Of a stretch of 61,784 bases of DNA, positions 1 to 61,784 are shown piece after piece. Under the pieces are notes generated by a model. It was not told the DNA's origin. It was given only the letters and a program-made list of their open reading frames with translations, and ran no database searches. The DNA comes from a virus. Its lineage: Duplodnaviria; Caudoviricetes. The number at the start of each line of letters is the position of its first letter. The first letter of the stretch is position 1. Where the stretch lies: the IMG/VR virus record IMGVR_UViG_3300029448_000029, positions 1 to 61,784 of that record; one strand, written 5' to 3'. Both the position numbers and the translations under genes were made by a program.

Positions 1-763
1 ATATGCGGATTGAATATACCTTATCATCCGGCATATTTTCGATATCAAATGTGGAGTGATGACGATACTGAAGTTGTCCAGAGTCTTTGAATCGCTGGAC
101 ATCTTCTCGTGTGACTTGCAGGATCTTTGATTGTTCCAGTTGAAAATAACCAGAGTTCAGCCCGTCACGAATCTTGACTTGCTCTAGAATGAAGTCTTTA
201 CCAGTGAACAAGTCGGGAGTCGAGAAGAAAGTTTCCAACCACTCCACTCCAGACGAAACTTCAATCACAGCATACTTCTTGTCGTTCTTAATTGCTGACA
301 AAGCAAAACTATAAAACGAATCACGACGAAAGTGCCGCTTACATCCCTTGAAGAATTGCTCCTCACGATCTGGATCTGACACCAAGTCATAGATGGAGTA
401 GCCGTTATCCTTTTCCGTGTAGTTGATTCGTGTCTTGAACAAGTTGTCGAAGAATTGATCTGCTTCCACACCCATTCGTGATTTGTTCACGATCACATCC
501 CGTGGAATGTCAGAGAGTTCATCATCACGCTCGAAATCACGAACAGGATAACTCTCAAGTTTGTTCCATGCTTCGATGATTTCCTCTTCGTTCTTACCAG
601 TTCGTGGGGGACAACCATAAGCATCCCACGCATCACATATTGTCTTTCGCATTTCGACAACCCATTCACGAAACTGATCCTCGTTCATCTCAAGAAGTTC
701 CTCGAAGCAAACATTCACATCGCTGTTAATCACATAATTATTTCGTTCGTAAAATGGTTTCAT
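1..763 (-). CDS. Partial ORF running off the window edge; probable N-terminal part of a phage DNA methyltransferase-like protein
   Basis: Not in the ORF track. Hand translation from ATG at 763 (ATGA overlap with the upstream PLP gene) stays open to base 1: MKPFYERNNYVINSDVNVCFEELLEMNEDQFREWVVEMRKTICDAWDAYGCPPRTG... The methyltransferase call is from recalled similarity to aquatic T4-like phage proteins; catalytic motifs would lie outside the window. Confidence 0.5.
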   Translation of the reverse strand, partial: MKPFYERNNYVINSDVNVCFEELLEMNEDQFREWVVEMRKTICDAWDAYGCPPRTGKNEEEIIEAWNKLESYPVRDFERDDELSDIPRDVIVNKSRMGVEADQFFDNLFKTRINYTEKDNGYSIYDLVSDPDREEQFFKGCKRHFRRDSFYSFALSAIKNDKKYAVIEVSSGVEWLETFFSTPDLFTGKDFILEQVKIRDGLNSGYFQLEQSKILQVTREDVQRFKDSGQLQYRHHSTFDIENMPDDKVYSIRI

Positions 764-1512
764 TTTCCTACATTCCAAATTAACGCACCGGAGGATGCGT
801 GTTCTTTCACAAACTCCCACACCTTCGCATCATAAGTTGGAGCGGAAGGGTATGGGGGTAAAACTTTTGTCGGCTTTGAAAACTCATAAGATGACTTGTA
901 AACTTTCGCTCGTCCGTAATCACCTTTGTGGCCGACCATCACGACATTAAATTTAGCAGATTTCCATGCAGATTGCAACCCTCTAGTCAGAGTTCCGCTC
1001 GATCCCACTGTCCAAACCTCTTCTGGTTCATCCATAGACTCGGCAACTTTTTTGATGCTGGCAAGAACAGTTGGGTGATCAAAGCCGATTGGTAAGAGGG
1101 ATCTTGTTTCGGGATCCTCTGCAACATAATCTCTTGCCCTTTTCTCTGTCACCGATAACATACCGTTTGGAACCCAGTGCATCTCTGCACCATACTCAAT
1201 TGCTCTGGTTTGGTATTCGTGCATGTTCTTTGGATCACGCTTTGCCATAAAGACAACGGCTTTCTTTTTATATCGAGTGCAGACATGAGCGAGCGACATC
1301 TGAGCATAACCCGTTGCGGGTGAACTTCCATACACCCACTCTTTGATTTTAGAGTTACCAATCATATAATCAATGAAACGACACTTAGATCCTGCCACAA
1401 GCAGATCATCACGAACGACATAGAAGCCGTCGTGTTTGTGTATTTCTGGTTGTGGGTATGGATCTTCCCAATCACCAAGAATACTTTCATCAATACCAAA
1501 TAGATCAGGCAT
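760..1512 (-). CDS. PLP-dependent enzyme, fold type II (TrpB / ACC deaminase / D-cysteine desulfhydrase-like)
   Basis: VVRDDLL..GSKCR (Schiff-base Lys motif, cf. KRDDL..GNKxR), Gly-rich phosphate loop VGSSGTLTRGL, C-terminal PTYDAKVW and LIWNVG. Confidence 0.8.
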   Translation of the reverse strand: MPDLFGIDESILGDWEDPYPQPEIHKHDGFYVVRDDLLVAGSKCRFIDYMIGNSKIKEWVYGSSPATGYAQMSLAHVCTRYKKKAVVFMAKRDPKNMHEYQTRAIEYGAEMHWVPNGMLSVTEKRARDYVAEDPETRSLLPIGFDHPTVLASIKKVAESMDEPEEVWTVGSSGTLTRGLQSAWKSAKFNVVMVGHKGDYGRAKVYKSSYEFSKPTKVLPPYPSAPTYDAKVWEFVKEHASSGALIWNVGK

Positions 1513-3220
1513 AATCCTCTTTCATCTTACTGAAGTTCTTCTTCTTCTCGAACTGCATCACTCGTTCAAACTTGTCAACAAGTTGATCTGCTTTATGTGA
1601 GATCACGAATATATTTATGTCTTTGTCGAAAAAGCGAATCAGTTTCATGAACTCATCCATGCCAGTTGCATCCAAAGATGAGTCAAACACTTCATCCAAA
1701 ACAAGGATGTTGCAGTTTGCACTGTTCTTCAGTTTAGAAATCTCTCTCCAAGTCAACAGAATTGCCAAGTCGATCCGAAGTTTCTCACCCTCACTAAACG
1801 ATGCGTAAGAAAACTTGTCACGGTGTCTGCTCTTGATTGTTTCGTTGAAATTTTCGTCAAGTTCAAACGATGCAAAGAAGTCCATCGCTTGAAGATACTT
1901 GTTGATGAGAGAGTTGATGAGTGGCAGAAAGTGTTGAATGATTTTTGCTTTCACACCAGAGTCTTTGAGCAACACCGATGCAATCTCATAATTACTCTTG
2001 TCCTCAAGCAAAGCGTCTCGTTGTTCTGCAAGTTTACCACCGTCCTCTCGAATCTTATCGAGTTCATCTCGTGCATCAGACAAAACTGTATCATCGTCTG
2101 TCTTTGTGTAGAACTTGTCGAGTTCCTCCTGATAGATTTTACAAGTAGATTCGTTTTTATCTTTTTGTGATTGCCTTTGTTGAATCTCAGACATCAAACT
2201 TTCATATTCATTCAAGTCTTTGCCACACTTGTCAATCGTATCGAGAACAGGAGTGAAAACATCTGCCATCTTGCGAAGATCGGCATCCAACTGATCAATG
2301 CTTGTCTTTCTGTGGTTCTCATCAATGTCCTGACCACAACGACTGCAACTCGTGTTCTTTTTTAGGAATGCAATGTCCTTATTGATCTGCTTTGCCTTTG
2401 TTTCCATCTCCTTCTTTTCACCCTTTGCATTTTCAAGTTCGGTGATAATGCTTTTGTGATTTGGAAGTTGACTTGTTTTCTCTGCGATGAATCCAGATAA
2501 CTTTATTGAATCATCCTGAAGAGTTTGAATCTTATCTTTGTATTCTGTGATCTTTGTCTCTCGCTCGTCAGCAAACTCTTCTTGTTGTTTCTTAACATTT
2601 GCGATGAATGTTTTTTGATTCTCTGCTTTGTGAATCATCACTTCGATCTCAGATTTTTTCAGTTTCACTTCTTCTTTAGTGGTGGAGAGTTTTGCTTTTA
2701 CCACATCATTCATCATTGAGAAAATTTCAATGTCCAAAATGTTTTCGATCACTGCACGACGATCAGCGGCAGACAACTGCATGAACGGAACGAAAGATGA
2801 GGAACCAAGAATCACAACTTGCGTAAACGTCTTGTAGTTCATGTGTAGAATCTGATCTTCAAGTCTCTTCTGGTAATCTTTGATTGTTGAATCTTGATCG
2901 ACAAGTTCACCATCTTCATACACCTCAAATCGTTTCGGTGCAAGTCCACGAATAATTTTGTATGCTCTACCCTTTGCGGTAAACTCAATCGTAACTTCGC
3001 AGTCCTTTCGGTTCACGGAGTTTACCAACTGCGGAATGTTGATCTTCCGAAACGGCTTGCCATACAGTGCGAACGTGATGGTATCAAGAAGAGCAAATGA
3101 CTTTCCCTGTCCGTTGATACCCGACACCAAATTCATGCGTCTCTTTGTGAGATCAATAACCGTTGGTGTGTTTCCAAATGAGCCAAAGTTTTTGAATGAT
3201 ATAGATTTCAGATTTATCAC
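1505..3220 (-). CDS. gp46: Recombination endonuclease subunit, Rad50/SbcC-like ATPase
   Basis: Walker A GINGQGKS, coiled coil with Zn-hook CSRC, signature FSEGE, Walker B LVLDEVFD, H-loop VISH; adjacent to gp47. Confidence 0.96.
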   Translation of the reverse strand: MINLKSISFKNFGSFGNTPTVIDLTKRRMNLVSGINGQGKSFALLDTITFALYGKPFRKINIPQLVNSVNRKDCEVTIEFTAKGRAYKIIRGLAPKRFEVYEDGELVDQDSTIKDYQKRLEDQILHMNYKTFTQVVILGSSSFVPFMQLSAADRRAVIENILDIEIFSMMNDVVKAKLSTTKEEVKLKKSEIEVMIHKAENQKTFIANVKKQQEEFADERETKITEYKDKIQTLQDDSIKLSGFIAEKTSQLPNHKSIITELENAKGEKKEMETKAKQINKDIAFLKKNTSCSRCGQDIDENHRKTSIDQLDADLRKMADVFTPVLDTIDKCGKDLNEYESLMSEIQQRQSQKDKNESTCKIYQEELDKFYTKTDDDTVLSDARDELDKIREDGGKLAEQRDALLEDKSNYEIASVLLKDSGVKAKIIQHFLPLINSLINKYLQAMDFFASFELDENFNETIKSRHRDKFSYASFSEGEKLRIDLAILLTWREISKLKNSANCNILVLDEVFDSSLDATGMDEFMKLIRFFDKDINIFVISHKADQLVDKFERVMQFEKKKNFSKMKEDYA

Positions 3221-4251
3221 TTATTCCAACTCTCCACATAAATGTCACGAATCAGTGACTTCAGTTTATCTTTATTATCAATCGTTTCGATCTTGTCGAT
3301 CTCGTCCATCAATAGTGTAAGTGTGTCTTTCTTGAAATCAACTTTTTCTTCATCAACTTCAATCACTGTTTCATCATCAACAATCGTCACGCTTTCGGGA
3401 TTCTCACGATAGAGACAATCCATGAATCGCTCATACTTGATGACATCTTTCTTTCCCTTCACGATCACACGAACATAGCAACCAGCATACTTAGAGCAAT
3501 CAAACTCATCGAAATCATCGTCATATTCTACAACAAAAAATTTATTTTTAGGATTGACAATAAATTCTACTTGACTACTGTCTGTATTGTAGACCCAGAA
3601 GCCTTTAGAAGAACCTAAATCGTTAAAGGTTAATTGATATTGAGTCCCTAAGTAATTAACATTTCCTTGAGTAGAATGTTGATGAAAATGACCGCTTAAG
3701 ACCTTATCAAACTTCTTAAACAAAGACGATTCAAGACCACCACGAAACGGAACACCGGGAATAACATAATGACCGTTGAGTTCCAAATGACCGAGCAAAA
3801 CATTTGCGTCGTTGTTTTCAACATATGAAAGAAAAGAATCCTTGTTCTCAGGAGAAAGCCAAGGTAAAAACATGAAAGATGTTCCATCAAAGTTCATAAC
3901 TTTTGGCTTCTCATGAATGTCAATGTTGTCATAGTGACCGATCAACTCACGAACAGAGTTTACAAGATTGGTGTTCTTAAAATAGCAATCGTGATTGCCG
4001 GGGATGACATGAAGATTGACACCCAACTCCTCAAAGCGTTTGAAGAATCGAGTGCGAACCGTGTGTAGTGTGTTCATGTTGATAAACTTACGACGATCAA
4101 ACACATCCCCAAGGTGAAAAACTGTTTTGATATCATGCTCAATCAAGTATGGAAAAAATTGTTCATCAAAGAACTGAAACATATAATCAAGAAATCCTTG
4201 ATGATCGTTTCTGACACCGAAGTGGGTGTCGTTAATGATTGCTATTTTCAT
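3217..4251 (-). CDS. gp47: Recombination endonuclease subunit, Mre11/SbcD-like metallophosphoesterase
   Basis: DTHFG, LGDVFD, PGNHD, LGH, SGHFH motifs; adjacent to gp46. Confidence 0.96.
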   Translation of the reverse strand: MKIAIINDTHFGVRNDHQGFLDYMFQFFDEQFFPYLIEHDIKTVFHLGDVFDRRKFINMNTLHTVRTRFFKRFEELGVNLHVIPGNHDCYFKNTNLVNSVRELIGHYDNIDIHEKPKVMNFDGTSFMFLPWLSPENKDSFLSYVENNDANVLLGHLELNGHYVIPGVPFRGGLESSLFKKFDKVLSGHFHQHSTQGNVNYLGTQYQLTFNDLGSSKGFWVYNTDSSQVEFIVNPKNKFFVVEYDDDFDEFDCSKYAGCYVRVIVKGKKDVIKYERFMDCLYRENPESVTIVDDETVIEVDEEKVDFKKDTLTLLMDEIDKIETIDNKDKLKSLIRDIYVESWNK

Positions 4252-4950
4252 TCAATGTCCTTTTGGTATATGGCTTATTTTTTTGTTGTCATACTTTCGC
4301 TTATTCCACCAAGATCCGGTGCAAAGATGCTTTATTGGGTTATCAACATATTCTACTGAAAATTTTCCAGAATTCAAGACATTTTCCTCTTGCGTTTCTG
4401 GTAGGTCCCCTAGTAACATTGGGCCTGTAAGCCTTAAGACCATAATAAAACATTTATGACTCCATTCATATTTAGTTGGACCACATGTCTTAAGTGTTTG
4501 TCCCATCTCACCATTCCATCTTTCCTCCGCACTTTCAATTAACTTCAACCAGTAATTGTTTTTAGGCTTTGATGCAAGAAAAGCATTCGTGAGTGGGGGA
4601 TGTCCCTCTCGACTATCCCATGATCCATGAATGTTTATTCTATCTTGATCTAAATCTGGGTAAATGTTTTCTGCACAATATATGTCTAGATCAAAATATA
4701 GTCCACCATACAAATACAATATTATCGGTCGTATCATGTCAGACTTCATTATGACATGAGGATACTCGTTCCACGTTTTTAAAAATGATGGAAACTCTTT
4801 TTCCACCAACTCATCCATCATATCGTCATCCCAAAAAACAAACTCAAAGTCTTTGAAGTGTTTTTTCTGCGATGCTAAACAGACATGCCACTCCGTTGGC
4901 CATGTGTTTCTATCTGCTGGACCGACGTTATGAATTATCTTTGGAATCAT
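4252..4950 (-). CDS. Glycosyltransferase, DXD sugar-binding GT-A type (OCH1/GT32-like)
   Basis: Likely start MIPKIIH at 4950; SDMIR..ILYLYGGLYFDLD (DXD) motif; NAFLASKP; LTGPMLL. Confidence 0.85.
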   Translation of the reverse strand: MIPKIIHNVGPADRNTWPTEWHVCLASQKKHFKDFEFVFWDDDMMDELVEKEFPSFLKTWNEYPHVIMKSDMIRPIILYLYGGLYFDLDIYCAENIYPDLDQDRINIHGSWDSREGHPPLTNAFLASKPKNNYWLKLIESAEERWNGEMGQTLKTCGPTKYEWSHKCFIMVLRLTGPMLLGDLPETQEENVLNSGKFSVEYVDNPIKHLCTGSWWNKRKYDNKKISHIPKGH

Positions 4951-5482
4951 CTTTAACTTTTTTCTTCTTCTTCTTTTTACCCGTTCCAAAGTTTTCTATG
5001 TCGGTATCCGAAAGTTGAAAATAGTCTTTTGATGTCTTATCATTTTGTCCTTTGTCAAAATAGTTTTCTTTAAACCACGATGAAAAGGTTCCGTCGTCAT
5101 TTTCTTCCATGAGTTTATACTTGATGAATGATTGTTTCTTTTCTTTTTCGATTCTTCGAAGAAAAGCGTAATAAATCATTTGAGTAAAGTATGAGAATGG
5201 ATTTTTTGATTTTGCAGGATCGAAGTTATGTGCATACATCAGACAGTTTTCAACACCATCTGAAATCATTTCATCTCTGTATGGATAGTTCATAAAGTTC
5301 GGTCTATTAGAAAGTTTTTCTGAAATCTTTAGAAAACACTCGCCAATATAATTTGTAACGGGTGGTCTTGTATCCCCCGCAGCGTCGGCTTCATTGACTA
5401 ATTTTTTCCATTCAACCATCGCATCAAAAAATACATCATTGTCTATGTAATAGTTTTCTTTTTTACTCATTGTGTCACCCAT
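4928..5482 (-). CDS. gp55: Late-transcription sigma factor
   Basis: YIGECFLKI..LS.RPNF.NYPYRDEMISDGVENC..Y..NFDP.KS.NPFSYFTQ..YYAFLRRIEKEKKQ; start may be 5470 (MSKK). Confidence 0.96.
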   Translation of the reverse strand: MGDTMSKKENYYIDNDVFFDAMVEWKKLVNEADAAGDTRPPVTNYIGECFLKISEKLSNRPNFMNYPYRDEMISDGVENCLMYAHNFDPAKSKNPFSYFTQMIYYAFLRRIEKEKKQSFIKYKLMEENDDGTFSSWFKENYFDKGQNDKTSKDYFQLSDTDIENFGTGKKKKKKKVKDDSKDNS

Positions 5483-5500
5483 TCATTATGTAAATTAATT

Positions 5501-6169
5501 TTATGATTCTTCTTCGTTTTCAGAATCATCCTTTAAGTAATCGAGAGGATTTGGACTCCAATCTGTCCAATTATCTCCGTCTCCATCTGGAGTATATTCA
5601 TCGCTTATCTTTTCAGTTGGAGTGGAGTCGTTTGGATCAAAACTTAGACCTGCAAAGTCCTCTTTATCTAATATTCCAAGTTCAAGCATTTTCTTTAATA
5701 CATCTGCCGGTAATGCGAGAGACATGACCATCATTTCATCTCTTGGATCTTTTGTGTCTGAGTCGTCTTCATCTATATTTTCAAGTTCCTCTTTGATTAT
5801 GTCCTCGATGTCTTTGTCGAGAATTTCTTTGATGTTATCCATACCTGATAGAGGAAATATATCGTGAGTCATTGGAGGACGATCTTGTGATTCTTTTTCT
5901 CTATCATACAACTCTGCCATTTGAATGTTTGGTTGGATGATGGTTACAATAAAATCTCTTGGAATACTCGCATCTATTTCATCACTGTGACCTAACCAGT
6001 CTCGTAACACGGTAAACTCTCTCTGACTTCCTTTTGCATCAAATTGCACGGCACTTCTGATTGCCATCGGCCTTTTCACCTTGAACGCTTTGGGATCCGA
6101 TGATTTTATTTCGCACACGATTTGCTCGCCGCTTCTAAGTTTGAAAATTCTATATGAGTTTGGAATCAT
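5501..6169 (-). CDS. Conserved T4-like hypothetical protein, N-terminal Sm-like domain and acidic tail
   Basis: RIFKLRSGEQIVCEI start typical of the Sm-like gene found between uvsW and gp55 in aquatic T4-like phages; Asp/Glu-rich C-terminus. Confidence 0.6.
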   Translation of the reverse strand: MIPNSYRIFKLRSGEQIVCEIKSSDPKAFKVKRPMAIRSAVQFDAKGSQREFTVLRDWLGHSDEIDASIPRDFIVTIIQPNIQMAELYDREKESQDRPPMTHDIFPLSGMDNIKEILDKDIEDIIKEELENIDEDDSDTKDPRDEMMVMSLALPADVLKKMLELGILDKEDFAGLSFDPNDSTPTEKISDEYTPDGDGDNWTDWSPNPLDYLKDDSENEEES

Positions 6170-7658
6170 CTTTTTTCCCCTCTAGTTTTATTTTTAAAAC
6201 CTTGTAATTGAAGTTTTCATTTTTATAAATCTTCAATCGGGCAAGCAAATGATTATATGTGTGATTTTTATGTGACTTAAATCTCAAATCATCTGCTATA
6301 TCGTAAACAGTCAGTTCATTTTTTTCCTCCGACTTTCTTAGTCCCCTACCGATTGACTGAAGGACTCTAATGACTGACTTTGAAGGTGATGCGAATACTA
6401 TGTTATTTATGTTCTTAATGTTGATACCTGTTGAACATGTTCCATATGACGCGATCAGATTTGTATTTGTCTCTTTTTCCATGAGTTTTCTAATATCCTC
6501 TCTTTGAGAAACATCTGTTCCACCATATATCAAGTGTGTTTTTTTGGCATCGCCAGATATCATATCATATAGTGGCTTGCCATGTTTTTCAACATAATTA
6601 AATAAAATGAGAGTGTTACCTTTCAGATTAGAAACTAATTGTTTAATAAAAATATTTCTATCCGAATTTGTGACAAGGAAATCCATTTCCTCTTGATACT
6701 TCATTTTGTTTGTAATTCTTCGTGAATGCTCTTCGTGTTCTAATGTAAGACATTGTATGTTGATCGAACTCAACAGATTTTTATCCATCAAATCCTTTGT
6801 TGTAATTACCTTTTTTACTCGTCCAAATAACCCCTCGATCACAAGTTTGTGTGTTTGAGTCCCATCCAAAGTTCCCGTGGTTCCCACACGATACTCAGCG
6901 TTCGTTAACTTCGTCAGGAGTCCCGTCAGAGACTTTGCCTTGAAAAGGTGACACTCATCCCCTATCACCGCTTCAAACCCCTCAAAATCGCTCTGAGGGA
7001 GTTTATAAATGCTTTGCCATGTGCTTATGACAACTCGTTTGGTGGTTTTTTTAGATTTACCAGAATATATGGTGTGACAATTTCTTTTTGCGTTCCATGA
7101 TGATAGATTAGAGTAGTCTTCAAAATCACTCATCATTTGCGTTACAAGTCCAGTTGTAGGAACTATGATTAAGATTTTTTTATCATCAGATAGTTTTGAA
7201 AGATAATAACGTAACAAAACATAAATGATAAGAGACTTTCCGGATCCTGTCGGAGAAAGTAAGAGACATCTTCGTTTATTAATAGCATGATGTATTGCGT
7301 CAAATTGATGCTCATGTGGCATAATCTCCTTGTTGCCAATGGATATATTTAAATTTTTCACGAATGAGAACACCTCCTCGGGAGATAATTTTTCAATCTC
7401 TGGTATCTCATACTCAACTGTATAGTTTCTGTCTTTAGCAAATTGTAAAACATAATCAACCAAACCAGAGTAAATTTTTCCGGTGTGAACATTAAAAAGA
7501 CGAATTTGACCGTCCCATATTTTATTTTTGTATGCTGGTGTGTATTGATAATTTGGAACAAAGAATGTGAAATGTTGACTCAACTCTTTCGTCAAGGCTC
7601 TATCACACTTTACTCGGATATGTGCAGAATCAAAATGTTCAATAATAATGTCACTCAT
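6150..7658 (-). CDS. uvsW: SF2 RNA-DNA/DNA helicase
   Basis: SPTGSGKS, DECH, GTTGT, STGINIK, QSIGRGLR motifs; follows uvsY. Confidence 0.96.
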   Translation of the reverse strand: MSDIIIEHFDSAHIRVKCDRALTKELSQHFTFFVPNYQYTPAYKNKIWDGQIRLFNVHTGKIYSGLVDYVLQFAKDRNYTVEYEIPEIEKLSPEEVFSFVKNLNISIGNKEIMPHEHQFDAIHHAINKRRCLLLSPTGSGKSLIIYVLLRYYLSKLSDDKKILIIVPTTGLVTQMMSDFEDYSNLSSWNAKRNCHTIYSGKSKKTTKRVVISTWQSIYKLPQSDFEGFEAVIGDECHLFKAKSLTGLLTKLTNAEYRVGTTGTLDGTQTHKLVIEGLFGRVKKVITTKDLMDKNLLSSINIQCLTLEHEEHSRRITNKMKYQEEMDFLVTNSDRNIFIKQLVSNLKGNTLILFNYVEKHGKPLYDMISGDAKKTHLIYGGTDVSQREDIRKLMEKETNTNLIASYGTCSTGINIKNINNIVFASPSKSVIRVLQSIGRGLRKSEEKNELTVYDIADDLRFKSHKNHTYNHLLARLKIYKNENFNYKVLKIKLEGKKDDSKLI

Positions 7659-7665
7659 ACACCAT

Positions 7666-7673
7666 TATTTATG
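7666..7673 (-). promoter_or_regulatory. Late promoter CATAAATA upstream of uvsW, located in a hairpin loop
   Basis: One mismatch to the T4 late consensus TATAAATA, 7 nt before the ATG, flanked by inverted repeat ACACCAT/ATGGTGT. Confidence 0.65.
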
Positions 7674-7682
7674 GTGTGAGAA

Positions 7683-8120
7683 TTATCCTGCGAATTCTGT
7701 CATTCGCATCCAGTCAATTGCTGAACGAATATTCCAGTTAAGATTATTGATCGCTCTCATCACACCGTCGAGATAACTAACCTTTTCTTTGATTAGTGCA
7801 ACTTTGTGTTGTAGATGAATAACATCATCGTCTGCGTTAATGAACCGATCAATATCTGTTTTTAAAACCGTGAGATCAAATGCGTCCCACCCAAGTTCTT
7901 CGAGTTCTTCGTGACTCATTTTGCCGGTATAGTAAAGCCATTTTCTGTGACGAAGTTTTGTTAAGTCTGTTTCTAGTTTCGACAATGTAAGTCTGTCGTT
8001 CATTAGAAAATTTAAGTATTTGTTGTGAATCTGTGGAATACGAATAGATTCGGATGCAAGATCCGTTTTGTCTATGCTTAAATCTTTTTTGACTTCTTCT
8101 TTGAGTTTCTCTATGTTCAT
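7683..8120 (-). CDS. uvsY: Recombination mediator protein
   Basis: DL.IDKTDL..ESIRIPQIHNKYL, KWLYYTGK, W.IRSAIDW.R..AG; synteny gp3-uvsY-uvsW. Confidence 0.93.
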   Translation of the reverse strand: MNIEKLKEEVKKDLSIDKTDLASESIRIPQIHNKYLNFLMNDRLTLSKLETDLTKLRHRKWLYYTGKMSHEELEELGWDAFDLTVLKTDIDRFINADDDVIHLQHKVALIKEKVSYLDGVMRAINNLNWNIRSAIDWMRMTEFAG

Positions 8121-8126
8121 GTAAAA

Positions 8127-8154
8127 ATTATAGCCACATTCTGTGTAAAATCAA
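8127..8154 (-). promoter_or_regulatory. Sigma70-type promoter for uvsY (TTGATT-N16-TATAAT)
   Basis: Perfect -10 TATAAT at 8132-8127, TTGATT at 8154-8149, ATG 6 nt after the -10 box. Confidence 0.55.
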
Positions 8155-8721
8155 TTATATTAATTCAAATTCATAGGTTTCAAAATTAAGCGTCACTGTT
8201 GCTAATTGAACATCACTGTCGGTCAGAATTGAAGAAAATTGAAGTCCAGACAGTGCGATAGGATATGTATTTTTAAACGTCACTTTTTGTTTTTCACGAT
8301 AAGCACTGTTTGTAATAACTAAAGTAGCGTCACAGAAAAACTGAGCCGTTTGATAACCAGCAACGATATTCGTGTCATCTTGGTAGTTGCCAATAAGTTT
8401 CATCCAATCAAATATTTCTTTATAGTTCAACATGTCCTCATCGACAGCAAACTGCAAAGTAAGTGGCTCATGATCGAATCTACCACCAATAAATTGATTT
8501 GGTCTACCCAATCTATTCGGCATTTCAACTGGTGTCAATTGAATGCCAGGGAAAGAGACTGCTTGAACAAAATATGTAACAGTCGATGTTCTCGGTAATT
8601 GAAACCTGAAAAAATTAGACGCAAGATAATTGTTGGTTTCAGGAACCGTGGGGTTGTTGGGAAAGTCGGCTGTGAAGCCCTCTTGACCCTCGTGAATGTT
8701 ATATGCTTTGTTTATTGTCAT
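8155..8721 (-). CDS. gp3: Tail completion / sheath stabilizer (tail tube terminator)
   Basis: NYLASNFFRF, YFVQAVSFPGI, L.LQFAVDEDMLNYKEIFDW, F.NTYPIALSGLQF; follows gp23 as in aquatic T4-like phages. Confidence 0.88.
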   Translation of the reverse strand: MTINKAYNIHEGQEGFTADFPNNPTVPETNNYLASNFFRFQLPRTSTVTYFVQAVSFPGIQLTPVEMPNRLGRPNQFIGGRFDHEPLTLQFAVDEDMLNYKEIFDWMKLIGNYQDDTNIVAGYQTAQFFCDATLVITNSAYREKQKVTFKNTYPIALSGLQFSSILTDSDVQLATVTLNFETYEFELI

Positions 8722-8726
8722 CGTTA

Positions 8727-8734
8727 TATTTATA
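8727..8734 (-). promoter_or_regulatory. T4-type late promoter TATAAATA for gp3
   Basis: Exact consensus, 5 nt upstream of the gp3 ATG, directly after the gp23 terminator. Confidence 0.8.
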
Positions 8735-8741
8735 AACGAAA

Positions 8742-8765
8742 TAAGGGAGCCCGAAGGCTCCCTTA
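8742..8765 (-). terminator. Rho-independent terminator after gp23 with C(UUCG)G tetraloop
   Basis: Minus strand TAAGGGAGCC-TTCG-GGCTCCCTTA followed by TTTCGTTT. Confidence 0.9.
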
Positions 8766-8800
8766 ATTCTTAGTATCACTCTATTAGGAGTGTTTATTTA

Positions 8801-10204
8801 TTAGAGTCCGAATCCGGTATTACCGTGCAGGTTGCTCACAGCGAACAATCTGTAGTATTGATTACCAGTCGTAGTCGTTCCCAGCGTGGTGAAGTCGGTA
8901 GACTGTGCGAATGGGTTAGCAACCATACCGTAACGAGTCTTGAATCCGATCTTGGGCTGGAAGGTATCCTCACCAACTGCTCTCACCATTTGCAGCGGAA
9001 CATATGGACAGTAGAAAATACCAGCGTCGTATGGGTTGGAACCTCTGTAACCAACCAAGCAGTAGTTAACATCGGTCTTAGCATAAGGGTCGATGTAGAC
9101 TCTCATCTTACCGTTCAAGACACCAGCGAATGTGTTACCAGTATCATCAACGTCAAGTTGAGTGTTCAGAGCAGGTGAGAGGTTCAAGAAACCACCCATA
9201 GCGAGGGCAGAAGCGACATCAGAAGATGTCACGATGAAGTTACCCTTACCACGACGAGTTTCCTTAGCGATCACGTTGGCTTCACGTTCGATTTGGAACA
9301 TGAGTCCACGGAATCTTTCAGCACTCCAACGACCGTCAGAGTCGAGGTTCAAGTCGTAAATACCAGTGTTGGTGAGATCACCTTGTTGGGCACCAGTCTT
9401 GGCCTTAAAGTAGAGAGTTCTGATCATTTCTCGGTTGATTTCAGTCAGAATCTCGGTGCTAAGAATGTTAGCGAGTTCTGTTTCAGCGTCGAGTCCGTGA
9501 ACAGCCTTCAGGTCTTGAGCGAGTTCTGTGGTGTATTCTGCTTTCAGAGCACGAGTTCTTGCTTCCACAGCAACTCTCTCGATGGAGAATGCCATTTCGC
9601 GGAAGGCAGGGTTTGCTGCATCGGTAGTAGCAGACACAGCGTCAAGATTTTCAGCACGATCTGTGAGAATACCTCTGAAGTCATCGAGAACTCTGGATCT
9701 TGTCATCGAAGCACCAGCACCAGCACCAGAAGTGGTCAGGGGCTCGACACCTTCGCTTGCAAGATCAGCAGCACCGTTGGAGGTGTTACCAGAACCGGAG
9801 AACTTAGCGAAGGCTTCTTGGAAGAGGGCTTCTGTTCCGGTTTGTGAGTCGTAGCGTGATCTCATCGCAAAGATAAGACCAGTGGGAGCCGACATGGGCT
9901 GAACACCAGCAATATCATAAGCAATCAGGTTAGGCATCGCACGACGAACGAGTGAGATAAGAACCGGATCATAACCAGCGAGGTTGCCAGTTGTTTGTGC
10001 GGCAGCGGACACGGAGAAACCACCACCCATTGAGTTGGTTGGGGCTTCGTTCAGTGCTTGCTCACGCAGAGCGGTTTCTGTGTTCTCAAGAAGAACAGCA
10101 GTGACCTTTCTCTTGTAATGATCGGCCATTTCAGGAAGAGCCTTGGTCTCCAACACTGGATTCCACTTCTCTTCTAAGACATCGTATGGTGTTGCGTTTT
10201 CCAT
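8801..10204 (-). CDS. gp23: Major capsid protein
   Basis: DPVLISLVRRAMPNLIAYDIAGVQPM.APTGLIFAMRSRY, ARTRALKAEYT.ELAQDLKAVHGLDAETEL, FYCPYVPLQMVRAVG..TFQPKIGFKTRYG. Confidence 0.99.
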   Translation of the reverse strand: MENATPYDVLEEKWNPVLETKALPEMADHYKRKVTAVLLENTETALREQALNEAPTNSMGGGFSVSAAAQTTGNLAGYDPVLISLVRRAMPNLIAYDIAGVQPMSAPTGLIFAMRSRYDSQTGTEALFQEAFAKFSGSGNTSNGAADLASEGVEPLTTSGAGAGASMTRSRVLDDFRGILTDRAENLDAVSATTDAANPAFREMAFSIERVAVEARTRALKAEYTTELAQDLKAVHGLDAETELANILSTEILTEINREMIRTLYFKAKTGAQQGDLTNTGIYDLNLDSDGRWSAERFRGLMFQIEREANVIAKETRRGKGNFIVTSSDVASALAMGGFLNLSPALNTQLDVDDTGNTFAGVLNGKMRVYIDPYAKTDVNYCLVGYRGSNPYDAGIFYCPYVPLQMVRAVGEDTFQPKIGFKTRYGMVANPFAQSTDFTTLGTTTTGNQYYRLFAVSNLHGNTGFGL

Positions 10205-10237
10205 GTTTGTTTTCTCCTAGTAAGTGTTACCTTTGGG

Positions 10238-10245
10238 TATTTATA
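10238..10245 (-). promoter_or_regulatory. T4-type late promoter TATAAATA for gp23
   Basis: Exact consensus in the gp22-gp23 intergenic gap; SD AGGAG downstream. Confidence 0.85.
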
Positions 10246-10268
10246 GTTTTTAAATTTTAACCCTTGTT

Positions 10269-11183
10269 TTAACGATTATTTCTTTCTAATGCTCTAAGGT
10301 ATCCTGACATTGCGTCACTACCTTCAACGATAACTTTCTCTGGTTCGTGTGTTTCTGTCTCCTCTGTCAACACAGGAGCAGACTTTGTTTTCTTGAAGTA
10401 TGATTCTTTAATACCACCAAGTTTTTCAGAGTAAGTTTTCTCATCCTCAAAAGAGACTTCTTCAGACAGGTTAAAGAACTTTTCCTTATCAAGTTCAGTT
10501 AAACCTTCAGAAATTTGATGTGCAATCTCGTTTTTTCTATAAGATTCAAGGGCACCCAACAATTCGCTATTGATATTCAATGCCTCATCTAAATTCTTCT
10601 TTGTCTCTTCGTTCTTTTCAAACAAGTCATCAAGGAGATTCACCTTTGAGTCTGGGACTTGAATGAAGTGATTTTCGAAAAGACCTTTCAGATCGTCGAT
10701 GAAACTTTCAGCGATTTGAAGTCTCATACCAGTTTCAACAGCGAGTTTGTTTTCTTCCATCCAGTTTTCAACGACATAGTTGAGGTATTCATCAACCTTT
10801 GTTGACATTGACTCTGTGAGTTCAGAAACTTTTTCTTCTAGTTCAGTTTGGAATGATTCTTTAAGGCTTTCAGTGATAGACTCTGTTCTTCTACCAAGTT
10901 CTGCTTCAAAAATACCTTTTACTTTGGACTTAAATGTTTCGGAAAGTCCCTCACCATCAAAGAGGTCGGCAAAAACGTCCTCTTTGACACCACCAGCGTC
11001 ACCCTCTTCGGGTTCAACACCAGCAGCACCAGCGATAGTCTTTTTGTTTTCTTTGGAATTATCGGGGGCTTCCAATGTTCCTAAAACAGCACCTTTGCCT
11101 TCAGCGTCCATGTAAAGATCAGTATCTTCGAAGGAATCGACATCGGTGACATCTGCTTCACTTAGTTTTCTTTTTTGAGCCAT
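10269..11183 (-). CDS. gp22: Prohead core scaffold protein
   Basis: LSETFKSK...IFEA, VDEYLNYVVENWMEENKLAVETG.R..IAESF...LKGLF, acidic coiled coil; between gp21 and gp23. Confidence 0.94.
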   Translation of the reverse strand: MAQKRKLSEADVTDVDSFEDTDLYMDAEGKGAVLGTLEAPDNSKENKKTIAGAAGVEPEEGDAGGVKEDVFADLFDGEGLSETFKSKVKGIFEAELGRRTESITESLKESFQTELEEKVSELTESMSTKVDEYLNYVVENWMEENKLAVETGMRLQIAESFIDDLKGLFENHFIQVPDSKVNLLDDLFEKNEETKKNLDEALNINSELLGALESYRKNEIAHQISEGLTELDKEKFFNLSEEVSFEDEKTYSEKLGGIKESYFKKTKSAPVLTEETETHEPEKVIVEGSDAMSGYLRALERNNR

Positions 11184-11217
11184 TTGTTTATCTCCTTAGT
11201 GTATACTAATTTCTGTT

Positions 11218-11225
11218 TATTTATA
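11218..11225 (-). promoter_or_regulatory. T4-type late promoter TATAAATA for gp22
   Basis: Exact consensus in the intergenic gap; SD AAGGAG downstream. Confidence 0.8.
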
Positions 11226-11229
11226 TTTC

Positions 11230-11886
11230 TTAAAGTTTTGATAAGAAGTCTTTGAATAAATTAACGGCCTTTTCTTCTAAGTGTCTACCCGAAGTTGCCC
11301 TAATTTGTTTTTGATATTGAGCGATGTGTCTTTCTTGCAGAACACCGTTGTCCCAGATCCATTCTTTACCTTCCATGATTCCGTTCACGAAAGCGTTTGG
11401 AGCAGAGGGATCTGCAACGATATCGACCGCAGCGAGCATAAAGTCTTTTTGCACTTCATTCACACCACCTTCAGTCATTTTAAGACTACCCATACCACGA
11501 GAGGATACACCAAGTTTTGCACCCTCATCAATGAGATTCATGGCAATCTTACCCATAGGAGTTTCCATGACTTTTGCTTTACCGATAATATCACTGCCAG
11601 ACTGCTTAAGTTCTTTGATCATGTGAGATGCTCTGTCGAGGTTGACAGTTGGACCTTGTGGATGGTTGAGTTCTCCCAATGCACGATTTTGTGCAACATA
11701 ATCTTTATTATACTTTTCAACCACAGGCATCAGAACACCAGTAGGGTAGATCCTACCGTTTCTATTTTTCTGTTCCGCTTGCATGAAGATACCTTCTATA
11801 AAGTAGTTTTTTCTACCACTTTTTTCATCTGCCTCACAAATGAAATTAATATCCTCGTTTGTCTCTGTGATTAGTTTCAGTCCCAT
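11230..11886 (-). CDS. gp21: Prohead protease
   Basis: YFIEGIFMQAE.KNRNGRIY, ALGELNHP, LGVSSRGMGSL, DIVADPSAPNAFV. Confidence 0.97.
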   Translation of the reverse strand: MGLKLITETNEDINFICEADEKSGRKNYFIEGIFMQAEQKNRNGRIYPTGVLMPVVEKYNKDYVAQNRALGELNHPQGPTVNLDRASHMIKELKQSGSDIIGKAKVMETPMGKIAMNLIDEGAKLGVSSRGMGSLKMTEGGVNEVQKDFMLAAVDIVADPSAPNAFVNGIMEGKEWIWDNGVLQERHIAQYQKQIRATSGRHLEEKAVNLFKDFLSKL

Positions 11887-12434
11887 TAGTAGGATCCTCC
11901 TCTAGAGGGCTTAGCACGCACCATTGTTTTCTTCAATTTCTTTTCTCGTGCCTCAGTTTCTCCATGAACAAAAGAACTGTCATGAGGTGCTTCTGGGGCA
12001 CCTTCATCAACCTTTTTGAGTAAAGTAGAAGAGATTTTCTGTGGTTTTTTCTTAGATCGCTCTTTTCGGTATGCTTTAACGGCATCACCGATACCACTCT
12101 GACGAGTTACACCTAAACCTCTTGAGTCAAGTTTTTTCGTGTCTTCTTTTTCCTCTTCCTCTTTCATTGGCTCAACTGTTTTTCCACCCTTTTTAGCAAT
12201 CGCTTTACCAATTGCTTTTCTTCTATTGAGAAGATATGAATCGGTGTCATCGGTATCGCCGTCATTATCAACGTCTTTATCCTCTTTTCCGACAGGATCA
12301 AGTTTTTCATTGACAGTGGTGTCCAGTCCTTCTGAAATAATACCGGCAAGTTTGCTACTAAGAGTTTGATCAATGAGGTCTTTGGCATCGCTCATTTTTT
12401 TCTCGAAAATAAGTTTTACAATTTTATTGTCCAT
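11886..12434 (-). CDS. Prohead core / internal head protein (gp67-like N-terminus) with DxDxDG motif
   Basis: Start likely MDNK at 12434 (SD AGGAG); LDPVGKEDKDVDNDGDTDDTDSYLLNRRKAI motif; position between gp20 and gp21. Confidence 0.6.
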   Translation of the reverse strand: MDNKIVKLIFEKKMSDAKDLIDQTLSSKLAGIISEGLDTTVNEKLDPVGKEDKDVDNDGDTDDTDSYLLNRRKAIGKAIAKKGGKTVEPMKEEEEKEDTKKLDSRGLGVTRQSGIGDAVKAYRKERSKKKPQKISSTLLKKVDEGAPEAPHDSSFVHGETEAREKKLKKTMVRAKPSRGGSY

Positions 12435-12825
12435 CGTTATCTCCTGAAACAATTGTTTCTAAAATGCTAGTGTATTTGTCTTTGGACTCAAAAACCGTTT
12501 CTCTGAATGATTTTTGTAGTTCTTGTGGTAAATTATCGTGTGCTTCAGACAATAAAGAAGCAACGTCTTCAGTTACAACCAAACGATCACCATCTGGAAG
12601 ATCGACATTCACCTCATTAGAGTTCTGTAAACACTCGTTTATTACTGACACAAATGCAGTTTCCTCATTGACTTCCTCTGTTTGTTGAGTGAAAAGACCT
12701 TCGGCAACGGACTTTCTTGCTTCGTCCATTTTGGAGGAAACCATTTCACTAATGATCTGCTCCGTAACATTAGCGAAAGACTCTTGGTTTGATTCAAGTG
12801 CTGCTTGTAGTAAATCTTTTTTCAT
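12424..12825 (-). CDS. Small prohead core protein (gp67/gp68-like)
   Basis: Acidic helical N-terminus ending ...KSVAEGLF, directly after the portal gene. Confidence 0.55.
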   Translation of the reverse strand: MKKDLLQAALESNQESFANVTEQIISEMVSSKMDEARKSVAEGLFTQQTEEVNEETAFVSVINECLQNSNEVNVDLPDGDRLVVTEDVASLLSEAHDNLPQELQKSFRETVFESKDKYTSILETIVSGDNDGQ

Positions 12826-14351
12826 TGTTCTTCCCCTGTCTCCTCCGGAGTTGCTGTTGCGATTTCACCGCTTTTAATTTCGGCTTGTATTTCAGAGAAG
12901 TTTCTGCTTTCTGTATCTTCAGTCATACCGAAAACTTCTCGTCTTATGTATGAATTTGAGAAATATCTTCCGACATATGGCTCCATTCCGGCTGCTATCG
13001 TCAACCGGTCTCTCATCAACTCAATGTTTTTCAGTTCGGAGTAATGAGAATCTTCATTGAAGTTAAATCTGATTTTGGATCTGAGTAACTCAAAATCGTC
13101 AATACTCATAACACCAACGAGAGATAATTGAATTTTAAGTGCATCCAAGAATAGATCACAGAATTTATTTCTGAGACGGTGAATAAACTTGGCAAACTTC
13201 ACCTCATCCCGTGTAATTTCTGCTGATCTACCCATATTGAATCCATTATCCGCAGCGGTTCGTGAAACAGGAACATTCAATGCTCGATAAAGTTTTTGGA
13301 GCATGTATTCAACATCACGCATTTCACCAAGGTTGGTTCCGCCGGGGAGAGTAGTGACCTCTGTTCCTTTACCACCCTCTTTTCGTGGCAAGAAGAAATC
13401 CTCCATCATGTGAAAATGATCTCTATCGTCTCTAATGTTTCCTGTGTTTTGATCATAAACCAATTTATTACGATATCTCTTCGCAAGACCCTCAATATAT
13501 TGTTGTGCCTTTTGAGTCGGCATGTTACCAACGTCAACGTAAAACACTCTTCTTTCGGGGGCTCGTGAAATACGATACACAACCGCTGCGTCCTCCAGTT
13601 GTCTGAGCATGTTTAGAGGACGAATCGCTTTTTGTAGATAACCAAGCACACGTTTACTGTTATTATCAATCATCCCCGAGTGACAATAAAGAACTGAATC
13701 GTTCGTTAATCGAACACCCGTCGTTGCAGTTTGATATGTCGCATCTTTATTTGTGTTGGTGTAGACGTAATACTCTTCGATATCACCAACTTTTGGTGTT
13801 GCTAAAAATCCTGCGTTTTGTAACTTGTTTACTTTTCTAATCTTCTTAATTTGAAGAGGGTCTATTGCACGAAACTCTTTGATTCCAAGTTGAGGATTTT
13901 CTTCATCAATCATTATGTAATAGAATAGTTTACTATCGACATACCATCTTCTAAAAATTGAGTGTGAATCTGTGTGAAAATTAAGAAGATCAAGAATCCT
14001 ATCAAATTCTTGATAAACTCTAGATTTAATTTGTGGTGGGAGAAGAGTTTCCTCCAGATCAATTTTAATCGGTTTACTGTCGTCACCTGCTATCACAGCC
14101 TCGTTGACAATATCTTCGATTGCCTGATCAACTTCCGGAAATAAAGACATCGTTCGATATCTTTTAATAAAATCCTCTTCAGTTTTTGCACCACCACTAA
14201 AGTCCGTATATGAACTTAAAAATCCACCGTAAATAGATCCACTCTCAATATTATAAGAGCCATCATAAGAATCGGGTGAAACAATATCGTTTGCACTCGG
14301 CTCCTTACTAGTTTCTTTACCGATTGTGAAACCAAAAATATTTATTGCCAT
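12822..14351 (-). CDS. gp20: Portal vertex protein
   Basis: FRRWYVD, YLQKAIRPLNMLRQLEDAAVVYRISRAPERRVFYVDVGN, EDFFLPRKEGGKGTEVTTLPGG, ITRDEVKF.KF. Confidence 0.98.
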   Translation of the reverse strand: MAINIFGFTIGKETSKEPSANDIVSPDSYDGSYNIESGSIYGGFLSSYTDFSGGAKTEEDFIKRYRTMSLFPEVDQAIEDIVNEAVIAGDDSKPIKIDLEETLLPPQIKSRVYQEFDRILDLLNFHTDSHSIFRRWYVDSKLFYYIMIDEENPQLGIKEFRAIDPLQIKKIRKVNKLQNAGFLATPKVGDIEEYYVYTNTNKDATYQTATTGVRLTNDSVLYCHSGMIDNNSKRVLGYLQKAIRPLNMLRQLEDAAVVYRISRAPERRVFYVDVGNMPTQKAQQYIEGLAKRYRNKLVYDQNTGNIRDDRDHFHMMEDFFLPRKEGGKGTEVTTLPGGTNLGEMRDVEYMLQKLYRALNVPVSRTAADNGFNMGRSAEITRDEVKFAKFIHRLRNKFCDLFLDALKIQLSLVGVMSIDDFELLRSKIRFNFNEDSHYSELKNIELMRDRLTIAAGMEPYVGRYFSNSYIRREVFGMTEDTESRNFSEIQAEIKSGEIATATPEETGEEQ

Positions 14352-14380
14352 TATGAATCCTCTCTTTGATTAGGTCGTAT

Positions 14381-14388
14381 TATTTATA
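14381..14388 (-). promoter_or_regulatory. T4-type late promoter TATAAATA for gp20, located in a hairpin loop
   Basis: Exact consensus, flanked by inverted repeats that pair with the gp20 SD. Confidence 0.85.
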
Positions 14389-14405
14389 CGATCCTAATTC
14401 GAGGA

Positions 14406-14945
14406 TTAACTGATCACTTCGAAGTAATCGTAAGCAATAGTCACTGGGAATTCAACAACCGTGTCAAGTGCGTCATAAGTGAGATCAATAGAACCAACTT
14501 CGACAGGCCAACAGTTTTTAAGCACAACTTCTTTAAGAGTTGAACCGTCTGTGAGGTCAAGGTGCTTAACTGTCCACTCTGTCAACGAGCCAGGAGTATC
14601 GGTCCAAGACTCAGGCTGAGAGTTTTCAAAGTGAAGGTTTGCAGACTCACTCCACGCTTGAAACTGTCTATAAACTGTATCAACAGTATCGTAAATAACG
14701 ATTGGCCATTCGAGATATTGACGATCACCAACGATTTTGGCAATTCTACCACGGAAAGGAACCGGAATGATACCAAGTGTTGATGGAGGAAGTTGTCCTG
14801 CTTTTACAAGAAGATTACCACCATTACTTGGTGCGAGTTCTGACATTGGAAGTGGTGCGTCATTTACGAACAAGTTACCGCTAATTTCAAATCGGTTCTG
14901 TCTCGTCCCACCTCGGAATACGTTTCTGAAAGCATCTAAATTCAT
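14406..14945 (-). CDS. gp19: Tail tube protein
   Basis: GGTRQNRFE, LVKAGQLPPS.LG.I.VPFRGR.AKI.GDR, WPVEVGSIDL.YD, EF.VT..YDY. Confidence 0.94.
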   Translation of the reverse strand: MNLDAFRNVFRGGTRQNRFEISGNLFVNDAPLPMSELAPSNGGNLLVKAGQLPPSTLGIIPVPFRGRIAKIVGDRQYLEWPIVIYDTVDTVYRQFQAWSESANLHFENSQPESWTDTPGSLTEWTVKHLDLTDGSTLKEVVLKNCWPVEVGSIDLTYDALDTVVEFPVTIAYDYFEVIS

Positions 14946-14960
14946 GTGTTACTCCTTAGT

Positions 14961-16181
14961 TTATGCTGGTGAAGAACCTAAATCAGCGTCCTGATTCTTG
15001 TTTGTGAATGTAAGTTGGATAAAGTTAATGGACTTGATTGGTTTAACAAATACATCAGCGACAAAGATGTTTGCTTCTGCCTTTTCAGGTGGGTTATTTG
15101 TTTCGTCACAAACAAGTCTAAAGTCAAAGATACCTCTATCCGCTTGAATACCTCTAAGAACTGCACTTGCTCTCGAAACAAAGTTAGTTCTTGTTTCATT
15201 ATCATTTTGTTCAAAGAGAATGGATCTTGCGATTCGCCCAATATCTTTCTTAAGTGTGATAAAGAGTCTGGAAACGTTAATTCTACTTAATGTTGATGTT
15301 GTAGCCTTAAACGTTTTGTCACCAAACAAGAACGTTCCTTCACCGGGGAAAGTAACAATTGGGTTAACACCTGCATCATACAAGGTGTCTTGATTTGCTT
15401 GAGTCAATGTGTGCTTAAGTTTTACAACATCCAAAATTCTACCCCGAGTAAAACCAGCGGGTGAGAAGAAGGGTTGGAATCTAGTATCTGTTCTCGCCAG
15501 ACAACCAGCAACATCAGCGGAGCAGTGTGTTTCAATTAAATCAGAGGAAATATCACTTATGGTAGATTTTCTTTCGAATCCTAAGTGAACTTTTTTACCG
15601 TAAACAGCAATTTTATTTTCCGCAAATTCTGAATCGCCAATCGTGGGAACAAAATCAAAAGCAAACGATGATCCGGTTCCACCTGCGGGGACAATCGCAA
15701 CACAGTCACCACCACGAGACGCTGGAACAGCGAGTGTTGTGTTAACATCAGCAACGGCACTCGATGTGCAGAAAACAGAGTCGATTGATCTTGATTGATA
15801 GTCCGAAGCGGTAAAACCAACGATGGCTGATCCACCATAAAGAAGATAATTTTGAACGGAATACCAGTCATTTTTGATATTAAGTCTACTGTCGCTCGTA
15901 TCCTCTGGGCTAGCATAAGTAATACCCGCTCCAGTTGATTCTTTAATACCAAAAGTATTATCTCTTAGTCGTTTTGTCCAATCGTCAAGGTTAGGAACCT
16001 CCAAGAATCCTTGATCTCTTTCAGCGGTATTCCCTAATGCCGTTACAATACCGTGTTCCTCTGGAATGTAAGCAGCGACGTGTGCTCCATCGGTTTCGGT
16101 AATTAATGTTACAAAACTGTCATCCTCAACGGTAACGATTACTCTCGCTCGTCCGGAATTAATTGTAAGAAAGTCTGCCAT
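14961..16181 (-). CDS. gp18: Contractile tail sheath protein (short form)
   Basis: C-terminal sheath domain: DVAGCLARTD, FFSPAGFTRG, LYDAGVNPIVTFPGEG..LFGDKT, SRINVSRLF, VCDETNN, VKPIKSINFI. Confidence 0.94.
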   Translation of the reverse strand: MADFLTINSGRARVIVTVEDDSFVTLITETDGAHVAAYIPEEHGIVTALGNTAERDQGFLEVPNLDDWTKRLRDNTFGIKESTGAGITYASPEDTSDSRLNIKNDWYSVQNYLLYGGSAIVGFTASDYQSRSIDSVFCTSSAVADVNTTLAVPASRGGDCVAIVPAGGTGSSFAFDFVPTIGDSEFAENKIAVYGKKVHLGFERKSTISDISSDLIETHCSADVAGCLARTDTRFQPFFSPAGFTRGRILDVVKLKHTLTQANQDTLYDAGVNPIVTFPGEGTFLFGDKTFKATTSTLSRINVSRLFITLKKDIGRIARSILFEQNDNETRTNFVSRASAVLRGIQADRGIFDFRLVCDETNNPPEKAEANIFVADVFVKPIKSINFIQLTFTNKNQDADLGSSPA

Positions 16182-16215
16182 GGGTGTCCTCCAGTGATAT
16201 TATGGTGTTCGAGAG

Positions 16216-16223
16216 TATTTATG
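16216..16223 (-). promoter_or_regulatory. Late promoter CATAAATA for gp18
   Basis: One mismatch to consensus, in the gp17-gp18 gap; SD GGAGG downstream. Confidence 0.7.
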
Positions 16224-16241
16224 AATTTTCATATTTGACTG

Positions 16242-17891
16242 TTAATTAAACCATCTGTCCTCTCCGTCCCAAATACTATCGTTTTCACCGTCCATATGCG
16301 GAACAAAGCCAAAAGGCATCACTTCCGATTCCAATCTTTTTATTTCATCATCAAAAATATCAACCCGAACATCTGTATTTGTTAAGTCTTTAAAATAGTC
16401 TTGACGAGTAAGCCAAGCAAAAAGAACAAGCGTCATTACCAAGTCATCGTTGTGTCCTTCATCTGCCTCGTATGACTGTCCTTTTGCGACAAATGTAATA
16501 AGTTCATTCACGATTTCTAAGTCTTCGATGATCATTTTATCTTGCTCAATAAGACTTTTAAGAACAGAACATCCTAATTTTTTAACGGCACTCGTTGTTC
16601 TTACACCCATATGAGATTTTGATCCACCAAAACCACCAGAAATTGTTTGTCCCGCTCTTCCTCTAAAAGCACACATCAAAATATTTTCATACTCCAAGTC
16701 ACGATGAAGGACATCTGCAACCTGTCCACCAATATCGTTGATTTCAATGAGTGTTTGAGCCATATTATATTTTTCAGCGACTGCTTTGATTACGGTTGGA
16801 TAAACCATCGGTGAGATAATATTATTTCGGTATTTTGCAACCACCTTGTATGGAGTCTCGGTAATGTCTGTTATGGTAAACGCACTGTAATCTTTTCCTT
16901 GTCCCCGAGCGGTGTCCACAACACAAACATACTTGTGATTTGCTTTCGGTTCCTCATATAAGTCTAATCCGTCTTTATTTTTCTCAATGGGATTTACCCA
17001 AGACAAAGCGTGAAGTTTAGACGAGGATATCAGGGTGTTTGCAGAACCAACAAAGTCACATTCAAATTCTGTTTGGAATTGAATCTCGCTGGTGTTTGCA
17101 ATCGTTTCCTCTTTCCACTTGTCATTCCGAAGAGGTCCGCCGGGATACATGGGAACTTGCGACCAGTGAACCTCGATGGGAACATATTCGTTCTTTCCGA
17201 TCTCTCCTGCTTTCTTTGTAGCACCCTTCCAGTAGTGGTAGAACATGTTCAAACCGTTCGGAGTGGAAACCATCAGGACTTTCGTGGACTGTCCAGAAGA
17301 GATTGTAGGGTATACAGAACTAAAGAATTCATCAGCAATACCGTGTGGAACGTGAGCAAATTCGTCAAGGAAAATCATGTTGAACGAGCCACCCCGAATC
17401 GCACTCGATGATGTTGACGATGCGATGATCCGAGAGCCGTTCTCTAACTGAATGGAACCTTTGTTCCATTCTACAATACCTTGCTGCAACCAGATCGGAA
17501 GATACTCATATGCCAGTTTGAGTCGGTGCAAAAGTTCTCTCGCTGTGCTTTGTTTGTTAGCGAGAATACCAACCGTCATATCTTGGTTAAAAAGAATGTA
17601 GTGTAGAATGTAAGAAACAACCGTGGTGGACTTACCAGACTGTCGAGGAAGTTTACAAATCACAAAACGATTGCTGTGAATTGTTTCCACAATTTCTTTT
17701 TGATAATCATATAGATCAAAGGGAATCAAACCTTTATCTAGTGAGACAACCTTAACATATTTCTTTGTAAAATAAATCGGATCCCCAGCACATTTCATGT
17801 ATTCTTTAACTTGTGCTTTGGTGAAGGACATCTCCAAACCAGTTTCTTTCAGGTTCGGATTACCAAGATATCCTTTTTGTTTATCACTCAT
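16242..17891 (-). CDS. gp17: Terminase large subunit
   Basis: YLGNPNLK, Walker A PRQSGKST, Walker B IFLDEFAH, STPNG, nuclease VDTARG..DYS, HNDDLVM. Confidence 0.98.
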   Translation of the reverse strand: MSDKQKGYLGNPNLKETGLEMSFTKAQVKEYMKCAGDPIYFTKKYVKVVSLDKGLIPFDLYDYQKEIVETIHSNRFVICKLPRQSGKSTTVVSYILHYILFNQDMTVGILANKQSTARELLHRLKLAYEYLPIWLQQGIVEWNKGSIQLENGSRIIASSTSSSAIRGGSFNMIFLDEFAHVPHGIADEFFSSVYPTISSGQSTKVLMVSTPNGLNMFYHYWKGATKKAGEIGKNEYVPIEVHWSQVPMYPGGPLRNDKWKEETIANTSEIQFQTEFECDFVGSANTLISSSKLHALSWVNPIEKNKDGLDLYEEPKANHKYVCVVDTARGQGKDYSAFTITDITETPYKVVAKYRNNIISPMVYPTVIKAVAEKYNMAQTLIEINDIGGQVADVLHRDLEYENILMCAFRGRAGQTISGGFGGSKSHMGVRTTSAVKKLGCSVLKSLIEQDKMIIEDLEIVNELITFVAKGQSYEADEGHNDDLVMTLVLFAWLTRQDYFKDLTNTDVRVDIFDDEIKRLESEVMPFGFVPHMDGENDSIWDGEDRWFN

Positions 17892-18339
17892 CTAAATCCT
17901 CCGTCACATCCAACATATCTTGTCTGACTTTTGCTCGGGAACTTCGATCATTGTTGATCAAGTCCTGAAGTTCGAGTGTTGAGCCAACATAGATGGCATT
18001 GTTTGTGGTGTTGTTCACGTTCACTTCAGTCTTGTCCATGTCTGCCATCTTCTTATGTAAGTCCATAAGATCAGTGTTCACCTCAGAAACCGTCTTAATA
18101 AGAGTGGCAGCAACTTCGTATGCTCTAGGATGATCTCCCTCGGACGCAATCTTCAGAATACCGTCGATGGCTTCACTGCCACGATCAATGAGTTCCTTTA
18201 GATTTTTTCGAGTGAGGTTAAAATCAACGTCTGCTTTGTCACCAGTGAGTTGAATTTCCTTGACTTCTTTTTTTATATCGTTAACCTCTGCCTTGTAGGT
18301 TGTTTCAAGTGCCTCTGATATTTTATCATTAGAATCCAT
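17884..18339 (-). CDS. gp16: Terminase small subunit
   Basis: DF..TRKNL..LI..G..AIDGIL..A....HPRAYEVAA.LIK, NNAIYVGST.ELQ. Confidence 0.93.
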   Translation of the reverse strand: MDSNDKISEALETTYKAEVNDIKKEVKEIQLTGDKADVDFNLTRKNLKELIDRGSEAIDGILKIASEGDHPRAYEVAATLIKTVSEVNTDLMDLHKKMADMDKTEVNVNNTTNNAIYVGSTLELQDLINNDRSSRAKVRQDMLDVTEDLDE

Positions 18340-18351
18340 GTTTTCTCCATA

Positions 18352-19125
18352 TTAATGAGTTCGTCCCTCTGCGGGATAATACACCGGCCCGGAAAGTCCA
18401 GTAATTGTTGAACCTGTTACACCAAACGAGGAAACAACAGCACTTTCATCACTTGCAGCGTCTGTAAGATTTGCATAGAAGTCTCCGGTGATCGAAAGAA
18501 TAACACCACTTGCTGTAAGTCCTTGAGTTTTGACTGGTCCATACATATACGATTTCGCTAAGAACTCAAACGTTGTTGAGATAAATCTTCTTGTAGCAAA
18601 GTTACCCTCATATTCCTCTTGAATGTTAATGTTTGACAATACAATGGGAACATCGACTTTTTCGTGAGCATCGTTCATGTTTATTGAAACAATAAACTCT
18701 GGGGCAAAAAATGGTGTGATCTGCTCAATAATCTGTAAGTTTTCATCAATACTTGAGGTGAAGGAATATAAACCAAAACTTATATTATAGGGGACTTCAT
18801 TAAAAGCAGATGTTGTAAGAGCACCATCTTGTTTTTTCATTTTCCTTAATTTGTTAATTGTTCTCGTTGGATCATAATTTACTCCGGTAATATCAAAACC
18901 AAGTCTAGGTAAAATCGCTTTTACTTTTGTTTTATCCTCTAAAATTGATCCACCCTCATTCAATCTTGCGATGAATTTTTCTTTCGGTGCGTATGATATC
19001 GGAACTCTAACTTTTTGTGTGGTATTTCCGGCTGAGTCGATATCACGAACAATTATATTGTTGAACAAAGATCCAAAACCTATGACGAGTTTTCTCAATG
19101 ATTCATTGTAGAAAGTTGAAAACAT
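18352..19125 (-). CDS. gp15: Tail sheath stabilizer / tail terminator
   Basis: FYNESLRK.VIGFGSLFNNI, VPISYAPKEKF, LPRLGF, VPYNI.F.L, QIIEQI.PFF.P. Confidence 0.93.
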   Translation of the reverse strand: MFSTFYNESLRKLVIGFGSLFNNIIVRDIDSAGNTTQKVRVPISYAPKEKFIARLNEGGSILEDKTKVKAILPRLGFDITGVNYDPTRTINKLRKMKKQDGALTTSAFNEVPYNISFGLYSFTSSIDENLQIIEQITPFFAPEFIVSINMNDAHEKVDVPIVLSNINIQEEYEGNFATRRFISTTFEFLAKSYMYGPVKTQGLTASGVILSITGDFYANLTDAASDESAVVSSFGVTGSTITGLSGPVYYPAEGRTH

Positions 19126-19787
19126 TAGTAATTACCCTCCGAGAACGGATCGGTATCCGTAAAATCAAATACGTCAAACTCGTCCTCAAGATCCTCAATA
19201 ATTGCATTATCACCAACGGTGACTCCGGTAGAGTTTACCGGAATAAGAATGTCACCTGAAAGACCTCTAGTGTCTGTTTCAAGTGCGTCGATTTGTGAGA
19301 ATCCAGTATCCATATCTTCGTGTGAGTAGGTGAATGTTTCACAAGTTAAATAATATGTGTATAATTTTCCCAGTTGATAAAATGGATTTTCATGCTCCAC
19401 AAAGTTAATTTCAAATAACGTTTTGCTCAATGGAAAAAATATAAGATCACCTTCTCTTGGACGAACTATTTCACTTTGATATGTTGTAACCTCTTGCTCA
19501 AAACGTTTTCTGGCAACAACGAGATCCATTCTGTCGTTTATTTGAATACCAAACTTTGACAATATATCTCCATCACCCTCAAAGCCGTTCACCGACTGAA
19601 TATACATTTCTATTTCATAGCCGTCATCGAACTTTGCCTCGGTGTCCTCTCCGAATAATTTATCTTCATTGATGAGTTTTCTAGGAATATAAACCATCGC
19701 TTTTCCATTGATGCGAATGGATTCAATAGACAAATCTTCAACAAGATTTTGTTCGCTAGAATTCTCTTTGAAATAAGGACTTCTCAT
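19125..19787 (-). CDS. gp14: Neck protein
   Basis: EQNLVEDL.IESI, Y.IEMY, SKFG, RPREGDLIFFPL, FEINFVEHENPFYQLGK. Confidence 0.94.
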   Translation of the reverse strand: MRSPYFKENSSEQNLVEDLSIESIRINGKAMVYIPRKLINEDKLFGEDTEAKFDDGYEIEMYIQSVNGFEGDGDILSKFGIQINDRMDLVVARKRFEQEVTTYQSEIVRPREGDLIFFPLSKTLFEINFVEHENPFYQLGKLYTYYLTCETFTYSHEDMDTGFSQIDALETDTRGLSGDILIPVNSTGVTVGDNAIIEDLEDEFDVFDFTDTDPFSEGNY

Positions 19788-20593
19788 GCAACTATAAAGT
19801 CAATCGGTAATTCATATTGAGAGTAGAACTGTTGTTCGATGATATCAACTTCTTGAACTGCTTCTGCGTATATCTGCGGTCCGTTAAGTTGAACACCACC
19901 AGGCAGTTGAACACCCGCGAATTTAGAAAGATTGCTCCCCCATTGTTTTTTGATCAAAGCCGTGACGTATTTTTTAAACAATCTATCGTTGTAAATTTCC
20001 GTAAAGAAATCTGGATCTAAAGCGGCATAAGCCTCGATGATGATAAAGTCTCCTGCATTGATTTGTTTATCCAGATCAGCATCAATTAAAAGTCTGTTTG
20101 TGACTTTACTAAAACGAATTTCTTTTTCATTTTGGAAAAAATCTTCAATCATGTTGACGTATCTTTTTGCAGAGTCAAAAGAGGTAAGACCTAAAGATGA
20201 GGAGTATCCCAGTCCGGTGTTGATTCCGAAGTAATCAGAAAGAGCCATTTGATAACGAATGTCAAACATGCTCTGAACACCACGAAGGGCACCAAATCTA
20301 AACACTTTTATTATGGAAACAATATCTTGTCCAGTAGGACCACCGTCTGGAAATCCCTTTGGTGTTCCTATTGTATTTGTGTCAATGAAACGATTATTAA
20401 TATCATCCTGTGACAACTCATGTGAGAAAAACACCTTTTCAACTCCGTCGAAATGTCTCTCGGTAAAAAATTGTAGTGCTTCATCAACTCTGTCCTCTGC
20501 TTGCTCTCGATCAACGTTAATTTCAATGACCGGAGCGCCAAGTTTTCTCAGAGCATATTCAATGAGTTCATTCTTAGAGGTTGGCTTTGCCAT
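19784..20593 (-). CDS. gp13: Neck protein
   Basis: Start MAKP at 20593; LIEYALRKLGAPVIEINV, HFDG, YVTALIKKQWG.NLSKF.G.QLPGGV.LNG. Confidence 0.94.
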   Translation of the reverse strand: MAKPTSKNELIEYALRKLGAPVIEINVDREQAEDRVDEALQFFTERHFDGVEKVFFSHELSQDDINNRFIDTNTIGTPKGFPDGGPTGQDIVSIIKVFRFGALRGVQSMFDIRYQMALSDYFGINTGLGYSSSLGLTSFDSAKRYVNMIEDFFQNEKEIRFSKVTNRLLIDADLDKQINAGDFIIIEAYAALDPDFFTEIYNDRLFKKYVTALIKKQWGSNLSKFAGVQLPGGVQLNGPQIYAEAVQEVDIIEQQFYSQYELPIDFIVA

Positions 20594-20613
20594 AGGTATT
20601 CCCCTTTCCAGAA

Positions 20614-20621
20614 TATGTATA
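20614..20621 (-). promoter_or_regulatory. Variant late promoter TATACATA for gp13
   Basis: One mismatch to TATAAATA, between a terminator and the gp13 start. Confidence 0.55.
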
Positions 20622-20625
20622 AGAT

Positions 20626-20655
20626 AAAGCGGGCCCAACCAAGTGGACCCGCTTT
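20626..20655 (-). terminator. Rho-independent terminator ending the baseplate/fibre operon
   Basis: Minus strand AAAGCGGGTCCA-loop-TGGGCCCGCTTT followed by ATCTT; T-rich flank also on the plus strand. Confidence 0.75.
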
Positions 20656-20674
20656 GTTTTACTTATCGTTTTAT

Positions 20675-21163
20675 TTATTGTTTTACTTGAACGGTGACTG
20701 GAATATTTTGAATTTCTGTGTATTCCATGTTTTCAATGTAATACTTTCTGGTAATTGGCTCTTCCGCTTCATCTGGCTCACTTGCTGTGTAATCAGTGAA
20801 TCCTGGCATACCTAATGGACAACTTAATTTTGGGTGATCTAATTTGCTGTATTCGTTACCTTCGGAAATAAGCCAAGTCGCTTCTCTATCCCCACAACCA
20901 CAACCACCACAGAAATGCTTCCCCACACTTTTGCTGTTTTGTAAGTGTTGGCATGGTGGTAAAACACCACCAACGTGCTGATTTCCGAAACAACTAATGA
21001 CTCGTAATTGCTTTGTTGCTTTTTCTACTTTTTTATTTCCAAATCCTCTGGATGCTAAGGCTGAGGCATAACTTTGAACCATACCAATACCTTTTTTGAG
21101 AGCATTCTTTTTTGTTTCATTTAGTTTTCTAAAACCACTATTTTTACAATTTTTACAGCCCAT
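20675..21163 (-). CDS. Small Cys-rich protein (CxxC, CGGCGC, CP); putative metal-binding or fibre-assembly factor
   Basis: MGCKNCK, RVISCFG, PPCQHL, HFCGGCGCGD, KLSCPLG; last gene of the fibre operon. Confidence 0.6.
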   Translation of the reverse strand: MGCKNCKNSGFRKLNETKKNALKKGIGMVQSYASALASRGFGNKKVEKATKQLRVISCFGNQHVGGVLPPCQHLQNSKSVGKHFCGGCGCGDREATWLISEGNEYSKLDHPKLSCPLGMPGFTDYTASEPDEAEEPITRKYYIENMEYTEIQNIPVTVQVKQ

Positions 21164-21172
21164 GATTATTCC

Positions 21173-22930
21173 TTATATGATATTAATTCTTCTTACCAAT
21201 CTAATTTTAAACTTATTATCTAATCCTGTCAACATTGTAAAACCATCTTTTCTTGATGTTTCTGTATTATCGGGACCAGCAAATGCAGAGTAAACCAGAT
21301 TTGCTGCTGGATAATTTGCAAATTCTCTCACCAAAGTATTGCTTCTAGTTGAAGAAAGATATGGGAAATATAATTCGGGATCAAACGGATTTGAGTATCT
21401 TGTTGGTCTGTATGACAATAACTTTCTTCGATTTTGTGAATAACGAGAAGCATAACCAACCGTAAAATCTAACTCTCTCTGAACATCAATTATGAAACCA
21501 AGTTCTTGAATGCTAGGAACATACCAATCTCGGAAAGAAAATCTATTGTATCCTCTGACTTGTTTAAAGAGATCGCTTTGTGGTGCGGGGTAATTTGATG
21601 CACCGTATGTGTTTAGCAAACCGTCGTAAGTTGATGTCTCCATTCCATCAATTCTTTCTGAGGTTGTTGTGTGTTGATATAAAATGTCGTTCAATCCAAA
21701 CTCATCTCCGAGATCGGACAGACACATAATGAGTGCCCATTTTGAATCGGCACCAATACCACTCTTTTCGGATGCTCTGGGATCAGTTGCCTCTCCAGTT
21801 TCTAAGTTGATTTTTGTTTTACTAATGCCTGGATTGAAAATACCCATGTAAATTCCACCAGCGAATGTATCACCAACATTAGGTAAGTTATCCGCTGAAA
21901 TATTGGGTGGAATCGGGACGTTATTTGAAAAACTTGGCTTTTGTGGACATGTATCTCTATCGCATTCGACGGGACCACTTTCATCTGGATCTATGAAAAA
22001 TCCATTTTGTCTTTCGCACTCTAATCGTGTGGTTCTTATACACCCACCAACGACACAACACGCACTGGTTTCTTCGTTTTGAGTAACCGTTTTTTGTAAA
22101 TTTATGCCAGTAATTTCGTTTTTATTGGAACCTCTGTTTTGATCCTCTTGTGGTATGTCAAAGGGATCTCCCACAACACTTTCCAAATAGGCAGGACCGG
22201 GGGGTGGTGGATCTGGTTCAAACTCACACGATCCATCGTCCACCGTGGCATCTGGATTATAATTTAGAGCATCCGGATCTGTGCAGCCAGCAATTTCAGT
22301 TCCACATTCAAATCCATCTTGACCATTAAGTGTGTCATAGTTGCAAATAGATCCGGTGATAAAAACAGATTGACAATCGGGAATATCTGGTAAATTAAGT
22401 TCCGCACACTCCTGAGCACTGCACACATTTTTACAAACACGAATAAACTCTTCACCAATTTCTTGACAATGACAACAGGCAAATGGGAATCTTACATCAT
22501 TCCTACCTTCAATTCCTTCAGTCGTGCTACAAAGAGTTAATCTACCGAACGCACCATCAGGTTCAACGGGAGACCAGTTTCCCCCATAATACTCACATTC
22601 ACATTTACTGATTCCAGATTGTATGCCGTTTGACGAGCCGAAGATTCCATAGATACCACCATCATTTTCTCCATCACCATCAGCCCAGTCGGTTCCATCT
22701 CCTGTGTTTTTGTTTGCATAATTACAGGAGCAACAAAAACCAGTTTCGTTTGGTTGAGGACATTGATGTGATTCAAAATTAACATTGGGTGTCCAGTAAC
22801 CAAATGAAGATAAACAATCGGAGAATGTTTTTTGTGTTTTCGTTCCGTCTGTTTCACAGCAAACTCCGACTGAGTTAATATACTCTTCGTAATTGATAAC
22901 TGTTTTTATTTTTCCTCGTGTTTGTGCCAT
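21173..22930 (-). CDS. Cys-rich virion protein with C-terminal DUF1566-like (C-type lectin fold) domain; putative adhesin
   Basis: Start likely ATG 22930 (TAATG overlap); GxCC modules, one GCTDPDALNYNPDATVDDGSC repeat, GDTFAGGIYMG ... DWYVPSIQEL ... YLSST ... KIRLVRRI. Confidence 0.7.
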   Translation of the reverse strand: MAQTRGKIKTVINYEEYINSVGVCCETDGTKTQKTFSDCLSSFGYWTPNVNFESHQCPQPNETGFCCSCNYANKNTGDGTDWADGDGENDGGIYGIFGSSNGIQSGISKCECEYYGGNWSPVEPDGAFGRLTLCSTTEGIEGRNDVRFPFACCHCQEIGEEFIRVCKNVCSAQECAELNLPDIPDCQSVFITGSICNYDTLNGQDGFECGTEIAGCTDPDALNYNPDATVDDGSCEFEPDPPPPGPAYLESVVGDPFDIPQEDQNRGSNKNEITGINLQKTVTQNEETSACCVVGGCIRTTRLECERQNGFFIDPDESGPVECDRDTCPQKPSFSNNVPIPPNISADNLPNVGDTFAGGIYMGIFNPGISKTKINLETGEATDPRASEKSGIGADSKWALIMCLSDLGDEFGLNDILYQHTTTSERIDGMETSTYDGLLNTYGASNYPAPQSDLFKQVRGYNRFSFRDWYVPSIQELGFIIDVQRELDFTVGYASRYSQNRRKLLSYRPTRYSNPFDPELYFPYLSSTRSNTLVREFANYPAANLVYSAFAGPDNTETSRKDGFTMLTGLDNKFKIRLVRRINII

Positions 22931-25900
22931 TACTCGCAATCCTCCAAGTATCGACAGTAGTTATCAACGCCAGCAATTTCTGGACAATTCATCGTGACAC
23001 ACTCACCGTTCACAATTTTTCTTGCGATATAGAATGAGTAATTAATTTCAGTAGAATTGAAATTGTCATACGTTGTTTTAAAGAATCCACCGCTTACTCT
23101 TTCTTGTCCTGCATTTCCAGTTGGACGAACTGGATTAAATCCACCAACGTCGTTACCAAAGTTGATTGGTAGATTTTTTCCATAAATGCCATCTTGAACA
23201 CCAGTTGATTGTGTGTTAAACATGGTTCCGCCGGGACCGGGACCAGGTCCTTGACCGCACTGCCCGAAACTGTCTGGATAAAAACAACTACCGTCGTCTA
23301 TATTTGCCTTTGGATCCCAATTACATGCAGTCTCATCTGTGCAGCCATAGATTTCTGGCTCCGGATCAGGTTCAAAAATGCAGCAATTAGAACCACTATT
23401 GGTGCAAGTGCAGGCAAAAGAGGCATCTGGATCATAATTTGTTGCAGATGGCACTAAGCAACCAGCGTATTGACAAGTTCCATTATCTTTAGTTGCACTT
23501 GGATCGTAGTTACACGCTCCCTCATCTGTGCAGCCAGGAACTTCATACTCACATAGCGAGTTGTCACAACAAACTGATATGTCATCACCTGACGAATTGT
23601 AGTTTGTTGCAGCCGGATCACAACAAACTGGTTCACCACAACTGCCTCCATTGGGACAATATTCACACCCCTGATCCACGTTTGCATTTGAATCGTAATT
23701 ACATGCGTTATCATCCATGCAACCAAAGATTGGCTCTGGACAATTAGCACAGGGATTGTCTCTACACTTGCTATTTAATCCTTGAAATTGCCCTCCTAAT
23801 CCTGCACACTGGATAATTAAATTTTGAACACCGGATCCTTGAAGTTCAGAACATATACCGAAAACAGCGTTACCATTTCCATCAGTTTGTTCACATTGTC
23901 CACAACATGCACCACTGTATATGCAGGATCCATCGTCATTAACAGCGTTTTCATTGTAGTTAATTGCATTCGGATCTGTGCAACCATCGACATAGGTGCA
24001 GCACTTGTTCTCTGGGCAAGAAATGACGGTGCCGTTTTGACACTCTGCTTCGTTGTAGTTGCTTGCGGTCGGATCGCAGCAATCTTCGCCGGGAGGTGGT
24101 GGTGGTGGTCCTCCACATGGATTTCCGAGACAACCTTCACCCCGAGTCCAAACAGAGCCTGATGGTGCGAAACAATTACACCATGCTTCCGTTGATTGAC
24201 GGCAAACTCCATTCACACCACAGCAACGTCCAAGATCCTCTGGGAAAGTATTTTTATCTGAGCGAGTAACCCAAACCAAAGATCCCTCATCAAATCCACT
24301 TAACTCATAACCATCAGATCCACGGACAGAGGTGACACCTGTGTGAAGTCCTAAAACGCTTCCCTCTAATAAGTCAGATTCCCCTTGGCTGCCTTGACAT
24401 GCTCCAAACGTTCCGTTGAAGTTAACTCTGCGTGGATCGTGTCGAGGAGAGGCCAAAGCATACAATCCCATATACTCCTCATTGAATGAAAATGACCCTC
24501 CAAGTGGTGTTTCATCTATAAGTGGGAACCCACCAGAATTATAAAATTGATTGTTTTCATCTCTTAACACATATGCAAAACCACGACCATATGCCCAACC
24601 ATTTGGATATATTCCGTTCGGATCTCCTATTGATTCAAAACAACTCGCTCCAATTTCCTCATATCCAAACATCGTGCGGGCTTGACTCTCATAATACTGA
24701 TCAACCGGCCTGTAAACATCATTTGCGTAAATGAAACATAGACCGCTCAGATTGCCGTTCCCACTGGAGCGTTCAACCCATGATCTTACACCAACAAGGG
24801 CACTGGCAGATCCGAGGTTCAATGGAGTTGTCCGAGTCGAAAAGAATCGAAGATAACCATCTACATCTTCATCTGTTGTTGGGGGATAACATGCAGCGAT
24901 GTAATCTGCTGGTTCACGAAACGAGCATGTTGCAGGGGCATTTTCTATAATGCTATTTCTCTCTTCGCAGTTATCTTTGTTATCACCACATGTTTCAGAA
25001 CTAGACCAACAATTACCGCCACCATATTTTACCGCATCAATCCACGGGGCCCAATCAGCCACTTGAGTTTGGAATTTAATCCACTCAGAAACACCTTTAA
25101 TTGTTTTATTGTCCTGAGATCCTTCAAATGCACCAAGCAAAGTTTCATCCACTCCCGCTCCATTTTGTTGATTCCGTCTTGGAGTGGTAGTTACAGGAGC
25201 AGCACAGAAATATCCATAGAAATCGGGATTGTCTGGGATCGGGTTGTCACTTTGGCTTAGTTCAAACCTCATGTAGCCGGGTGCGCCCGCTTCATCTAAG
25301 CAAGGATTGTCCTCGCAAGAAACTCCCTCTTTATATGTTCCGACACACTGAGGACAATCCTCTGGACCTTCTACTTCAACGCACTCATCAATATAAGTGT
25401 AATAGATTGCTCCTTCAGCACCACCACCCGCATTAACAATACCTTGTTTTTTCAAACAACAAACTGCTTTGGCAGCGTTACCGAAACAACAATTTGTCGT
25501 TGCACAATTTGTTCCATCACCTTGGAAAATTCCACCAAATTCTTTACAACGAATGTGACTTAGAGGCTCTCCCGTGTCGGGATCGGCATCAAGACAAATG
25601 CCGGGTTGACCTTCTCCTGTGTCCTCTGGTAATTCAACACTTTCGGGTAAGCCAGGTGGTGGTTCAAACACACCATCTCCATCGGGATCACTAAACGGAA
25701 TACAACATGCACCAAATCTTTCAAACTCTTCACAACAAGTTTTTTCGGGTTGATCAATATCATCCGTTGTGCAAGTATATCCATCTGGATATACATCGTC
25801 GGGTGGTGTGGATATTCCACCATAGACAAATTCACATTGAATTCGAGTTAGGTTGTCACCAATGCAAACACCATTAACACAACAGGGAACTGTTGGTTGA

Positions 25901-27357
25901 CAAAAATCAAAACAGAATCGACCTTCTTCAATTGGCTCTGCGTAGTTAGGTCCCTCGGGATTAAATGGTAACGTAAAAGTTTGCCCTTCAATTTGATATG
26001 AGAAAGTGTTGTTTTCACAAACTGCTGCGGGAAAGAACGTCCCTGCGATTGATTGACATAAAGCCGCACTAATATTAGACTGACATCTACCATCAGAACA
26101 ACAAACCCCACCAAGTTCTCCACATCCATCAGCACAAGATTGCAACGGATTAAAGTTTCCTCCGACAGCATCACATCCTGCTCTGGTTTGATAGTCCGTG
26201 CAAACAAAAATGCCACCAGCGTCAATTAGTGCTTGATCCACAAAGTTTGGATCAATTGTTTGTCCCTCTGCCGTTTGAAAGAAGCAACATGAGCCAGGAA
26301 CATTACCAGTCGTTTCACAACCAGCGGTGTCGTAACCTCTTGCCGTAAAGACGGCATACCAGTTTTCACCACCATCTGTTGTGGTTAGAGAGAGAACATC
26401 CGTTCCGCATGTAAAATAGTTTTCTCCTGTTTCAAAGAAAACATTTGGTGGGAACTGAATGACATTTCCACCGCGAACAAAGAGAGTTTTTGTTATGGAA
26501 TAACCAAGTGGAAAATCACCTGTAAATCCTGCTATGGCAAGAGGGCCTCCACTTGGATCAGCGGAAAGAGTTATAACATCGGACTTGCTTATATCATAGT
26601 GTGTTTCTGCTGTTCCTCCGGGCACTGGAACAGGGCCGGGACCGGGACCAGTCGCTTGCACCACACTGTATCCTCTGAGAACTGAGGTAACGTTCAACGC
26701 AGGTGAAGTAACACCCTCACCAGATTTAAAATCTAGAACATCTCTATTATCACCGCTATCAAAAGTGGAAATACCTGTGCTTGATACAGTATCTTTTTCA
26801 CCCACATAAAGAAGTGTATTGTTTACAATATCAGATGTAACAGATTTGTCGACCGTTGTGGTCGATGAAATAATAATATCATTACCATCAGATGTTGCTT
26901 GCAAACTGCCGCTTGCGGTGATGGATCTAAAATTGTATGTTGTTCCAGATAAACCAAACGCAAAAGTTACTCCGGTTCCCAAGTTAAATAAATCGGCAGC
27001 CGATGAATTAAAACCAGTCGGTCCGGTGATGTAGGGATAGATTCCCGTTGCGTTATCAACATCGGTAAGAAGTTCACTGATTGATATTTCATTTTCTTCG
27101 AGAGTTTCTGGATTTATTCTTTTGGCTCGAACATCAAGGAGAAATTTTGCACCATCGAGTTCTGGATCCCCAAAAGTTCCGCCGGGGAATAGTCTTTCAA
27201 AAGCATAGATGATGTCACCAGTCAATCCACCAGGTCCTGTGGATCCTGTTGGGCCAGTAGGACCGGTCGCTCCTGTTGCACCTCTTGGTCCGGTGGGTCC
27301 AGTCGGTCCTGTAATACCAACTGCCGGGATTGCACTACTACCGTAAATGAAAGCCAT
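22930..27357 (-). CDS. Collagen-like, Cys-rich tail fibre protein
   Basis: N-terminal (Gxx)n GITGPTGPTGPRGATGATGPTGPTGSTG; multiple GxCC modules; about seven GCTD-type repeats near the C-terminus. Confidence 0.75.
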   Translation of the reverse strand: MAFIYGSSAIPAVGITGPTGPTGPRGATGATGPTGPTGSTGPGGLTGDIIYAFERLFPGGTFGDPELDGAKFLLDVRAKRINPETLEENEISISELLTDVDNATGIYPYITGPTGFNSSAADLFNLGTGVTFAFGLSGTTYNFRSITASGSLQATSDGNDIIISSTTTVDKSVTSDIVNNTLLYVGEKDTVSSTGISTFDSGDNRDVLDFKSGEGVTSPALNVTSVLRGYSVVQATGPGPGPVPVPGGTAETHYDISKSDVITLSADPSGGPLAIAGFTGDFPLGYSITKTLFVRGGNVIQFPPNVFFETGENYFTCGTDVLSLTTTDGGENWYAVFTARGYDTAGCETTGNVPGSCCFFQTAEGQTIDPNFVDQALIDAGGIFVCTDYQTRAGCDAVGGNFNPLQSCADGCGELGGVCCSDGRCQSNISAALCQSIAGTFFPAAVCENNTFSYQIEGQTFTLPFNPEGPNYAEPIEEGRFCFDFCQPTVPCCVNGVCIGDNLTRIQCEFVYGGISTPPDDVYPDGYTCTTDDIDQPEKTCCEEFERFGACCIPFSDPDGDGVFEPPPGLPESVELPEDTGEGQPGICLDADPDTGEPLSHIRCKEFGGIFQGDGTNCATTNCCFGNAAKAVCCLKKQGIVNAGGGAEGAIYYTYIDECVEVEGPEDCPQCVGTYKEGVSCEDNPCLDEAGAPGYMRFELSQSDNPIPDNPDFYGYFCAAPVTTTPRRNQQNGAGVDETLLGAFEGSQDNKTIKGVSEWIKFQTQVADWAPWIDAVKYGGGNCWSSSETCGDNKDNCEERNSIIENAPATCSFREPADYIAACYPPTTDEDVDGYLRFFSTRTTPLNLGSASALVGVRSWVERSSGNGNLSGLCFIYANDVYRPVDQYYESQARTMFGYEEIGASCFESIGDPNGIYPNGWAYGRGFAYVLRDENNQFYNSGGFPLIDETPLGGSFSFNEEYMGLYALASPRHDPRRVNFNGTFGACQGSQGESDLLEGSVLGLHTGVTSVRGSDGYELSGFDEGSLVWVTRSDKNTFPEDLGRCCGVNGVCRQSTEAWCNCFAPSGSVWTRGEGCLGNPCGGPPPPPPGEDCCDPTASNYNEAECQNGTVISCPENKCCTYVDGCTDPNAINYNENAVNDDGSCIYSGACCGQCEQTDGNGNAVFGICSELQGSGVQNLIIQCAGLGGQFQGLNSKCRDNPCANCPEPIFGCMDDNACNYDSNANVDQGCEYCPNGGSCGEPVCCDPAATNYNSSGDDISVCCDNSLCEYEVPGCTDEGACNYDPSATKDNGTCQYAGCLVPSATNYDPDASFACTCTNSGSNCCIFEPDPEPEIYGCTDETACNWDPKANIDDGSCFYPDSFGQCGQGPGPGPGGTMFNTQSTGVQDGIYGKNLPINFGNDVGGFNPVRPTGNAGQERVSGGFFKTTYDNFNSTEINYSFYIARKIVNGECVTMNCPEIAGVDNYCRYLEDCE
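23280..24085 (-). repeat. Tandem Cys repeats of consensus GC(T/M)DxxAxNYxxxAxxDDGSC
   Basis: DCCDPTASNY, DGCTDPNAINYNENAVNDDGSC, FGCMDDNACNY, VCCDPAATNY, PGCTDEGACNY, AGCLVPSATNY, YGCTDETACNWDPKANIDDGSC. Confidence 0.85.
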
Positions 27358-27365
27358 TAATTACC

Positions 27366-30300
27366 TCAGTAACCAGAAGATGACGAACCACCCATTGAAG
27401 ATCCACCGCCCATCGGTGATCCACCGCTCATTGGTGATCCGGTTGACGGACGAGCAGTCCCATTATTTATGTTACCTCTTGAAGTATTAATTTGAGTTCC
27501 GTTAAAATAATTATCCCCGCAGTTACATGTTTGACAGTTGTAACAATCTCCATTATTATTTCCAACGTATCGTGCAAGGTGATTATTTAACTGACAATTA
27601 AAATCGGTATCAAAGAGTGGTATTCTTCTGACTGGTCTTGCTGCGGCAATTTTTTCAATTCTAAATTCACTTGACACTAAACCTGATCTAAAGTTTTGTG
27701 TAAACGCTCGGTGTGCATGAGAGGCAACAACAGAGTTTTTAGATTCAAGAATAAACTCTTGTGGATCTTCTGGACGATAATTTGCTCCGATACAACCATT
27801 TGGTGCAACCGCAGTTGTTTTCGCTCCTGTTGTTGACGACCAATAACTTGTCTCGGTGAGTGGTGTCATACCAGATCGAAGAAGAGAACTGTTAATGATA
27901 TTCAAGTTTCCGTAAAGATACATCAACTCAACAATACTTGGAACATACCAATCATTGTAACCAAACTTACCGTCTGTGTTCCAATCAGAAATCAATCGCA
28001 TGATTGCATTTTCTTTATTGTCTTTTTCCCAAAGTTTTTCAAACTCTTGCTTGAAGTATTCTTTGTCTGTTTTTAATTTTTCGATATCAACATCAGGTCC
28101 CCAAACGTCCGTCTTTTCGTGTGACCAACGATCATATGCAGCGTCATCTCTGCCCATCAAATCTTCGATAAACCAAGGCATCCAATCATAACTGCTTCGA
28201 TCAAACATTCTTGTTCCGAGTAAGCCATCGAGGTATGGAGTTCCCATAAACTTACCATCTTCAACAGGATCAGAAGATCCACCATCAAACGCTGCTTGTC
28301 TAAGTCCCCATGACAAAGTTTTTGAATCGTTGTATGACAAATCTTCTGGTGCGATAACAAGCGCCCATTTTCTTGGGGCTCTTCCATCCGAATAATACGA
28401 ACTTGCAATACTATAATATCGTTTAATTTCTTCGTATGAATTTGCAGAAGCGAGTTGTCTCTTGATTGGCAATTCATGAAGGTTTAAATTGTAAGGACTA
28501 TGTGGAACGTCTGGATAACCAGAGGGATCTGAAACAAAGTCTTGTGGGATATACTTGTATGGTGTCACGCTGTCGCAAGAACAAGGCCCATTAATCTCAC
28601 CAAAGTAATTGTTGCCAGCATTCAATACGAAAGTTCTTGCGGTTGATCCAGAACCACTTGGGCAGACAGGACATTGAGATCCATAACCGTGAGTTAAACA
28701 ATATGGTGCTTCACCCTTCGCAATGATAGAGCCATAGTCATTTGGTTCACCAATCACTCCGAGCAAGATACCGCCACCAAATTCATCTCCAGGCTTCAAG
28801 TATGTTGTTGGGTTTACATTCAACGCACACAAAGATCGCTCAGCCTCTGGATTTCGTCTTTCATTTTGTGGGGGTGCAAAAGGTTGTGGTCCCTGATTAT
28901 CTGTGCATGCATCGTTACAGTCCTCACAAATGTCATCACACAATCCGTTACCACCATCACCTCCTACATAGTCCTTACCCCTACCATCAAGTGGTGTATC
29001 TTGTCCTTCCCGACTACCACCGGTGCATCTAAAACCAGTTTGTGAATTTTCGTCTGGAATCGAAGAACTGATGGGAGGGGATGCACATGATCTATTAAGG
29101 ATATACCCCGTCGCAAGACTACCATTAACGATTAATGAATGAAGCCCGGAAAACCCTCCGACCTCGACCAACAAGACCGAATTAGAAGTGGCATTTCCAT
29201 CAAGATCAACAAAAACATGCGGATCTGAGGGGTTGTTTGGATTTGTATAGTAAAACACACCTGAACCATCTGCTGCTGCTATTGGACACACTGTTGCGTA
29301 TTGAATAGGACCAGAGACTGGCACAGAGCAGTCCGTCTGGCAAAGATCACCACAATCTGTAACTGTGCCTTCTCTTTCAAGTGATCTTGCAAAACATGTT
29401 GGCCCAAAAGTTCGTCCTCCGAGTGTAATCTCACAGTCACCGATACCGCAATCCCCTCCACTTTCTGTTGCGATACTACAATAATTTGGAGCGCCCACGG
29501 TGGTGCAACCATAAATCGGACAATCATAGCCAGGGTAGTATGTTTGTAAGAAACCGTCAAAATAAATGCTATATGCGATTCCAGTTGGACATGCTAATTG
29601 ATTTCCATTTGTTCCATTGTATCTGCAAGGCCCTTCAGTTTCACTTACAAAAGTGATAATTGGATCTGGATTTCCTATGCCTCTATTTGTCAATTCGCTT
29701 GCAAGAACTGAACAATCCGCACCGCCGGGAACACTCAATCTAAATGTTTCATTTCCATTGTTAAATTCGCAGCACTTACATGGTGGGACTGATGGTGGTG
29801 GTGCCTCATCTTGTAAACAACAATCTATATTTTCACAAAGAGATCCATTTCCTTGGAAAATACCACCTATTTGATTACATTCAAACGGTGTGATGTCTGG
29901 ATTACAAACTCTTCCAACACAACACGCACCTTTGTAGAAGTCCTGTAAACAACAGTTAAACGTTCGACAATTTTCACCCTCATAAAACGTTCCGCCGGCT
30001 AAATCACACTCATTACGATTGAAGGTGTAACAAACACCATTCACGCAACAGGCACCGACCTCACAACGATCTGGACATTCAACCTCATCTGGAGTCTGGT
30101 TGGGGAAGAAAACACCACGGAATTCATCACAAATTTTGCTGGTAGAATTAACAGAGGTTCCATTAATACAGCAAGTTCCTTGTGCGGCACAGTTTGCGCC
30201 AGTCAAACGATTTAAACAGGTTGTGTCTGCTAAGAAGTTGCCACCAATTTCATCACAATACGCTTTGGTGATGTAATCAGTGCAAGCACCCTCAAAGTTA

Positions 30301-31211
30301 CCATCATCTACATCCGTGCAATAGCAGCATGATCCATATTCTGCTAAGCCATCATATTTTTTCCATTGATCTGGATCATCTGCTGGTGCGGAATATGATA
30401 GGAAATAACTAATATCATCAAGCCCATTACCAGTAAGTCCTATGTTTAAACTTGGGAATCTAATTCCAAATTGATCTTGGAATACTGTTCTTGTTTTACC
30501 AAACCCACCAGAACCACCAATTAACGATGGAAATTCATATCCGATTTTATTTGTATTTGGACCTTGAAAGTTTCTGTTTCCACTCAAGAACTCATAAAGA
30601 GGTGCGACGTTAATAGTTAAATTGTCGTCAGATCCACTATGTCCAGTGTCCTGAGTGTAAAGAGAAAAATCAAAGCCCTCTGCTGATTGTCCACCCTCTT
30701 TAGGGACAAATACGAGTTGTCCAGTCGCTCCAATAAAATTGCCTTCCGCACCATGAATGTTTATGGTATCGGCTGAATCCGCTGGTGGTTTTAATCCGTT
30801 TGCCGGATCCCCAGTGAAAGAAGCGTTACCGGAAAGAGTTAATGTTTTAAAATAACCAGTTTTGCCCGGAATGGGTAGTGGTTGAAAAATTGTTGCCCTT
30901 GTTCCAGCCGATGTAAAATTAACTGCGATGGGAACATCATTTGGTCCGATTGGACCACTTACTTCAACGGAGGAGTATCTGAATCCAGTGGATCCAATTA
31001 CGGTTGCATTTTTATCTTCAAACTTAAATGTGATGGATCTATTATCGTAAGTTAGTCCAACGATAAGATCACCAGAAATACCTGTCGCACCAGTTGTTCC
31101 CGGTCCTATTGGACCTGTTGCTCCAGTGATTCCGGTCGCACCAGTAGGACCAAGAGGACCAGATGCGGCTGCTTGTCCAATGCTGCTGCTACCGTAAACG
31201 TATCCTGACAT
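27366..31211 (-). CDS. Collagen-like, Cys-rich tail fibre protein with DUF1566-like domain
   Basis: GPLGPTGATGITGATGPIG; tandem GxCC modules; GDEFGGGILLG ... GYNDWYVPSIVEL ... YWSST ... ARPVRRI; Ser/Gly tail ending SSSSGY. Confidence 0.75.
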   Translation of the reverse strand: MSGYVYGSSSIGQAAASGPLGPTGATGITGATGPIGPGTTGATGISGDLIVGLTYDNRSITFKFEDKNATVIGSTGFRYSSVEVSGPIGPNDVPIAVNFTSAGTRATIFQPLPIPGKTGYFKTLTLSGNASFTGDPANGLKPPADSADTINIHGAEGNFIGATGQLVFVPKEGGQSAEGFDFSLYTQDTGHSGSDDNLTINVAPLYEFLSGNRNFQGPNTNKIGYEFPSLIGGSGGFGKTRTVFQDQFGIRFPSLNIGLTGNGLDDISYFLSYSAPADDPDQWKKYDGLAEYGSCCYCTDVDDGNFEGACTDYITKAYCDEIGGNFLADTTCLNRLTGANCAAQGTCCINGTSVNSTSKICDEFRGVFFPNQTPDEVECPDRCEVGACCVNGVCYTFNRNECDLAGGTFYEGENCRTFNCCLQDFYKGACCVGRVCNPDITPFECNQIGGIFQGNGSLCENIDCCLQDEAPPPSVPPCKCCEFNNGNETFRLSVPGGADCSVLASELTNRGIGNPDPIITFVSETEGPCRYNGTNGNQLACPTGIAYSIYFDGFLQTYYPGYDCPIYGCTTVGAPNYCSIATESGGDCGIGDCEITLGGRTFGPTCFARSLEREGTVTDCGDLCQTDCSVPVSGPIQYATVCPIAAADGSGVFYYTNPNNPSDPHVFVDLDGNATSNSVLLVEVGGFSGLHSLIVNGSLATGYILNRSCASPPISSSIPDENSQTGFRCTGGSREGQDTPLDGRGKDYVGGDGGNGLCDDICEDCNDACTDNQGPQPFAPPQNERRNPEAERSLCALNVNPTTYLKPGDEFGGGILLGVIGEPNDYGSIIAKGEAPYCLTHGYGSQCPVCPSGSGSTARTFVLNAGNNYFGEINGPCSCDSVTPYKYIPQDFVSDPSGYPDVPHSPYNLNLHELPIKRQLASANSYEEIKRYYSIASSYYSDGRAPRKWALVIAPEDLSYNDSKTLSWGLRQAAFDGGSSDPVEDGKFMGTPYLDGLLGTRMFDRSSYDWMPWFIEDLMGRDDAAYDRWSHEKTDVWGPDVDIEKLKTDKEYFKQEFEKLWEKDNKENAIMRLISDWNTDGKFGYNDWYVPSIVELMYLYGNLNIINSSLLRSGMTPLTETSYWSSTTGAKTTAVAPNGCIGANYRPEDPQEFILESKNSVVASHAHRAFTQNFRSGLVSSEFRIEKIAAARPVRRIPLFDTDFNCQLNNHLARYVGNNNGDCYNCQTCNCGDNYFNGTQINTSRGNINNGTARPSTGSPMSGGSPMGGGSSMGGSSSSGY

Positions 31212-31219
31212 ATATTACC

Positions 31220-34200
31220 TCAATAACCAGAAGAGGAAGAACTAGAAGATGATCCTCCCATAGAACCACCGGACGAACGAGTAGACCTAGGGGATGGTGA
31301 GGATGGAGTTGATGGGGTTGACGTTCCTCGTCCGCTAGTTCCAGACTGAGTATTTATGTCATCTCCAAGTATGGGTCGTCCTGCCTCTATGTAAGATTTT
31401 AATAATCTCATAGACTCGTTGGGATCGACAGGTTCAAAAGGTCTGCTTGCTGAAGCAAATTCCTCTTCGGGACATCTTGATCCATCTCCACCATAGTCAC
31501 CAGCATAAAAGTTTACACAATCGTATCTGTTGGTGAGGAAACAATATCCAGAGGACAATGTGCATGATCCAAAGATAGCACCTGTATTTGTGGAACGTCC
31601 TTGATACTGCGGAACAGCCTCGGGATCGGTAAAGTATCGGTGAGTAAAGCCAGGATCAAAAATGTTTGATTCACCAGTGACACCCGGAGAAAATTCAGAG
31701 ATGAAGTGAGTTCTGTTTATGGTCGGATCTGCAAAAGGTTCATCTGTATTAAACACATATGGGATATACCACAATCTTGCATGTTTATCAATAAAGGAGC
31801 CTCTCTTTGATGGATCCAAATTATCAAATCCTGCTTTTGGATATCTACCATCCGCACGAACGAGTCGAATCGGTCGAACCTTTGCGGTATCGTCAGACTT
31901 GCTAAGTTTCTTCATTGAGAAACCATCTGTAACATCCTCGGAATTTAAATTGTTGGGGAATGTCATTGCCCATGCTTTTGTCATGTGACCAACAATTCTA
32001 TCACCAACATTTTCCTGAATTCTACCATCGTTTCGTGGCACTTTGGTTCCAACATATGGAGCGAGACCGGTGAAACCTTTGTTATCACCTGTTCCAATTT
32101 GTGTTGCATCTGCGGTCGAACCAATGAACAAAAGACCCTCTGGATTTTCTAAGTGATTTGCTTGCCCCTCAATGAGTTTTCTTTGCCACGAGTAATAAGC
32201 CTCATGCAACGCATTCCAGCGATCAAGTTCCTCTTGCGTCCAGTCGTCATCTGGTCCAACAGGTCCAGCCCCACTTTCAATGGAAAATCTTGACATGTCT
32301 AATCCAGCGAACGCTTCTTGTAAACTACTTTGCAATTCTTCAAACTCAGTTAATCTACCGCTGAAATCGAACGCACCCATTGATGTCCAATATTCACCAC
32401 GAATTGCATCACCACCGGCTGCAACAATTTTTTCGTTCAATCCTTCCAGAGCGACTTTTCTAGCGATATATGCCATCTCATCTGGACTTGGCAAATACCA
32501 AGGAGACATGAATGGTGGATTTGGATAAATCCAGTTATTTTCAGGATCACAGAAATTGTCTGGGCAAGGTTGAGAAACTCCATCCTCATCAACACTATGT
32601 AACCTGTCATCATACTTACTTCGTATAACGTGAACCGATGAAAGTTTTGCCGTCGGCTCGGCAGTCTCTAGACCTGGTGTTTGAATTTTACCAAACCAAT
32701 ATTCACCAACGTATGACGGGCTGTTGTAATACTCTTCAACCGCTTCTGCGGAGAATCTTGAAAAAGCGTGTGGATAAACATTAAGAAGGTAGTCGGCATA
32801 ACCACCGATGACTGGATTAAACGGGAAAGATGCGTATGCGAAACCATCTGATCTACCAACACCGGGACCGCACCCAATAACTGTCCCTCCACTCGTTACT
32901 GAAACGGGAGTGTTTACGCAACCACATGTAAATGATTCACCAAGTTCTGAACAAAATACTGGATTGTTTCCATCCGGTGGAAGATAATCATATGTTCCGT
33001 TACACAAATCAGTTGAACTATCTGGACGACAATTATAGTAGCCGTGATTCAATGCATGTGCCATTCGGACGGTGTTATGGAGTCCCCAGTTTCTATGATA
33101 TACTCCGTTCATATCGGGTCCAAATTCACCTCGACTATTCGTCGGTCCAACCCCACGATTAAAATCAGGAGGCACTTTGGAGAATAATTTACTCAATCCA
33201 TTAACATTGAATTGAACACCGGTCGCCCTCGCAGTATTATAAGTTGTTGCGGAATTAATAAACATAGATTTACTAATATTTTGACCGGGACCACTGTCGA
33301 ATTGTCCGCCCTCACCCTCAGCAAGAATGCCGGGTGGAACTGGGTTTGTATGAGTTAAATCCACTCGATCTTGTGTTTGGTATTCGCCGGGTGGTGATGA
33401 AGAAACAGAAATATTTGTTCTCGATGCTCTCTCTGCTCTAGCGGGCCAACCAGATTTAAATTGATTTGTTTCATCCAGTGTTCTTCGATAAAAACCCTCT
33501 TTCGTTCTGAAGATGGGTCTAAAACTTCCTCCAACTTCTCCATTGTGAAGCGAGCCGGGTGAATTTGATCTCTGTAAATCAATGTCCATATATGTTTGAT
33601 CAGACTGTCTATCTGTTCCAATATTTCCGGGTGTATTGATATTTGTAATCGGACCATAATTTGATCCGGTCAATCCCCACTTAAATTGCTCTGTTCCATC
33701 TTCAAGTTTAGCGTCGTCAAGAGAGACAATAATGAACCAAGCGTCCTCTCTAACCTCACCATCATTTGGATTAGAAAGACCTTCCCAATATGATTTTGAT
33801 TCTCTGTCATCATATCCGTAACCGTGATAATCGTATGATGATCGGTAGAAGTTTGATGCAACACGATTATTTGTCACAAGACTTTTTGGCCAATAATATC
33901 TTACTATTTCACTACCCGACATTAAACCAGTAACATACTCATTATCATACACGTCAAGTCCAGAGGTGCTCCAATTACCAAGTAAGGATCTACCATTATT
34001 CGCTTGCCCATAGCCGGGGATGTGTTGCTCACTGTTTTCCGCAAAGGCAGGTAAAGCGGGTTCATTTTTTGGATCGCTCGGACTGATCTGATCTGAAATA
34101 TACGCATTTTCACCATATGTTGGCTGTATTTGCTCATTCGTAAAGTCGCTTTCTTTTACACCAAATCCGGCATTACCCAAAAGAACAGATCCATATGGAT

Positions 34201-36052
34201 TGTAAAGTCCAGAGACGACACCACCACCATACTCACCACCAGTCACGAATTTTGGTGCAACGTCTGGGTGTCTAAAGAAATCATAGAGAGTTTCAGAGGA
34301 GAGTGCTGAAGGACATTGTGTTGTTTGACACCGTGAACCGAGACCCGCATACTTGGAGCCAGCAGCGATACAATCGTCTCCAGTCACTCCATCGACACAG
34401 TTCCCGAATGTGCAACAGGAACCCGTCCCACCGGAACAGAGACCGTCGAAACAGGGAATACCTCTACCTCGGAAGAATCCACCGATCTCCTGACAAAGAT
34501 ACTGACTAACTTCAGTGCAGTTTCCAAGTCCATCACAGCAAGCACCAGTATCAAAGATTGAAAGCGTGCAATCAACTTGACCACATCCCTGACTGGCATC
34601 TGGATTACTCTCAGGCAAATAACCAATGAATCCCGCAAACGACGAATACAAATCGGGAGTAAATCGACCGAGAGCAAGACACTCTTCAGGACAAAGTATG
34701 TTACACGTTAACGGGTTTTGTGGATCCAACCCATAAATGCCTTGCCAGTTTCCGGGCCATCCTTGTTCGGGGATTTCTGGTATCAACGTGTCAAGACCAA
34801 GCGGATCAAGAACTTCATTGTATTGACAGCATGGACCAATCGCATCTGCGTTGATGGGGCCGCTAAGGGTTCCACATACATTTAATCTATCGTCACCAAA
34901 GAAACCAAAGGCATTAGAAATATAATCTGGAACAAAGAAGCCGGGACAGTTTGGTTGACTTTGGAATGTGGGTGAGCCATCACCGAGACAACAAACACCA
35001 ACGTTACCAAAACCACCACCAATTAAAGTATCGTCTTCGTTACAGTAATGTGTTTCATCATAAGTTACAAGACTACCTGAATCATTCCAGTAAACCAAGT
35101 TACCATACCAAGAATTACCGTTTGAAATAAACGTGTAAATGTCTCGATTACCGCTAAAGCAAGGTTTTCTAATGAACGGGAATTTAACCTCAGAATTGGT
35201 TGATGTAAATCTATCAACACTCGCAGGTGTTCCCGTTGCACCTTCAACAACCAAGAAGAATGCAGCACTTTTATCAGAGGGTGGTTCTGTAATATTGACG
35301 ATGATTGGAACGGTGTCAATATCGTTACCTTCTATTTGTGCATCTTGTGCCTGAACAAGGAAAGTTTTTCCTCTTGTCCAATCCACATCAACTCTCAATC
35401 CGTTTCTACCCGCAATTATATCGGCACTTAATCCATCACCAGTTCCAAGTAAGATTGCAGGCTCAAGAACAGAGCGAACAGCCAGACCCTCAATTTCGTG
35501 TCTATCTAAAAATTCAGCGGCAGTTGCACCACTAATACCAACGATATCACCGGACGCATCAGCCATAATGAGTTGTTGCGGTGTTGCGGAAACATTTAAA
35601 TATCCTGTGCCAGAGATATCGTAATTAATATTAATGTTTCCGTTACTTTCGGTGAGAGTTAGATACTCACTCTCGACACCAATGTTTCTTATTTCCATTG
35701 ATCCAGCATCGGTGTCTACAGATTTTGCAAAAGTAAAACCACTGCCAAAATTATTGAATCGCAGATTTGTCATTCGTGTTGGGCCGGTGTTACCAAAAAT
35801 TTTATCACCGGAAACACCACCAGTAATTGCAGTTATTTTATGTTGTGTTTCGATACCGTTGAACTGCGTGACAAAAGTTATTCCTTCACCCGTTTGATCG
35901 AATCGGAAGAAGTTACCGCCAGTGTGTCCTGTTGGGCCTGTATTTGCTGGTCCGGTGGGACCAGTGGGACCAGTTATACCAATAGGACCAGTCGGTCCAG
36001 TCGGCCCCGTGCCCGTTCTAACAAATTTAGAAAACCCAACATATATCGGCAT
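31220..36052 (-). CDS. Collagen-like, Cys-rich tail fibre protein with expanded DUF1566-like domain
   Basis: GTGPTGPTGPIGITGPTGPTG; GVCC/GPCC/GACC/GSCC modules; GGEYGGGVVSG ... WYLPSPDEM ... YWTS ... VRPIRLV; tail ending SSSSGY. Confidence 0.75.
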   Translation of the reverse strand: MPIYVGFSKFVRTGTGPTGPTGPIGITGPTGPTGPANTGPTGHTGGNFFRFDQTGEGITFVTQFNGIETQHKITAITGGVSGDKIFGNTGPTRMTNLRFNNFGSGFTFAKSVDTDAGSMEIRNIGVESEYLTLTESNGNININYDISGTGYLNVSATPQQLIMADASGDIVGISGATAAEFLDRHEIEGLAVRSVLEPAILLGTGDGLSADIIAGRNGLRVDVDWTRGKTFLVQAQDAQIEGNDIDTVPIIVNITEPPSDKSAAFFLVVEGATGTPASVDRFTSTNSEVKFPFIRKPCFSGNRDIYTFISNGNSWYGNLVYWNDSGSLVTYDETHYCNEDDTLIGGGFGNVGVCCLGDGSPTFQSQPNCPGFFVPDYISNAFGFFGDDRLNVCGTLSGPINADAIGPCCQYNEVLDPLGLDTLIPEIPEQGWPGNWQGIYGLDPQNPLTCNILCPEECLALGRFTPDLYSSFAGFIGYLPESNPDASQGCGQVDCTLSIFDTGACCDGLGNCTEVSQYLCQEIGGFFRGRGIPCFDGLCSGGTGSCCTFGNCVDGVTGDDCIAAGSKYAGLGSRCQTTQCPSALSSETLYDFFRHPDVAPKFVTGGEYGGGVVSGLYNPYGSVLLGNAGFGVKESDFTNEQIQPTYGENAYISDQISPSDPKNEPALPAFAENSEQHIPGYGQANNGRSLLGNWSTSGLDVYDNEYVTGLMSGSEIVRYYWPKSLVTNNRVASNFYRSSYDYHGYGYDDRESKSYWEGLSNPNDGEVREDAWFIIVSLDDAKLEDGTEQFKWGLTGSNYGPITNINTPGNIGTDRQSDQTYMDIDLQRSNSPGSLHNGEVGGSFRPIFRTKEGFYRRTLDETNQFKSGWPARAERASRTNISVSSSPPGEYQTQDRVDLTHTNPVPPGILAEGEGGQFDSGPGQNISKSMFINSATTYNTARATGVQFNVNGLSKLFSKVPPDFNRGVGPTNSRGEFGPDMNGVYHRNWGLHNTVRMAHALNHGYYNCRPDSSTDLCNGTYDYLPPDGNNPVFCSELGESFTCGCVNTPVSVTSGGTVIGCGPGVGRSDGFAYASFPFNPVIGGYADYLLNVYPHAFSRFSAEAVEEYYNSPSYVGEYWFGKIQTPGLETAEPTAKLSSVHVIRSKYDDRLHSVDEDGVSQPCPDNFCDPENNWIYPNPPFMSPWYLPSPDEMAYIARKVALEGLNEKIVAAGGDAIRGEYWTSMGAFDFSGRLTEFEELQSSLQEAFAGLDMSRFSIESGAGPVGPDDDWTQEELDRWNALHEAYYSWQRKLIEGQANHLENPEGLLFIGSTADATQIGTGDNKGFTGLAPYVGTKVPRNDGRIQENVGDRIVGHMTKAWAMTFPNNLNSEDVTDGFSMKKLSKSDDTAKVRPIRLVRADGRYPKAGFDNLDPSKRGSFIDKHARLWYIPYVFNTDEPFADPTINRTHFISEFSPGVTGESNIFDPGFTHRYFTDPEAVPQYQGRSTNTGAIFGSCTLSSGYCFLTNRYDCVNFYAGDYGGDGSRCPEEEFASASRPFEPVDPNESMRLLKSYIEAGRPILGDDINTQSGTSGRGTSTPSTPSSPSPRSTRSSGGSMGGSSSSSSSSGY

Positions 36053-37230
36053 TATGAAAGTCCAAGTGTAGTTTTAATATTACTTACCTCAGTATTTATG
36101 CTGTTAACTGTGGAATTTATATCATCTAAAGTATCCGCACTTGCCGTATTTGTTGTGAGTTTATTCGTAACTTCTAAATCAGTGACTGTAATTTTTCTTG
36201 GAATTGTTACACCTATCGTGTTTTTAACTTTCAATAATGTTATTGTTTCAACTTCAGTTGCAGACCCATCAACATCAAAACGATACTGCGTGGTGGGAAC
36301 AATTCTTGGAATAACAAATCGCGTAATAGTTCTTTTTGTTACTGAATACTCATTTCCATCCACTTTTATATTTTTTCCAGTATCGGCTTGAGACTGTCCA
36401 GTGTTTCTATTAACGGTTATGGTATTTGCTCCAACGTTCACTCCCGTGATTCTAGCAGAGTAAGTTTGTGATCTGCCGTCTTGTTGTATTGCTTGTTGAC
36501 CGATGAGACTTTGTGTAAGCCTGTTTCCGTTAATTTCAATTTCTTCAGTATAACCAAACTGTGTCCCAAAATAATTAAATGCCTCTGGGTATTCTGTGGT
36601 TTTTAAATATTGAGATCCTTTTGATACGTTTATGTAATTTGGTGGAGTAATAAAAGAATCGCCGCCCACGACTGTCAATACTTCTCCAATATCCGTGTCG
36701 GTGTCATTGGTAGATGCAACCTCACCACCAATGGAATAACCAATGTAGTTAAGAACAACAGCGTTGTTTGTTCCATCGTCCATTTTCTGAAGAACTGGCT
36801 TAACAACTTCAGTTGGCTGGAAAGGTGCTATGTTTTGAACTCCACCAGTAACCGATGGACTTAAGAAGAAAATATCATTACCACCAGATGCCCCATCTAT
36901 GGTTCCGGTAGGTGTATTATCAACAAATTTATCCGAGGGGAAACTTATTTGACCGAAGATCACAACGTTCATAGTGTCATCATCAATGGACTCAACCACA
37001 CCGACAACCTCTGCATTTTCAGCGTTGTTCGCAAGCGACGTTTTGTATTGTTTGGCACTTTCGTCGCTCACATCATAGCGAATAACATCACCTGCCGTGA
37101 TTCCTTCTTCAAAAGAATAGTCACTACTAACCAAAGGAATCTGCGCAAGAATTCGTGAACCTATACTATTAAGGTTCACCGAGGTGATTGATGACATGAT
37201 GTTAGAACTAGAAGAGCAACTTGATGACAT
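36052..37230 (-). CDS. Virion protein with beta-sandwich module and tail-collar-like domain
   Basis: GITAGDVIRYD...ANNAENAEVVGVV module shared with the next gene; IGEVLTV...PPNYI....QYLKTTEYPEAFNYFG resembles the phage tail-collar motif; C-terminal heptads. Confidence 0.6.
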   Translation of the reverse strand: MSSSCSSSSNIMSSITSVNLNSIGSRILAQIPLVSSDYSFEEGITAGDVIRYDVSDESAKQYKTSLANNAENAEVVGVVESIDDDTMNVVIFGQISFPSDKFVDNTPTGTIDGASGGNDIFFLSPSVTGGVQNIAPFQPTEVVKPVLQKMDDGTNNAVVLNYIGYSIGGEVASTNDTDTDIGEVLTVVGGDSFITPPNYINVSKGSQYLKTTEYPEAFNYFGTQFGYTEEIEINGNRLTQSLIGQQAIQQDGRSQTYSARITGVNVGANTITVNRNTGQSQADTGKNIKVDGNEYSVTKRTITRFVIPRIVPTTQYRFDVDGSATEVETITLLKVKNTIGVTIPRKITVTDLEVTNKLTTNTASADTLDDINSTVNSINTEVSNIKTTLGLS

Positions 37231-37238
37231 GGTTTACC

Positions 37239-39509
37239 TCATGATTGGGATGGCATTCCGGGGATATTATTGTTTAAATCTGCGTCTGCAACATAGTGAA
37301 CAGATATCTTATCGAAGTCAACGACCCCACTTGTTGTTTCGATAATGAATCCGTCTTTTGTTACGTTTGTTTTTGAAAGTGATGATACCAAACTACCGGA
37401 TCTAACTTGTAAGTTATGTCCTACAGATCCACCCGCGTCTTTCAAATCGTTCTGAGCGGTGGCATTGTAAGCATCCCCAGTTTCTCCGGAGAAAGGTGAG
37501 TAGAACTCTAACACCTCTGGTGTTCCTCTCATTCTCACTGGGAATCTAACAGTGTGATCATTGCTATTTGGGAGATCAACAAAGTTAATTGATGTAGCAT
37601 CTGGAATATTATTAATCGTTGTGTTTGTCAACGTGGTAACATCTGGGGCATAACTTCTCTGATAATATCTGGCACATAATTCATACTCATCCTCAATGGT
37701 TCTGGGTTCAACCGGAGTCGAAGAGATACCTCTTTCAAGTTTAAACTGTGCAAGATCAATATTTCCACTAACTTTAGTTAAGTCAAGACCCGTGGCAAAG
37801 TAGTGTGGTAAGTTTGCACTTGGTGTGTTGTCCATTTCGGGAACACTAAATACGGTAATATATTTTTTCCAACTGGTTCCAAACTCAATCGCACCCAGTT
37901 CAGTTTTGGTTTCAGTATTGAGTCCGTTATAGTTTTGTTTAATGAACACTTCTGCTGTTTGCCCAGAATTTGCCGCTTTCGCATAGAAACCAAGAGTCAT
38001 ATTTTCACCACGGAAAGAATCTGCACCCTCTATTCTATGTTCAACGTGAATAATATCATCATATGTGTTGCCGGGGATGCTGTTGTTTAATCTGGTATAG
38101 TAAAGTGGATTACCTTCAACCTCTGTTTGTGTGATAGCAAATTCTTTTCTCTCGATACTCAATGTTCCGCTACCAGTAACACCAACAAAGTCGGTGTTGG
38201 TTCGATTCAATCTAACCCATCTATCAGCGAAGTATGTTGGTCCTGTTCCAAGGTGTGCAGATCCAACACCAACACCTCTTTGCCAAATCGTCATCGAGCC
38301 ATTGGGGAGAAGGTTTTGGTTAACATACGAAACACCACCCGTTGATGCCGTAAGTCCCCCGACATTTGGAATTGCGTTTCTAGCATATTGTTGACCAACA
38401 CCGTTTGTCGCTGAACTTGAGCCTGAAATTTGCCCAAGCATCGGATTTACTACTATCGCAGAATCACTTCCACGAGACACACCGACAGCGACGACGGGGG
38501 ATCCAGTAAACGTTGAAGTTAAATCACCATCATCATTTACATACAATGGGCCAAGTGAATTCGTTGGTGATTCCACGACATAACCACTTGTAACAATTTT
38601 AACTGTTAATGGAGAGGATGATGGAACGGCAGTCACGACTCCAACTATGCTACTAAGAGTTGATTCTGTGTTTGCTTTTGCGATAGTATATGAACTTCCA
38701 TCATAAGCGATAACTTTACCAATGGTGAATCCTGCGAGTATAGCGAAGGGAACTTGTGCGGTCGTGAGGAAGAAAGCATTGTTGTCTGCGTTCGTGTCTC
38801 CGGTGCCACCAGTTCCTGCGAGCAATTGTCCTCTATAATTGTAGAAAACACCACCAGTTGAACTCGTTGCAAGGAAAACTGGTTTTGAAACTTGACCAAT
38901 AACATTTGGTTCATCTTTGGTTAAACGACCTGGATTTAGGGGATCCAAGAAGTGAATGCAACCAGCGGACAATCCCCCATTACTTTCATTAAAACCACCA
39001 AGATCAACAAAGCCATGAGTGGCAACCGAAATTTCATTAGTTCCTCGTTCACCCAGAGCGATACCTAAAACCTCTGCGTTTGTTGCATTGTCCGCTTTTG
39101 CAAGTGTCACACCACCAATGCTCTCATCATAGCGAACGATATCACCTCCGGTGATGCCGGTGTTGTGTCCACTAATACCAAGACTAACTGTTTTAACACC
39201 AGCAAATGCGGCACTAAAATCATAATTAAGTGTGCCGTTAATGGAGACATCATTAAACGTCATACCCTTACTAACGTTACCACTTAATTCAACAAGAACA
39301 TCACCCGCAGAAACACCCGTGGGTGTGAAGCCAGCCGAATCGGAAGTTATACCGACAACAAGATTGATACCATCACCAGAGATACCATCGTAAATTTTAA
39401 GTCGATTTAACTTACCGATAATATCAATGTTGGTTTTTGATGCCCATTCAAAGAAAGACGTATTTGAAGTCAGTTCTTCGATTTGAAAATTATTGTCTTC
39501 TACTCCCAT
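37239..39509 (-). CDS. Tail fibre / baseplate-attached virion protein
   Basis: N-terminal anchor-like SFFEWASKTN; two GDIVRYD..LAKAD..AEVLG-type modules; C-terminal NLLPNGSMTIWQRG..FADRW..LAQFKLERG..TPVEPR...EYELCARYYQ domain common in phage fibres. Confidence 0.7.
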   Translation of the reverse strand: MGVEDNNFQIEELTSNTSFFEWASKTNIDIIGKLNRLKIYDGISGDGINLVVGITSDSAGFTPTGVSAGDVLVELSGNVSKGMTFNDVSINGTLNYDFSAAFAGVKTVSLGISGHNTGITGGDIVRYDESIGGVTLAKADNATNAEVLGIALGERGTNEISVATHGFVDLGGFNESNGGLSAGCIHFLDPLNPGRLTKDEPNVIGQVSKPVFLATSSTGGVFYNYRGQLLAGTGGTGDTNADNNAFFLTTAQVPFAILAGFTIGKVIAYDGSSYTIAKANTESTLSSIVGVVTAVPSSSPLTVKIVTSGYVVESPTNSLGPLYVNDDGDLTSTFTGSPVVAVGVSRGSDSAIVVNPMLGQISGSSSATNGVGQQYARNAIPNVGGLTASTGGVSYVNQNLLPNGSMTIWQRGVGVGSAHLGTGPTYFADRWVRLNRTNTDFVGVTGSGTLSIERKEFAITQTEVEGNPLYYTRLNNSIPGNTYDDIIHVEHRIEGADSFRGENMTLGFYAKAANSGQTAEVFIKQNYNGLNTETKTELGAIEFGTSWKKYITVFSVPEMDNTPSANLPHYFATGLDLTKVSGNIDLAQFKLERGISSTPVEPRTIEDEYELCARYYQRSYAPDVTTLTNTTINNIPDATSINFVDLPNSNDHTVRFPVRMRGTPEVLEFYSPFSGETGDAYNATAQNDLKDAGGSVGHNLQVRSGSLVSSLSKTNVTKDGFIIETTSGVVDFDKISVHYVADADLNNNIPGMPSQS

Positions 39510-39516
39510 GTTTACC

Positions 39517-41742
39517 TCAAGTTATTTTAGTGATTAGTAAATTGTTCATGTATCTAATCTCTTTATTTAGGTGATCTATGTAAAACACTGGAGCAAAGTT
39601 TTCCGTATCTTCTAAATTTACAGAGTCAACAAAATCTGCCCCAGAAAAGTTTATTTGAATTCTCGTTGGACCCAACGATTTGGATCTTTTTGGTTTGAAT
39701 GATGGATCTTGATTTGAATCTATTTCTCGTTGCAACATATTTAGTCCGACAACCGTTTTTCCAGAATTTAATTTTGGTATGGATAATGCAAAAGCACTTT
39801 CATTCGTAAGTGCATAACTTAAACGAACAGGGTATCTCAACCCATCTCCACCTCTCGTTTTATCGACAGAGTAATAGTCAGATTCTAAAAAAGTCACATT
39901 AATGTTGTTTGTATTCTCACTTACCGACAACGGATTTTGTTTCGTTATGGTTCTCTCTGTATAATTACCGACACCACCACCGAGAGCAATTCTATCTGGG
40001 AATAGAGGAGTCGCTCCGTTCCAGTGTCCTCCACCAACTCTCATGTTTTCGGACTGAGAGCCATTGTAATACGGCCAAGAGAATCCAACTTCACCTAAGA
40101 ATGAGAAACCCTCTCTGATATTTTGTTGGAACTCGTTGAGGTCTGATGAAGATATCGTTGAGCCATTATAGAAGCCAATGTAACGATAGTTTTTATTATC
40201 ACGTTGTTGATCTATAGAATCAATACCCGTTTTAAGATTTTCCTCACTTTGAACGTCGGTTTGTATTCCATAATCACCATGAAACTGTTGTCCGATAGCA
40301 TCAAGACCGTTTGGCATATAATACTCCACATCGTTTAAAACGTGTATGTGGAAACCGATAAGCCCTCTTTGTCTTTCCTCTACAGTTCTTGCCTCCTCTG
40401 GTGTCGGACTTGCATCTCTTGCCGCTTGCTTTGTTCGATACAAAGGATAGTAACCTAAAACATCAAAAGGTCCTGTCTCAGTAACTCCCAATGATTGCTG
40501 TTGCGATTCGTCCTCAACGATAACCGTGGGGGGAGAAAAACGATACGGGTGATCTTGAGGCAACTGAGAAGCAATTTGATATTTGTGTGCGAAATATCCC
40601 TCTAATTTGTTTCTAATTTCATCGTTTAAAACAAGCCTTGGACCGAGTTGATCAGTGTCACCCGCACAAACACTACTCCAATAATTTTCCTCCATAGCCT
40701 TTACATAAACAATTTCAGTAACAGCAGAAGATTGCGGTATAAATTGCCGAGTAATTTCCTCTGGATCTGGATCGTCCTCTGGACGTCCACTTTTTATTTT
40801 ATACGCACCTAAAGTTGTTTCAAATGGCGCACTCAATCCCGTTCTAACGTATGCAACGATATCCTCAAATGGTCGAACATCTAATTGTCTACCATCAATA
40901 AATGTTCCTATATGATTTGCTGGGACACTAATGCCGGTCGTTTCCGTTGATATTCTTAACATACCAGCACTAATTCTTGCTTTTGTTCCAAAATCAAGTT
41001 CGGGTATCGTGGAGTTTAATGTTGTTATAACTTTTTCATTAAAAATATTTCTAGCCCCAGCGGAAAAATACACACCAACAGAATTGTTGTCATAATTCAC
41101 ACCAAAATGAAGATGACCACCATCAAATTCAACTGTTTGACCACTTTCCCCCGAAGCAAGAGCCCCGTGTCCTAATACAACTCCAAAATTTTCCTCTTGA
41201 TTAATACTATCAACATAAGTCGATGGATTAACCGTTACAGTCATAACCAATACGTCTCTTAATCCACCAAATATTTGTGTGCCATCTGGACAATTATAAT
41301 AATTGCCTTCCTCGTATTGATTGTTACCGAAAATAACATTGGCAGCGCCAGGGGCACGAACTTGCTTTGTCATTGCAGTGCCATTTCCATTTTCATCAAA
41401 AACTAAAATTTTTGTGTTTGGCCTATTACCCACAGTCGCAGTTTTTACCTCGGGTGCGTTTGGATTATCAAGATTGCTCGACATTGGATAAATAGACTTT
41501 TTCACTTGAGCAAAATTTGCCCCAGGCACATAATTTACTCCATTTTCATCTTTGGAAAAATTAACTGTATTTTTAAGTGGAAAGGCAGGATCAGTGGTGG
41601 TTTCATATTCAGTTATGCTGTCTTGATTAACCCAATAAACTAAACTTTCATCCAAATCATTGGGTGTCCATAGTCGTGTAACTGGTGGTGCAGAAGGAGT
41701 CTCCGTTGCATCCTTTCCAAATTGTCTATCTTCGCATGACAT
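39517..41742 (-). CDS. Multidomain virion protein: lectin/LamG-like region, small His-containing domain, degenerate DUF4815-like C-terminus
   Basis: LWTPNDL..SLVYW ... RNKLEGYFAHKY...LP.DHPYR; GYYPLYRT...HIH...YYMPNG...HG; C-terminus paralogous to the gene at 41742-42689. Confidence 0.55.
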   Translation of the reverse strand: MSCEDRQFGKDATETPSAPPVTRLWTPNDLDESLVYWVNQDSITEYETTTDPAFPLKNTVNFSKDENGVNYVPGANFAQVKKSIYPMSSNLDNPNAPEVKTATVGNRPNTKILVFDENGNGTAMTKQVRAPGAANVIFGNNQYEEGNYYNCPDGTQIFGGLRDVLVMTVTVNPSTYVDSINQEENFGVVLGHGALASGESGQTVEFDGGHLHFGVNYDNNSVGVYFSAGARNIFNEKVITTLNSTIPELDFGTKARISAGMLRISTETTGISVPANHIGTFIDGRQLDVRPFEDIVAYVRTGLSAPFETTLGAYKIKSGRPEDDPDPEEITRQFIPQSSAVTEIVYVKAMEENYWSSVCAGDTDQLGPRLVLNDEIRNKLEGYFAHKYQIASQLPQDHPYRFSPPTVIVEDESQQQSLGVTETGPFDVLGYYPLYRTKQAARDASPTPEEARTVEERQRGLIGFHIHVLNDVEYYMPNGLDAIGQQFHGDYGIQTDVQSEENLKTGIDSIDQQRDNKNYRYIGFYNGSTISSSDLNEFQQNIREGFSFLGEVGFSWPYYNGSQSENMRVGGGHWNGATPLFPDRIALGGGVGNYTERTITKQNPLSVSENTNNINVTFLESDYYSVDKTRGGDGLRYPVRLSYALTNESAFALSIPKLNSGKTVVGLNMLQREIDSNQDPSFKPKRSKSLGPTRIQINFSGADFVDSVNLEDTENFAPVFYIDHLNKEIRYMNNLLITKIT

Positions 41743-42689
41743 TAACCAGCACCACCATAACTACCCAAAGTTAAGGAGGAGTTGGCTGCATTTGTAACAA
41801 AAACAGGAAGTCCGTTCATATATCGAACTTCACTTTCCCCATGATCAATGTAAAGAACATCTGCCACTTGACTTGCCGAGAAAAGAGAAAGTCCATTCAC
41901 ACCATCGGGATCATGAACTCCAATCTGTTGAAAAGAAATTTCAACTCGTGCTGCACCAGCAGCAACGTCATTGTAAAAACCAGATGAATTATCATTCAAA
42001 GTGCTATCTGCACCTTGTTCTGGATTTGTCATGGTTGTGGGTTTTACATATCTTTGAACCATTGTCAGTCCAACATTTGTGACTCCCGACTCTCTTTTTG
42101 GAATCGTGGCAGTATAGTCACCCAAACTAGAATTTAAATAAACCATATATTTAAATCCATTATCCACTTGCGTGCCTGTTTTTATTTCTGAGAAATAAAA
42201 CCCGTCTTTAAAAGTTATTCTAAGTGCATCTCCCAAGTCTATAACATCGACCAAATCAGGAATATCGTTAAAAAACGCAGGGTAATTTAGCGGATCAATA
42301 ACAATGTCACCCGCCCCATCAAATGATATTTGAGCGAATTCAATATTGTTGTATGGTGAAACTGGAGTTGCTCCTGCCCAACCGGGTCCGGCATATCTTC
42401 TATCAGTTTCCTCGTCTCCTGATCCAGAAAAAGGCTCACCAGAAAAAGCACCCCAAGCATTTACCATAAAAGCAAATAAAGACTGTTCAAGATAAAAATA
42501 TTCTTGAATCTCATTCAACTCTGCCGCTTGCAGAGGATATCCGGGTCTGAATGCAACATACTTGTAATTTTTTGCGTCTGCAAAAGCATCTAGTTGATGA
42601 GTTAAAACTCTGGAGTTATACGGTGCAACAGATAGAGGTGTTTTTGGTTCCTCATTTTTGATAGAGAATGGAAGAATAGGTCGTGCCAT
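41742..42689 (-). CDS. DUF4815/VrlC-like baseplate-associated protein (short form)
   Basis: KNYKYVAFRPGYPLQAAELNEIQ and LNDNSSG..N..AGAAR motifs; immediately after gp8. Confidence 0.7.
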   Translation of the reverse strand: MARPILPFSIKNEEPKTPLSVAPYNSRVLTHQLDAFADAKNYKYVAFRPGYPLQAAELNEIQEYFYLEQSLFAFMVNAWGAFSGEPFSGSGDEETDRRYAGPGWAGATPVSPYNNIEFAQISFDGAGDIVIDPLNYPAFFNDIPDLVDVIDLGDALRITFKDGFYFSEIKTGTQVDNGFKYMVYLNSSLGDYTATIPKRESGVTNVGLTMVQRYVKPTTMTNPEQGADSTLNDNSSGFYNDVAAGAARVEISFQQIGVHDPDGVNGLSLFSASQVADVLYIDHGESEVRYMNGLPVFVTNAANSSLTLGSYGGAG

Positions 42690-42697
42690 TTGTTACC

Positions 42698-44554
42698 TCA
42701 ATATGATCCGAGTGTGTAAATAAACTGGAATGAAACTTCTTTTGGTGCTGTTGAAGTTGTGACATTTGTTACGTTGGATGAAACAAGTTCTCCCGTGAAT
42801 GGTGTGATGGTTGGCTCAGCATCAATGGATTCCACCTCAAATCTAAACTGTTGGCCTGTGACGTTATCTGAAATAACATCACCAACTCTATACGGTGTTT
42901 CTCTTTTTAAACTACCCTTAACTTTTGTATTAGATATTGTCTCTAAGTTTGCACGCGCCAACACCCCGCTTGATCCAAAGAAAGTAACCTTACTTGATTG
43001 TTTAGTTTTTGCACCAGCCTTAGTAAGGTTTGCTTGAGCCGTTGTTGATTTTGTAACATTCGAAATTGAAGTTGATGCTGCGATGGTTGGATTGTCACCG
43101 AAAGTAAATGTAGCAGCACTCAGGGTGGGGAGTTCCTTTAAGGTAATCTTAAATTTATTTGTGAACACCTCAGACTCATTTCTATTTGTTCCAGATCCTG
43201 CTATAATTTCAGCACCACCTCTATTGGTTTTGACATCTCGAAACAATCCATAACGAGTGAATGTTGACTGTGACGTATCAGCGGTGTCGCTTATTTGATC
43301 TGCACGAACAACAACTTTGATCATAACTTTTGTGGCACCAATCAATCGTCTTGGATCTGCAAAAAGACCACCTTGATAATCAAGTGCAAAAGTAATTCTA
43401 TTTCCAAGATTCTCGATGGGTGCAGCAACAACCGAAATATCTCGATAGTCTTTGCCCGCACTTCTTAGTTGGATTCCATCAACAACGTAATTCTGTCCTT
43501 TTTTATAAGTTGTCAATCTTACTTCAGCACCCTCTCCAGTTTGGCTACTAAGAGTAAGAACAGGGTTCTCCGTTGTAATTGTAAGATCCTCTTCAGTGAG
43601 ACCAGATAAATCTATGAAGACGTTGTGAATCTTCCCTTCATTTTCCTTAGAGTTTTTGTAAACTTCGGATTGAAGTTTTGTGTTTGAATTAGGACTAAGG
43701 AACTTAGATCCATCTATTGCCAACTCATAACCAGATTTTACTGGTATTTTAGGGGCACAACCAGTCGAACCTGTTGCTCCAGTTCTACCACAGAATTGAT
43801 TTGGTCTGAAGATAAATTCTCTATTTAAACCTCTAGCCACCTCAAAGCACTTAGAGCAAAGAACATTGTCTATACAAAAATCGAGTTGACCTGCACGATA
43901 AATATTATCAGTGACGGGTTCGAGTGCATCATTTTTGTGATACAGACAACACGCCCCTGTTTCCCCAATATTTAATCCACAACCTCGTCTGAACGCTTCC
44001 TCTCTAAGAGAAACACCAGTGGGAACAACATCATACTCATTGATATCCGGAACGGGGATATAGTTGGTTGTTTTAAATTTTAATTGATCTAAATCTACTT
44101 TATACAGAAACTTCCATCTATAGCCATCCTCCAGAGGTTCATCATCTCTATCTCGTGTAGGCTTCACAGTTGAGGAATTTAATCCTCTTAAATCATAACG
44201 ATTTTTTTCGTTGGATCCCAAGCATACAAAAACCTCGTCTTTGTCTGTAATAGCATAATAGTTTCTGGCCTCACCAGTTTCACCCGCAGGAATGCCAGTC
44301 GATTGATAGGGATAATAAACACCACCGGACTTCCAGTTGACTCGTCTACCGACAATGGAAACGTCAGTGTCTCTAACTTTTTGCAAAAAGTTTACTGAGT
44401 CCCAAACGTCGTTGTCATCTTGAATAGTGTTGATTGGATTTTCAACTCCAGTCTCACCACCCAAGAAAAACAACCAATTACTTTGATCACCTCGAATGAA
44501 GTTGTAAAGTAATTTTGCATTGTCTATTCCAATTGATCTTTGGGTTGATACCAT
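42698..44554 (-). CDS. gp8: Baseplate wedge subunit
   Basis: RRVNWKSGGVYYPY, YYAITDKDEVFVCL, STVKPT, DGYRWKFLY, TNYIPV; synteny gp6-gp7-gp8. Confidence 0.85.
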   Translation of the reverse strand: MVSTQRSIGIDNAKLLYNFIRGDQSNWLFFLGGETGVENPINTIQDDNDVWDSVNFLQKVRDTDVSIVGRRVNWKSGGVYYPYQSTGIPAGETGEARNYYAITDKDEVFVCLGSNEKNRYDLRGLNSSTVKPTRDRDDEPLEDGYRWKFLYKVDLDQLKFKTTNYIPVPDINEYDVVPTGVSLREEAFRRGCGLNIGETGACCLYHKNDALEPVTDNIYRAGQLDFCIDNVLCSKCFEVARGLNREFIFRPNQFCGRTGATGSTGCAPKIPVKSGYELAIDGSKFLSPNSNTKLQSEVYKNSKENEGKIHNVFIDLSGLTEEDLTITTENPVLTLSSQTGEGAEVRLTTYKKGQNYVVDGIQLRSAGKDYRDISVVAAPIENLGNRITFALDYQGGLFADPRRLIGATKVMIKVVVRADQISDTADTSQSTFTRYGLFRDVKTNRGGAEIIAGSGTNRNESEVFTNKFKITLKELPTLSAATFTFGDNPTIAASTSISNVTKSTTAQANLTKAGAKTKQSSKVTFFGSSGVLARANLETISNTKVKGSLKRETPYRVGDVISDNVTGQQFRFEVESIDAEPTITPFTGELVSSNVTNVTTSTAPKEVSFQFIYTLGSY

Positions 44555-44566
44555 TTTTATTTCCTA

Positions 44567-45772
44567 TTAACTACAAGAGGGTAAACTTTGATTTGGACTA
44601 TCCGCAAGTTCTCGAAGAAAGAAGAAGTCACCAATATTTATATTGCGAAAAGCCGTCCCCTCAGTAATATCGACGGACCAGCCAGGATGATTAAATGTTG
44701 TGGCATTGTCTCCTGATCCGTCACGATCAAGATCAAATGTGCAACCCGATGGATAAGTTAATCCTTCTGTATCATTCAGACGATAGGGGATATAATTTCC
44801 CAGAATGGTTGTTTCGGATGATCCAAATTCACCCTCAAAATCTGCGGGTGGAACATAATCATCATTCTCCACATTAAATATAACTTGAATGCCTGCCGGG
44901 TGAGCGACCGTTTTATACGTTTCCTGTGCAGCATCGTCCAACTCAAACACTTGATCATCAATGTTATTTTTTACACGAAGAAGATATGCATAATCGTGAT
45001 AGAAACAGTTATCATGTAAAACTAATTCTCCGATTGCCGACTCTTGTAAATAAATTCCATCATCGGTATCTAAATTAGAATTACTTATCTCTGGAACACC
45101 ATCGTCTAATCTAATAACATTTCTTTTTGGCTCATAAATTTCTGTTTGTGCATCAATCTCAGGATATAGTTTTGAGAAGTAATATTGTGCGGCTTGCTTT
45201 GTGGTTTTCTTTGTGTAAAATTCTGCTCGGACATCCTTAATAAAATCAACTATCGAAGTTTCATCCGAACCAAAAACAGGAGTGAGGTGAGGATGATTTT
45301 CTAATCCTTCGGCATATTGAGAAACAACATTTGTCAATAAAGTTTTTCTAACATCGTCCTGATAGATAAACCCAGTTTCATCAATTCCCTCTGAATTTGG
45401 ATTTTTTGCTATTCTTTCAATGTCAATTAACTTCGATACGTCATCAATCGTGGTAAAATATTCAGAGCCATAGCCACCTAAAACAGATGGATTTGATGTG
45501 TAAAGCCACTCATAATATCCCTGAACAAAATAAATAAAATCGGTATAACCCAAAATAGAAAGATATTTGGGCAATCCTATATCGTAATAACCAACACCAG
45601 AACCTTCCGCTCGGGTGCTTCTCAGCGGGACATCAGGTCTTGGATAATTTGGAAATGGATCCGGAGGAGATAATCGTTTTGTGTCTGTAAATTGTGCCGG
45701 ATATTTAGATACAATTTCCCTATACCGATACTCTTTGTTTTTAGCCGTATTTTTTAATACTGAGCCGAACAT
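44567..45772 (-). CDS. gp7: Baseplate wedge initiator (compact)
   Basis: FVQGYYEWL, FIKDVR..FY.KK, LHDNCFYHDYAYLLR, VAHPAG; between gp6 and gp8. Confidence 0.75.
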   Translation of the reverse strand: MFGSVLKNTAKNKEYRYREIVSKYPAQFTDTKRLSPPDPFPNYPRPDVPLRSTRAEGSGVGYYDIGLPKYLSILGYTDFIYFVQGYYEWLYTSNPSVLGGYGSEYFTTIDDVSKLIDIERIAKNPNSEGIDETGFIYQDDVRKTLLTNVVSQYAEGLENHPHLTPVFGSDETSIVDFIKDVRAEFYTKKTTKQAAQYYFSKLYPEIDAQTEIYEPKRNVIRLDDGVPEISNSNLDTDDGIYLQESAIGELVLHDNCFYHDYAYLLRVKNNIDDQVFELDDAAQETYKTVAHPAGIQVIFNVENDDYVPPADFEGEFGSSETTILGNYIPYRLNDTEGLTYPSGCTFDLDRDGSGDNATTFNHPGWSVDITEGTAFRNINIGDFFFLRELADSPNQSLPSCS

Positions 45773-47658
45773 TACAGAGGTTTAACCTCCACATTTTGTT
45801 GAACAATATTTAAAACCATTTGTTGTTTTGCAGAGATATTATTGTTTTCTGGTTTGATGGTTAATTTTATTTCTTCATTACCAGTAACTCTAGGATTAAT
45901 TTTGATAAGTCCAGTTTTATGATTTATTTCACCAACACCGCCCTGCTCGACAACCTCAATAATGGTTCCGTTATCTCTACCAAGATAGAGTGGGGAAAAT
46001 CCATAAAGATTCGGTTCAAGCCCAGAGTCAACTATGAAAACATCATCCCTATCAAATCGAGGACTATAAAAACTACTTGATTTTAACCCTTGACCGATGC
46101 CTCCTCGTGTTATTTTATTTCTAAAAGAAATTTGATCAATAACGGCTGAGTTTACATCAAAATCAGTTTCCATTGTAACATCAGTGACAATATTTTCAGG
46201 AAGAATCGCGTTTGGCTCAGTTCCAGTAATAATTTCACTAAAACGTGATGTGATAAAATTATTATTAAATTTGGAACCACCATAATTTTGTTCAACGTTT
46301 TCTCTGATATCAAAAGATAATTGATCTTTATTTTTTTGTGTGTTTAATGAATTGAAAAATACAGTGTATGATAAATTCAGTTGGAATACTTGTGGTGGAA
46401 TATATTCTGGCATGATTGACAACGGTGATTTTTCTCTTAACAAGTCGAGAAGATCATTCGCTTGTTGAGGTCCAGTTGTAAGTAAAGAAACAAATACTCT
46501 ACCATAGTAAGGTGGATCCAATTCCTCACCACCAAACACACTAACGGTTCCCTCTGGACTAGATCCATCGGGAACAAAGTCTTTAATCAAACCAAGATAA
46601 TCATTTCTCGTAACAGCACGGTCCTGTGCGGCAAACCATTTTGGAGCAAAGAATCTGATTAACTCAGGATCAGGGCCGTCGGATCCAGCAAAACTCTCGG
46701 AAACTAATCGAACGCTTCCGTTTCCATCGGTGTAAGTAAATTTTCTAATCTCGTTTGCAACTTTTCCCGATGGAATAAGATAGGATATTCTAATCTTATC
46801 TGTCGGAAGTATTCTTCTACCAACATTGTCCGTTTCAAGATTTGGATTACCAACATCGACCAACTCTCCGTTTGCTCTCGCAGAGAAGATAATCTTCACA
46901 CCTTTATTTAATCTCTCAACGAAATAAATTGTGCTATCCTCGGAGATAGTAGAGTTTACGAATTCAGACTTCGAATATGTTGAAAAAGTAGAACCACCGT
47001 CTGTGCTAACTTCGAGTTCAATGGAGTCAATATCAATTCTGTCATCATTAAGAGTAAACGTTTGATTAGTGGTATTAACTAAATTCGTAATGTCTCGACG
47101 TAAGATTAAATCTTTTGCCTCGTATAGGATGACGCTCTCTGCCTTATTTGTCGTCGTATCTAATTCATAAGATTGTAAGGTATAAAAATTGTAGTTTGAT
47201 CCATCTGCATCTGTTCCAGTAAACTTGGAGTATTGTGGTATTCTTGCCGTCAAGTTTTCGACATCAATTGTTGCTCTAGCGGCAACTGATGCTCGAACAG
47301 TAAATCCAAGAGGTTTAGTTATAGATATCAAGGATTCCATTCGTTGTGCGGTGTCAAGATACAGTTCATTCGCAATCATGTTTGAATAGAAACCATAATA
47401 CATGGTGTTGTATGTGAGAGCGTCAATCAAAACATTTAAAGCGGATGAGGTAAAATCTAAATCATTAAGAGGACTATCTGTTCTCTGAAGATAGTTAATT
47501 ATACTTTGTTTGATTCCCTCATATGTTAAGTTACCGAGTCGAATAGAGGAATCCGACAAAATGGTTTCTTCGGCTGTTGCCGTTTCAGTGGAGTCACCAT
47601 TTCCATTTCTATAAACGTTTGAGCCTCCAGAACTTGTTTGTGTAGTATGGTATGACAT
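45772..47658 (-). CDS. gp6: Baseplate wedge subunit
   Basis: DLDFTSSALNVLIDAL.YNT.Y..FY.NM.ANELYLDTAQR, AQDRAVTRNDY, GGEELDPPYYGRVFVS. Confidence 0.92.
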   Translation of the reverse strand: MSYHTTQTSSGGSNVYRNGNGDSTETATAEETILSDSSIRLGNLTYEGIKQSIINYLQRTDSPLNDLDFTSSALNVLIDALTYNTMYYGFYSNMIANELYLDTAQRMESLISITKPLGFTVRASVAARATIDVENLTARIPQYSKFTGTDADGSNYNFYTLQSYELDTTTNKAESVILYEAKDLILRRDITNLVNTTNQTFTLNDDRIDIDSIELEVSTDGGSTFSTYSKSEFVNSTISEDSTIYFVERLNKGVKIIFSARANGELVDVGNPNLETDNVGRRILPTDKIRISYLIPSGKVANEIRKFTYTDGNGSVRLVSESFAGSDGPDPELIRFFAPKWFAAQDRAVTRNDYLGLIKDFVPDGSSPEGTVSVFGGEELDPPYYGRVFVSLLTTGPQQANDLLDLLREKSPLSIMPEYIPPQVFQLNLSYTVFFNSLNTQKNKDQLSFDIRENVEQNYGGSKFNNNFITSRFSEIITGTEPNAILPENIVTDVTMETDFDVNSAVIDQISFRNKITRGGIGQGLKSSSFYSPRFDRDDVFIVDSGLEPNLYGFSPLYLGRDNGTIIEVVEQGGVGEINHKTGLIKINPRVTGNEEIKLTIKPENNNISAKQQMVLNIVQQNVEVKPL

Positions 47659-48077
47659 TAGATAGCCCTTATAAGTTCAATTTGAGCAGACCTTGTCTGT
47701 GCCCCATCTGGCTCACCGACTAATCTGTAGTTTAAATTTAATATTACGTTATTTGAATCCATTCTAGACTCATCAATTTCAATTGATTGGAAAATTACTC
47801 TCGGTTCATATAAACTAAGAGCATACTCTATTCTTGTCGAAAGAGAAGCGACTGCCTCTGGAGTTAAGTTTTCAAAGAGAAACTCCGTGATCCCTCCACC
47901 AAATCCCGGCAGAAATGGCTTTTCGCCGGGTGTGGTTAACACTAAATTTTTTATCGCTTGCACGATTGAGTTTTGATCTCTTTTTATACCGATAGCGAAC
48001 GGGGAATCGTCTCCGACTCTTGTGAACGCAAGATCAAAATCAGTGAACCTATTTCTAGTTGGGATTTTTTCAGCCAT
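47658..48077 (-). CDS. gp25: Baseplate wedge subunit / sheath nucleator
   Basis: FTDFDLAF, AIKNLVLTTPGEKPF.P.FG.GI..FLFE, YEPRV. Confidence 0.93.
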   Translation of the reverse strand: MAEKIPTRNRFTDFDLAFTRVGDDSPFAIGIKRDQNSIVQAIKNLVLTTPGEKPFLPGFGGGITEFLFENLTPEAVASLSTRIEYALSLYEPRVIFQSIEIDESRMDSNNVILNLNYRLVGEPDGAQTRSAQIELIRAI

Positions 48078-48096
48078 TTTTCCTCCGTTTTATGTA

Positions 48097-51000
48097 TCAC
48101 TCCTGCGTGTAAATCGGATCAGTAATATCATTTGGATCTTGCGGGGTGCTATCTCTAAAGCAAGTAATACCCATCATGTGAGCCCCTAGACGAATGTTGT
48201 GTTTTATAGAGCCAATCAACCATCTACCAGCCGATCTCTTGCTCGGGTGTTTGTTATCTATGGGTTGTGGATTGACAACCTCGATAATCTGACCGGGACG
48301 AAGCGAGAGATCGCCGGGTAAAACACCAATTGCTTTTTGTGTCGTAAGTTGCATCATTTGTGCATCTCGACGAAGTGGTGCTTCATTTGGTGTGTCCCAG
48401 AAAGTCGCATATGTTCTTGATGCCTCTAAGTATTCTGCAAAGTTTTCTCCCTGCTCTGGACAATTGCAACTATTTGATGCGTTGGGATCAGAGTAAATAC
48501 AACCAAGGTAACTATCTCCGAGTTTCTCTTCAATCAAAGAACACTCGTCAATTTGAGATTCTAACTCTGAAATTTCTTGTGCCGTCGGTTCTTTAAAATC
48601 CTCTTCAGTCAAAATACCAAGAAGTCGCAAATATCGGTTCGTTAAACTTTCAATAAACGATTCCTCGTCCTCTCTCTCCTCCAAGTATCGCTCATAGTCT
48701 AGAACGTCTGGACGGAGTTCTTGCATTGGACAGTTGATATACGGATCATAGTCATCCTCTCCTGTATCTGGTGGTGCAATCACAGGACCATCTGGATTTG
48801 CACACTCATAGCGAGAGCATAAACTAGATTTGTTTCTTCGTGCGAATACAACAAACTGTCCGGAAAAGTTTCTCTCTAAGTCATGAATGTAATCGTCAAG
48901 TTTTACATCGTCTAATGTTGTGGCATTTTCTGGTGGTGTAAACACACCATACTCGGACTCACCGGAAATATCAAATTTCCAAACATATTCTTCAGGAGAA
49001 AATACATCAACATCCTCTGGCGGTGGGAAGTTTTCTTCATTGTAACTCCATAACATTCCAAAGTCCGAGACGAAGCCGTTTCTAACAAAACCAGATCCAC
49101 CCCAAGAATATCGTTGATATGCTCTTTGTTCAAGCAAAGAAAGTTTAGTCTCACCTTGATATGAATTTGTGTTTACAAATTGTTGATAATCACCATCGTG
49201 CCAAATCGAACTCTGGAAATGTTGTTCAAACAATACGTCTGGGCTGACACCACTCATCGGTGCTTTAAATGAGTGCCACGATGATGGAAGTCTCTCGCCG
49301 GGGACTGGTAAGTTATTGAATGAAACGTGGGCCCACTGATTCTCCTCCGTCACCGTTCGATAGAATACGTTTATCGGATCGTATGCCTCTGCCTCTACCG
49401 CTTTAATCGGATAAAGAACTGGCTTAGTTCCAGATTCATAAAGATGATCTTTCCATTTGTCTGTTCGCGTTACAGCAACATCAAACCCAAAGGGATCAAT
49501 ACCAATGACACTCATGTTATAATTCGCAGAATGTCTACCAAATGGTCCGGCAGTTAACTGAACAAGATAAGGTGCGTAATACTCTGTTCCTGCATCTCGA
49601 ATAAAACCATATGGGAATTCAGAGAGAGTGTCCTCTCCGATTGGAGTTTCAAACTCAACACGAATATAACTTTGAACCTCTGCAAAGAATCTTCTCGGGG
49701 ATTTAAATGACTCTCTCGGAGTATACCAGTTTGCTCTGTTCACATAATCATTTAGAAGATCACTACAATCTAAGGCATCACACGCATTTGTGTATTGTGG
49801 TCCGACGTTATATTCCAAATAACCATCGTCTCTATACAACGGTGATTTATTTCCTCCACTAATATAATCATCGGTATAACCAAGTTGACCACCACGACCA
49901 CCATTAATCGAGATACCAATAATTTCTATGGTGAGTTGTCCGTCCAAGTTAAAGTAAATTGTGCTTTCGGCTTCACCTCCATCCACATCAGCCGCGAGTC
50001 GTGCGAATTGATTAACCGAGCCTATCGGTTCATTTGGATCACCCTCGGGATATGAACACGATCCATCGTCCACTGTCGCATTGGGATTATAATTTAAAGC
50101 CGTCGGATCAGTGCAACCAGAAATTTCCTCTGGTTCGGGCGGCTCTGGTGAATCTGGATCTGGAATGTCTGGATCTGTTCCACCACCACCGGACTCCTCG
50201 CCGGGACTTGTCGTCATGGTTGACGCTCTCGTTGGTGTAATTTTTACGATTAACTCGCCGGGGAAACCAAAGTCTCTGTAGAAATGTGATCCATAGTTTG
50301 TTGATAAACCAAAACTACTCATACCAAGATTTTTTGCAAACGCCATTGGATCAAAGACATTATCACCCATCGTATTTGCACCAAGTTGCGTTCTTTGTGT
50401 TTGGTCGCTTGAGCCCCCAAAAGTCATAGGATCAGTATAATCCTCAACTTGACTAAAATAACGATCTTGATCAAGAACTGTTTGTCCCGTATAATAGTCA
50501 AATGGTGTATTGTGTCTGTATGCACTGTCAATCAAAGTTTTAACACCAAATGCCGTGTCATTTCTTTTTCCACCAACGTTGTTTCTGTTGCCCATAAATG
50601 GAGTGAAGAAAACATCGAATGGACTGTATCCCCATCGTCCATAATACCTTCCAACACCGCTTCTAAACGCTGCTGCGTCTGATATTGATACTCCGGGCCC
50701 GAGCAAATCTCCTCCAACGCCGGGTTTACTAGCCCAGTCCTCATATGCAAAGTCTGGTTGATCTGTGTTAATTCTATATCTTTGAACTAAGGGAACCAAA
50801 CCGCTTCCGGCCACGCTCTCCTCATATTGTTCTTGTTCACTTGGTAGTTGTGCAGCAAGATACGTTGGATCACGACCGGTAAAATTATTATTATTAGCGT
50901 TAAGTCCGGATAAGTTTTCTACATCAAAAATAGAATTTAAAGTTGTATTATTTATGCCACTTAATGCAAAGAAGCGAGGTTGCCCTTCCACAAACACATG

Positions 51001-53643
51001 AATAGGATTTCTTGTTTTATCATATGAATATTGATTAGCAAAAGAGGTGGGCATAACGAAAGCATTTTCGGTGGCGTATGAAATATCGCCGGGATCTATG
51101 CCACTTAAAAGAACATTCGGGTTTAGTAATCCATTGTAAGATCCTATGTCTGTATTAACACCCTGATCGTAATATGGGTGAGTCCCTGAAGTTCCACCCG
51201 CAAAATCAGCATACGAAACAAAATATTCATATGATGATTCAACATCGTCAACTAAAGATTCCTTAAGAGCAAAGACTTCATATCTACTGCCTCTGATATT
51301 TTTTCTTTTGATACTTTTTACATTTTCAAAACTTGTTTCTAATTCAGGTGTTTCCAGATATGGTTGTTTAGATTGCACAAATACTCGACGATTAACAAAT
51401 TCTTGCCAAGAATTTAACAGAACTTCTTTGTATGCCTCAACCAACTCTTGTTTTCTCGCATAAACAGAAATCGCTGACGGTCCCCAGTTGACAATACAAT
51501 CATCTGCTCTTGAAATATCACTGTAACCAAGATGTCGGAGACTTCTACTATCTCGTTCGACACTCACTCCTCTTGTGACTCTCGATCCCTCCAATAAACC
51601 ACTGTCTCCTTCTTCGACTTCATCCGTGCTTTCTAAAAGAGAATTTGATGCAGGAGTTTGTGGCTCAGAAAAACAACCAACACATGGGAAAAGATGAACA
51701 CCACCGGCTTGTGGTTGGTATATTCCATGAAAGGATGAATTGTTTTGTGGTGGTGTTGATTGCTCAAATTCAAAACCAAGCGGACTCGCTGCACTAGCCC
51801 AACCGTATGATCCATTATGCAATCCATTTGTGATATTTTGTTGGAAGTAAAAATTTTGATAACGCTGGTAAAGTCCACCCTCTTCTTCATCCTCTGGATT
51901 TCCTCTAATAAAATACGTTTCAAGAAAATCAATGTCTGCCCAGTAATTTGCAAATACTGGATATTGAGAGCAATAACTAATTTGCTCCTCAATACTTTGT
52001 TGCATTCTTTGAAGAGAGTAAAGTGTTGCATCAATTTGAAAAAGCGTGGATGTAAGTTCCTCTGGTTGTTTCAAATTATAGAGTTCACCCATTGTAATAT
52101 TGTAAAATGAATCCTCTTCATCAAACGGGTAACTTGAGATAAAGCCATTTTCATTCGCGTTCGGATTGTTGGGATCATAGTTTACCGTGTCGGTGAAAGT
52201 TCCGGCAGAGACAACATTGTAGTCAGAGGATGCACCCCCTGTGATGCCGTCGTCAAGACCTCGCAAACAACAAACCGAGCAACGGTAAGCACTCCACTTT
52301 TCTTTTAGGTCTTTTTTGAAAGCAAGTCTGGCTCTATTTTCCTCTAGTTCCTCTTTGATTTCAATAATTGATTTAATTGTTTTGACACTTGCATTTGTTT
52401 GATCAAACATCGGCTGCCACAACAAACTTTCATTATATGATTTGTTTGGCTCGGTGTGGTTTTTATCTGACAAGAATACTCTTGCATACTCGTCTTGCTC
52501 ATGCCGCAATCGAATCTTAGGATCATTGTAATGAGACTCGTCAAAGTAGCCGTGTAATGTATCGTATTTTTTAAGTGAATCTGAAACTTCAAATTCAAAG
52601 TCATCATCAATTAGAGGAAACTCTTCAATTCTTTCGATGTCGTCTTTCTCCTCTTGATAGGAATACTCAATTTTTTCAATCTTGTGTCCTTCATAAAAAG
52701 AAGTAAAATCCAAGAAAGGCTTCTCATAATCTGGACTCACTCTCTCATATGTTGAAAGGTATGCACCACCATTCATAAACTCTAAAGGAGTATATTCTTT
52801 TGCTACAATAAATGACGCAAATGAATCTGGCAAATTAAGATTACGATCAAAATCAACATAGTATTTTTTAGGTGTTTCAGTTTCTCTAATGATGCTGTTC
52901 ACTGATCTAAAGTGCCACCGATCTAAGTCCTGCCAAAACAAATAATTTGTTGCGTTTGTGTTGTTTTCGGGAACCGCTCTCTCTGAAACATAGTTCATCA
53001 GATTGATGGGTGACATTTGCTGAACCTGTTTTCTAAACGGGTATAGCATGTGATTCTTCTTTAGCCAAACAGAGTTACTTGTCGGCTCAATATCCATTTC
53101 CTCAGACGAATTTCCTGTGTCATTTGGATCAAAGAATTTTTCTGCTAAGTATTGAACAAGACCAGTTTCATCTTCATCTTCATCCGATGCCGCAATTTTT
53201 CCAACAAAGTTATTCGAGTCATCCTCAAAAATAGTATCAACCGTGTAATTTGAATAAACGTTTTCATAAGATCCAAACTCCACCAGCCACTGTTGAGTTC
53301 TAATGTTACCTCGCATTAAGTCATTAACTTCATCAACCAACGGGGTTACACCGTGAACATAAAGTTTAAGACTTTTGTTTGAGTTTTCAACGTTTGGTGT
53401 TTCTACATCCAACAAAAGTTGCTCACCGCCGACTAATGGAAGCATTTCACCGATTTGCGATGATTCCTCAAAAAGAAGAGTCCCCTCTAATCCTGCTTTA
53501 AAAATATCCTCCTCAATCGTCAACTCATTAAAGATTGTGACGGTTGAATCTGCATTTTTTAAATTTATTTCAACTCCATTTGGTTTTACAATCTTTGCTC
53601 GTAAAATATCAATTGGTGCTGGTGAGGTATCTCTATCGGGCAT
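48097..53643 (-). CDS. Baseplate hub protein (gp27/VgrG-N-like) with an insertion of about 1300 aa
   Basis: N-terminal ELTIEEDIF...LEG.L........EMLPLVGGE.L.L and YLFWQD..RWHFRSV; C-terminal PGDLSLRPGQIIEV...AGRWLI.SIKH...CFRDS are the hub motifs of the gene that follows gp53 in aquatic T4-like phages. Confidence 0.7.
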   Translation of the reverse strand: MPDRDTSPAPIDILRAKIVKPNGVEINLKNADSTVTIFNELTIEEDIFKAGLEGTLLFEESSQIGEMLPLVGGEQLLLDVETPNVENSNKSLKLYVHGVTPLVDEVNDLMRGNIRTQQWLVEFGSYENVYSNYTVDTIFEDDSNNFVGKIAASDEDEDETGLVQYLAEKFFDPNDTGNSSEEMDIEPTSNSVWLKKNHMLYPFRKQVQQMSPINLMNYVSERAVPENNTNATNYLFWQDLDRWHFRSVNSIIRETETPKKYYVDFDRNLNLPDSFASFIVAKEYTPLEFMNGGAYLSTYERVSPDYEKPFLDFTSFYEGHKIEKIEYSYQEEKDDIERIEEFPLIDDDFEFEVSDSLKKYDTLHGYFDESHYNDPKIRLRHEQDEYARVFLSDKNHTEPNKSYNESLLWQPMFDQTNASVKTIKSIIEIKEELEENRARLAFKKDLKEKWSAYRCSVCCLRGLDDGITGGASSDYNVVSAGTFTDTVNYDPNNPNANENGFISSYPFDEEDSFYNITMGELYNLKQPEELTSTLFQIDATLYSLQRMQQSIEEQISYCSQYPVFANYWADIDFLETYFIRGNPEDEEEGGLYQRYQNFYFQQNITNGLHNGSYGWASAASPLGFEFEQSTPPQNNSSFHGIYQPQAGGVHLFPCVGCFSEPQTPASNSLLESTDEVEEGDSGLLEGSRVTRGVSVERDSRSLRHLGYSDISRADDCIVNWGPSAISVYARKQELVEAYKEVLLNSWQEFVNRRVFVQSKQPYLETPELETSFENVKSIKRKNIRGSRYEVFALKESLVDDVESSYEYFVSYADFAGGTSGTHPYYDQGVNTDIGSYNGLLNPNVLLSGIDPGDISYATENAFVMPTSFANQYSYDKTRNPIHVFVEGQPRFFALSGINNTTLNSIFDVENLSGLNANNNNFTGRDPTYLAAQLPSEQEQYEESVAGSGLVPLVQRYRINTDQPDFAYEDWASKPGVGGDLLGPGVSISDAAAFRSGVGRYYGRWGYSPFDVFFTPFMGNRNNVGGKRNDTAFGVKTLIDSAYRHNTPFDYYTGQTVLDQDRYFSQVEDYTDPMTFGGSSDQTQRTQLGANTMGDNVFDPMAFAKNLGMSSFGLSTNYGSHFYRDFGFPGELIVKITPTRASTMTTSPGEESGGGGTDPDIPDPDSPEPPEPEEISGCTDPTALNYNPNATVDDGSCSYPEGDPNEPIGSVNQFARLAADVDGGEAESTIYFNLDGQLTIEIIGISINGGRGGQLGYTDDYISGGNKSPLYRDDGYLEYNVGPQYTNACDALDCSDLLNDYVNRANWYTPRESFKSPRRFFAEVQSYIRVEFETPIGEDTLSEFPYGFIRDAGTEYYAPYLVQLTAGPFGRHSANYNMSVIGIDPFGFDVAVTRTDKWKDHLYESGTKPVLYPIKAVEAEAYDPINVFYRTVTEENQWAHVSFNNLPVPGERLPSSWHSFKAPMSGVSPDVLFEQHFQSSIWHDGDYQQFVNTNSYQGETKLSLLEQRAYQRYSWGGSGFVRNGFVSDFGMLWSYNEENFPPPEDVDVFSPEEYVWKFDISGESEYGVFTPPENATTLDDVKLDDYIHDLERNFSGQFVVFARRNKSSLCSRYECANPDGPVIAPPDTGEDDYDPYINCPMQELRPDVLDYERYLEEREDEESFIESLTNRYLRLLGILTEEDFKEPTAQEISELESQIDECSLIEEKLGDSYLGCIYSDPNASNSCNCPEQGENFAEYLEASRTYATFWDTPNEAPLRRDAQMMQLTTQKAIGVLPGDLSLRPGQIIEVVNPQPIDNKHPSKRSAGRWLIGSIKHNIRLGAHMMGITCFRDSTPQDPNDITDPIYTQE

Positions 53644-53645
53644 TA

Positions 53646-54620
53646 TTAATTTCCATAACTATTTGAACTAAAGGAAAGAATAGATTTCGTTCCTTCCGAT
53701 GCTCTATCATTAAGAAGTCTTGTTATTTCATTCACAACTGGAGAAACAAACTCCTCCTTTAAAACTTTTATTTGTCTGGACGGAACTGAGTTTTGTGGGA
53801 GTTCATTAAAGTAAGTTTTTATTTCTATCCCAGACGCAATAAGATCGCTCTCCTCACCACGAAGGTATTTTCTAGCGATTGTATTAACATCTGTTTTCTT
53901 TCCCGTTGTAGTGTAACGAATGGTTCCTGTCGGGGAGTATGTTCCCGATGATGTCCAATCGGTCAACGGGCTAATAACTCTACCACTGTCTTTGAAGTAA
54001 ACGGGTGAGTCTCCTAACTTGTCAATTCTTATTGCGGGATGATAATCGTTTCCAGATGAATTCAGATTAGACGTTAGTGTTTCAAAACTTTGATCATCCC
54101 GTGATCTAAAAATATAAAATTCAACAGCATCTGCGCCACTCACGGTTGATCCTAACTGATCGTTACTGATGTTAAGAGTATTGTTAATCACTTCGATTTT
54201 ATTTAAATCGTGGTAGTAATTGTTGACGATGCCATACCTTTCTGTGTTAACGGCTCCACTTGTGTTGATAGCAATATAGTCCCCCGCTTTAACATCAATT
54301 TCATTATCGAAGTATATGGCAAATCCACTCTCATAACTCGTTGCGAAGTCTGCCGATTCGTCTGATCCAAAACGAGGCCATTCAGTATTAATGTCGATAA
54401 TATCGTTTGCGAGTAAAACCAACCAATACAAACGAACATCCCTATACACTTGATCTGCGATCTTTTCCGGTGTGTCACCATCATTTAAACTAAAGGTTTC
54501 AAACAATTCAACTGAATCTAATGTTGCTTTAGTAAATTTTACACTTCTAAAGATATCGACCATTTCGATACTTCTGGTGTCAAATCTGTATTCTATATTT
54601 GGAAAATTTTTAAAATACAT
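53646..54620 (-). CDS. gp53: Baseplate wedge component (LysM-like)
   Basis: MYFKNFPNIEY, DGDTPEKIADQVY.D..LYWLVLLANDIID...EWP, RQIKVLK. Confidence 0.9.
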   Translation of the reverse strand: MYFKNFPNIEYRFDTRSIEMVDIFRSVKFTKATLDSVELFETFSLNDGDTPEKIADQVYRDVRLYWLVLLANDIIDINTEWPRFGSDESADFATSYESGFAIYFDNEIDVKAGDYIAINTSGAVNTERYGIVNNYYHDLNKIEVINNTLNISNDQLGSTVSGADAVEFYIFRSRDDQSFETLTSNLNSSGNDYHPAIRIDKLGDSPVYFKDSGRVISPLTDWTSSGTYSPTGTIRYTTTGKKTDVNTIARKYLRGEESDLIASGIEIKTYFNELPQNSVPSRQIKVLKEEFVSPVVNEITRLLNDRASEGTKSILSFSSNSYGN

Positions 54621-55453
54621 TAGAGCGTATCCCTCGTAAGTGCAGCAGAGCGAGAAATAATATTTCCATCGAGTTGCAGGTTTGGTTCAAGTTCAGTATA
54701 GGTTAACGACAAGTTTGTAACCAATGGCTTTGGATCATCACCACCTCTGCCGACTCCACTGTCCTTGACTGAATAAACACCACCGCCACCTGTTCTGTTA
54801 ACCGTCACCGAAGTTAAAACGGACGTTTGAGGTTGTCCTGCCCACAATTTACCACTAGCAATTTTTCCACCCTCAGATGCAGTAACATACCACTGCCATA
54901 ATGGTGGATGTTTCATACTTTGATTCACTTTGTCTGGAAACGGATATGCGTTTGTTTCAAAACCATTGGCTATTTGTGATGCGATCTCTGCATCCACCTC
55001 ATTTTTTGCAACCATGCTAAAATTAAATTGAAAAGTTCTAAAATTTGCTTGGTTAAAAAGCATTTCCGATCTATCTTGATCAACGAGACCGATGTTACCA
55101 CCAACAGTTAAGTCACGAATAAAAGATGGTGAAAGGGCTCCACCAATAAGAGGAAGTTGAGTTGCAAAAGAGAGTAAACTTCTACCACCACCACCCTGAC
55201 CCGTGATCGTTCCTAATAAAGCCTCAATAAATGGTGTTTCGTTTGTCTTTCCTCGATCAAAATCTATATTCGTTGCAGATGTCATATTCATTGGGACGGG
55301 GAGAGTATATTCCGCAATGGTATCGCTACCAGAGTAGAAGTTACCGCCACCAGAAGTTCTTGCTTCTCTTCTGTTGCTATAATTTTTTGCAACAAACGTG
55401 ATGAATAACTTAATATCTCTAAATCCTGTTGCGGGGAATCTAATTCCAGCCAT
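54620..55453 (-). CDS. gp48: Baseplate tail-tube cap
   Basis: LPVP, EMLF....FRTFQFNF.M.AKN..DA, VLTSVTVN, LSLTYTELE; divergent from gp4 and upstream of gp53. Confidence 0.75.
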   Translation of the reverse strand: MAGIRFPATGFRDIKLFITFVAKNYSNRREARTSGGGNFYSGSDTIAEYTLPVPMNMTSATNIDFDRGKTNETPFIEALLGTITGQGGGGRSLLSFATQLPLIGGALSPSFIRDLTVGGNIGLVDQDRSEMLFNQANFRTFQFNFSMVAKNEVDAEIASQIANGFETNAYPFPDKVNQSMKHPPLWQWYVTASEGGKIASGKLWAGQPQTSVLTSVTVNRTGGGGVYSVKDSGVGRGGDDPKPLVTNLSLTYTELEPNLQLDGNIISRSAALTRDTL

Positions 55454-55462
55454 AATTGTCTC

Positions 55463-55469
55463 CTAAATA
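55463..55469 (+). promoter_or_regulatory. Late promoter CTAAATA for gp4
   Basis: Late-promoter variant 4 nt before the gp4 ATG. Confidence 0.6.
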
Positions 55470-55473
55470 GGGC

Positions 55474-55905
55474 ATGGCCTATAAAACTGTCTACAAACCC
55501 ATAAATGAATCAAAATATGTAGGTGATCCAACCAACATCATTTGTCGTTCCCTATGGGAAAGAAAGGTGTGTAAGTATTTAGACACAAATGAAAACATTT
55601 CACGGTGGGGAAGTGAGGAAATCGCTATTAAATACTTTTCACCAGTGGACAATCGTGTTCATCGCTACTATCCTGACTTCATAGTTGAGGCAATCACTCC
55701 AAATGGGGGTAAAAAAACAAAAATCATTGAAGTCAAACCATATAAGCAAACGATACCACCAGAAAAAGGTAAAAAGAGAAAGAAAACATACCTCAATGAA
55801 GTCACTACATATATGGTGAACGAGGCTAAATGGAAAGCGGCACAAAAATTTTGTGAAAAACGAAACTGGGAGTTTGTTATTCTCACTGAAAAGGAATTGT
55901 TCTAA
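55474..55905 (+). CDS. gp4: Head completion nuclease (TnsA-like)
   Basis: YKP.N..KY.GDPTNIICRSLWER, WGSEEI.I.Y.SP.D...HRYYPDF, IEVKP, VNEAKWKAA, ILTEKEL. Confidence 0.93.
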   Translation: MAYKTVYKPINESKYVGDPTNIICRSLWERKVCKYLDTNENISRWGSEEIAIKYFSPVDNRVHRYYPDFIVEAITPNGGKKTKIIEVKPYKQTIPPEKGKKRKKTYLNEVTTYMVNEAKWKAAQKFCEKRNWEFVILTEKELF

Positions 55906-56465
55906 TGGCAAAAGCAATTATACCATCTGGGATAGATGAATTTAGAGCAAGCATTCTCGGTGGGAACGGCCTTCAACGAGCAAACCGTTTTGAAGTTTTC
56001 ATTCAGGAAGAAAATTTAGGTATGTTACAATGGCCCATTCAAACTGTGAGTTTGCCTGGCAGAAGTTTAGATGGCATATCAGATGAATTGTCTGCTCAGG
56101 GTGCAAACCCCAGAAACATACCAGTAAAACGTGGATATGGTGGTGAACCATCCATTCTTTTGGGTATGTTTCTCGATCAAAACTGGGATGTAAGAGAGTT
56201 TTTTGAAAACTGGATGGATCTTTTTAACCCGATTGATGAAAGTGGATTTTTATCATATGAGGGATCATATACTAATTTAACAAACAATTGTGATGTTCAA
56301 ATTTTATTTTTGGATTTAGAAGACAACATAAAATGGGGAATGAAGTTAATCGAACCATATCCTGTAACAATAATTCAGGAGGCATACTCCGCTGAAATGA
56401 TGAACCAACTTGCTATGTTGAACATTTCGATTGGATTTAAAGAATACACGACGCAACAATTATAA
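55905..56465 (+). CDS. gp54: Baseplate tail-tube initiator (gp54/gp19-like)
   Basis: GLQRANRFEV, VSLPGR, REFFENWMD, LIEPYP; tube-fold motifs; position before gp26. Confidence 0.7.
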   Translation: MAKAIIPSGIDEFRASILGGNGLQRANRFEVFIQEENLGMLQWPIQTVSLPGRSLDGISDELSAQGANPRNIPVKRGYGGEPSILLGMFLDQNWDVREFFENWMDLFNPIDESGFLSYEGSYTNLTNNCDVQILFLDLEDNIKWGMKLIEPYPVTIIQEAYSAEMMNQLAMLNISIGFKEYTTQQL

Positions 56466-56477
56466 AATGGAGATATT

Positions 56478-57173
56478 ATGAGTATTGTAGATCATTTAAA
56501 ATCGGCTTTGCCAAAATACAAAACAAAAATACCGTCGTCTGGTAAAGAGACTTTCTTTCGACCCTTTCTCGTTCGAGAAGAGAAAATTTTATTACTTGCA
56601 CAAGAGGATGGTGATGAATCAACAATCGTGAATGCAATCGCAACAATTGTTGAAAATTGTGTCGAAGACATTGACAATGCGAAAAAAATTCCGATGTATG
56701 ATTTGGAATATCTTTTTTGTCAAATTCGAGCAAAGTCTGTATCGGAAACCGCTGAACCAACATTTGTCTGTCCAGATACAGAGGAAACAGTAAAGATCGG
56801 TATTAAGTTAACGGATCTTAAAATTGAAACAGGGGAAAGAGAAAGTGACGTTAAACTAAACGAAACAGTCAAGATTAGACTCAAAGATCCTGTTGTTACC
56901 GACTACATTAACATGGACAAAGAAAACGCAACGGACAGTCTTATTTCCAAGTGTTTCGACACAATTACAGTTGGAGACGAGGTTTTTTCCGGAAGAGATT
57001 TAACCGATGTTGAAAAACAAGAAATAATTCAAAACCTGACACACAAACAATACGAGGAAGTATATTCGTTCATCGCAAATCAACCTAAACTCTATCATGT
57101 CGCAAAATATAGAACAAAGGATGGTGTTGAACGAGAGTTGAGACTTGAGGGAATAGGAGATTTTTTCGGCTAA
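56478..57173 (+). CDS. gp26: Baseplate hub assembly chaperone
   Basis: LPKY...IPSSGK...FRPFLVREEKILLLA, DLEYLF.QIRAKSV.E, CPD, L.G..DFF at the C-terminus. Confidence 0.92.
   Translation: MSIVDHLKSALPKYKTKIPSSGKETFFRPFLVREEKILLLAQEDGDESTIVNAIATIVENCVEDIDNAKKIPMYDLEYLFCQIRAKSVSETAEPTFVCPDTEETVKIGIKLTDLKIETGERESDVKLNETVKIRLKDPVVTDYINMDKENATDSLISKCFDTITVGDEVFSGRDLTDVEKQEIIQNLTHKQYEEVYSFIANQPKLYHVAKYRTKDGVERELRLEGIGDFFG
57161..57167 (+). promoter_or_regulatory. Putative -1 ribosomal frameshift slippery site T TTT TTC
   Basis: X XXY YYZ heptamer in the gp26 frame just before its stop; the -1 frame is open into gp51. Confidence 0.65.
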
Positions 57174-57190
57174 GTCTTTGTCATGTCTCT

Positions 57191-57373
57191 TTGCAGACAA
57201 TGATAAAGACAAATTCTGATTTATTTTTACACTTTAAAATGACGTATAGTGAATTAGAATCAATGATTCCGTGGGAAAGAGACATTTATATCGAATTGAT
57301 TAAGCAACATATAGAGGAAGAAAACAAAAAAATAAGAGAGAGAAACAATGCAAGAAGATCAGGCATTCCATAA
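57191..57373 (+). CDS. gp51: Baseplate hub assembly catalyst (probably made as a gp26-gp51 frameshift fusion)
   Basis: HFKMTYSELESMIPWERDIYI.L..HIEEEN motif; frame continues upstream as RLSLCHVSL to the slippery site. Confidence 0.85.
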   Translation: MQTMIKTNSDLFLHFKMTYSELESMIPWERDIYIELIKQHIEEENKKIRERNNARRSGIP

Positions 57374-58712
57374 AATAATCTCCGGTATGGGCAAGAAGGG
57401 TAAACGAGCGAAGAAACGCAACGTTAAACCTTTGTTGCTGTCTAGCGTTTTGTTTAACCCACCGAAATTAAATAGTTTACCTGAACAGCAAAAGCAAATT
57501 GATATACCAGATGAAAGTGCTAAATCCGTTTCAGATGAGTTGAAAGGATTTAAGAAGATCATTGAAAAAATGGTCAAGAATATCATATCAAATACAAACA
57601 ATACAACGACTCAAAACAAAACCTCAGTTGAAAATGTAAGTTCCATTCAAAATGTCTTTAACGCAAACAGCACTACAAACAAACGCTCTGGAAAAAATAT
57701 CTCTAATGTGAGAAATATAACATCCTCCAATAATGATGTTTCCTCTGTGAAAAACTTTTCATCAATGAGCAACGGTGTTTCAGCAACAAAAAATGTGTCG
57801 CTTTCAAATAAAAATATCTTAGTCACCACACGCAAGTCTGGTTTGACAAAAATAGAAAACGAAAATAACAAAAGTGAAAATAATGTAAAACTTCTTCAAA
57901 ACGGAGACTTAACTAACGTATTGAACGAGAGCGTTGTCAGAAATATTTCTAACACCAACACAATAACAAACAGAAAGTATGCTCGTCCGATTCAGGCAAA
58001 AGCAAAAGGTGGCTGGATATCTGGTCCACTGAAGGGATATCCTGTTTCACTTGACGGTGAAAAAATTGATTTCATAGGACACGGAACAGAGTTTGTCGCA
58101 AGAAAACCCTCTGGTTCGTTTGTGATTCCAGTGGACACACCTGAAACAAGAAAAGATCCCAGTCTTATGGAAAGAAGGGTTAAGGAAGCGAAGCGTGCTG
58201 GTTTTGATTCATTGGGGTTAAATAAAAAAATTAGTTTACCAAAAATGAAACCCACCAAAATATCTGCAAAAGAACTTCCTCGCTTACAAAATTTACAACA
58301 AAAAGCAGTGGGTGGATTTTTGTCGGGTATCGCAGATAGTGTTGGTGGAATGGTTGAATCCAGTCCGATTGGTATGTTGGCAGGACAGGCAAGCGGATTA
58401 CTCGAAAAAGTTACTGGTGTTAATCCAATCGAAAATATTAAAAGCGTAATCAACCCAACTGAAACGAGAGATTCTAGAATAGAACAACAGATGATAGAAA
58501 ATAATATGGTAAAAACTGAAACAGAAAAGATATTAGATGAGAGAAGAGAATCAAATAACAATCAACCTATCCCGTTACCAATACCAATGAACACCGGAGG
58601 TGGTGGACAAAAATCGAGCAGCCCAATGATTGCCGCTGGTGGAGAGAGTAATTTCTCTAGGGTGGCAAAGGAACAAACAATGTTCCCTGCTTGGAGAAGA
58701 AATATGGGATAA
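57348..58712 (+). CDS. Putative baseplate hub / tail length determinator (gp29-like)
   Basis: Position after gp26-gp51; Asn/Ser-rich low-complexity region; GGWISGPLKGYPVSL..FIGHGTEFV motif; amphipathic Gly-rich segment and Pro-rich tail. Confidence 0.5.
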   Translation: MQEDQAFHKIISGMGKKGKRAKKRNVKPLLLSSVLFNPPKLNSLPEQQKQIDIPDESAKSVSDELKGFKKIIEKMVKNIISNTNNTTTQNKTSVENVSSIQNVFNANSTTNKRSGKNISNVRNITSSNNDVSSVKNFSSMSNGVSATKNVSLSNKNILVTTRKSGLTKIENENNKSENNVKLLQNGDLTNVLNESVVRNISNTNTITNRKYARPIQAKAKGGWISGPLKGYPVSLDGEKIDFIGHGTEFVARKPSGSFVIPVDTPETRKDPSLMERRVKEAKRAGFDSLGLNKKISLPKMKPTKISAKELPRLQNLQQKAVGGFLSGIADSVGGMVESSPIGMLAGQASGLLEKVTGVNPIENIKSVINPTETRDSRIEQQMIENNMVKTETEKILDERRESNNNQPIPLPIPMNTGGGGQKSSSPMIAAGGESNFSRVAKEQTMFPAWRRNMG

Positions 58713-58740
58713 AAAAAGCCCCGCCGAAGCGGGGCTTTTT
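58711..58740. terminator. Bidirectional Rho-independent terminator between convergent gp29-like and gp32 genes
   Basis: AAAAAAAGCCCCGC-CGAA-GCGGGGCTTTTT; C(UUCG)G loop on the minus strand. Confidence 0.93.
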
Positions 58741-58757
58741 ACTAACTAAGTTTTCAC

Positions 58758-59639
58758 TTAGTCTTCGTTACCCAACTGCTGGAAATATGACAAAGCGTCA
58801 GTCTCCTCACCCTCTGTCTCTCCGCTGTCTGAGGATACTGTCTCCTCCACTACAACATCCTCCACAGTCTTTTGACTCACGAAGTCAGATTCCGTTGCAC
58901 GAATATCGTCACCGACAACCTCTTGCAACTTCTTCTTCAATTCATCGTAAGTCTTGAACTGATCTGGAGCAACGAACGCTTGAAGAGAGTGCTGTGTTTT
59001 CCACAACTCTTCAAGTTTACTATCTTCACCACCGAGCAACTCGGAAGGTGATTCAAACTCAGACTTGTCATAGTTGATGTAACCACCAACCTTACGAACC
59101 TTCAACTTGAAGTTCGCACCAGCCCAGTAATCAAATGGGTTGATAGGATCTTCGTCATCAAACTCAGGCTGCATTGCTTCCTGAATCTTGTTGAAGATTT
59201 TCACACCATACTTGTAGAGGAACACTTTGCCCTCGTTCTCAGGTGCGCCAGGATCCTTTAGAACAAGGATGTTTGAGATGTAAGACAACTTACGCTTACG
59301 ATCCCTAGCGATGTCCTTGTCGGATTCAAGACCGCTGTTCCAGAGTTCTGAGTTCATCTCTGAAACTGGATCCTTTTCACCAATCGTGGTGCGAGAGTTT
59401 TCGATATACCAACGACCACCAACCTTGAACGCATGGGTGTAAAGTTTAGCCCAAGGCATATCTTCATTTTCCGGTGCTGGGAGGAACCGAAAAACAGCCA
59501 TGCCGTTGCTTGCTTTGTCAAGTGTTGGTTTCCAGAAGCGATCATCCTGATAAGAATTTTTCTTTTCAGAACTCTCTAATTTCTTTGTCAGTTCGCTGAT
59601 GCTACCGACAGATTTTCTTTTCATGTCTTTAAAACTCAT
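58758..59639 (-). CDS. gp32: Single-stranded DNA-binding protein
   Basis: DDRFWKP.LDK..NG.AV.RFLPAP, WYIENS.TT.G..DPV, RKRKLSY.SNI, YGVKIF.KI, NPFD.W.GANFKLK, NYDKSEF, acidic tail. Confidence 0.97.
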   Translation of the reverse strand: MSFKDMKRKSVGSISELTKKLESSEKKNSYQDDRFWKPTLDKASNGMAVFRFLPAPENEDMPWAKLYTHAFKVGGRWYIENSRTTIGEKDPVSEMNSELWNSGLESDKDIARDRKRKLSYISNILVLKDPGAPENEGKVFLYKYGVKIFNKIQEAMQPEFDDEDPINPFDYWAGANFKLKVRKVGGYINYDKSEFESPSELLGGEDSKLEELWKTQHSLQAFVAPDQFKTYDELKKKLQEVVGDDIRATESDFVSQKTVEDVVVEETVSSDSGETEGEETDALSYFQQLGNED

Positions 59640-59652
59640 AAACTTTCCTTCC

Positions 59653-59695
59653 CCGAGGATCTCCCTCGGACTGATACTTTGTGGGAACTCCCCAC
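59653..59695 (-). promoter_or_regulatory. Tandem hairpins with GAGWU pentaloops in the gp32 leader
   Basis: Minus strand GTGGG-GAGTT-CCCAC and CCGAGG-GAGAT-CCTCGG immediately before SD AAGGA. Confidence 0.6.
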
Positions 59696-59696
59696 T

Positions 59697-59930
59697 TCAA
59701 AATAATGACGTTTGTCCTTTTGGGACATTAATATTATAGTTTAGCGTTGCTGCTTCTATTTGCAACTTTTCTTTTATTGGTTTTGAAACTAATTTACCTG
59801 CAACCTCCGGAGACACACTCATTTCTTCGGATATACATATAACAGCGTCTAAGTAAGTCCCTCCATTTTGGAGAACATACTTTTCTACACGTTTTGAGAA
59901 TTTTTCTTGTTCGCTTTCGATAAATATCAT
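59697..59930 (-). CDS. gp33: Late transcription co-activator
   Basis: F...VEK.V.....TYLDAV..I.EE....PE..GKL.SKPIKEKL..EA..LNY; start likely ATG 59930 just after a sigma70 promoter. Confidence 0.88.
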   Translation of the reverse strand: MIFIESEQEKFSKRVEKYVLQNGGTYLDAVICISEEMSVSPEVAGKLVSKPIKEKLQIEAATLNYNINVPKGQTSLF

Positions 59931-59937
59931 TTGAATG

Positions 59938-59966
59938 ATTATAGCCCTTCTTTGAGAAAAAGTCAA
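59938..59966 (-). promoter_or_regulatory. Sigma70-type early promoter TTGACT-N17-TATAAT for gp33-gp32
   Basis: -35 at 59966-59961, 17-nt spacer, perfect -10 at 59943-59938. Confidence 0.85.
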
Positions 59967-59991
59967 TACCTTCTATTTATTGGAGTTTTAA

Positions 59992-61290
59992 ATGCCAGAC
60001 ACCGGATCAAACATAACCATCGACATTAGTGGAAACACCGCTGAGATGGCAACAGATTTTGCCTCTAGTGGTGTAAATGTCACCGGGGCACACGTTCCAA
60101 TCCAAAAACTCGCTTTTGGAGACTCTACTGTATCAAAAAGAGTAAGCAGTAGCAACCCCTTACCCATAACAATTCAAAGTTATCAATCTAACGTTGGTAT
60201 CTCTGGTGATGTTGGTATCTCAGGAAACGCTATAGTATTCAACGCTTTTGAGACAGATCCCACGGGTATCACAAACAACTGGTTGAAAGTTGCTGGATCT
60301 GTTACGGGTGGTGACATTGGAATCACTGGTACAATTCAAGGTATCGCTGGTGGTTATCCAATTGGTGTGACAGGGACCGTCGCTATCGACGAACAAACAG
60401 GTATTCCTGTCCACGGTATCAGCGGTCAGGACGGCTTCACAGGAACCGCTGCTCCGCTCCTCGCAACAGGTGGCAGACGGCTCACATCCGCAACAGACAC
60501 CGTTACCGTGACTGGTACGGTTAATGCAACGGGTGGTAGAAATATCCTCGCTGCGACTGACAGTATCAAAGTCTTTGGTTCTGACGCTTCTCAATATATT
60601 CCTGCCATTTTATATCGAAGTTCATCCGGAGCAACCGCTGGATTCTCTGGTGACGCTCTGAAAGTTTCTATTGTTGACGCAAGCATCGCAATCACAGCAA
60701 ACGTTCAAACAACTCATGGTGTCACAAATGACAGTGTGGATAATGCTCTGAGAATTCAGGGACTCACTGGTGCAGAACCCGTCTTGATTAAGGGTGAAAA
60801 CGGTGGTGCCGTTCCGATTACGACATCTAGTGCCATTACCGTAACGCAAAGTGGAACCGTAACAATTGACGATACAAACATCACGACATCATTGGAATCA
60901 TCGTCTAAACCAATCGTTTCCAATCTTACCTCGATCAAGAGTAACACCAATTCCATTCCGGGGATTAGAACTGATCTTGCCTCTGGCAACGTTCAAGTTA
61001 AAGTTCTCGAATCAGTGCAACCATCCTCCTTGTCAGCAGGAAGTAGATCGGTAAACACAACAGCATCTCAACTTGTCACGAATGTTGAAGTGAAGAGTGG
61101 AGTTTCGATTAAATCTAGTGTTGATAACACAGACACGATCTTAGTCGGAAGTTACACGTTAACACAAGGTGATAGAAACGGATATCCGTTAGAGCCGGGT
61201 GAGTCGTGTTTCTTAAACGTCAACAACGTTGGATTGGTTTATTGTAAGTCGGTTCGGGGATCACAAACGGTTCACTACTTAGGATCGTAA
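59992..61290 (+). CDS. Hypothetical virion protein, Gly/Thr/Val-rich beta-repeat
   Basis: Repeated V.G.V.I / GITG / GVTG segments, C-terminal GYPLEPGES beta-domain; SD GGAG. Confidence 0.6.
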   Translation: MPDTGSNITIDISGNTAEMATDFASSGVNVTGAHVPIQKLAFGDSTVSKRVSSSNPLPITIQSYQSNVGISGDVGISGNAIVFNAFETDPTGITNNWLKVAGSVTGGDIGITGTIQGIAGGYPIGVTGTVAIDEQTGIPVHGISGQDGFTGTAAPLLATGGRRLTSATDTVTVTGTVNATGGRNILAATDSIKVFGSDASQYIPAILYRSSSGATAGFSGDALKVSIVDASIAITANVQTTHGVTNDSVDNALRIQGLTGAEPVLIKGENGGAVPITTSSAITVTQSGTVTIDDTNITTSLESSSKPIVSNLTSIKSNTNSIPGIRTDLASGNVQVKVLESVQPSSLSAGSRSVNTTASQLVTNVEVKSGVSIKSSVDNTDTILVGSYTLTQGDRNGYPLEPGESCFLNVNNVGLVYCKSVRGSQTVHYLGS

Positions 61291-61291
61291 C

Positions 61292-61784
61292 ATGAATAAT
61301 AATCGACGTTACAATCGAAAGAGGATGGGCCAAAAACTGGACCATCAATCAACTCAGTCCTTTTTAGCGTTACAATTCACTGACAGTTTAGATGACTTAT
61401 ACACCAGTGAATATGTGGAATCAAATCCATCGGTTATTATTTCTGGAACGGATTTTATTTTTGATTACTCGTCAAAAACAAACAAAGACAAGTATCAAGA
61501 TGTTGTAACTCTACTTAAATTAAAAAAATCTGGTATAACGTTTGATATATCAAATGCAGAGTATTATAATCCAGAGAATAATATCTCTGCTGATTTTTCT
61601 GGAACTTACACACTGTCAAGATTTCTCGGTGACGACAAAATTATTTTGTCAAATGTAAGTGGTGCAACGTGGGACTCTAAGCAAAAACTATACAAAGATA
61701 ATTATTTTAAAAGCAATGTCTTAATGGGATTAACTCTCCCCACTGGAGCAACAGGACATTATAGAGTAACGAATCAGTTGGGTT
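61292..61784 (+). CDS. Partial hypothetical protein running off the window edge
   Basis: ATG at 61292 right after the upstream stop; hand translation open to the end (MNNNRRYNRKRMGQ...GLTLPTGATGHYRVTNQLG). Confidence 0.65.
   Translation, partial: MNNNRRYNRKRMGQKLDHQSTQSFLALQFTDSLDDLYTSEYVESNPSVIISGTDFIFDYSSKTNKDKYQDVVTLLKLKKSGITFDISNAEYYNPENNISADFSGTYTLSRFLGDDKIILSNVSGATWDSKQKLYKDNYFKSNVLMGLTLPTGATGHYRVTNQLG

Follow-up and report, generated by a model that had tools for sequence, protein, structure and literature searches.

Bacillus anthracis BclA is an O-glycosylated collagen-like filament of the spore surface, and mycobacteriophage enzymes reportedly glycosylate their own virions, with capsid and tail-tube subunits as targets in 2023 work by Freeman and colleagues. 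In C. difficile, SgtA, whose gene lies immediately upstream of bclA3, combines a GT-A domain with four TPRs; it puts beta-O-GlcNAc on Thr of GPT/GAT repeats and also accepts peptides with a single G-P-T-G, G-A-T-G or G-A-S-G site (PMC7157674, Tables 1-2). GmaR, which transfers O-GlcNAc to flagellin, likewise has a TPR domain after its GT domain (PMC9638930). Viral collagen-like proteins are unusually rich in TGP/TGA triplets, and (Gly-Pro-Thr)10 is triple-helical only with glycosylated Thr (PMC11923368). Pelagimyophages and cyanomyophages possess a hypervariable tail-fibre region in which glycosyltransferases occur together with structural proteins bearing collagen triple-helix repeats, and the enzymes of these marine clusters have been read as modifiers of the host O-chain (PMC7029224).

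The window analysed here is a 61.8-kb fragment (61,784 nucleotides) of a T4-like marine myovirus. Its three giant fibre-like ORFs (Table 1) all contain uninterrupted G-X-Y tracts rich in G-P-T/G-A-T, resembling the collagen-like tracts dominated by these triplets in the BclA3/SgtA system and in B. anthracis BclA, but located in phage tail fibres and not in a spore nap. Pfam Collagen matches the 1475-aa protein at 20.1 bits, below the cut-off of 27.2, and does not match the 1281-aa or 1610-aa ORFs; aa 14-47 of the 1475-aa protein also have a phrog tail fiber match. Thr-rich G-X-Y triplets are likewise shared with Thr-rich collagen-like proteins of viruses and bacteria and with Riftia cuticle collagen, whose Thr is galactosylated, but those collagens have continuous G-X-Y tracts, whereas isolated G-x-T-G motifs are found here in non-collagen domains. 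As in mycobacteriophages, glycosyltransferases are encoded by the phage; theirs are said to act on structural proteins of the capsid and tail tube, where no motif excess is seen here.

Table 1. Features of the window, with G-x-T-G counts (observed vs expected) by protein
Feature	Position	Strand	Description	G-x-T-G
GT32-like glycosyltransferase, 245 aa	4252..4989	-	DXD sugar-binding region; between gp47 and gp55; outside 14961-61784	
ORF matching the phrog_45 tail-tube family	8155..8721			0
Sheath (gp18; 406 aa, 14961-16181), gp17, gp16, gp15, gp14, gp13	14961..20638	-	gp17 and gp16 lie between	gp18, gp15 and gp13 one each (p 0.19, 0.11, 0.06); gp14 zero
1475-aa giant fibre-like protein	22930..27357	-	(GPT/GAT)n tract aa 14-49	isolated: 2 vs 1.57, p 0.46 (chance)
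1281-aa giant fibre-like protein	27366..31211	-	collagen-like G-x-T tract aa 18-49; sub-threshold Lcl_C match	isolated: 4 vs 1.05, p 0.0185
1610-aa giant fibre-like protein	31220..36052	-	Cys-rich modules; N-terminal (G-P/I-T)n collagen-like tract aa 16-47	isolated: 7 vs 1.45; 0/2000 shuffles reached 7
756-aa tail-fibre or receptor-binding protein	37239..39509	-	phrog_4492; C-terminal CBM4/22-like beta-sandwich	4 vs 0.97, p 0.0135; plus 2 G-x-S-G
618-aa gp8-like baseplate wedge protein	42698..44554	-	phrog_438; GETG at aa 33, 91, 197; mini-tract GRTGATGSTG aa 256-265	3 vs 0.32, p 0.0015
1848-aa hub-like protein	48097..53643	-	one GITG	1 vs 0.52
432-aa protein, large unannotated marine family	59992..61290	+	8 G-x-[TS]-G sites	borderline, p 0.077
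Partial last ORF, 164 aa	61292..61783	+	runs off the window; one GATG	1 vs 0.05, p 0.0485, single site

As in pelagimyophages and cyanomyophages, runs of glycosyltransferase genes lie by tail-fibre genes in relatives of this virus (G001, G002, G003 and G016), unlike the part of the published account drawn on here, which links such clusters neither to G-x-T fibres nor to a GT2+TPR enzyme (PMC7029224). The left end of the window is 94-95% identical to contigs G016 and G017, whose ORFs of 423 aa and 425 aa, respectively, both match PF00535. The G016 protein scores over the cut-off for GT2 (32.1 bits) and has sub-threshold TPR matches at aa 201-236; the next gene after its own encodes a 331-aa collagen-like protein. 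The same GT2+TPR protein, at 50-70% identity and with an invariant IDADDY, is encoded in G001, G002 and G003 at the end of a run of glycosyltransferase-like ORFs and beside collagen-like genes. This proximity recalls C. difficile, the likeness to SgtA being one of described architecture; the TPR matches fall in the same place in all four proteins scanned and are all below the Pfam cut-offs. Unlike in the BclA systems, the enzyme gene is not present in the window, and, unlike in BclA3/SgtA, the adjacent collagen-like protein contains no G-x-T triplets in two of four records (G016 and G001). The best solved matches of the GT2+TPR profile are Listeria GmaR (GT2 + TPR; 3.3e-13) and the SPbeta peptide S-glycosyltransferase SunS (1.6e-7), but the alignment reaches only across ~100-115 residues at the start of the catalytic domain, and the phage proteins (397-449 aa) lack the antirepressor domain of GmaR. 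By tblastn, 8 of 50,697 GenBank phage records match this protein. The best match is gp35 of Tunturi_5; 3.7 kb away, that phage encodes a tail fibre that has (GPT/GAT)n tracts and 66 G-x-T-G. Of three huge uncultured phages with a copy, one carries a G-x-T collagen ORF no more than 15 kb from it.

Motifs were counted in a tail-class set of 28 proteins (14,699 aa), of which 26 lie inside 14961-61784. Without masking, 54 G-x-T-G were found against 10.3 expected from 500 per-protein shuffles. After removal of every run of at least three G-X-Y triplets, 27 remained outside the collagen-like tracts, compared with 9.3 expected from a global shuffle, 10.5 from shuffles in 40-aa blocks and 10.3 from 20-aa blocks (z = 5.2-5.7 across the three), about three times chance. 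Enrichment at the third position of the masked set concerns Thr only, as all other non-Ser residues have |z| of at most 2 and Ser reaches 17 vs 10.6-11.5 (z 1.7-2.0); the bare G..G frame is not enriched (126 vs 123-131 expected). Among two- and three-residue patterns scanned without bias, G.TG ranked eighth. The residue x at isolated sites is varied (V, I, L, F and A; also E, G, P, N, K and S), and the recurring forms are phi-G-x-T-G, G-phi-[ST]-G-D and G-x-T-G-x-C-C, with [ST]-F-N-G-x-T-G-x-[IV] in relatives. Among the 15 relatives' records, the excess was tested in two syntenic ones, G001 (27 vs 8.6, z 6.4) and G002 (27 vs 8.1, z 6.9), and found in both. In G001, the 125 non-tail, non-head ORFs (32,156 aa) show no excess (8 vs 8.3), while the non-tail set of G002 has 18 vs 8.6, owing to four extra fibre or collagen ORFs. 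No significant excess was found in T4 (8 vs 6.6) or in the cultured cyanomyoviruses P-RSM6 (16 vs 11.5), P-TIM68 (15 vs 10.5) and S-SKS1 (3 vs 4.8). The G-x-T-G excess is thus real, Thr-specific and lineage-wide. The sequence-only reading had expected virion proteins to be enriched in G-x-[TS]-G once composition is controlled, and this holds for the Thr form; G-x-S-G is weak, with z = 2.0 in the window, 0.2 in G001 and 1.7 in G002. By eye it contrasted tail proteins with gp46, gp47, gp55 and gp32, a comparison that lacks power within the window, whose 16 non-virion proteins carry 1 G-x-T-G vs 0.7 expected; tail specificity is supported by the powered control ORFs of G001.

The excess could be an artefact of chance or composition, picked by eye after the collagen tracts had been seen: Gly and Thr are commoner in tail proteins, the choice of motif was post hoc, and the shorter patterns TG (123 vs 98.4) and G.T (122 vs 98.2) are each enriched ~1.25-fold. 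However, these lower-order biases multiply to only ~1.55-fold, which would give ~14 motifs against the 27 counted, the excess survives masking with 20- and 40-aa block shuffles, and it arises independently in G001 and G002 while being absent from the four control phages. This replication refutes a chance origin, which we regard as scarcely credible. Somewhat less remote, though still very improbable, is that isolated motifs are decayed or recombined fragments of repetitive collagen-tract DNA. Isolated sites are most frequent in tract-bearing proteins, and their Thr codon is ACT in 50% of cases, as in the tracts, compared with 27% in the background. But the ACT preference extends to any Thr before Gly: the codon makes up 40% in the 98 remaining TG pairs, from which the isolated sites do not differ significantly (p 0.39); no nucleotide similarity between tracts and isolated sites was seen beyond this codon-pair bias. 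In addition, all but 3 of the 28 isolated sites are more than 20 aa away from any tract, the 756-aa protein has an excess without any run of at least three G-X-Y triplets, the gp8-like and 432-aa proteins have theirs with runs of 3-4 triplets only, and sites are conserved at 40% protein identity.

The distribution of the motif bears on a broader proposal, made in the sequence-only reading, of a phage-wide surface sequon that a phage glycosyltransferase would modify on nearly all tail and neck proteins. All nine strings quoted in its favour are present where it placed them: AGGTG and AGIT in the sheath ORF, FGVTGSTITG in gp15, STGVT in gp14, GGPTG in gp13, GRTGATGSTG and three GETG in the gp8-like ORF, DGITGG in the hub and GLTLPTGATG in the last ORF. 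However, only 11 of the 28 tail-class proteins (11 of 26 within 14961-61784) carry G-x-T-G, 14 carry G-x-[TS]-G, and 17 have no G-x-T-G at all, so that "nearly all" does not hold. The single motifs of gp18, gp15, gp13 and the hub are at chance level, and gp14 and the 392-aa ORF have none. The major capsid protein shows no excess (1 vs 0.32 expected), the portal and the tail tube have zero, and portal, tube, sheath, neck and most baseplate proteins range from 0 to 1, as chance predicts. Per-protein significance (p<0.05) is reached by the 1281-aa, 1610-aa, 756-aa and gp8-like ORFs and by the partial last ORF through its single site. Five or six fibre or baseplate-edge proteins carry the signal; the excess is a property of these few proteins and not of the whole virion. 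A modifying enzyme could be sought in the GT32-like ORF of the window, and mycobacteriophage virion glycosylation by phage enzymes, as reported, would be a precedent. Yet this gene is found in none of the 15 relatives' records, G001 and G002 included, although both show the same excess (in G001, gp47 is directly followed by gp55, with no gene between), and tblastn against 50,697 phage records finds no match to it. Co-occurrence of the motif with this glycosyltransferase therefore fails, and a virion-wide sequon, largely refuted by the motif distribution, is most unlikely.

The most likely explanation, with about an even chance of being right, is that G-x-T-G is a structural signature of fibres: beta-rich and probably trimeric fibre domains would use short Gly-x-Thr-Gly units as turns, caps and shaft repeats, in a lineage that also builds its fibres with G-x-T collagen-like tracts. 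The glycines on either side would allow the chain to turn tightly, a beta-branched Thr and an x that is often hydrophobic would suit strand ends, and the motif would be kept by descent at particular positions, with any glycosylation being secondary. Consistent with this role are the survival of the Thr-specific excess after masking and local-composition shuffling its replication in G001 and G002, its absence from the non-tail ORFs of G001 and the lack of a significant excess in T4 and the three cyanomyoviruses. Position-conserved sites with invariant Gly occur in two protein families. In an alignment of 30 sequences of the 432-aa family (38-69% identity), all 30 retain GFSG at aa 217 as well as the Asp that follows it; site 110 has G at position 1 in 26/30, V or I at x in 28/30, T24/S6 at position 3 and G at position 4 in 30/30; and site 125 has V/I, T/S and G at x, position 3 and position 4 in all 30. 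The 756-aa family (32 sequences) contains 130 G-x-T-G vs 36 expected, the surplus lying in ~12 semi-conserved columns while 20 singleton columns are about what chance gives. In the AF2 model of the 756-aa protein (pLDDT 71.3), sites 118 and 675 are predicted between strands and site 111 at the end of strand 108-113, whereas the segments that hold sites 42, 234 and 443 have pLDDT below 50; of the six sites, the only two modelled with confidence are thus placed in turns or loops. Fibre proteins of relatives also contain a regular repeat such as TFNGVTGAIV or SFNGITGSVD (G016, 737 aa, 4 vs 0.96; G002, 927 aa, 6 vs 1.25). Against a structural role, x is heterogeneous, and for that reason no single structural template fits all sites; the three low-confidence sites of the 756-aa model could equally be exposed acceptor loops, and the motif-rich N-terminal 290 residues of the 432-aa model have pLDDT below 50. 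Since no solved homologue was found, we infer this role rather than see it.

A less probable alternative, although a possible one, is that the Thr of G-x-T-G, in the tracts first and also at isolated sites, is the acceptor of a phage GT2+TPR O-glycosyltransferase of the GmaR/SgtA type. It may be, and we put this forward only tentatively, that this marine T4-like lineage O-glycosylates its own tail fibres at tracts and isolated sites alike by means of that enzyme. The collagen-like tracts may need a first sugar to form a triple helix, the neighbouring glycosyltransferase array might extend that sugar, with the adjacent 20-30 glycosyltransferase-like genes building the glycan, and the outcome would be glycan-coated tail fibres instead of a glycan-coated virion. 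The activity of SgtA on single G-x-[TS]-G sites is a precedent (PMC7157674), as is the dependence of the (GPT)10 helix on Thr sugar together with the TGP/TGA frequency of viral collagens (PMC11923368). The position of the GT2+TPR gene beside collagen-like genes in G016, G017 and G001-G003, the similarity of its profile to GmaR and SunS, and the closeness of the copies in Tunturi_5 and one huge phage to G-x-T collagen-like genes all point the same way. An excess that is tail-specific and Thr-specific, and that co-occurs with G-x-T tracts and a GmaR/SgtA-like enzyme, is also what glycosylation predicts, and positional conservation is compatible with it. On the other side, the gene lies outside the window, its TPR matches are all sub-threshold, half of the four records lack G-x-T triplets in the adjacent collagen-like protein, conserved gene order in four related records amounts to one evolutionary observation, and glycosyltransferase clusters of marine myophages are usually read, in the accounts drawn on here, as modifying host LPS (PMC7029224; PMC12801897). 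Tunturi_5 combines the GT2+TPR enzyme with a (GPT/GAT)n fibre but has 0 isolated G-x-T-G vs 1.12 expected, and because it has none outside its tracts, enzyme and tracts alone do not bring the isolated motif. Ser is barely enriched, although SgtA-type enzymes accept Ser (PMC7157674, Table 2). The conserved sites with invariant Gly fit a structural role at least as well as glycosylation. The Thr O-glycosylation proposed in the earlier reading is supported only as a possibility, its precedent being real and, with SgtA, closer than that reading had it.

If the Thr were glycosylated, phage-encoded virion glycosylation would reach abundant marine myoviruses and their receptor-binding fibres, beyond the known mycobacteriophage reports, with a bearing on host recognition, particle stability, grazing and stickiness in seawater. 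Marine glycosyltransferase clusters would then be, at least in part, a fibre-glycosylation system and not just modifiers of host LPS. If the motif is purely structural, it would provide a replicable signature for fibre proteins of this lineage, in which fibre genes have no match to any Pfam family, and a caution against taking short Gly/Thr motifs for sequons. With either reading, one named enzyme family and defined peptides make the question directly testable.

The GT32-like ORF of the window matches PF04488 at 50.5-52.8 bits (cut-off 23) and PF05704 at 26.6 bits (cut-off 24.5). Its similarity to the protein glucosyltransferase SetA (E 0.09) and to Och1 (E 0.011) is weak, and the Och1 alignment spans the conserved ...GGlYfDlD... 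stretch.

The window was read from its sequence alone as carrying G-x-T-G as a candidate O-glycosylation sequon throughout the virion, scattered through nearly all tail and neck proteins. As an observation this is partly confirmed: the excess of G-x-T-G is genuine, Thr-specific and replicated, and it is limited to a few fibre-type proteins, leaving a virion-wide sequon unsupported. All nine quoted strings were found in the proteins named for them; the motif itself occurs in only 11 of the 28 tail-class proteins, or 14 of 28 if G-x-[TS]-G is counted. The other ORFs were classed as non-virion (16) or head (2, capsid and portal). Expected counts were obtained by shuffling residues within each protein, with further shuffles within 40-aa or 20-aa blocks that keep local composition. 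Across the tail-class proteins, 54 sites were counted without masking (10.3 expected), 31 after masking runs of at least four G-X-Y triplets (9.7 expected) and 27 after masking runs of at least three (9.3 expected, or 10.5 and 10.3 with the 40-aa and 20-aa blocks), so that the excess holds under composition control. Among third-position residues, only Thr shows it (z 5.2-5.7); Ser is marginal (17 vs 10.6-11.5), and none of the others departs from expectation in the same tail-class shuffles. G..G overall is not enriched (126 vs 123-131), and the lower-order patterns TG (123 vs 98.4) and G.T (122 vs 98.2) are only slightly biased. When all two- and three-residue patterns occurring at least eight times were scanned without bias, G.TG came eighth, behind patterns such as G.CC (15 vs 1.3) that stem from the Cys-rich repeat modules in the giant ORFs.

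The excess comes from the 1610-aa ORF (7 vs 1.45), the 1281-aa ORF (4 vs 1.05), the 756-aa ORF (4 vs 0.97) and the gp8-like ORF (3 vs 0.32), with the 432-aa ORF marginal after masking (2 vs 0.48). Single sites in gp18, gp15, gp13 and the hub are at chance level, that of the partial last ORF is nominally significant (1 vs 0.05, p 0.0485), and gp14 and the 392-aa ORF have none. Only 3 of 28 isolated sites, those outside collagen-like tracts, lie within 20 residues of a tract. The contrast drawn with gp46, gp47, gp55 and gp32 holds but carries no weight: one site is present where 0.7 is expected across the 16 non-virion proteins. Relatives were therefore used as control.

The window is the entire record of this genome (61,784 bases, CheckV completeness estimate 34%), and its gene layout is T4-like. 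Megablast returned short cyanophage matches only, in 10 records, the best being the P-RSM6 major head gene at 85.4% identity over 1% of the query, and the gp8-like protein is 24-32% identical to its counterparts in cultured cyanophages. The phage is a member of a divergent marine myovirus lineage.

Features of the window, assigned with PHROGs and Pfam
Feature	Position	Strand	Match or remark
ORF cut by the left end	2-820	(-)	N-terminal part of a 533-aa ORF in the overlapping contig G016, which has a weak C-terminal DNA-methylase match (21.6 bits, under cut-off)
PLP-dependent (PALP-like) enzyme, 250 aa	760-1512	(-)	Match under Pfam cut-off; relatives in 25 IMG/VR contigs
gp46, gp47, gp55, UvsW, UvsY, capsid, scaffold, protease, portal	1505-14351		
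GT32-like glycosyltransferase, 245 aa	4252-4989	(-)	PF04488 (GT32 DXD region), 50.5 bits vs cut-off 23
Tube, short sheath, gp17, gp16, gp15, gp14, gp13	14406-20638		
Sheath, 406 aa	14961-16181	(-)	659 aa in T4, 932 aa in P-RSM6
Three giant ORFs (1475, 1281, 1610 aa)	22930-36052	(-)	N-terminal collagen-like tract in each; Cys-rich modules
1281-aa giant ORF	27366-31211	(-)	aa 1068-1136: sub-threshold PF07603 match (27 bits vs cut-off 34.9), the C-terminal domain of Legionella collagen-like protein
Fibre-like ORFs of 392, 756, 741 and 315 aa	after giant ORFs		
gp8-like, gp7-like, gp6, gp25, 1848-aa hub-like, gp53, gp48, gp4, gp54-like, gp26, gp5-like lysin	after fibre-like ORFs		
gp8-like ORF	42698-44554		Cys-rich modules at aa ~197-235
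gp32, then 432-aa ORF, then partial ORF	right end of window		
432-aa ORF	59992-61290	(+)	Gly-rich N-terminal two-thirds

A search with the 432-aa family recovered 79 IMG/VR loci, among them two 157-kb relatives, G001 (87% complete) and G002 (70% complete), which are syntenic with the window across the entire module and share roughly 25-73% protein identity with it. The tail modules of both reproduce the Thr-specific excess, with 27 sites vs 8.6 in 26 ORFs of G001 (z 6.4) and 27 vs 8.1 in 25 ORFs of G002 (z 6.9). Outside the tail and head modules, the 125 ORFs of G001 (32,156 aa) show no excess (8 vs 8.3), and the 18 sites vs 8.6 in the corresponding 119 ORFs of G002 are due to four further fibre/collagen ORFs at 81.6-90.9 kb. 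No significant excess of G-x-T-G was found in 27 tail proteins of T4 (8 vs 6.6), 12 proteins of P-RSM6 (16 vs 11.5; G-x-S-G 14 vs 7.8), 11 proteins of P-TIM68 (15 vs 10.5) or 11 ORFs of S-SKS1 (3 vs 4.8). The analysed regions of P-TIM68 and S-SKS1 hold no tract of at least four G-X-Y triplets, and P-RSM6 has one short G-X-Y run only, in the sheath protein. Given replication in relatives and these four controls, the excess is real, and it characterises the fibre module and this lineage rather than T4-like tails as a whole.

The sites recur in recognizable contexts. A hydrophobic residue often precedes the first Gly (VIGSTG, FIGATG, NIGLTG, PIGVTG), and G-phi-[ST]-G-D-phi is found at collagen-tract ends and elsewhere (GLTGDIIY, GISGDLIV, GISGDGIN). 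G-x-T-G-x-C-C opens Cys-rich modules at aa 197 of the gp8-like protein and aa 541 of the 1610-aa ORF, as well as at aa 398 and 545 in G001 and aa 519 in G002. GETG occurs three times in the gp8-like protein, and fibre proteins of relatives carry a regular repeat of the TFNGVTGAIV / SFNGITGSVD type. The Cys-rich modules, in which CC is also frequent (30 vs 12 expected), matched no Pfam family. When the N-terminal 300 aa of the giant ORFs were aligned, the collagen tract alone aligned, and BLASTP between the 1475-aa and 1610-aa ORFs gave weak matches in Cys-rich modules only; the isolated sites thus do not obviously appear to be paralogous copies.

Conservation was followed in two families. The 432-aa family comprises 179 database clusters or proteins (E <=1e-5). 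Thirty of them, 38-69% identical, were aligned, and the sites hold their positions. All 30 keep GFSG at aa 217 and the Asp after it; site 110 has G at position 1 in 26, V/I as x in 28, T (24) or S (6) at position 3 and G at position 4 in all 30; site 125 has V/I, T/S and G at the last three positions in 30/30. For the 756-aa family, 49 proteins were found and 32 of them aligned; each homologue has 1-8 sites, 130 in total vs 36 expected, and the surplus falls in ~12 semi-conserved columns, the 20 singleton columns being at chance level. The AF2 monomer of the 432-aa protein has only a confident C-terminal jelly-roll, with weak Ena/cupin-like matches, and its motif-rich residues 1-290 are mostly below pLDDT 50, which gives no mapping of sites. 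In the AF2 model of the 756-aa protein (mean pLDDT 71.3), sites 118 and 675 lie between strands, site 111 at a strand end, and sites 42, 234 and 443 in segments below pLDDT 50. Its C-terminal half resembles carbohydrate-binding modules of the CBM4/CBM22 type, in keeping with a receptor-binding protein. No solved homologue came up when the PDB was searched by sequence with the gp8-like and 756-aa proteins and the 432-aa family profile. The family of the 432-aa protein is large, marine and unannotated, with some members on contigs >150 kb, and the protein adjoins gp32 in every record examined.

Modification by a phage glycosyltransferase had also been proposed, without mention of the window's own GT32-like ORF, and no link was found between that gene and the motif. 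It sits between gp47 and gp55, which are directly adjacent in G001; its family is present in 0 of 15 relatives' records (12 of them 18-30% complete) in a search that recovers the window copy. It has one close relative in IMG/VR (L001, 96% identical), no tblastn match in 50,697 GenBank phage records and, like its unannotated neighbours, no NCBIfam name. The gap in G001 and the absence from relatives and GenBank phages make it a poor candidate. Co-occurrence with glycosyltransferases across relatives was checked, and is uninformative for these enzymes generally, as the more complete relatives all have several GT2 genes. A GT2+TPR protein found beyond the left end is a better candidate. The sequence of the left end recurs at 94-95% nucleotide identity in contigs G016 and G017, which extend ~20 kb further; past a run of glycosyltransferase-like ORFs they encode 423-aa and 425-aa proteins, respectively, both matched by PF00535. 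Direct scanning of the G016 protein gave an N-terminal GT2 match over cut-off (32.1 bits) and a sub-threshold TPR at aa 201-236. Its gene is immediately followed by one for a collagen-like protein of 331 aa (Pfam Collagen, 90.9 bits), and next comes a 737-aa fibre protein that carries FNGxTG repeats. The same protein is found in G001 (449 aa), G002 (397 aa) and a third syntenic relative, G003 (401 aa), at 50-70% identity with IDADDY invariant; there the gene ends a long co-directional run of 200-300-aa ORFs including GT2 and GT10, and after it come an ORF of ~145 aa and one that is collagen-like. A five-protein profile detected it in 5 of 18 records, G016, G017 and all three relatives at least 54% complete; it is not in the 61.8-kb window, itself 34% complete, and absence from the remaining 12 records, only 18-30% complete, is uninformative. 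The best solved matches of the profile are GmaR (E 3.3e-13) and SunS (1.6e-7). Outside the lineage the enzyme is rare, with tblastn matches in 8 of 50,697 GenBank phage records. The strongest match is in Tunturi_5, whose copy sits 3.7 kb away from a gene annotated as tail fibre that has five (GPT/GAT)n tracts and 66 G-x-T-G. A 1937-aa G-x-T-tract ORF lies within 6 kb of the copy in one of three huge uncultured phages, and the other two have nothing similar within 15 kb. In the near-identical contigs and the relatives, the runs past the left end (IMG/VR loci L126, which is G016 1-11900, L107, L093-L096 and L100) hold ~10 to ~30 co-directional 200-500-aa ORFs with GT2 and GT10 (fucosyltransferase-like) genes, and each ends in the GT2+TPR gene beside collagen-like and fibre genes.

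Chance is excluded as the source of the sites because the excess replicates. Nor is there support for isolated sites having arisen as a by-product of tract DNA: the test of codon use for such spill-over was negative (p 0.39). Thr before Gly does prefer ACT in tail-class ORFs (40-50% vs 26% for other Thr), but this is codon-pair bias and has nothing to do with the motif. The best reading, to which we give about an even chance, is a structural motif of the fibres that has been retained by descent. The main rival, O-glycosylation restricted to the fibres by the lineage's GmaR/SgtA-like GT2+TPR enzyme, is held as a tentative possibility with real circumstantial support. According to PMC9638930, the N-terminal domain of GmaR transfers GlcNAc to flagellin and a TPR domain comes next. 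Clostridioides difficile SgtA, as described in PMC7157674, combines a GT-A domain (aa 1-260) with four TPRs, is encoded immediately upstream of bclA3, puts beta-O-GlcNAc on Thr in G-P-T and G-A-T repeats, and acts on single-site GPTG, GATG or GASG peptides. Viral collagen-like proteins, moreover, are unusually rich in TGP and TGA triplets, and a (Gly-Pro-Thr)10 triple helix requires glycosylated Thr, according to PMC11923368.

The lineage's GT2+TPR gene likewise adjoins collagen-like genes, but those beside it in G016 and G001 lack Thr triplets, and gene order common to related records amounts to a single evolutionary observation. The TPR matches, which coincide in position in all four proteins scanned, are under Pfam cut-offs throughout. 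Ser is hardly enriched, whereas SgtA readily accepts it, and the Tunturi_5 fibre has no isolated G-x-T-G outside its tracts (1.12 expected). Glycosyltransferase clusters of marine phages are normally read as modifiers of the host surface or of DNA (PMC7029224, PMC12801897). Searches of an open-access library turned up no account of fibre glycosylation in marine myoviruses.

Two further features of the relatives were recorded. G001 has two tube-like ORFs and, at 89979-92669 (13979-16669 in the 76001-156000 stretch), two tandem sheath-like ORFs of 441 and 446 aa, one of which has four G-x-T-G vs 0.70 expected. In G002, past the extra fibre genes, a 570-aa ORF (L096:9182-10894) carries DUF285 repeats (PF03382, 87.4 bits), a family named after Mycoplasma surface proteins.

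Follow-up and report, generated by a model that had tools for sequence, protein, structure and literature searches.

Cysteine-rich modular proteins in the late region of an uncultured marine T4-like virus: putative receptor-binding fibres with disulfide-knotted modules

Cysteine-knotted modules of secreted bacterial proteins, when found in a phage, raise the question of how such modules mature inside the cell. This question is posed by a stretch of 61,784 nucleotides (IMG/VR record IMGVR_UViG_3300029448_000029; here termed the window), a fragment of an uncultured marine T4-like myovirus that covers about 34% of a complete genome and whose portal is only 47% identical to those of the nearest isolates. 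Four consecutive, co-directional genes, A to D, lie at 21173-36052 on the minus strand, as do all other features located below: gene D (31220..36052; 1610 aa, 37 Cys), gene C (27366..31211; 1281 aa, 60 Cys), gene B (22930..27357; 1475 aa, 94 Cys) and gene A (21173..22930; 28 Cys). The junctions between them are gaps of 8-9 nt or overlaps of 1 nt. The ATG of gene A at 22930 overlaps the TAA of gene B as TAATG and agrees with the starts of its orthologs, giving 585 aa, against 588 aa from a TTG at 22939. We favour, with a probability of about 0.6, the reading that the products are trimeric, collectin/Lcl-like receptor-binding fibres of a T4-like host-recognition cluster, with disulfide-knotted modules as spacers.

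The array lies between baseplate-wedge genes (gp53-like, gp25, gp6 and wedge subunits, upstream) and gp13, gp14 and gp15, which are followed by terminase, sheath, tube, portal and major capsid genes; all of these neighbours are T4-type late genes. The locus is thus the T4 gp9-12/wac position and not that of gp34-37, and no array protein has a Pfam or PHROG match to gp34-37, gp12 or wac, in line with the original remark that the T4 long fibres are unrecognisable here. The further idea that the array replaces those fibres is not supported by this fragment of about 34% of a genome. Directly upstream, at 36052..42689, is a Cys-poor part of the host-recognition block that encodes proteins of 392, 756, 741 and 315 aa and is syntenic in the related contigs L006, L007, L008 and L009. 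The 756-aa protein matches the tail fibre family phrog_4492 (E 5e-31), and the 315-aa protein has DUF4815 at its N-terminus.

The four array proteins together contain 219 cysteines, amounting to 4.8% of residues in A, 6.4% in B, 4.7% in C and 2.3% in D, whereas the 21 other ORFs have 62 in 9623 aa (summed by hand) and 20 of them hold 0-1.5% each; the exception is a 162-aa ORF with eight. The original prediction of four consecutive Cys-rich modular genes is therefore borne out, except that D is only moderately Cys-rich. Related contigs of uncultured viruses (L005, L006/L007, L008, L009 and L010) keep the array in synteny, with identities of 35-54% among the fibre orthologs, compared with 54-70% for the 756-aa and 162-aa proteins on either side. 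Cysteines are among the best-conserved residues, and the top residue in three of the four ortholog groups: 33 of 37 are invariant in D (scored over three sequences), 25 of 28 in A, 36 of 60 in C and 40 of 94 in B, compared with 27%, 29%, 19% and 13% of all residues, respectively. Among GenBank phage records, no characterised relative of the four proteins exists; tblastn with A-D (E ≤ 1e-3, or 1e-5 for B, with the low-complexity filter on) gave no match in 50,697 such records, cyanophages included.

Two kinds of Cys module recur in the array. A strict regular expression for the canonical GxCC...C...C...GG.F.G...C...C pattern, here termed the CC module, finds only six copies. A profile seeded with 15 phage modules, these six included, matches four times in C, twice in D, once in A and eight times in B at an independent E < 0.01; several of the B matches cover only half of a module that an insertion has divided, and B is read as about seven CC modules, for a total of about 14 in the array. 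Repeats of the second kind, GC[TM]D, number four in B, one in A and one in an 1848-aa protein of the baseplate region. Neither kind has a Pfam, NCBIfam or PDB match, and both are uncurated.

B, C and D start alike, with M..Y.(Y)G(S/F)S followed by Gly-X-Y repeats. The paralogous start proposed for three of the proteins is to this extent real, but BLASTP detects no paralogy among the four genes outside the shared modules. The collagen-like repeats give PHROG tail-fibre matches (phrog_6320, 1.9e-9; phrog_5073, 7.2e-9) and a sub-threshold match to Pfam Collagen. In D, Gly-X-Y repeats at residues ~13-47 precede a Cys-free shaft to ~297 and a Cys region at 298-580, which includes two tandem canonical CC modules (residues 503-539 and 544-580; 34313..34546) found by the profile search at independent E of 3.7e-14 and 9.9e-13, both being in the profile seed. 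There follow a long DUF1566-like region, a degenerate CC module (1495-1531) and a Ser/Gly tail ending in GY; orthologs in L006, L008, L009 and L010 are 35-49% identical. C has Gly-X-Y repeats at ~17-47, a shaft, and four CC modules (residues 293-336, 345-383, 386-420 and 428-464; 29820..30335) with independent E of 2.4e-6, 0.0046, 2.4e-14 and 8.2e-16, the last two in the seed; every Cys of this block is invariant in seven sequences. An irregular, variable Cys region (465-780) then leads to a conserved, DUF1566-like C-terminal half and another Ser/Gly tail ending in GY. Orthologs of C are P0005 (96%), P0006 (64%), P0007 (58%) and those of L005-L008 (53-54%, best segment).

B begins with Gly-X-Y repeats (14-47) and a Cys-free shaft to ~315. 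About six CC modules, some with long insertions, lie within residues 355-686, a Cys-poor stretch spans 700-1040, and a CC module occupies 1043-1081. A block at 1093-1365 (23263..24081; DNA repeat family D1) combines GCTD/CCDP repeats, including four GC[TM]D..A.N[YW]......C units, with one further CC module, and is followed by a Cys-bearing C-terminal tail; orthologs in L005, L006 and L008 are 39-52% identical over the N-terminal 577-686 residues. A is free of collagen repeats. Its N-terminal part is irregular and Cys-rich, and a Pro-rich linker separates one GCTD unit (22226-22288, by repeat motif) from one CC module (21947-22066, by profile search), after which comes a compact DUF1566-like C-terminal domain (21176-21922; hhalign, PF07603) with 17 metagenomic homologs.

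Both kinds of module are widespread in bacteria. The CC profile matches 3903 cluster representatives at E ≤ 1e-3, 1496 at ≤ 1e-10 and 200 at ≤ 1e-30, and the named ones are mostly Planctomycetota; proteins carry up to 37 copies, and all six cysteines are kept in 1790 of 1793 full-length bacterial modules. A crude signal-peptide call is positive for 110 of the 153 top CC-module proteins, and collagen occurs in only one of them (the phage-like P0011). Within the phylum the module is patchy, present at E ≤ 1e-5 in two of 61 sampled genomes, one of which is the centre genome, picked for having it. The GCTD repeat, matched at E ≤ 1e-3 by 3372 clusters among 4930 candidates, is abundant among secreted proteins of Bacteroidota, and a hand count finds the sorting domain for type IX secretion, PF18962, in 47 of the 120 matches listed. 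The Cys modules are thus related by descent to repeats found in bacterial surface proteins that are secreted, in keeping with the 'extracellular-matrix-like' character first ascribed to them. The bacterial proteins, such as P0008 (1971 aa, 37 copies of the six-Cys repeat) among Planctomycetota and other bacterial MAGs, or the GCTD-bearing type IX cargo of Bacteroidota, combine signal peptides or sorting domains with long uniform arrays. In the phage proteins such signals and arrays are lacking, and the two module types occur together with collagen and DUF1566.

The distal regions of A, C and D may be DUF1566/Lcl_C-like, an assignment with weak support: every Lcl_C match falls under the Pfam curated cut-off. 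In C, the putative domain spans ~800-1200 (27612..28814), within which residues 1068-1136 (27804-28010) match PF07603 at E 5.8e-6 and 27 bits, below the cut-off of 34.9; all seven members of the C group match (best E 2.8e-8), and P0005-P0007 carry PF07603 in precomputed annotation. In the A group five of 20 members match (best E 0.0011), and the only other Pfam match in the two groups is Collagen, in four of the seven C-group members. By hhalign, A and C align at 85% probability over 216 columns, the C-terminal profiles of C and D align locally at 69% (E 4.4e-5), and A and D reach only 23%. D is the weakest of the three assignments: its region at ~600-1400 (31853..34255), with the motifs GGGVV.G, AWFII, PWYLPSPDEM and KVRPIRLVR, contains very large insertions and has no Pfam match. 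A search of PDB sequences with the C-group profile failed to bring up Lcl at E ≤ 1, and an AF2 model of the A domain was poor (pLDDT 47.5), with an empty fold search. Within C, conservation is highest in the putative binding domain (53% versus 36-43% in the N-terminal half), which is unusual for a receptor-binding tip. These weak but consistent matches, the collagen-like N-termini of B, C and D and the position in the late structural block all support the proposed fibre or adhesin nature.

In B, C and D, the conserved N-terminal peptide and Gly-X-Y repeats would bring three chains together and anchor them close to the baseplate or neck, with the Cys-free shaft coming after the repeats. The six-Cys CC modules and two-to-four-Cys GCTD repeats may then serve as rigid, autonomous, Cys-knotted spacers, and the C-type-lectin-like heads of A, C and D would recognise a ligand on the host surface, probably a glycan. 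In layout the proteins come close to the Legionella adhesin Lcl or to an animal collectin. Intramodule disulfides, three per CC module, most likely hold the Cys modules; an AF2 model of two CC modules (D residues 490-590; mean pLDDT 78.6) predicts strand-strand-helix-strand for each. Against this, the Cys count of D is odd (37). Because the proteins have no signal peptide, such disulfides would have to form without export, and about 100 of them per set of chains have no known cytoplasmic folding route here. Oxidation after lysis, as virions meet oxic seawater, would be the simplest explanation. Thioredoxin, DsbA and Erv genes, raised in the original prediction, were not found in five fragments, a negative of little weight at 11-34% completeness; the Erv search carries none, as it scored in 0 of 14 control genomes as well.

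The maturation problem of a cytoplasm-assembled virion would disappear if the modules of these same fibres were metal-stapled, with Zn or Fe held on four to six thiolates and folding in the cytoplasm without oxidation. Six invariant cysteines per module could make a binuclear site, or a Cys4 site with two thiols left to pair; metal binding is known for T4 fibre proteins, and the direct reading that signal peptides are missing, together with the failure to find a thiol oxidase in the fragments (11-34% complete), fits as well. Stapling is nevertheless unlikely: CxxC, the usual spacing in thiolate metal sites, is either absent or unenriched (0, 4, 4 and 0 observed versus 1.8, 6.4, 3.3 and 1.0 expected), the enriched spacings being CC and Cx4C, and the CC consensus lacks His. 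Homologous bacterial modules lie mostly in signal-peptide proteins (110/153), pointing to an oxidising compartment, and Foldseek gives a single, weak structural neighbour, from an extracellular part of ADAM17 that is rich in disulfides (E 1.2, probability 0.69, 35 columns). This indirect evidence favours disulfides over metal.

It is also improbable, if not incompatible with receptor binding, that the proteins are purely structural, as neck or collar whiskers or as decoration of the baseplate or capsid, adhering to particles or polysaccharide gels and not to the primary host receptor. In favour, gp13/gp14 follow immediately after the end of the array, and this is the place of wac in T4; the Cys-poor 756-aa protein, with the strongest tail-fibre PHROG match (phrog_4492, 5e-31), may be the true fibre; and C, in its C-terminal domain, is conserved rather than hypervariable. 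Four large, different, lectin-headed proteins that evolve faster than their neighbours suit host recognition better, however, and published surveys put tail fibres in this cluster. Since we infer their placement in virions, and since they draw on the modules of secreted bacterial proteins, they might instead be late proteins freed at lysis (soluble adhesins, decoys or matrix binders) and oxidised outside the cell. This we consider very unlikely, as the genes are set gaplessly in a late structural operon, the conserved N-terminal peptide and collagen repeat are typical of phage fibres, and synteny across diverged relatives always places them between fibre-like and neck genes.

The preferred reading, of receptor-binding fibres, has several known counterparts. 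A hypervariable 'host recognition cluster' is described for marine T4-like phages, and in cyano- and pelagimyophages it comprises large hypervariable structural genes in the late region, ending at gp13/14, with collagen repeats and carbohydrate-binding domains (PMC7029224). The array has the same placement, but the word 'cysteine' does not occur in that paper. Legionella Lcl likewise has an N-terminal segment, a collagen-like stalk and a C-type-lectin-like DUF1566 head, to which C and, more weakly, A correspond by PF07603. It is a trimeric 'lollipop' whose C-terminal domain binds sulphated glycans from a collagen stalk (PMC11162425), and DUF1566 is a known diversified ligand-binding domain of phage tail proteins. 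Unlike in Lcl, stalk and head of the array proteins are set apart by Cys-knotted modules that span hundreds of residues and by large insertions. The array proteins would share with T4 gp34-37, gp12 and wac a presumed function, as trimers that form fibres at the baseplate or neck of a contractile tail, but differ in being Cys-rich, with collagen repeats and lectin-like heads. Disulfide-linked fibres and tails have been demonstrated by cryo-EM, MS and DTT treatment in virions of the myophages Pam3 (PMC9942802) and Milano (PMC10811340), which are cytoplasm-assembled; the mapped bonds hold fibres, baseplate and sheath, and reduction frees fibres or permits contraction. Those are few intersubunit bonds in ordinary proteins with no sequence relation to the array, whose repeated autonomous modules, with up to 94 Cys per chain, are presumably bonded within each module.

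The 'adjacent chaperone' suggested for maturation finds no support: the neighbour is an uncharacterised 162-aa CxxC-type protein with eight Cys (20675..21163), between the array and gp13, with no Pfam, PHROG or NCBIfam match and none in the phage collection. Its atlas neighbours are viral hypothetical proteins, and it accompanies the array, a 168-aa ortholog with 70% identity standing at the same place in L008.

Four consecutive genes on the minus strand, D (31220–36052; 1610 aa), C (27366–31211; 1281 aa), B (22930–27357; 1475 aa) and A (21173–22939; 588 aa counted from TTG), form an array in this linear virus record from IMG/VR (61,784 bases; estimated completeness 34%). The start of A is more likely the ATG at 22930, which would give 585 aa, because it forms a TAATG overlap with the stop of B and agrees with the N-termini of orthologs. 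Array genes are separated by gaps of 8–9 nt or overlap by 1 nt. Their products contain 28 (A; 4.8%), 94 (B; 6.4%), 60 (C; 4.7%) and 37 (D; 2.3%) Cys residues. The original prediction of four consecutive Cys-rich proteins is thereby upheld, with 2.3–6.4% Cys in the array against 0–1.5% in 20 of the 21 other ORFs examined (62 Cys in 9623 residues over all 21, summed by hand); the exception is a 162-aa ORF with 8 Cys. The first ~250–350 residues of B, C and D are free of Cys, which is not the case for A. Outside their common modules, BLASTP detects no paralogy among A–D. We consider A–D to be structural fibre or adhesin proteins, with a probability of roughly 0.8.

The array sits inside a late structural region of the T4 type. 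Upstream of it are genes for a gp53-like wedge protein, an 1848-aa tail protein, gp25, gp6 and two more wedge subunits, as well as a 315-aa protein headed by DUF4815 and proteins of 741, 756 (with a strong tail-fibre PHROG match) and 392 aa. Downstream are the 162-aa protein, gp13, gp14, gp15 and both terminase subunits, with sheath, tube, portal, prohead protease, scaffold and major capsid protein further on. These flanking genes put the array, as judged from gene order, at the position of T4 gp9–12 and wac, not of gp34–37. The same position in marine cyano- and pelagimyophages is described in PMC7029224 as a hypervariable 'host recognition cluster' of tail fibres, collagen repeats and carbohydrate-binding domains. 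Following the definition found in that source, and judged by flanks, synteny and an identity lower than that of the flanks, the array is such a cluster: variable large structural genes within the late region, bounded by baseplate genes and the neck genes gp13/14. No Pfam or PHROG model of gp34–37, gp12 or wac matches A–D. Portal identity to isolates is at most ~47% (for example, to Synechococcus phages and Methylophilales phage Melnitz), and on sequence the phage is a distinct uncultured lineage.

Several features border the array. The 392-aa and 756-aa proteins (36052–39509, minus strand) are 32% identical over a segment of ~138 residues and also share the short DNA repeat family D4; they resemble a further pair of fibre-like paralogs, this one poor in Cys. 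On the other side, between the array and gp13, the 162-aa protein (20675–21163, minus strand) carries its 8 Cys in CxxC and CxxCxC spacing. No Pfam, PHROG or NCBIfam family covers it, tblastn finds no match in GenBank phages, its closest Atlas clusters are viral hypothetical proteins, and a 168-aa ORF in the same place of the related viral contig L008 is 70% identical to it; conceivable roles are those of a zinc-binding assembly factor or of a small protein of the neck or fibre. The T4 late-promoter-like motif TATAAATA occurs five times, a count reached by 14 of 100 shuffles and so not above chance; four of the five lie in short gaps directly upstream of the gp19-like, major capsid, scaffold and portal genes (8727–8734, 10238–10245, 11218–11225 and 14381–14388, all on the minus strand). 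None falls within 21173–36052, and the array is therefore probably transcribed by read-through from upstream.

Related viral contigs (L005, L006/L007, L008, L009 and L010) have the array too, flanked by the same neighbours. Its orthologs are 35–54% identical, compared with 54% for the flanking 756-aa protein and 70% for the 162-aa protein. Cys is among the best-conserved residues, far above average: invariant positions make up 33 of 37 Cys in the D group against 27% of all residues, 25 of 28 against 29% in the A group, 36 of 60 against 19% in the C group and 40 of 94 against 13% in the B group. The one residue to surpass it is Trp in group C, invariant at 10 of 11 positions. The conserved half of C is its DUF1566-like C-terminus, and the poorly alignable part is an irregular Cys region at residues 465–780. 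In more distant contigs (L011, L016 and L018–L024), proteins of the array kind occur singly or as two or three neighbours; ORFs of at least 300 aa number 28 there, of which 18 contain one or more copies of the CC module, the six-Cys repeat described below, and 16 reach at least 3.6% Cys. The architecture of collagen, Cys-knot modules and a lectin-like head is present in at least 15 uncultured viral contigs. Against GenBank phages, the 14.9-kb array gave no match by megablast, nor did A, B, C or D by tblastn.

Pfam, PHROG and NCBIfam scans of A–D return only collagen and Lcl_C, both with Pfam scores under the cut-off. B, C and D begin with a common short N-terminal peptide followed by ~11 Gly-X-Y triplets; A has no collagen repeats. 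Pfam Collagen (PF01391) scores 20.1 bits on B (cut-off 27.2) and is found at E ≤ 0.01 in four of seven C-group members, and PHROG 'tail fiber' matches of the array proteins are limited to this repeat. At the opposite end, A, C and D have in common the motifs GGG(I/V)..G, (K/A)W(A/F)(L/I)(I/V), DG..NT, (D/P)WY(V/L)PS..E(L/M) and a terminal (V/I)R.(V/I)R. C matches Lcl_C/DUF1566 (PF07603) at E 5.8e-6 and 27 bits, under the curated cut-off of 34.9; A and D themselves have no PF07603 match in the Pfam scan. Sub-threshold PF07603 matches occur in all seven C-group and in 5 of 20 A-group members, with collagen the sole other Pfam match in the two groups. Local hhalign probabilities are 85% for A and C (216 columns), 69% for C and D, and 23% for A and D. 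On these scores, C has a reasonable DUF1566/Lcl_C assignment, A a plausible one and D a weak one. Searched against PDB sequences, C, B and the C-group profile gave collagen-like low-complexity matches only, and Lcl was not recovered with the C-group profile. AlphaFold2 (AF2) modelling of A residues 340–588 reached a pLDDT of 47.5, which is unusable, and Foldseek with this poor model found nothing at E ≤ 0.001. A diversity-generating retroelement, considered since DUF1566 is a known target, was set aside: a long, nearly identical template repeat is absent from the window, and the ORFs scanned include no reverse transcriptase. The C-termini of C (27366–27460) and D (31220–31330) are Ser/Gly-rich low-complexity tails ending in SSSSGY; ortholog tails resemble them (SQSSGY and GSGYSY, and also those of L009 and L016), with the terminal Gly-Tyr conserved.

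The CC module spans ~36 residues with the consensus G-x-C-C..G.C.......C...G-G-x-F.G.G..C....C, and combines six invariant Cys, tandem occurrence and a G-G-x-[FY] motif. A regular expression finds six canonical copies in the array. A profile built from 15 phage copies, which include the six canonical ones so that these match by construction, finds four in C, two in D, one in A and ~7 in B, some of the last interrupted by long insertions. Among 1.84 billion sequences it matches 3903 representatives at E ≤ 1e-3, 1496 at ≤ 1e-10 and 200 at ≤ 1e-30, counted at 50% identity, with up to 37 copies per protein. This taxonomic survey, suggested with the original prediction, yields, among its top matches, mostly proteins with a putative signal peptide; the named ones come from metagenome-assembled genomes (MAGs) of Phycisphaerae, Planctomycetota and 'Candidatus Eisenbacteria', with relatives of one named protein in Phycisphaerales, Planctomycetota and Isosphaeraceae MAGs. 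Among the 153 top proteins, collagen occurs only in P0011, encoded on viral contig L011. Five bacterial MAGs (G005–G009, which hold contigs L025–L029) have 51–143 profile matches each, spread over many large ORFs; in this lineage specifically, the uncurated six-Cys repeat has undergone a massive expansion. The idea of a Planctomycetota module common to the whole phylum is rejected, as only 2 of 61 sampled genomes of the phylum, one of them the centre genome, have the module at E ≤ 1e-5 and 59 have none; its distribution within the phylum is patchy.

The second repeat, GCTD, is a tandem unit of ~21–30 residues, GC[TM]D..A.N[YW]....(D)DG(S/T)C, with four copies in B, one in A and one in the 1848-aa baseplate-region protein. 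Of 4930 candidates, at least 3372 clusters (90% identity) match the unit at E ≤ 1e-3. Among the matches listed, 47 of 120 carry PF18962, the type IX secretion sorting domain; where a source is named, it is Flavobacteriales, Paludibacter, a Taylorbacteria MAG or one of two haptophytes. The unit of A (22226–22297) is 85% identical in DNA to that of the 1848-aa gene (50056–50127) and just 64–67% identical to the units of neighbouring B, which suggests that modules were recently exchanged within the genome, or that gene conversion took place there. Neither repeat has a Pfam, NCBIfam or PDB-sequence match, and an abstract-level literature search found no description of either in phage fibres.

AF2 modelling of D residues 490–590 from a 13-row alignment gave a mean pLDDT of 78.6, with ~85–88 inside the modules, and the predicted CC fold has two strands, a short helix and a third strand per module. 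With this model, the best Foldseek match in the PDB was a 35-column stretch of ADAM17 at E 1.2 and the best in BFVD had E 2.1, and VIA-align placed none of 48,161 chains at Z ≥ 2. For a module of 36 residues, the absence of a structural match is no proof of a new fold.

The original prediction left two ways of stapling the array, by disulfides or by metal, and we hold disulfides to be the likelier of the two. The bacterial homologs of the CC modules appear to be exported (110 of the 153 top proteins have a signal peptide by a crude test), no His is conserved in the modules, and 1790 of 1793 bacterial copies retain the full set of six Cys, a near-invariance from which pairing cannot be inferred by joint Cys loss. 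Within A–D, CC and Cx4C spacings are enriched and CxxC is not, and the even Cys count of three of the four proteins is a weak pointer in the same direction. Metal binding by the same residues would fit proteins that are made without a signal peptide: read directly, none of A, B, C or D has an N-terminal hydrophobic signal sequence. It would also fit the outcome of the search proposed earlier for thiol-redox genes, which found thioredoxin, DsbA and Erv families in none of five viral records (fragments 11–34% complete; the Erv result is uninformative because its control was silent) and no such genes among 30 Pfam-scanned ORFs. Virion disulfides are established for the myophage Pam3, where DTT releases fibres (PMC9942802), and for the myophage Milano, where they cross-link tail, sheath and baseplate (PMC10811340); oxidation without export is therefore not unprecedented.

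In the most likely mechanism, A–D would form trimeric fibres anchored by the N-terminal peptide and a collagen stalk, in which disulfide-knotted beads, strung stiffly together, would project lectin-like heads for binding a surface glycan, and four different fibres would confer several specificities. Oxidation would most simply take place after lysis, in oxic seawater, a timing we propose tentatively and at somewhat less than even odds. More speculative, and on balance unlikely as a whole, is a scheme for the entire uncultured marine T4-like clade, in which fibres would be made of disulfide-knotted 'extracellular' modules that also occur in surface proteins from two unrelated phyla of bacteria. 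Such fibres would be reduced and immature on leaving the cell and become rigid and infective only on oxidation in seawater; this redox-gated switch of maturation and infectivity would be reversible at a reducing host surface, and the six-Cys module would be a new fold family.

Phage receptor-binding proteins determine host range, and to our knowledge those of most marine T4-like phages are unannotated. Fibre islands are already known from marine T4-like phages; the extreme Cys content, the two uncurated extracellular module families, the combination of collagen with a DUF1566 head and the lack of a cultured-phage relative were found nowhere described in an abstract-level literature search. The array represents a recurrent fibre architecture, in at least 15 uncultured contigs, that has no cultured representative, and two unnamed domain families, neither with a Pfam entry or a solved structure. 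It raises the question of how up to ~100 Cys pairs per fibre chain set are formed in a virion assembled in the cytoplasm, and whether infectivity is redox-dependent. Pam3 and Milano demonstrate that disulfides in virions are real, and the present clade would be the extreme case.

An ORF at 55474–55905 (plus strand), at the strand switch adjoining the baseplate genes, has a TnsA-like endonuclease N-terminal domain (PF08722, E 9.4e-21) and is possibly a homing-type endonuclease. Two further ORFs lie on the minus strand amid recombination genes (gp46/47-like, UvsW and UvsY). One, at 760–1512, weakly resembles pyridoxal-phosphate enzymes (PF00291) and was rejected as a cysteine-supply gene: its score of 30 bits is under the cut-off of 35, and it has no relative in the PDB; the other, at 4252–4989, encodes a DXD glycosyltransferase (PF04488, E 3.5e-13).

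What the first reader, a model, noticed from the sequence alone, without database searches (positions are those of the whole stretch)
48097..53643. Giant 1848-aa hub protein and no gp5 spike gene between hub and gp25
Seen: gp27-like N- and C-terminal motifs bracket about 1300 aa (roughly 48400-52300) of unrecognised Tyr/Gly/Asp-rich sequence with coiled segments, Cys clusters (RCSVCC, YECANP..INCP, GCIY..SCNCP) and a GCTD repeat; gp25 follows after only 19 bp. Known: T4-like hubs are about 400-500 aa and are normally followed by gp5 and PAAR. No gp5 OB-fold gene is recognisable anywhere in the window. Inference: the insertion may replace or enclose the central spike, giving a new cell-puncturing architecture.
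Basis: partly seen in the sequence, partly recalled or inferred. Interest (0 to 1): 0.75.

Follow-up and report, generated by a model that had tools for sequence, protein, structure and literature searches.

The report
Giant baseplate hub replacing the spike
An uncultured T4-like marine phage carries about 1400 extra cysteine-knotted residues inside its baseplate hub protein, and it and its many relatives show no trace of the usual gp5 needle or PAAR tip, so the extra module probably forms the tail tip.

Summary
Window 48097-53643 (-) is one 1848-aa ORF. Residues 1-~350 and ~1750-1848 are the two halves of a gp27-like hub (PHROG 350; Foldseek to T4 gp27, E 5e-5). About 1400 residues sit at a single insertion point. 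gp25 starts 19 nt downstream.

The window is only ~34% of a genome, so its own lack of gp5 proves nothing. Comparative data are stronger. A gp5 profile built from Kyanoviridae-like phages hit 6 of 6 short-hub control genomes. It hit 0 of 25 fused-hub records (up to 87% complete) and 0 of 20 split-hub records. PAAR gave 4 of 6, 0 of 25 and 0 of 20.

A related architecture was also found: HubN, a hypervariable middle protein (0-2745 aa) and HubC as separate genes in the same slot. The break points lie next to the conserved Cys clusters.

Best reading (about 0.55): the inserted module is the axial tip complex that stands in for gp5-PAAR.

The folds of the insertion are poor (pLDDT ~55), and no profile links it to gp5. 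What it looks like therefore remains unknown.

Verdict: a new variant of a known kind, widespread and uncultured.

The parts
48097..53643 (-). Whole 1848-aa hub ORF (P0001), including the stop codon
52594..53643 (-). Hub N-part, aa 1-~350. It has a gp27-like fold (tube-like barrel plus insertion domain). Residues 8-265 are the confidently modelled part.
   Evidence: Foldseek to T4 gp27 2z6b_D/1k28_D, E 5e-5, prob 1.0. VIA to 9f4a_BE, Z 12.4, 200 aligned, rmsd 3.9. Short hubs align here.
51949..52431 (-). N-side conserved base of the insertion, aa 405-565. It holds a long helix (420-457) ending in the invariant Cys triad C455/C458/C459, a conserved beta-rich stretch, and a second helix (531-560).
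   Evidence: conservation; secondary structure; HubN genes of the split form end their homology here
51484..51966 (-). Variable region 1, aa 560-720
   Evidence: occupancy 0.36-0.55, identity 0.06-0.13 across 42 homologues
51124..51486 (-). Conserved block B, aa 720-840 (helix 717-751, then the SIKRK.IRGSRYE motif)
49744..51126 (-). Variable region 2, aa 840-1300. It is lineage-specific and includes a Pro/Asp linker and the single GCTD mini-motif (aa 1171-1198, nt 50050-50133).
   Evidence: occupancy 0.14-0.53; the motif is shared at 56-74% identity with multi-repeat proteins that carry PF18962
49444..49686 (-). Conserved block C, aa 1320-1400. This is the most conserved part of the fused family (60% mean identity).
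   Evidence: There is a weak VIA likeness to fibre/tailspike tip knobs and H-type lectins (6cxb_A, Z 6.9, 71 aligned, rmsd 3.2). Foldseek does not back it.
48394..48846 (-). C-side conserved Cys-rich base, aa 1600-1750. It holds C1609, C1614, C1638, C1701, C1715, C1726 and C1728, with CxCP knuckles and helices.
   Evidence: invariant columns; this is the head of the separate HubC proteins in the split form
48100..48396 (-). Hub C-part, aa 1750-1848. This is the last beta-barrel of the gp27-like fold.
   Evidence: PHROG 350 profile 340-432. VIA to the C-terminal barrels of pyocin R2 hub 6u5h_C (Z 6.3), P1 9vzk_1 (Z 5.9) and Mu gp44 1wru_A (Z 5.0).
47658..48077 (-). gp25 wedge gene, 19 nt after the hub stop
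45772..47658 (-). gp6 wedge gene
   Evidence: phrog_219, E 4e-83; PF21379
53646..54620 (-). gp53 wedge gene, directly upstream of the hub
   Evidence: PF11246; phrog_232
54620..55453 (-). gp48-like tail tube cap gene
   Evidence: phrog_230, E 2.4e-14

Best explanation
P0001 is the central baseplate hub (gp27 homologue, PHROG 350) of an uncultured T4-like marine myovirus.

Shown:
- The hub fold is interrupted once, between about residue 350 and 1750, by a module of about 1400 residues.
- The clade that carries this module lacks detectable gp5 and PAAR. The module may be fused into the hub, as here, or split into HubN, middle and HubC genes.
- The two ends of the module next to the hub are conserved and Cys-rich.
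- The middle is hypervariable. It can be a separate protein or be absent.

Inferred:
- The three copies of the module meet on the three-fold axis under the hub ring.
- The helix plus Cys triad after HubN, and the CxCP/4-Cys region before HubC, form a metal- or disulfide-locked socket.
- The middle part hangs from this socket as the host-facing tip (plug plus central spike or fibre). It does the job that gp5-gp5.4 does in T4.
- On sheath contraction this tip is what the tube drives into the envelope.
For: 1. Hub identity.
- PHROG 350, E 7e-31.
- Foldseek to T4 gp27, E 5e-5; VIA Z 12.4 for residues 8-265.
- C-terminal barrel Z 5-6.3 to several hubs.
- Gene order gp48-gp53-hub-gp25-gp6.

2. A single insertion point.

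3. The slot is the gp5 slot. Short-hub relatives have gp48-gp53-hub(412-483 aa)-gp5(-PAAR)-gp25-gp6. In 78 of 83 IMG/VR loci of the fused form, gp25 is the next recognisable gene after the hub. Four loci end inside the hub, and in one gp6 comes next.

4. Absence of the canonical spike.
- gp5 profile A5: 6 of 6 controls (E 4e-15 to 2e-305), 0 of 25 fused-hub records and 0 of 20 split-hub records.
- PF06714: 0 of 24 fused-hub records, 2 of 2 and then 4 of 5 controls. The fifth control also lacks the hub.
- PAAR: 4 of 6, 0 of 25 and 0 of 20.
- G006 (157 kb, 87% complete) is collinear with the entire window and holds the full structural module. tblastn with Melnitz and BUCT-ZZ01 gp5 found nothing in it.

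5. Modularity.
- All 48 split-form loci show HubC followed by gp25.
- 38 of them show both HubN (650-813 aa where the ORF is complete; four are cut at the contig end; profile up to ~460) and HubC (230-361 aa, profile from ~1208).
- 34 of those 38 have middle ORFs of 264-2745 aa, and 4 have none.
- Middle proteins of the main family share about 500 N-terminal residues and differ after that. This is the pattern expected of a fibre or spike.

6. Size. Fused hubs are 1457-2016 aa. Hub plus gp5 comes to 1351 aa in BUCT-ZZ01 and 1496 aa in Melnitz.

7. Weak co-fold support for three copies of 405-565 with three copies of 1600-1760.
- ipSAE 0.32 against a best control of 0.00.
- The mark was reached by 58 of 80 solved complexes and 2 of 110 mismatched pairs.
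- At 0.60 or under, only 7 of those 80 solved complexes and both passing mismatches reached it.
- The runs agree in at least 46% of contacts, and partner pLDDT is at least 52.
Against: - No record of the clade is complete. The best are 87%, 70% and 68%, all linear fragments, so a spike gene in an unsampled part is not excluded.
- Absence rests on sequence profiles. PF06714 scored only 21-31 bits on three cyanophage controls, so a very divergent OB fold could be missed.
- The insertion shows no profile-profile similarity to gp5 (probability 0.08%) and no Pfam, NCBIfam or PDB sequence match. Nothing positively marks it as a spike.
- The AF2 models are poor: mean pLDDT 56.6 and 53.8, with most of the insertion under 50. 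Foldseek on the C-terminal model found nothing (best E 0.23).
- Whether the insertion point faces the axis or the distal side was not established.
- No lytic domain was found in it.
- Several downstream baseplate ORFs have no family, for example 39517-41742 (741 aa). One of them could be an unrelated spike.
- Many loci are near-duplicates from different samples, so the counts are not independent.
Confidence: 0.55

Rival explanations
1. The hub carries a peripheral decoration (adhesion or receptor-binding domains displayed around the hub). A canonical or strongly diverged spike is encoded elsewhere, or by one of the unassigned baseplate ORFs.
For: - Hubs with large insertions exist in phages. 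One example is the 878-aa cyanophage A-1(L) chain 8kea_A, whose hub domains span residues 1-659 (listing only).
- Block C has a weak likeness to lectin-like fibre knobs.
- Variable regions and a GCTD motif shared with surface proteins fit adhesion.
- All records are incomplete.
- Unassigned ORFs exist in the module.
Against: - 0 of 45 records have gp5 or PAAR, while 6 of 6 and 4 of 6 controls do. The records all contain the baseplate module, where the controls keep gp5.
- G006 holds the whole structural module without one.
- The conserved parts of the insertion are the hub-proximal Cys/helix regions, not the putative binding domains.
- Long conserved helices suit a three-fold bundle, which can only lie on the axis (the geometry is inference).
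Confidence: 0.25
2. The middle module is cargo rather than a spike. It would be a protein tethered to the hub and delivered into the envelope or periplasm on contraction, like the effector domains of evolved VgrG proteins. The conserved HubN tail and HubC head alone would form the minimal tip.
For: - The middle can be a separate gene of any size or be missing altogether. L239-L241 and L244 have HubN and HubC only.
- Middle families are unrelated to each other and to the fused middle.
- The HubN tail (185-279 aa) and HubC head are always kept.
Against: - No enzymatic or toxin-like domain was found in 10 middle proteins or in P0001.
- A conserved N-terminal anchor with a variable distal part is more typical of fibres.
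- Within the fused family, blocks B and C of the middle are strongly conserved.
Confidence: 0.13
3. Artefact or selfish insertion: a chimeric assembly, or an intein or homing element, interrupts an ordinary hub gene.
For: The hub homology is interrupted at one point. Split forms exist.
Against: - The same architecture occurs in 191 IMG/VR stretches and in 20 protein clusters at 25-61% identity, collinear over the full length.
- There are no intein or endonuclease families.
- The reading frame is open over 5.5 kb.
- Conserved blocks lie inside the insertion.
Confidence: 0.02

Closest known systems
T4 cell-puncturing device (gp27)3-(gp5)3-gp5.4
   Same: The N-part folds like gp27 (Foldseek 1k28_D/2z6b_D, E 5e-5). 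The baseplate neighbours gp48, gp53, gp25 and gp6 are present.
   Different: There is no gp5 OB, lysozyme or Gp5_trimer_C, and no PAAR. About 1400 residues are inserted inside the hub fold. That genes 27 and 5 are not adjacent in T4 itself is recalled, not tested.
Short PHROG-350 hubs of Kyanoviridae-like phages (Melnitz, BUCT-ZZ01, HTVC008M, Mosig, S-SSM7, S-BM3, S-SKS1)
   Same: Same sequence family at both ends. Same slot after gp48-gp53.
   Different: They are about 410-483 aa with about 30 residues where P0001 has about 1400. They are accompanied by a gp5 OB gene.
VgrG and Mu/P2-type hub and spike proteins of contractile injection systems
   Same: The hub and the presumed tip lie on one polypeptide. 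The hub domains match structurally (3cdd_A Z 9.1, 1wru_A Z 8.5, 2p5z_X Z 7.5).
   Different: In VgrG the OB and beta-helix follow the complete hub module (recalled). Here the extra module lies inside the hub fold and has no Phage_base_V match.
Giant tail-tip hub proteins of siphophages (lambda gpJ, T5 pb3, T1 and Chi tip proteins)
   Same: These are large gp27-like proteins that close the tube and carry the central fibre (recalled). Their hub barrels appear among the weaker matches to the C-part (8iyk_J Z 5.3, 7zhj_b Z 4.6, 9l9p_S Z 4.8).
   Different: They belong to non-contractile tails. Their extensions are mainly C-terminal, and no sequence relation was found.
Split-hub form found here (HubN / middle protein / HubC)
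   Same: HubN matches P0001 1-~460 and HubC matches ~1608-1843. Same slot and same lack of gp5 and PAAR.
   Different: There are three (or two) genes instead of one. The middle proteins are unrelated to P0001 460-1608.

Membership tests
gp27-like baseplate hub (PHROG 350) | Profile match to the family | tested here: met
   phrog_350, E 7.4e-31 in 3 stretches. Melnitz's 483-aa hub matches the full profile at E 3e-85.
gp27-like baseplate hub (PHROG 350) | gp27 fold of the N-terminal domains | tested here: met
   Foldseek to T4 gp27, E 5e-5, prob 1.0. VIA Z 12.4 to 9f4a_BE, and Z 8-10 to the P1, Mu, MuSo2 and pyocin hubs over residues 8-265. pLDDT there is 70-85.
gp27-like baseplate hub (PHROG 350) | Second (C-terminal) tube-like barrel | tested here: met
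   Residues 1749-1834 match the last ~80 residues of several hubs at Z 5.0-6.3. Scores are moderate; pLDDT is about 80 in this part.
gp27-like baseplate hub (PHROG 350) | Contiguous hub of about 390-480 aa | tested here: not met
   1848 aa, with about 1400 aa between the two hub parts.
gp27-like baseplate hub (PHROG 350) | Trimer forming a pseudo-hexameric ring under the tube | not testable with these tools
   Only monomer folds of two fragments were possible.
gp5 tail lysozyme / central spike | N-terminal OB domain (PF06714) or a match to a lineage-tuned gp5 profile | tested here: not met
   No match in the window or in 44 related records, against 6 of 6 controls. hhalign of the hub family against the gp5 family gives probability 0.08%.
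gp5 tail lysozyme / central spike | Lytic domain (GH24 or chitinase-like, as in relatives) | tested here: not met
   No Pfam family in P0001 above noise. Relatives' gp5 carry PF00959 or PF00182.
gp5 tail lysozyme / central spike | Trimeric C-terminal beta-helix | tested here: inconclusive
   PF22178 gave no match in 15 records, but only sub-threshold matches in 2 of 6 controls. A monomer AF2 model cannot show an intertwined helix.
PAAR / gp5.4 tip | PAAR motif domain (PF05488) | tested here: not met
   0 of 25 and 0 of 20 records, against 4 of 6 controls.
VgrG-type hub-spike fusion | Complete hub module followed by the gpV/gp5 OB (PF04717) and a beta-helix | tested here: not met
   The extra module lies inside the hub fold. 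PF04717 gave no match in 15 records. The power of this model is low: 2 of 6 controls, both sub-threshold.

The most novel reading that the evidence does not exclude
A large, wholly uncultured branch of T4-like aquatic myoviruses has discarded the gp5-PAAR beta-helical needle. In its place it builds the tail tip from a non-homologous, cysteine- or metal-knotted module threaded through the hub. The hub ring itself can be assembled from two polypeptides (HubN and HubC). These clamp an exchangeable, hypervariable central protein that acts as both plug and central receptor-binding spike. Fusion and fission of the three parts have happened repeatedly.
Probability: 0.35. Interest if true: 0.85.

Novelty: new variant of a known kind. 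Interest (0 to 1): 0.77.

Why it matters
The gp27-gp5-PAAR arrangement is treated as the common tip of contractile injection machines (recalled). Pelagimyophage work describes gp5 as present though divergent in both pelagimyophages and cyanomyophages (PMC7029224, passages read).

A clade seen in about 190 IMG/VR stretches lacks gp5 and PAAR and has a different, modular tip. This would point to a second solution for breaching the envelope. It would also point to a new host-range determinant on the tail axis.

The finding gives an annotation for hundreds of 'hypothetical' 1500-2000-aa ORFs and for the HubN, middle and HubC gene trios. It also defines targets for expression and cryo-EM.

Five full-text searches turned up no description of such a hub. 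Paper supplements could not be seen.

Tried and rejected
- Sequence searches of P0001: Pfam, NCBIfam and PDB gave only noise.
- tblastn of P0001 against 50,697 phage records found only N-terminal matches to 5 records, all with short hubs.
- tblastn of the C-terminal 559 aa found one weak hit, to the Mosig short hub. HubC protein P0195 found none.
- hhalign of the giant family against gp5 and against the split-form middle family gave no relation. A profile of that middle family found nothing in the PDB.
- Pfam found nothing in 13 split-form proteins: ten middle ORFs plus L186's HubN, middle and HubC ORFs.
- The ESM Atlas search of residues 1290-1620 returned only unnamed clusters.
- Foldseek on the C-terminal model gave a best E of 0.23. 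The lectin or fibre-knob likeness seen by VIA (Z 5-6.9) is therefore only a lead.
- A scan of GTDB species genomes for the family found no relative, so there is no host hint from there.
- No tRNA genes are in the window.
- The 454-aa ORF at 57348-58712 carries 'endolysin' PHROG labels and was checked as a possible lytic partner. It has no Pfam, NCBIfam or PDB support.
- BLAST of the window's baseplate and fibre ORFs against Melnitz and BUCT-ZZ01 was too insensitive to say which have counterparts there.
- An intein or mobile-element reading was rejected for lack of any such domain and because of conservation.
Full report
**What is there.**
Window 48097-53643 (-) is a single open frame of 1848 codons. 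It lies in a T4-type baseplate operon on the minus strand:
- a gp48-like tube cap (54620-55453);
- gp53 (53646-54620);
- the giant ORF;
- gp25 (47658-48077);
- gp6 (45772-47658);
- further wedge proteins.

The hub stop is followed by 19 nt containing GGAGG and then the gp25 ATG.

On the other strand, upstream, lie gp4, a tube-like protein, a gp26-like 'T4_baseplate' protein and a 454-aa unknown.

The rest of the window encodes portal, prohead scaffold, major capsid, terminase, sheath, neck proteins and three 1281-1610-aa ORFs. The capsid protein is about 58-59% identical to those of cyanomyoviruses, pelagimyophages and the methylophage Melnitz alike.

The window is the whole of a linear IMG/VR record rated 34% complete.

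**Hub identity.**
PHROG 350 ('tail protein') matches at E 7e-31 in three stretches. The C-terminal residues 1750-1837 align to profile positions 340-432 of 436.

The 483-aa protein that follows gp53 in Melnitz is a full-length member of that family. It aligns to P0001 16-259 and 1775-1832.

An HMM of 43 giant homologues aligns the short hubs of BUCT-ZZ01 and Melnitz in two pieces:
- short-hub residues 8-293 to profile positions 14-355;
- short-hub residues 323-408 to profile positions 1324-1403.

About 30 short-hub residues therefore stand where P0001 has about 1400.

An AF2 model of residues 1-860 (43-row alignment, mean pLDDT 56.6) is fair only for 1-255 (pLDDT 70-85) and for three long helices. 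That N-terminal part matches:
- T4 gp27 (Foldseek E 5e-5, prob 1.0);
- a Klebsiella phage hub, 9f4a_BE (VIA Z 12.4, 200 residues, rmsd 3.9);
- the P1, Mu, MuSo2, pyocin and CIS hubs at Z 8-10.

In the model of 1290-1848 (mean pLDDT 53.8), residues 1749-1834 match the last barrel of pyocin R2, P1, Mu and VgrG-type hubs at Z 5-6.3.

**Anatomy of the insertion.**
Across 42 full-length homologues, the conserved parts are:
- 1-560;
- 720-840;
- about 1300-1480 (1320-1400 at 60% mean identity);
- 1555-1640;
- 1680-1848.

Regions 560-720, 840-1300 and 1640-1680 are variable in sequence and length.

Eighteen of the 19 cysteines lie in the insertion. C455, C458, C459, C1609, C1614, C1638, C1701, C1715, C1726 and C1728 are invariant in the 20-sequence alignment.

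The GCTD motif occurs once (1171-1198). It resembles a unit that is repeated many times in unrelated large proteins, several of which carry the T9SS sorting domain PF18962.

The insertion has no significant match in Pfam, NCBIfam or the PDB sequence set; the only PHROG match (350) covers the hub parts.

Block C, together with a strand at 1595-1602, shows a weak VIA likeness to the tip knobs of R-pyocin fibres and tailspikes and to H-type lectins (Z 5.3-6.9, about 60-73 residues). Foldseek does not confirm it.

**How common it is.**
- The protein database lists 20 relatives of 1180-2167 aa.
- IMG/VR holds 191 stretches that encode a relative.
- In 83 loci examined, hubs with both ends present measure 1457-2016 aa. 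A gp25 homologue is the next recognisable gene in 78 loci. Four loci end inside the hub, and one has gp6 next.
- A profile search of 1.84 billion representatives found 759 proteins at E <= 1e-3.
- No cultured phage in the 50,697-record collection has the fused form.

**Is there a gp5 or PAAR elsewhere?**
In the cultured short-hub relatives the order is gp48-gp53-hub-gp5. In BUCT-ZZ01 the 939-aa gp5 follows directly. In Melnitz a block of small genes intervenes, followed by a gp5 OB protein, a second gp5 part, a PAAR-like ORF, gp25 and gp6. Hub and gp5 OB are also adjacent in S-SSM7, S-BM3, HTVC008M, S-SKS1 and Mosig.

I built a gp5 profile from 25 relatives of the BUCT-ZZ01 protein and searched whole records in six frames.

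| Test | Short-hub controls | Fused-hub records | Split-hub records |
|---|---|---|---|
| Custom gp5 profile A5 | 6 of 6 (E 4e-15 to 2e-305) | 0 of 25, window included | 0 of 20 |
| PF06714 (Gp5_OB) | 2 of 2, then 4 of 5 | 0 of 24 | not run |
| PAAR (PF05488) | 4 of 6 | 0 of 25 | 0 of 20 |
| PF04717 and PF22178 | 2 of 6 each, sub-threshold | 0 of 15, fused and split pooled | pooled with fused |

Further points:
- The one PF06714 control without a match (a 139.7-kb single-cell record) also lacks the hub.
- phrog_430 found nothing in the 11 fused-hub records searched; as a genome search it was not run on a control, though the model does match Melnitz's gp5 OB protein at E 1.3e-44.
- PF04717 and PF22178 are weak tests, given their poor showing on the controls.
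- The most complete fused-hub records are 87%, 70%, 60% and 54% complete. The most complete split-hub record is 68% complete.
- The 157-kb record G006 (87%) is collinear with the entire window and contains the complete structural module. Its 1457-aa hub lies directly before gp25. tblastn with the Melnitz and BUCT-ZZ01 gp5 proteins finds nothing in it.
- All these records are fragments that include the baseplate region. That is where the controls keep gp5, so the negative result has some weight. It remains a sequence-level negative on incomplete genomes.

**The split form.**
The representative search showed many 230-310-aa proteins that match only the last ~250 residues of P0001. Their loci show a second architecture in the same slot:

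gp48 | gp53 | HubN | middle ORF(s) | HubC | gp25 | gp6

- HubN is 650-813 aa where the ORF is complete; four are cut at the contig end. Its homology to P0001 ends at about 460, just after the Cys triad, and is followed by a 185-279-aa tail.
- The middle ORFs are 264-2745 aa.
- HubC is 230-361 aa. Its homology begins at about 1608, just before the CANP Cys motif.
- PHROG 350 is divided between HubN and HubC.

Of 48 loci examined:
- all have HubC followed by gp25;
- 38 show both HubN and HubC;
- 34 of those have middle ORFs, and 4 have none.

Many loci are near-duplicates from different samples.

The middle proteins fall into two main families. In the larger family (30 loci) about 500 N-terminal, extremely Cys-rich residues are shared, and the rest varies from nothing to more than 2000 residues. 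They match neither the giant-hub profile nor Pfam nor the PDB.

In a FastTree of the HubN region, fused and split forms are interleaved. The tree has 67 distinct sequences, is rooted on two short hubs, and was read without support values. The interleaving suggests repeated fusion or fission.

**Interpretation.**

Shown:
- This is a gp27-type hub with one huge insertion.
- The clade lacks detectable gp5 and PAAR.
- The hub-proximal ends of the insertion are the conserved, Cys-rich parts.
- The middle is exchangeable and can be a separate protein.

Inferred:
- Three-fold association of the three insertion copies can only happen on the hub axis.
- The conserved helix, Cys triad and CxCP-rich region therefore most likely form a locked socket beneath the ring.
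- The middle module is most likely the axial, host-facing tip that plugs the tube and meets the envelope first.

Co-folding three copies of 405-565 with three copies of 1600-1760 gave only weak support:
- ipSAE 0.32 against a best control of 0.00;
- the mark was reached by 58 of 80 solved complexes and 2 of 110 mismatched pairs;
- at 0.60 or under, only 7 of those 80 and both passing mismatches reached it;
- at least 46% of contacts are shared between runs, and partner pLDDT is at least 52.

I put the replacement reading at about 0.55. The alternatives are:
- a peripheral decoration with an undetected spike elsewhere, about 0.25;
- hub-tethered cargo, about 0.13;
- an artefact or selfish insert, about 0.02.

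**Novelty.**
Hubs fused to spikes (VgrG) and giant hub proteins carrying a central fibre (siphophage tips) are known (recalled). This is therefore a new variant, not a new kind.

What is unusual is the combination:
- the extra module lies inside the hub fold;
- the hub can be split into two chains;
- gp5 and PAAR are absent across a large T4-like clade.

Five full-text searches found nothing like it. I read passages of PMC3037559 and PMC7029224. The latter describes gp5 as present but divergent in pelagimyophages and cyanomyophages. All other papers were seen only as search listings. Supplements were not available.

Noticed in passing
window 50050-50133 (-), aa 1171-1198 of P0001: A single CTDP..NYNP..DDGSC mini-motif flanked by a Pro/Asp-rich linker. 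The same unit is repeated many times, at 56-74% identity, in unrelated 1000-2100-aa proteins. Four of the six (P0022-P0025) carry the T9SS sorting domain PF18962. This is a possible hint of a Bacteroidota-associated origin or host.
   Followed up: partly
window 57348-58712 (+): A 454-aa ORF after gp26, in the position where relatives have a large unknown (Melnitz 742 aa). It hits several long PHROGs labelled 'endolysin' over residues 194-309 but has no Pfam, NCBIfam or PDB match. G006 has a 501-aa ORF in the same place with no BLAST similarity. It may be the tape-measure or gp29 analogue.
   Followed up: partly
window 22930-36052 (-): Three consecutive giant ORFs (1475, 1281 and 1610 aa). Their G006 counterparts are 2052, 1920 and 1016 aa, at about 28-30% identity over parts only. 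They are presumably fibres and evolve fast.
   Followed up: no
window 14961-16181 (-) and G006 89397-92669: The window has one short sheath-like ORF (406 aa; only residues 216-397 match sheath profiles) and one tube-like ORF. G006 has two adjacent paralogues of each (441 and 446 aa; 191 and 183 aa).
   Followed up: no
L187-L225, middle ORFs of split-hub loci (e.g. L187 7786-9948): The shared ~500-aa N-terminal region of the main middle-protein family is extraordinarily rich in invariant Cys and Trp. It starts M.T.RTCCC.CGD.PC. It has no match in Pfam or the PDB.
   Followed up: partly
L239-L241, L244: Two-gene hubs (HubN 745-787 aa, HubC 312-361 aa) with no middle ORF. In the unsupported FastTree, one of them (L240) is the most basal extended hub.
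   Followed up: partly
KC465899.1 (HTVC008M) 21115-22416: The short hub match in this record contains one in-frame TGA.
   Followed up: no
L064 (IMG/VR locus), hub 9986-15094: This is the only fused-hub locus where no gp25 homologue was found by BLAST. A gp6 homologue starts 28 nt after the hub.
   Followed up: no
L013 and L034 (IMG/VR loci): The hub region is broken into shorter ORFs (729 and 834 aa called), with long gaps to the neighbouring genes. Possible frameshifts or assembly errors.
   Followed up: no
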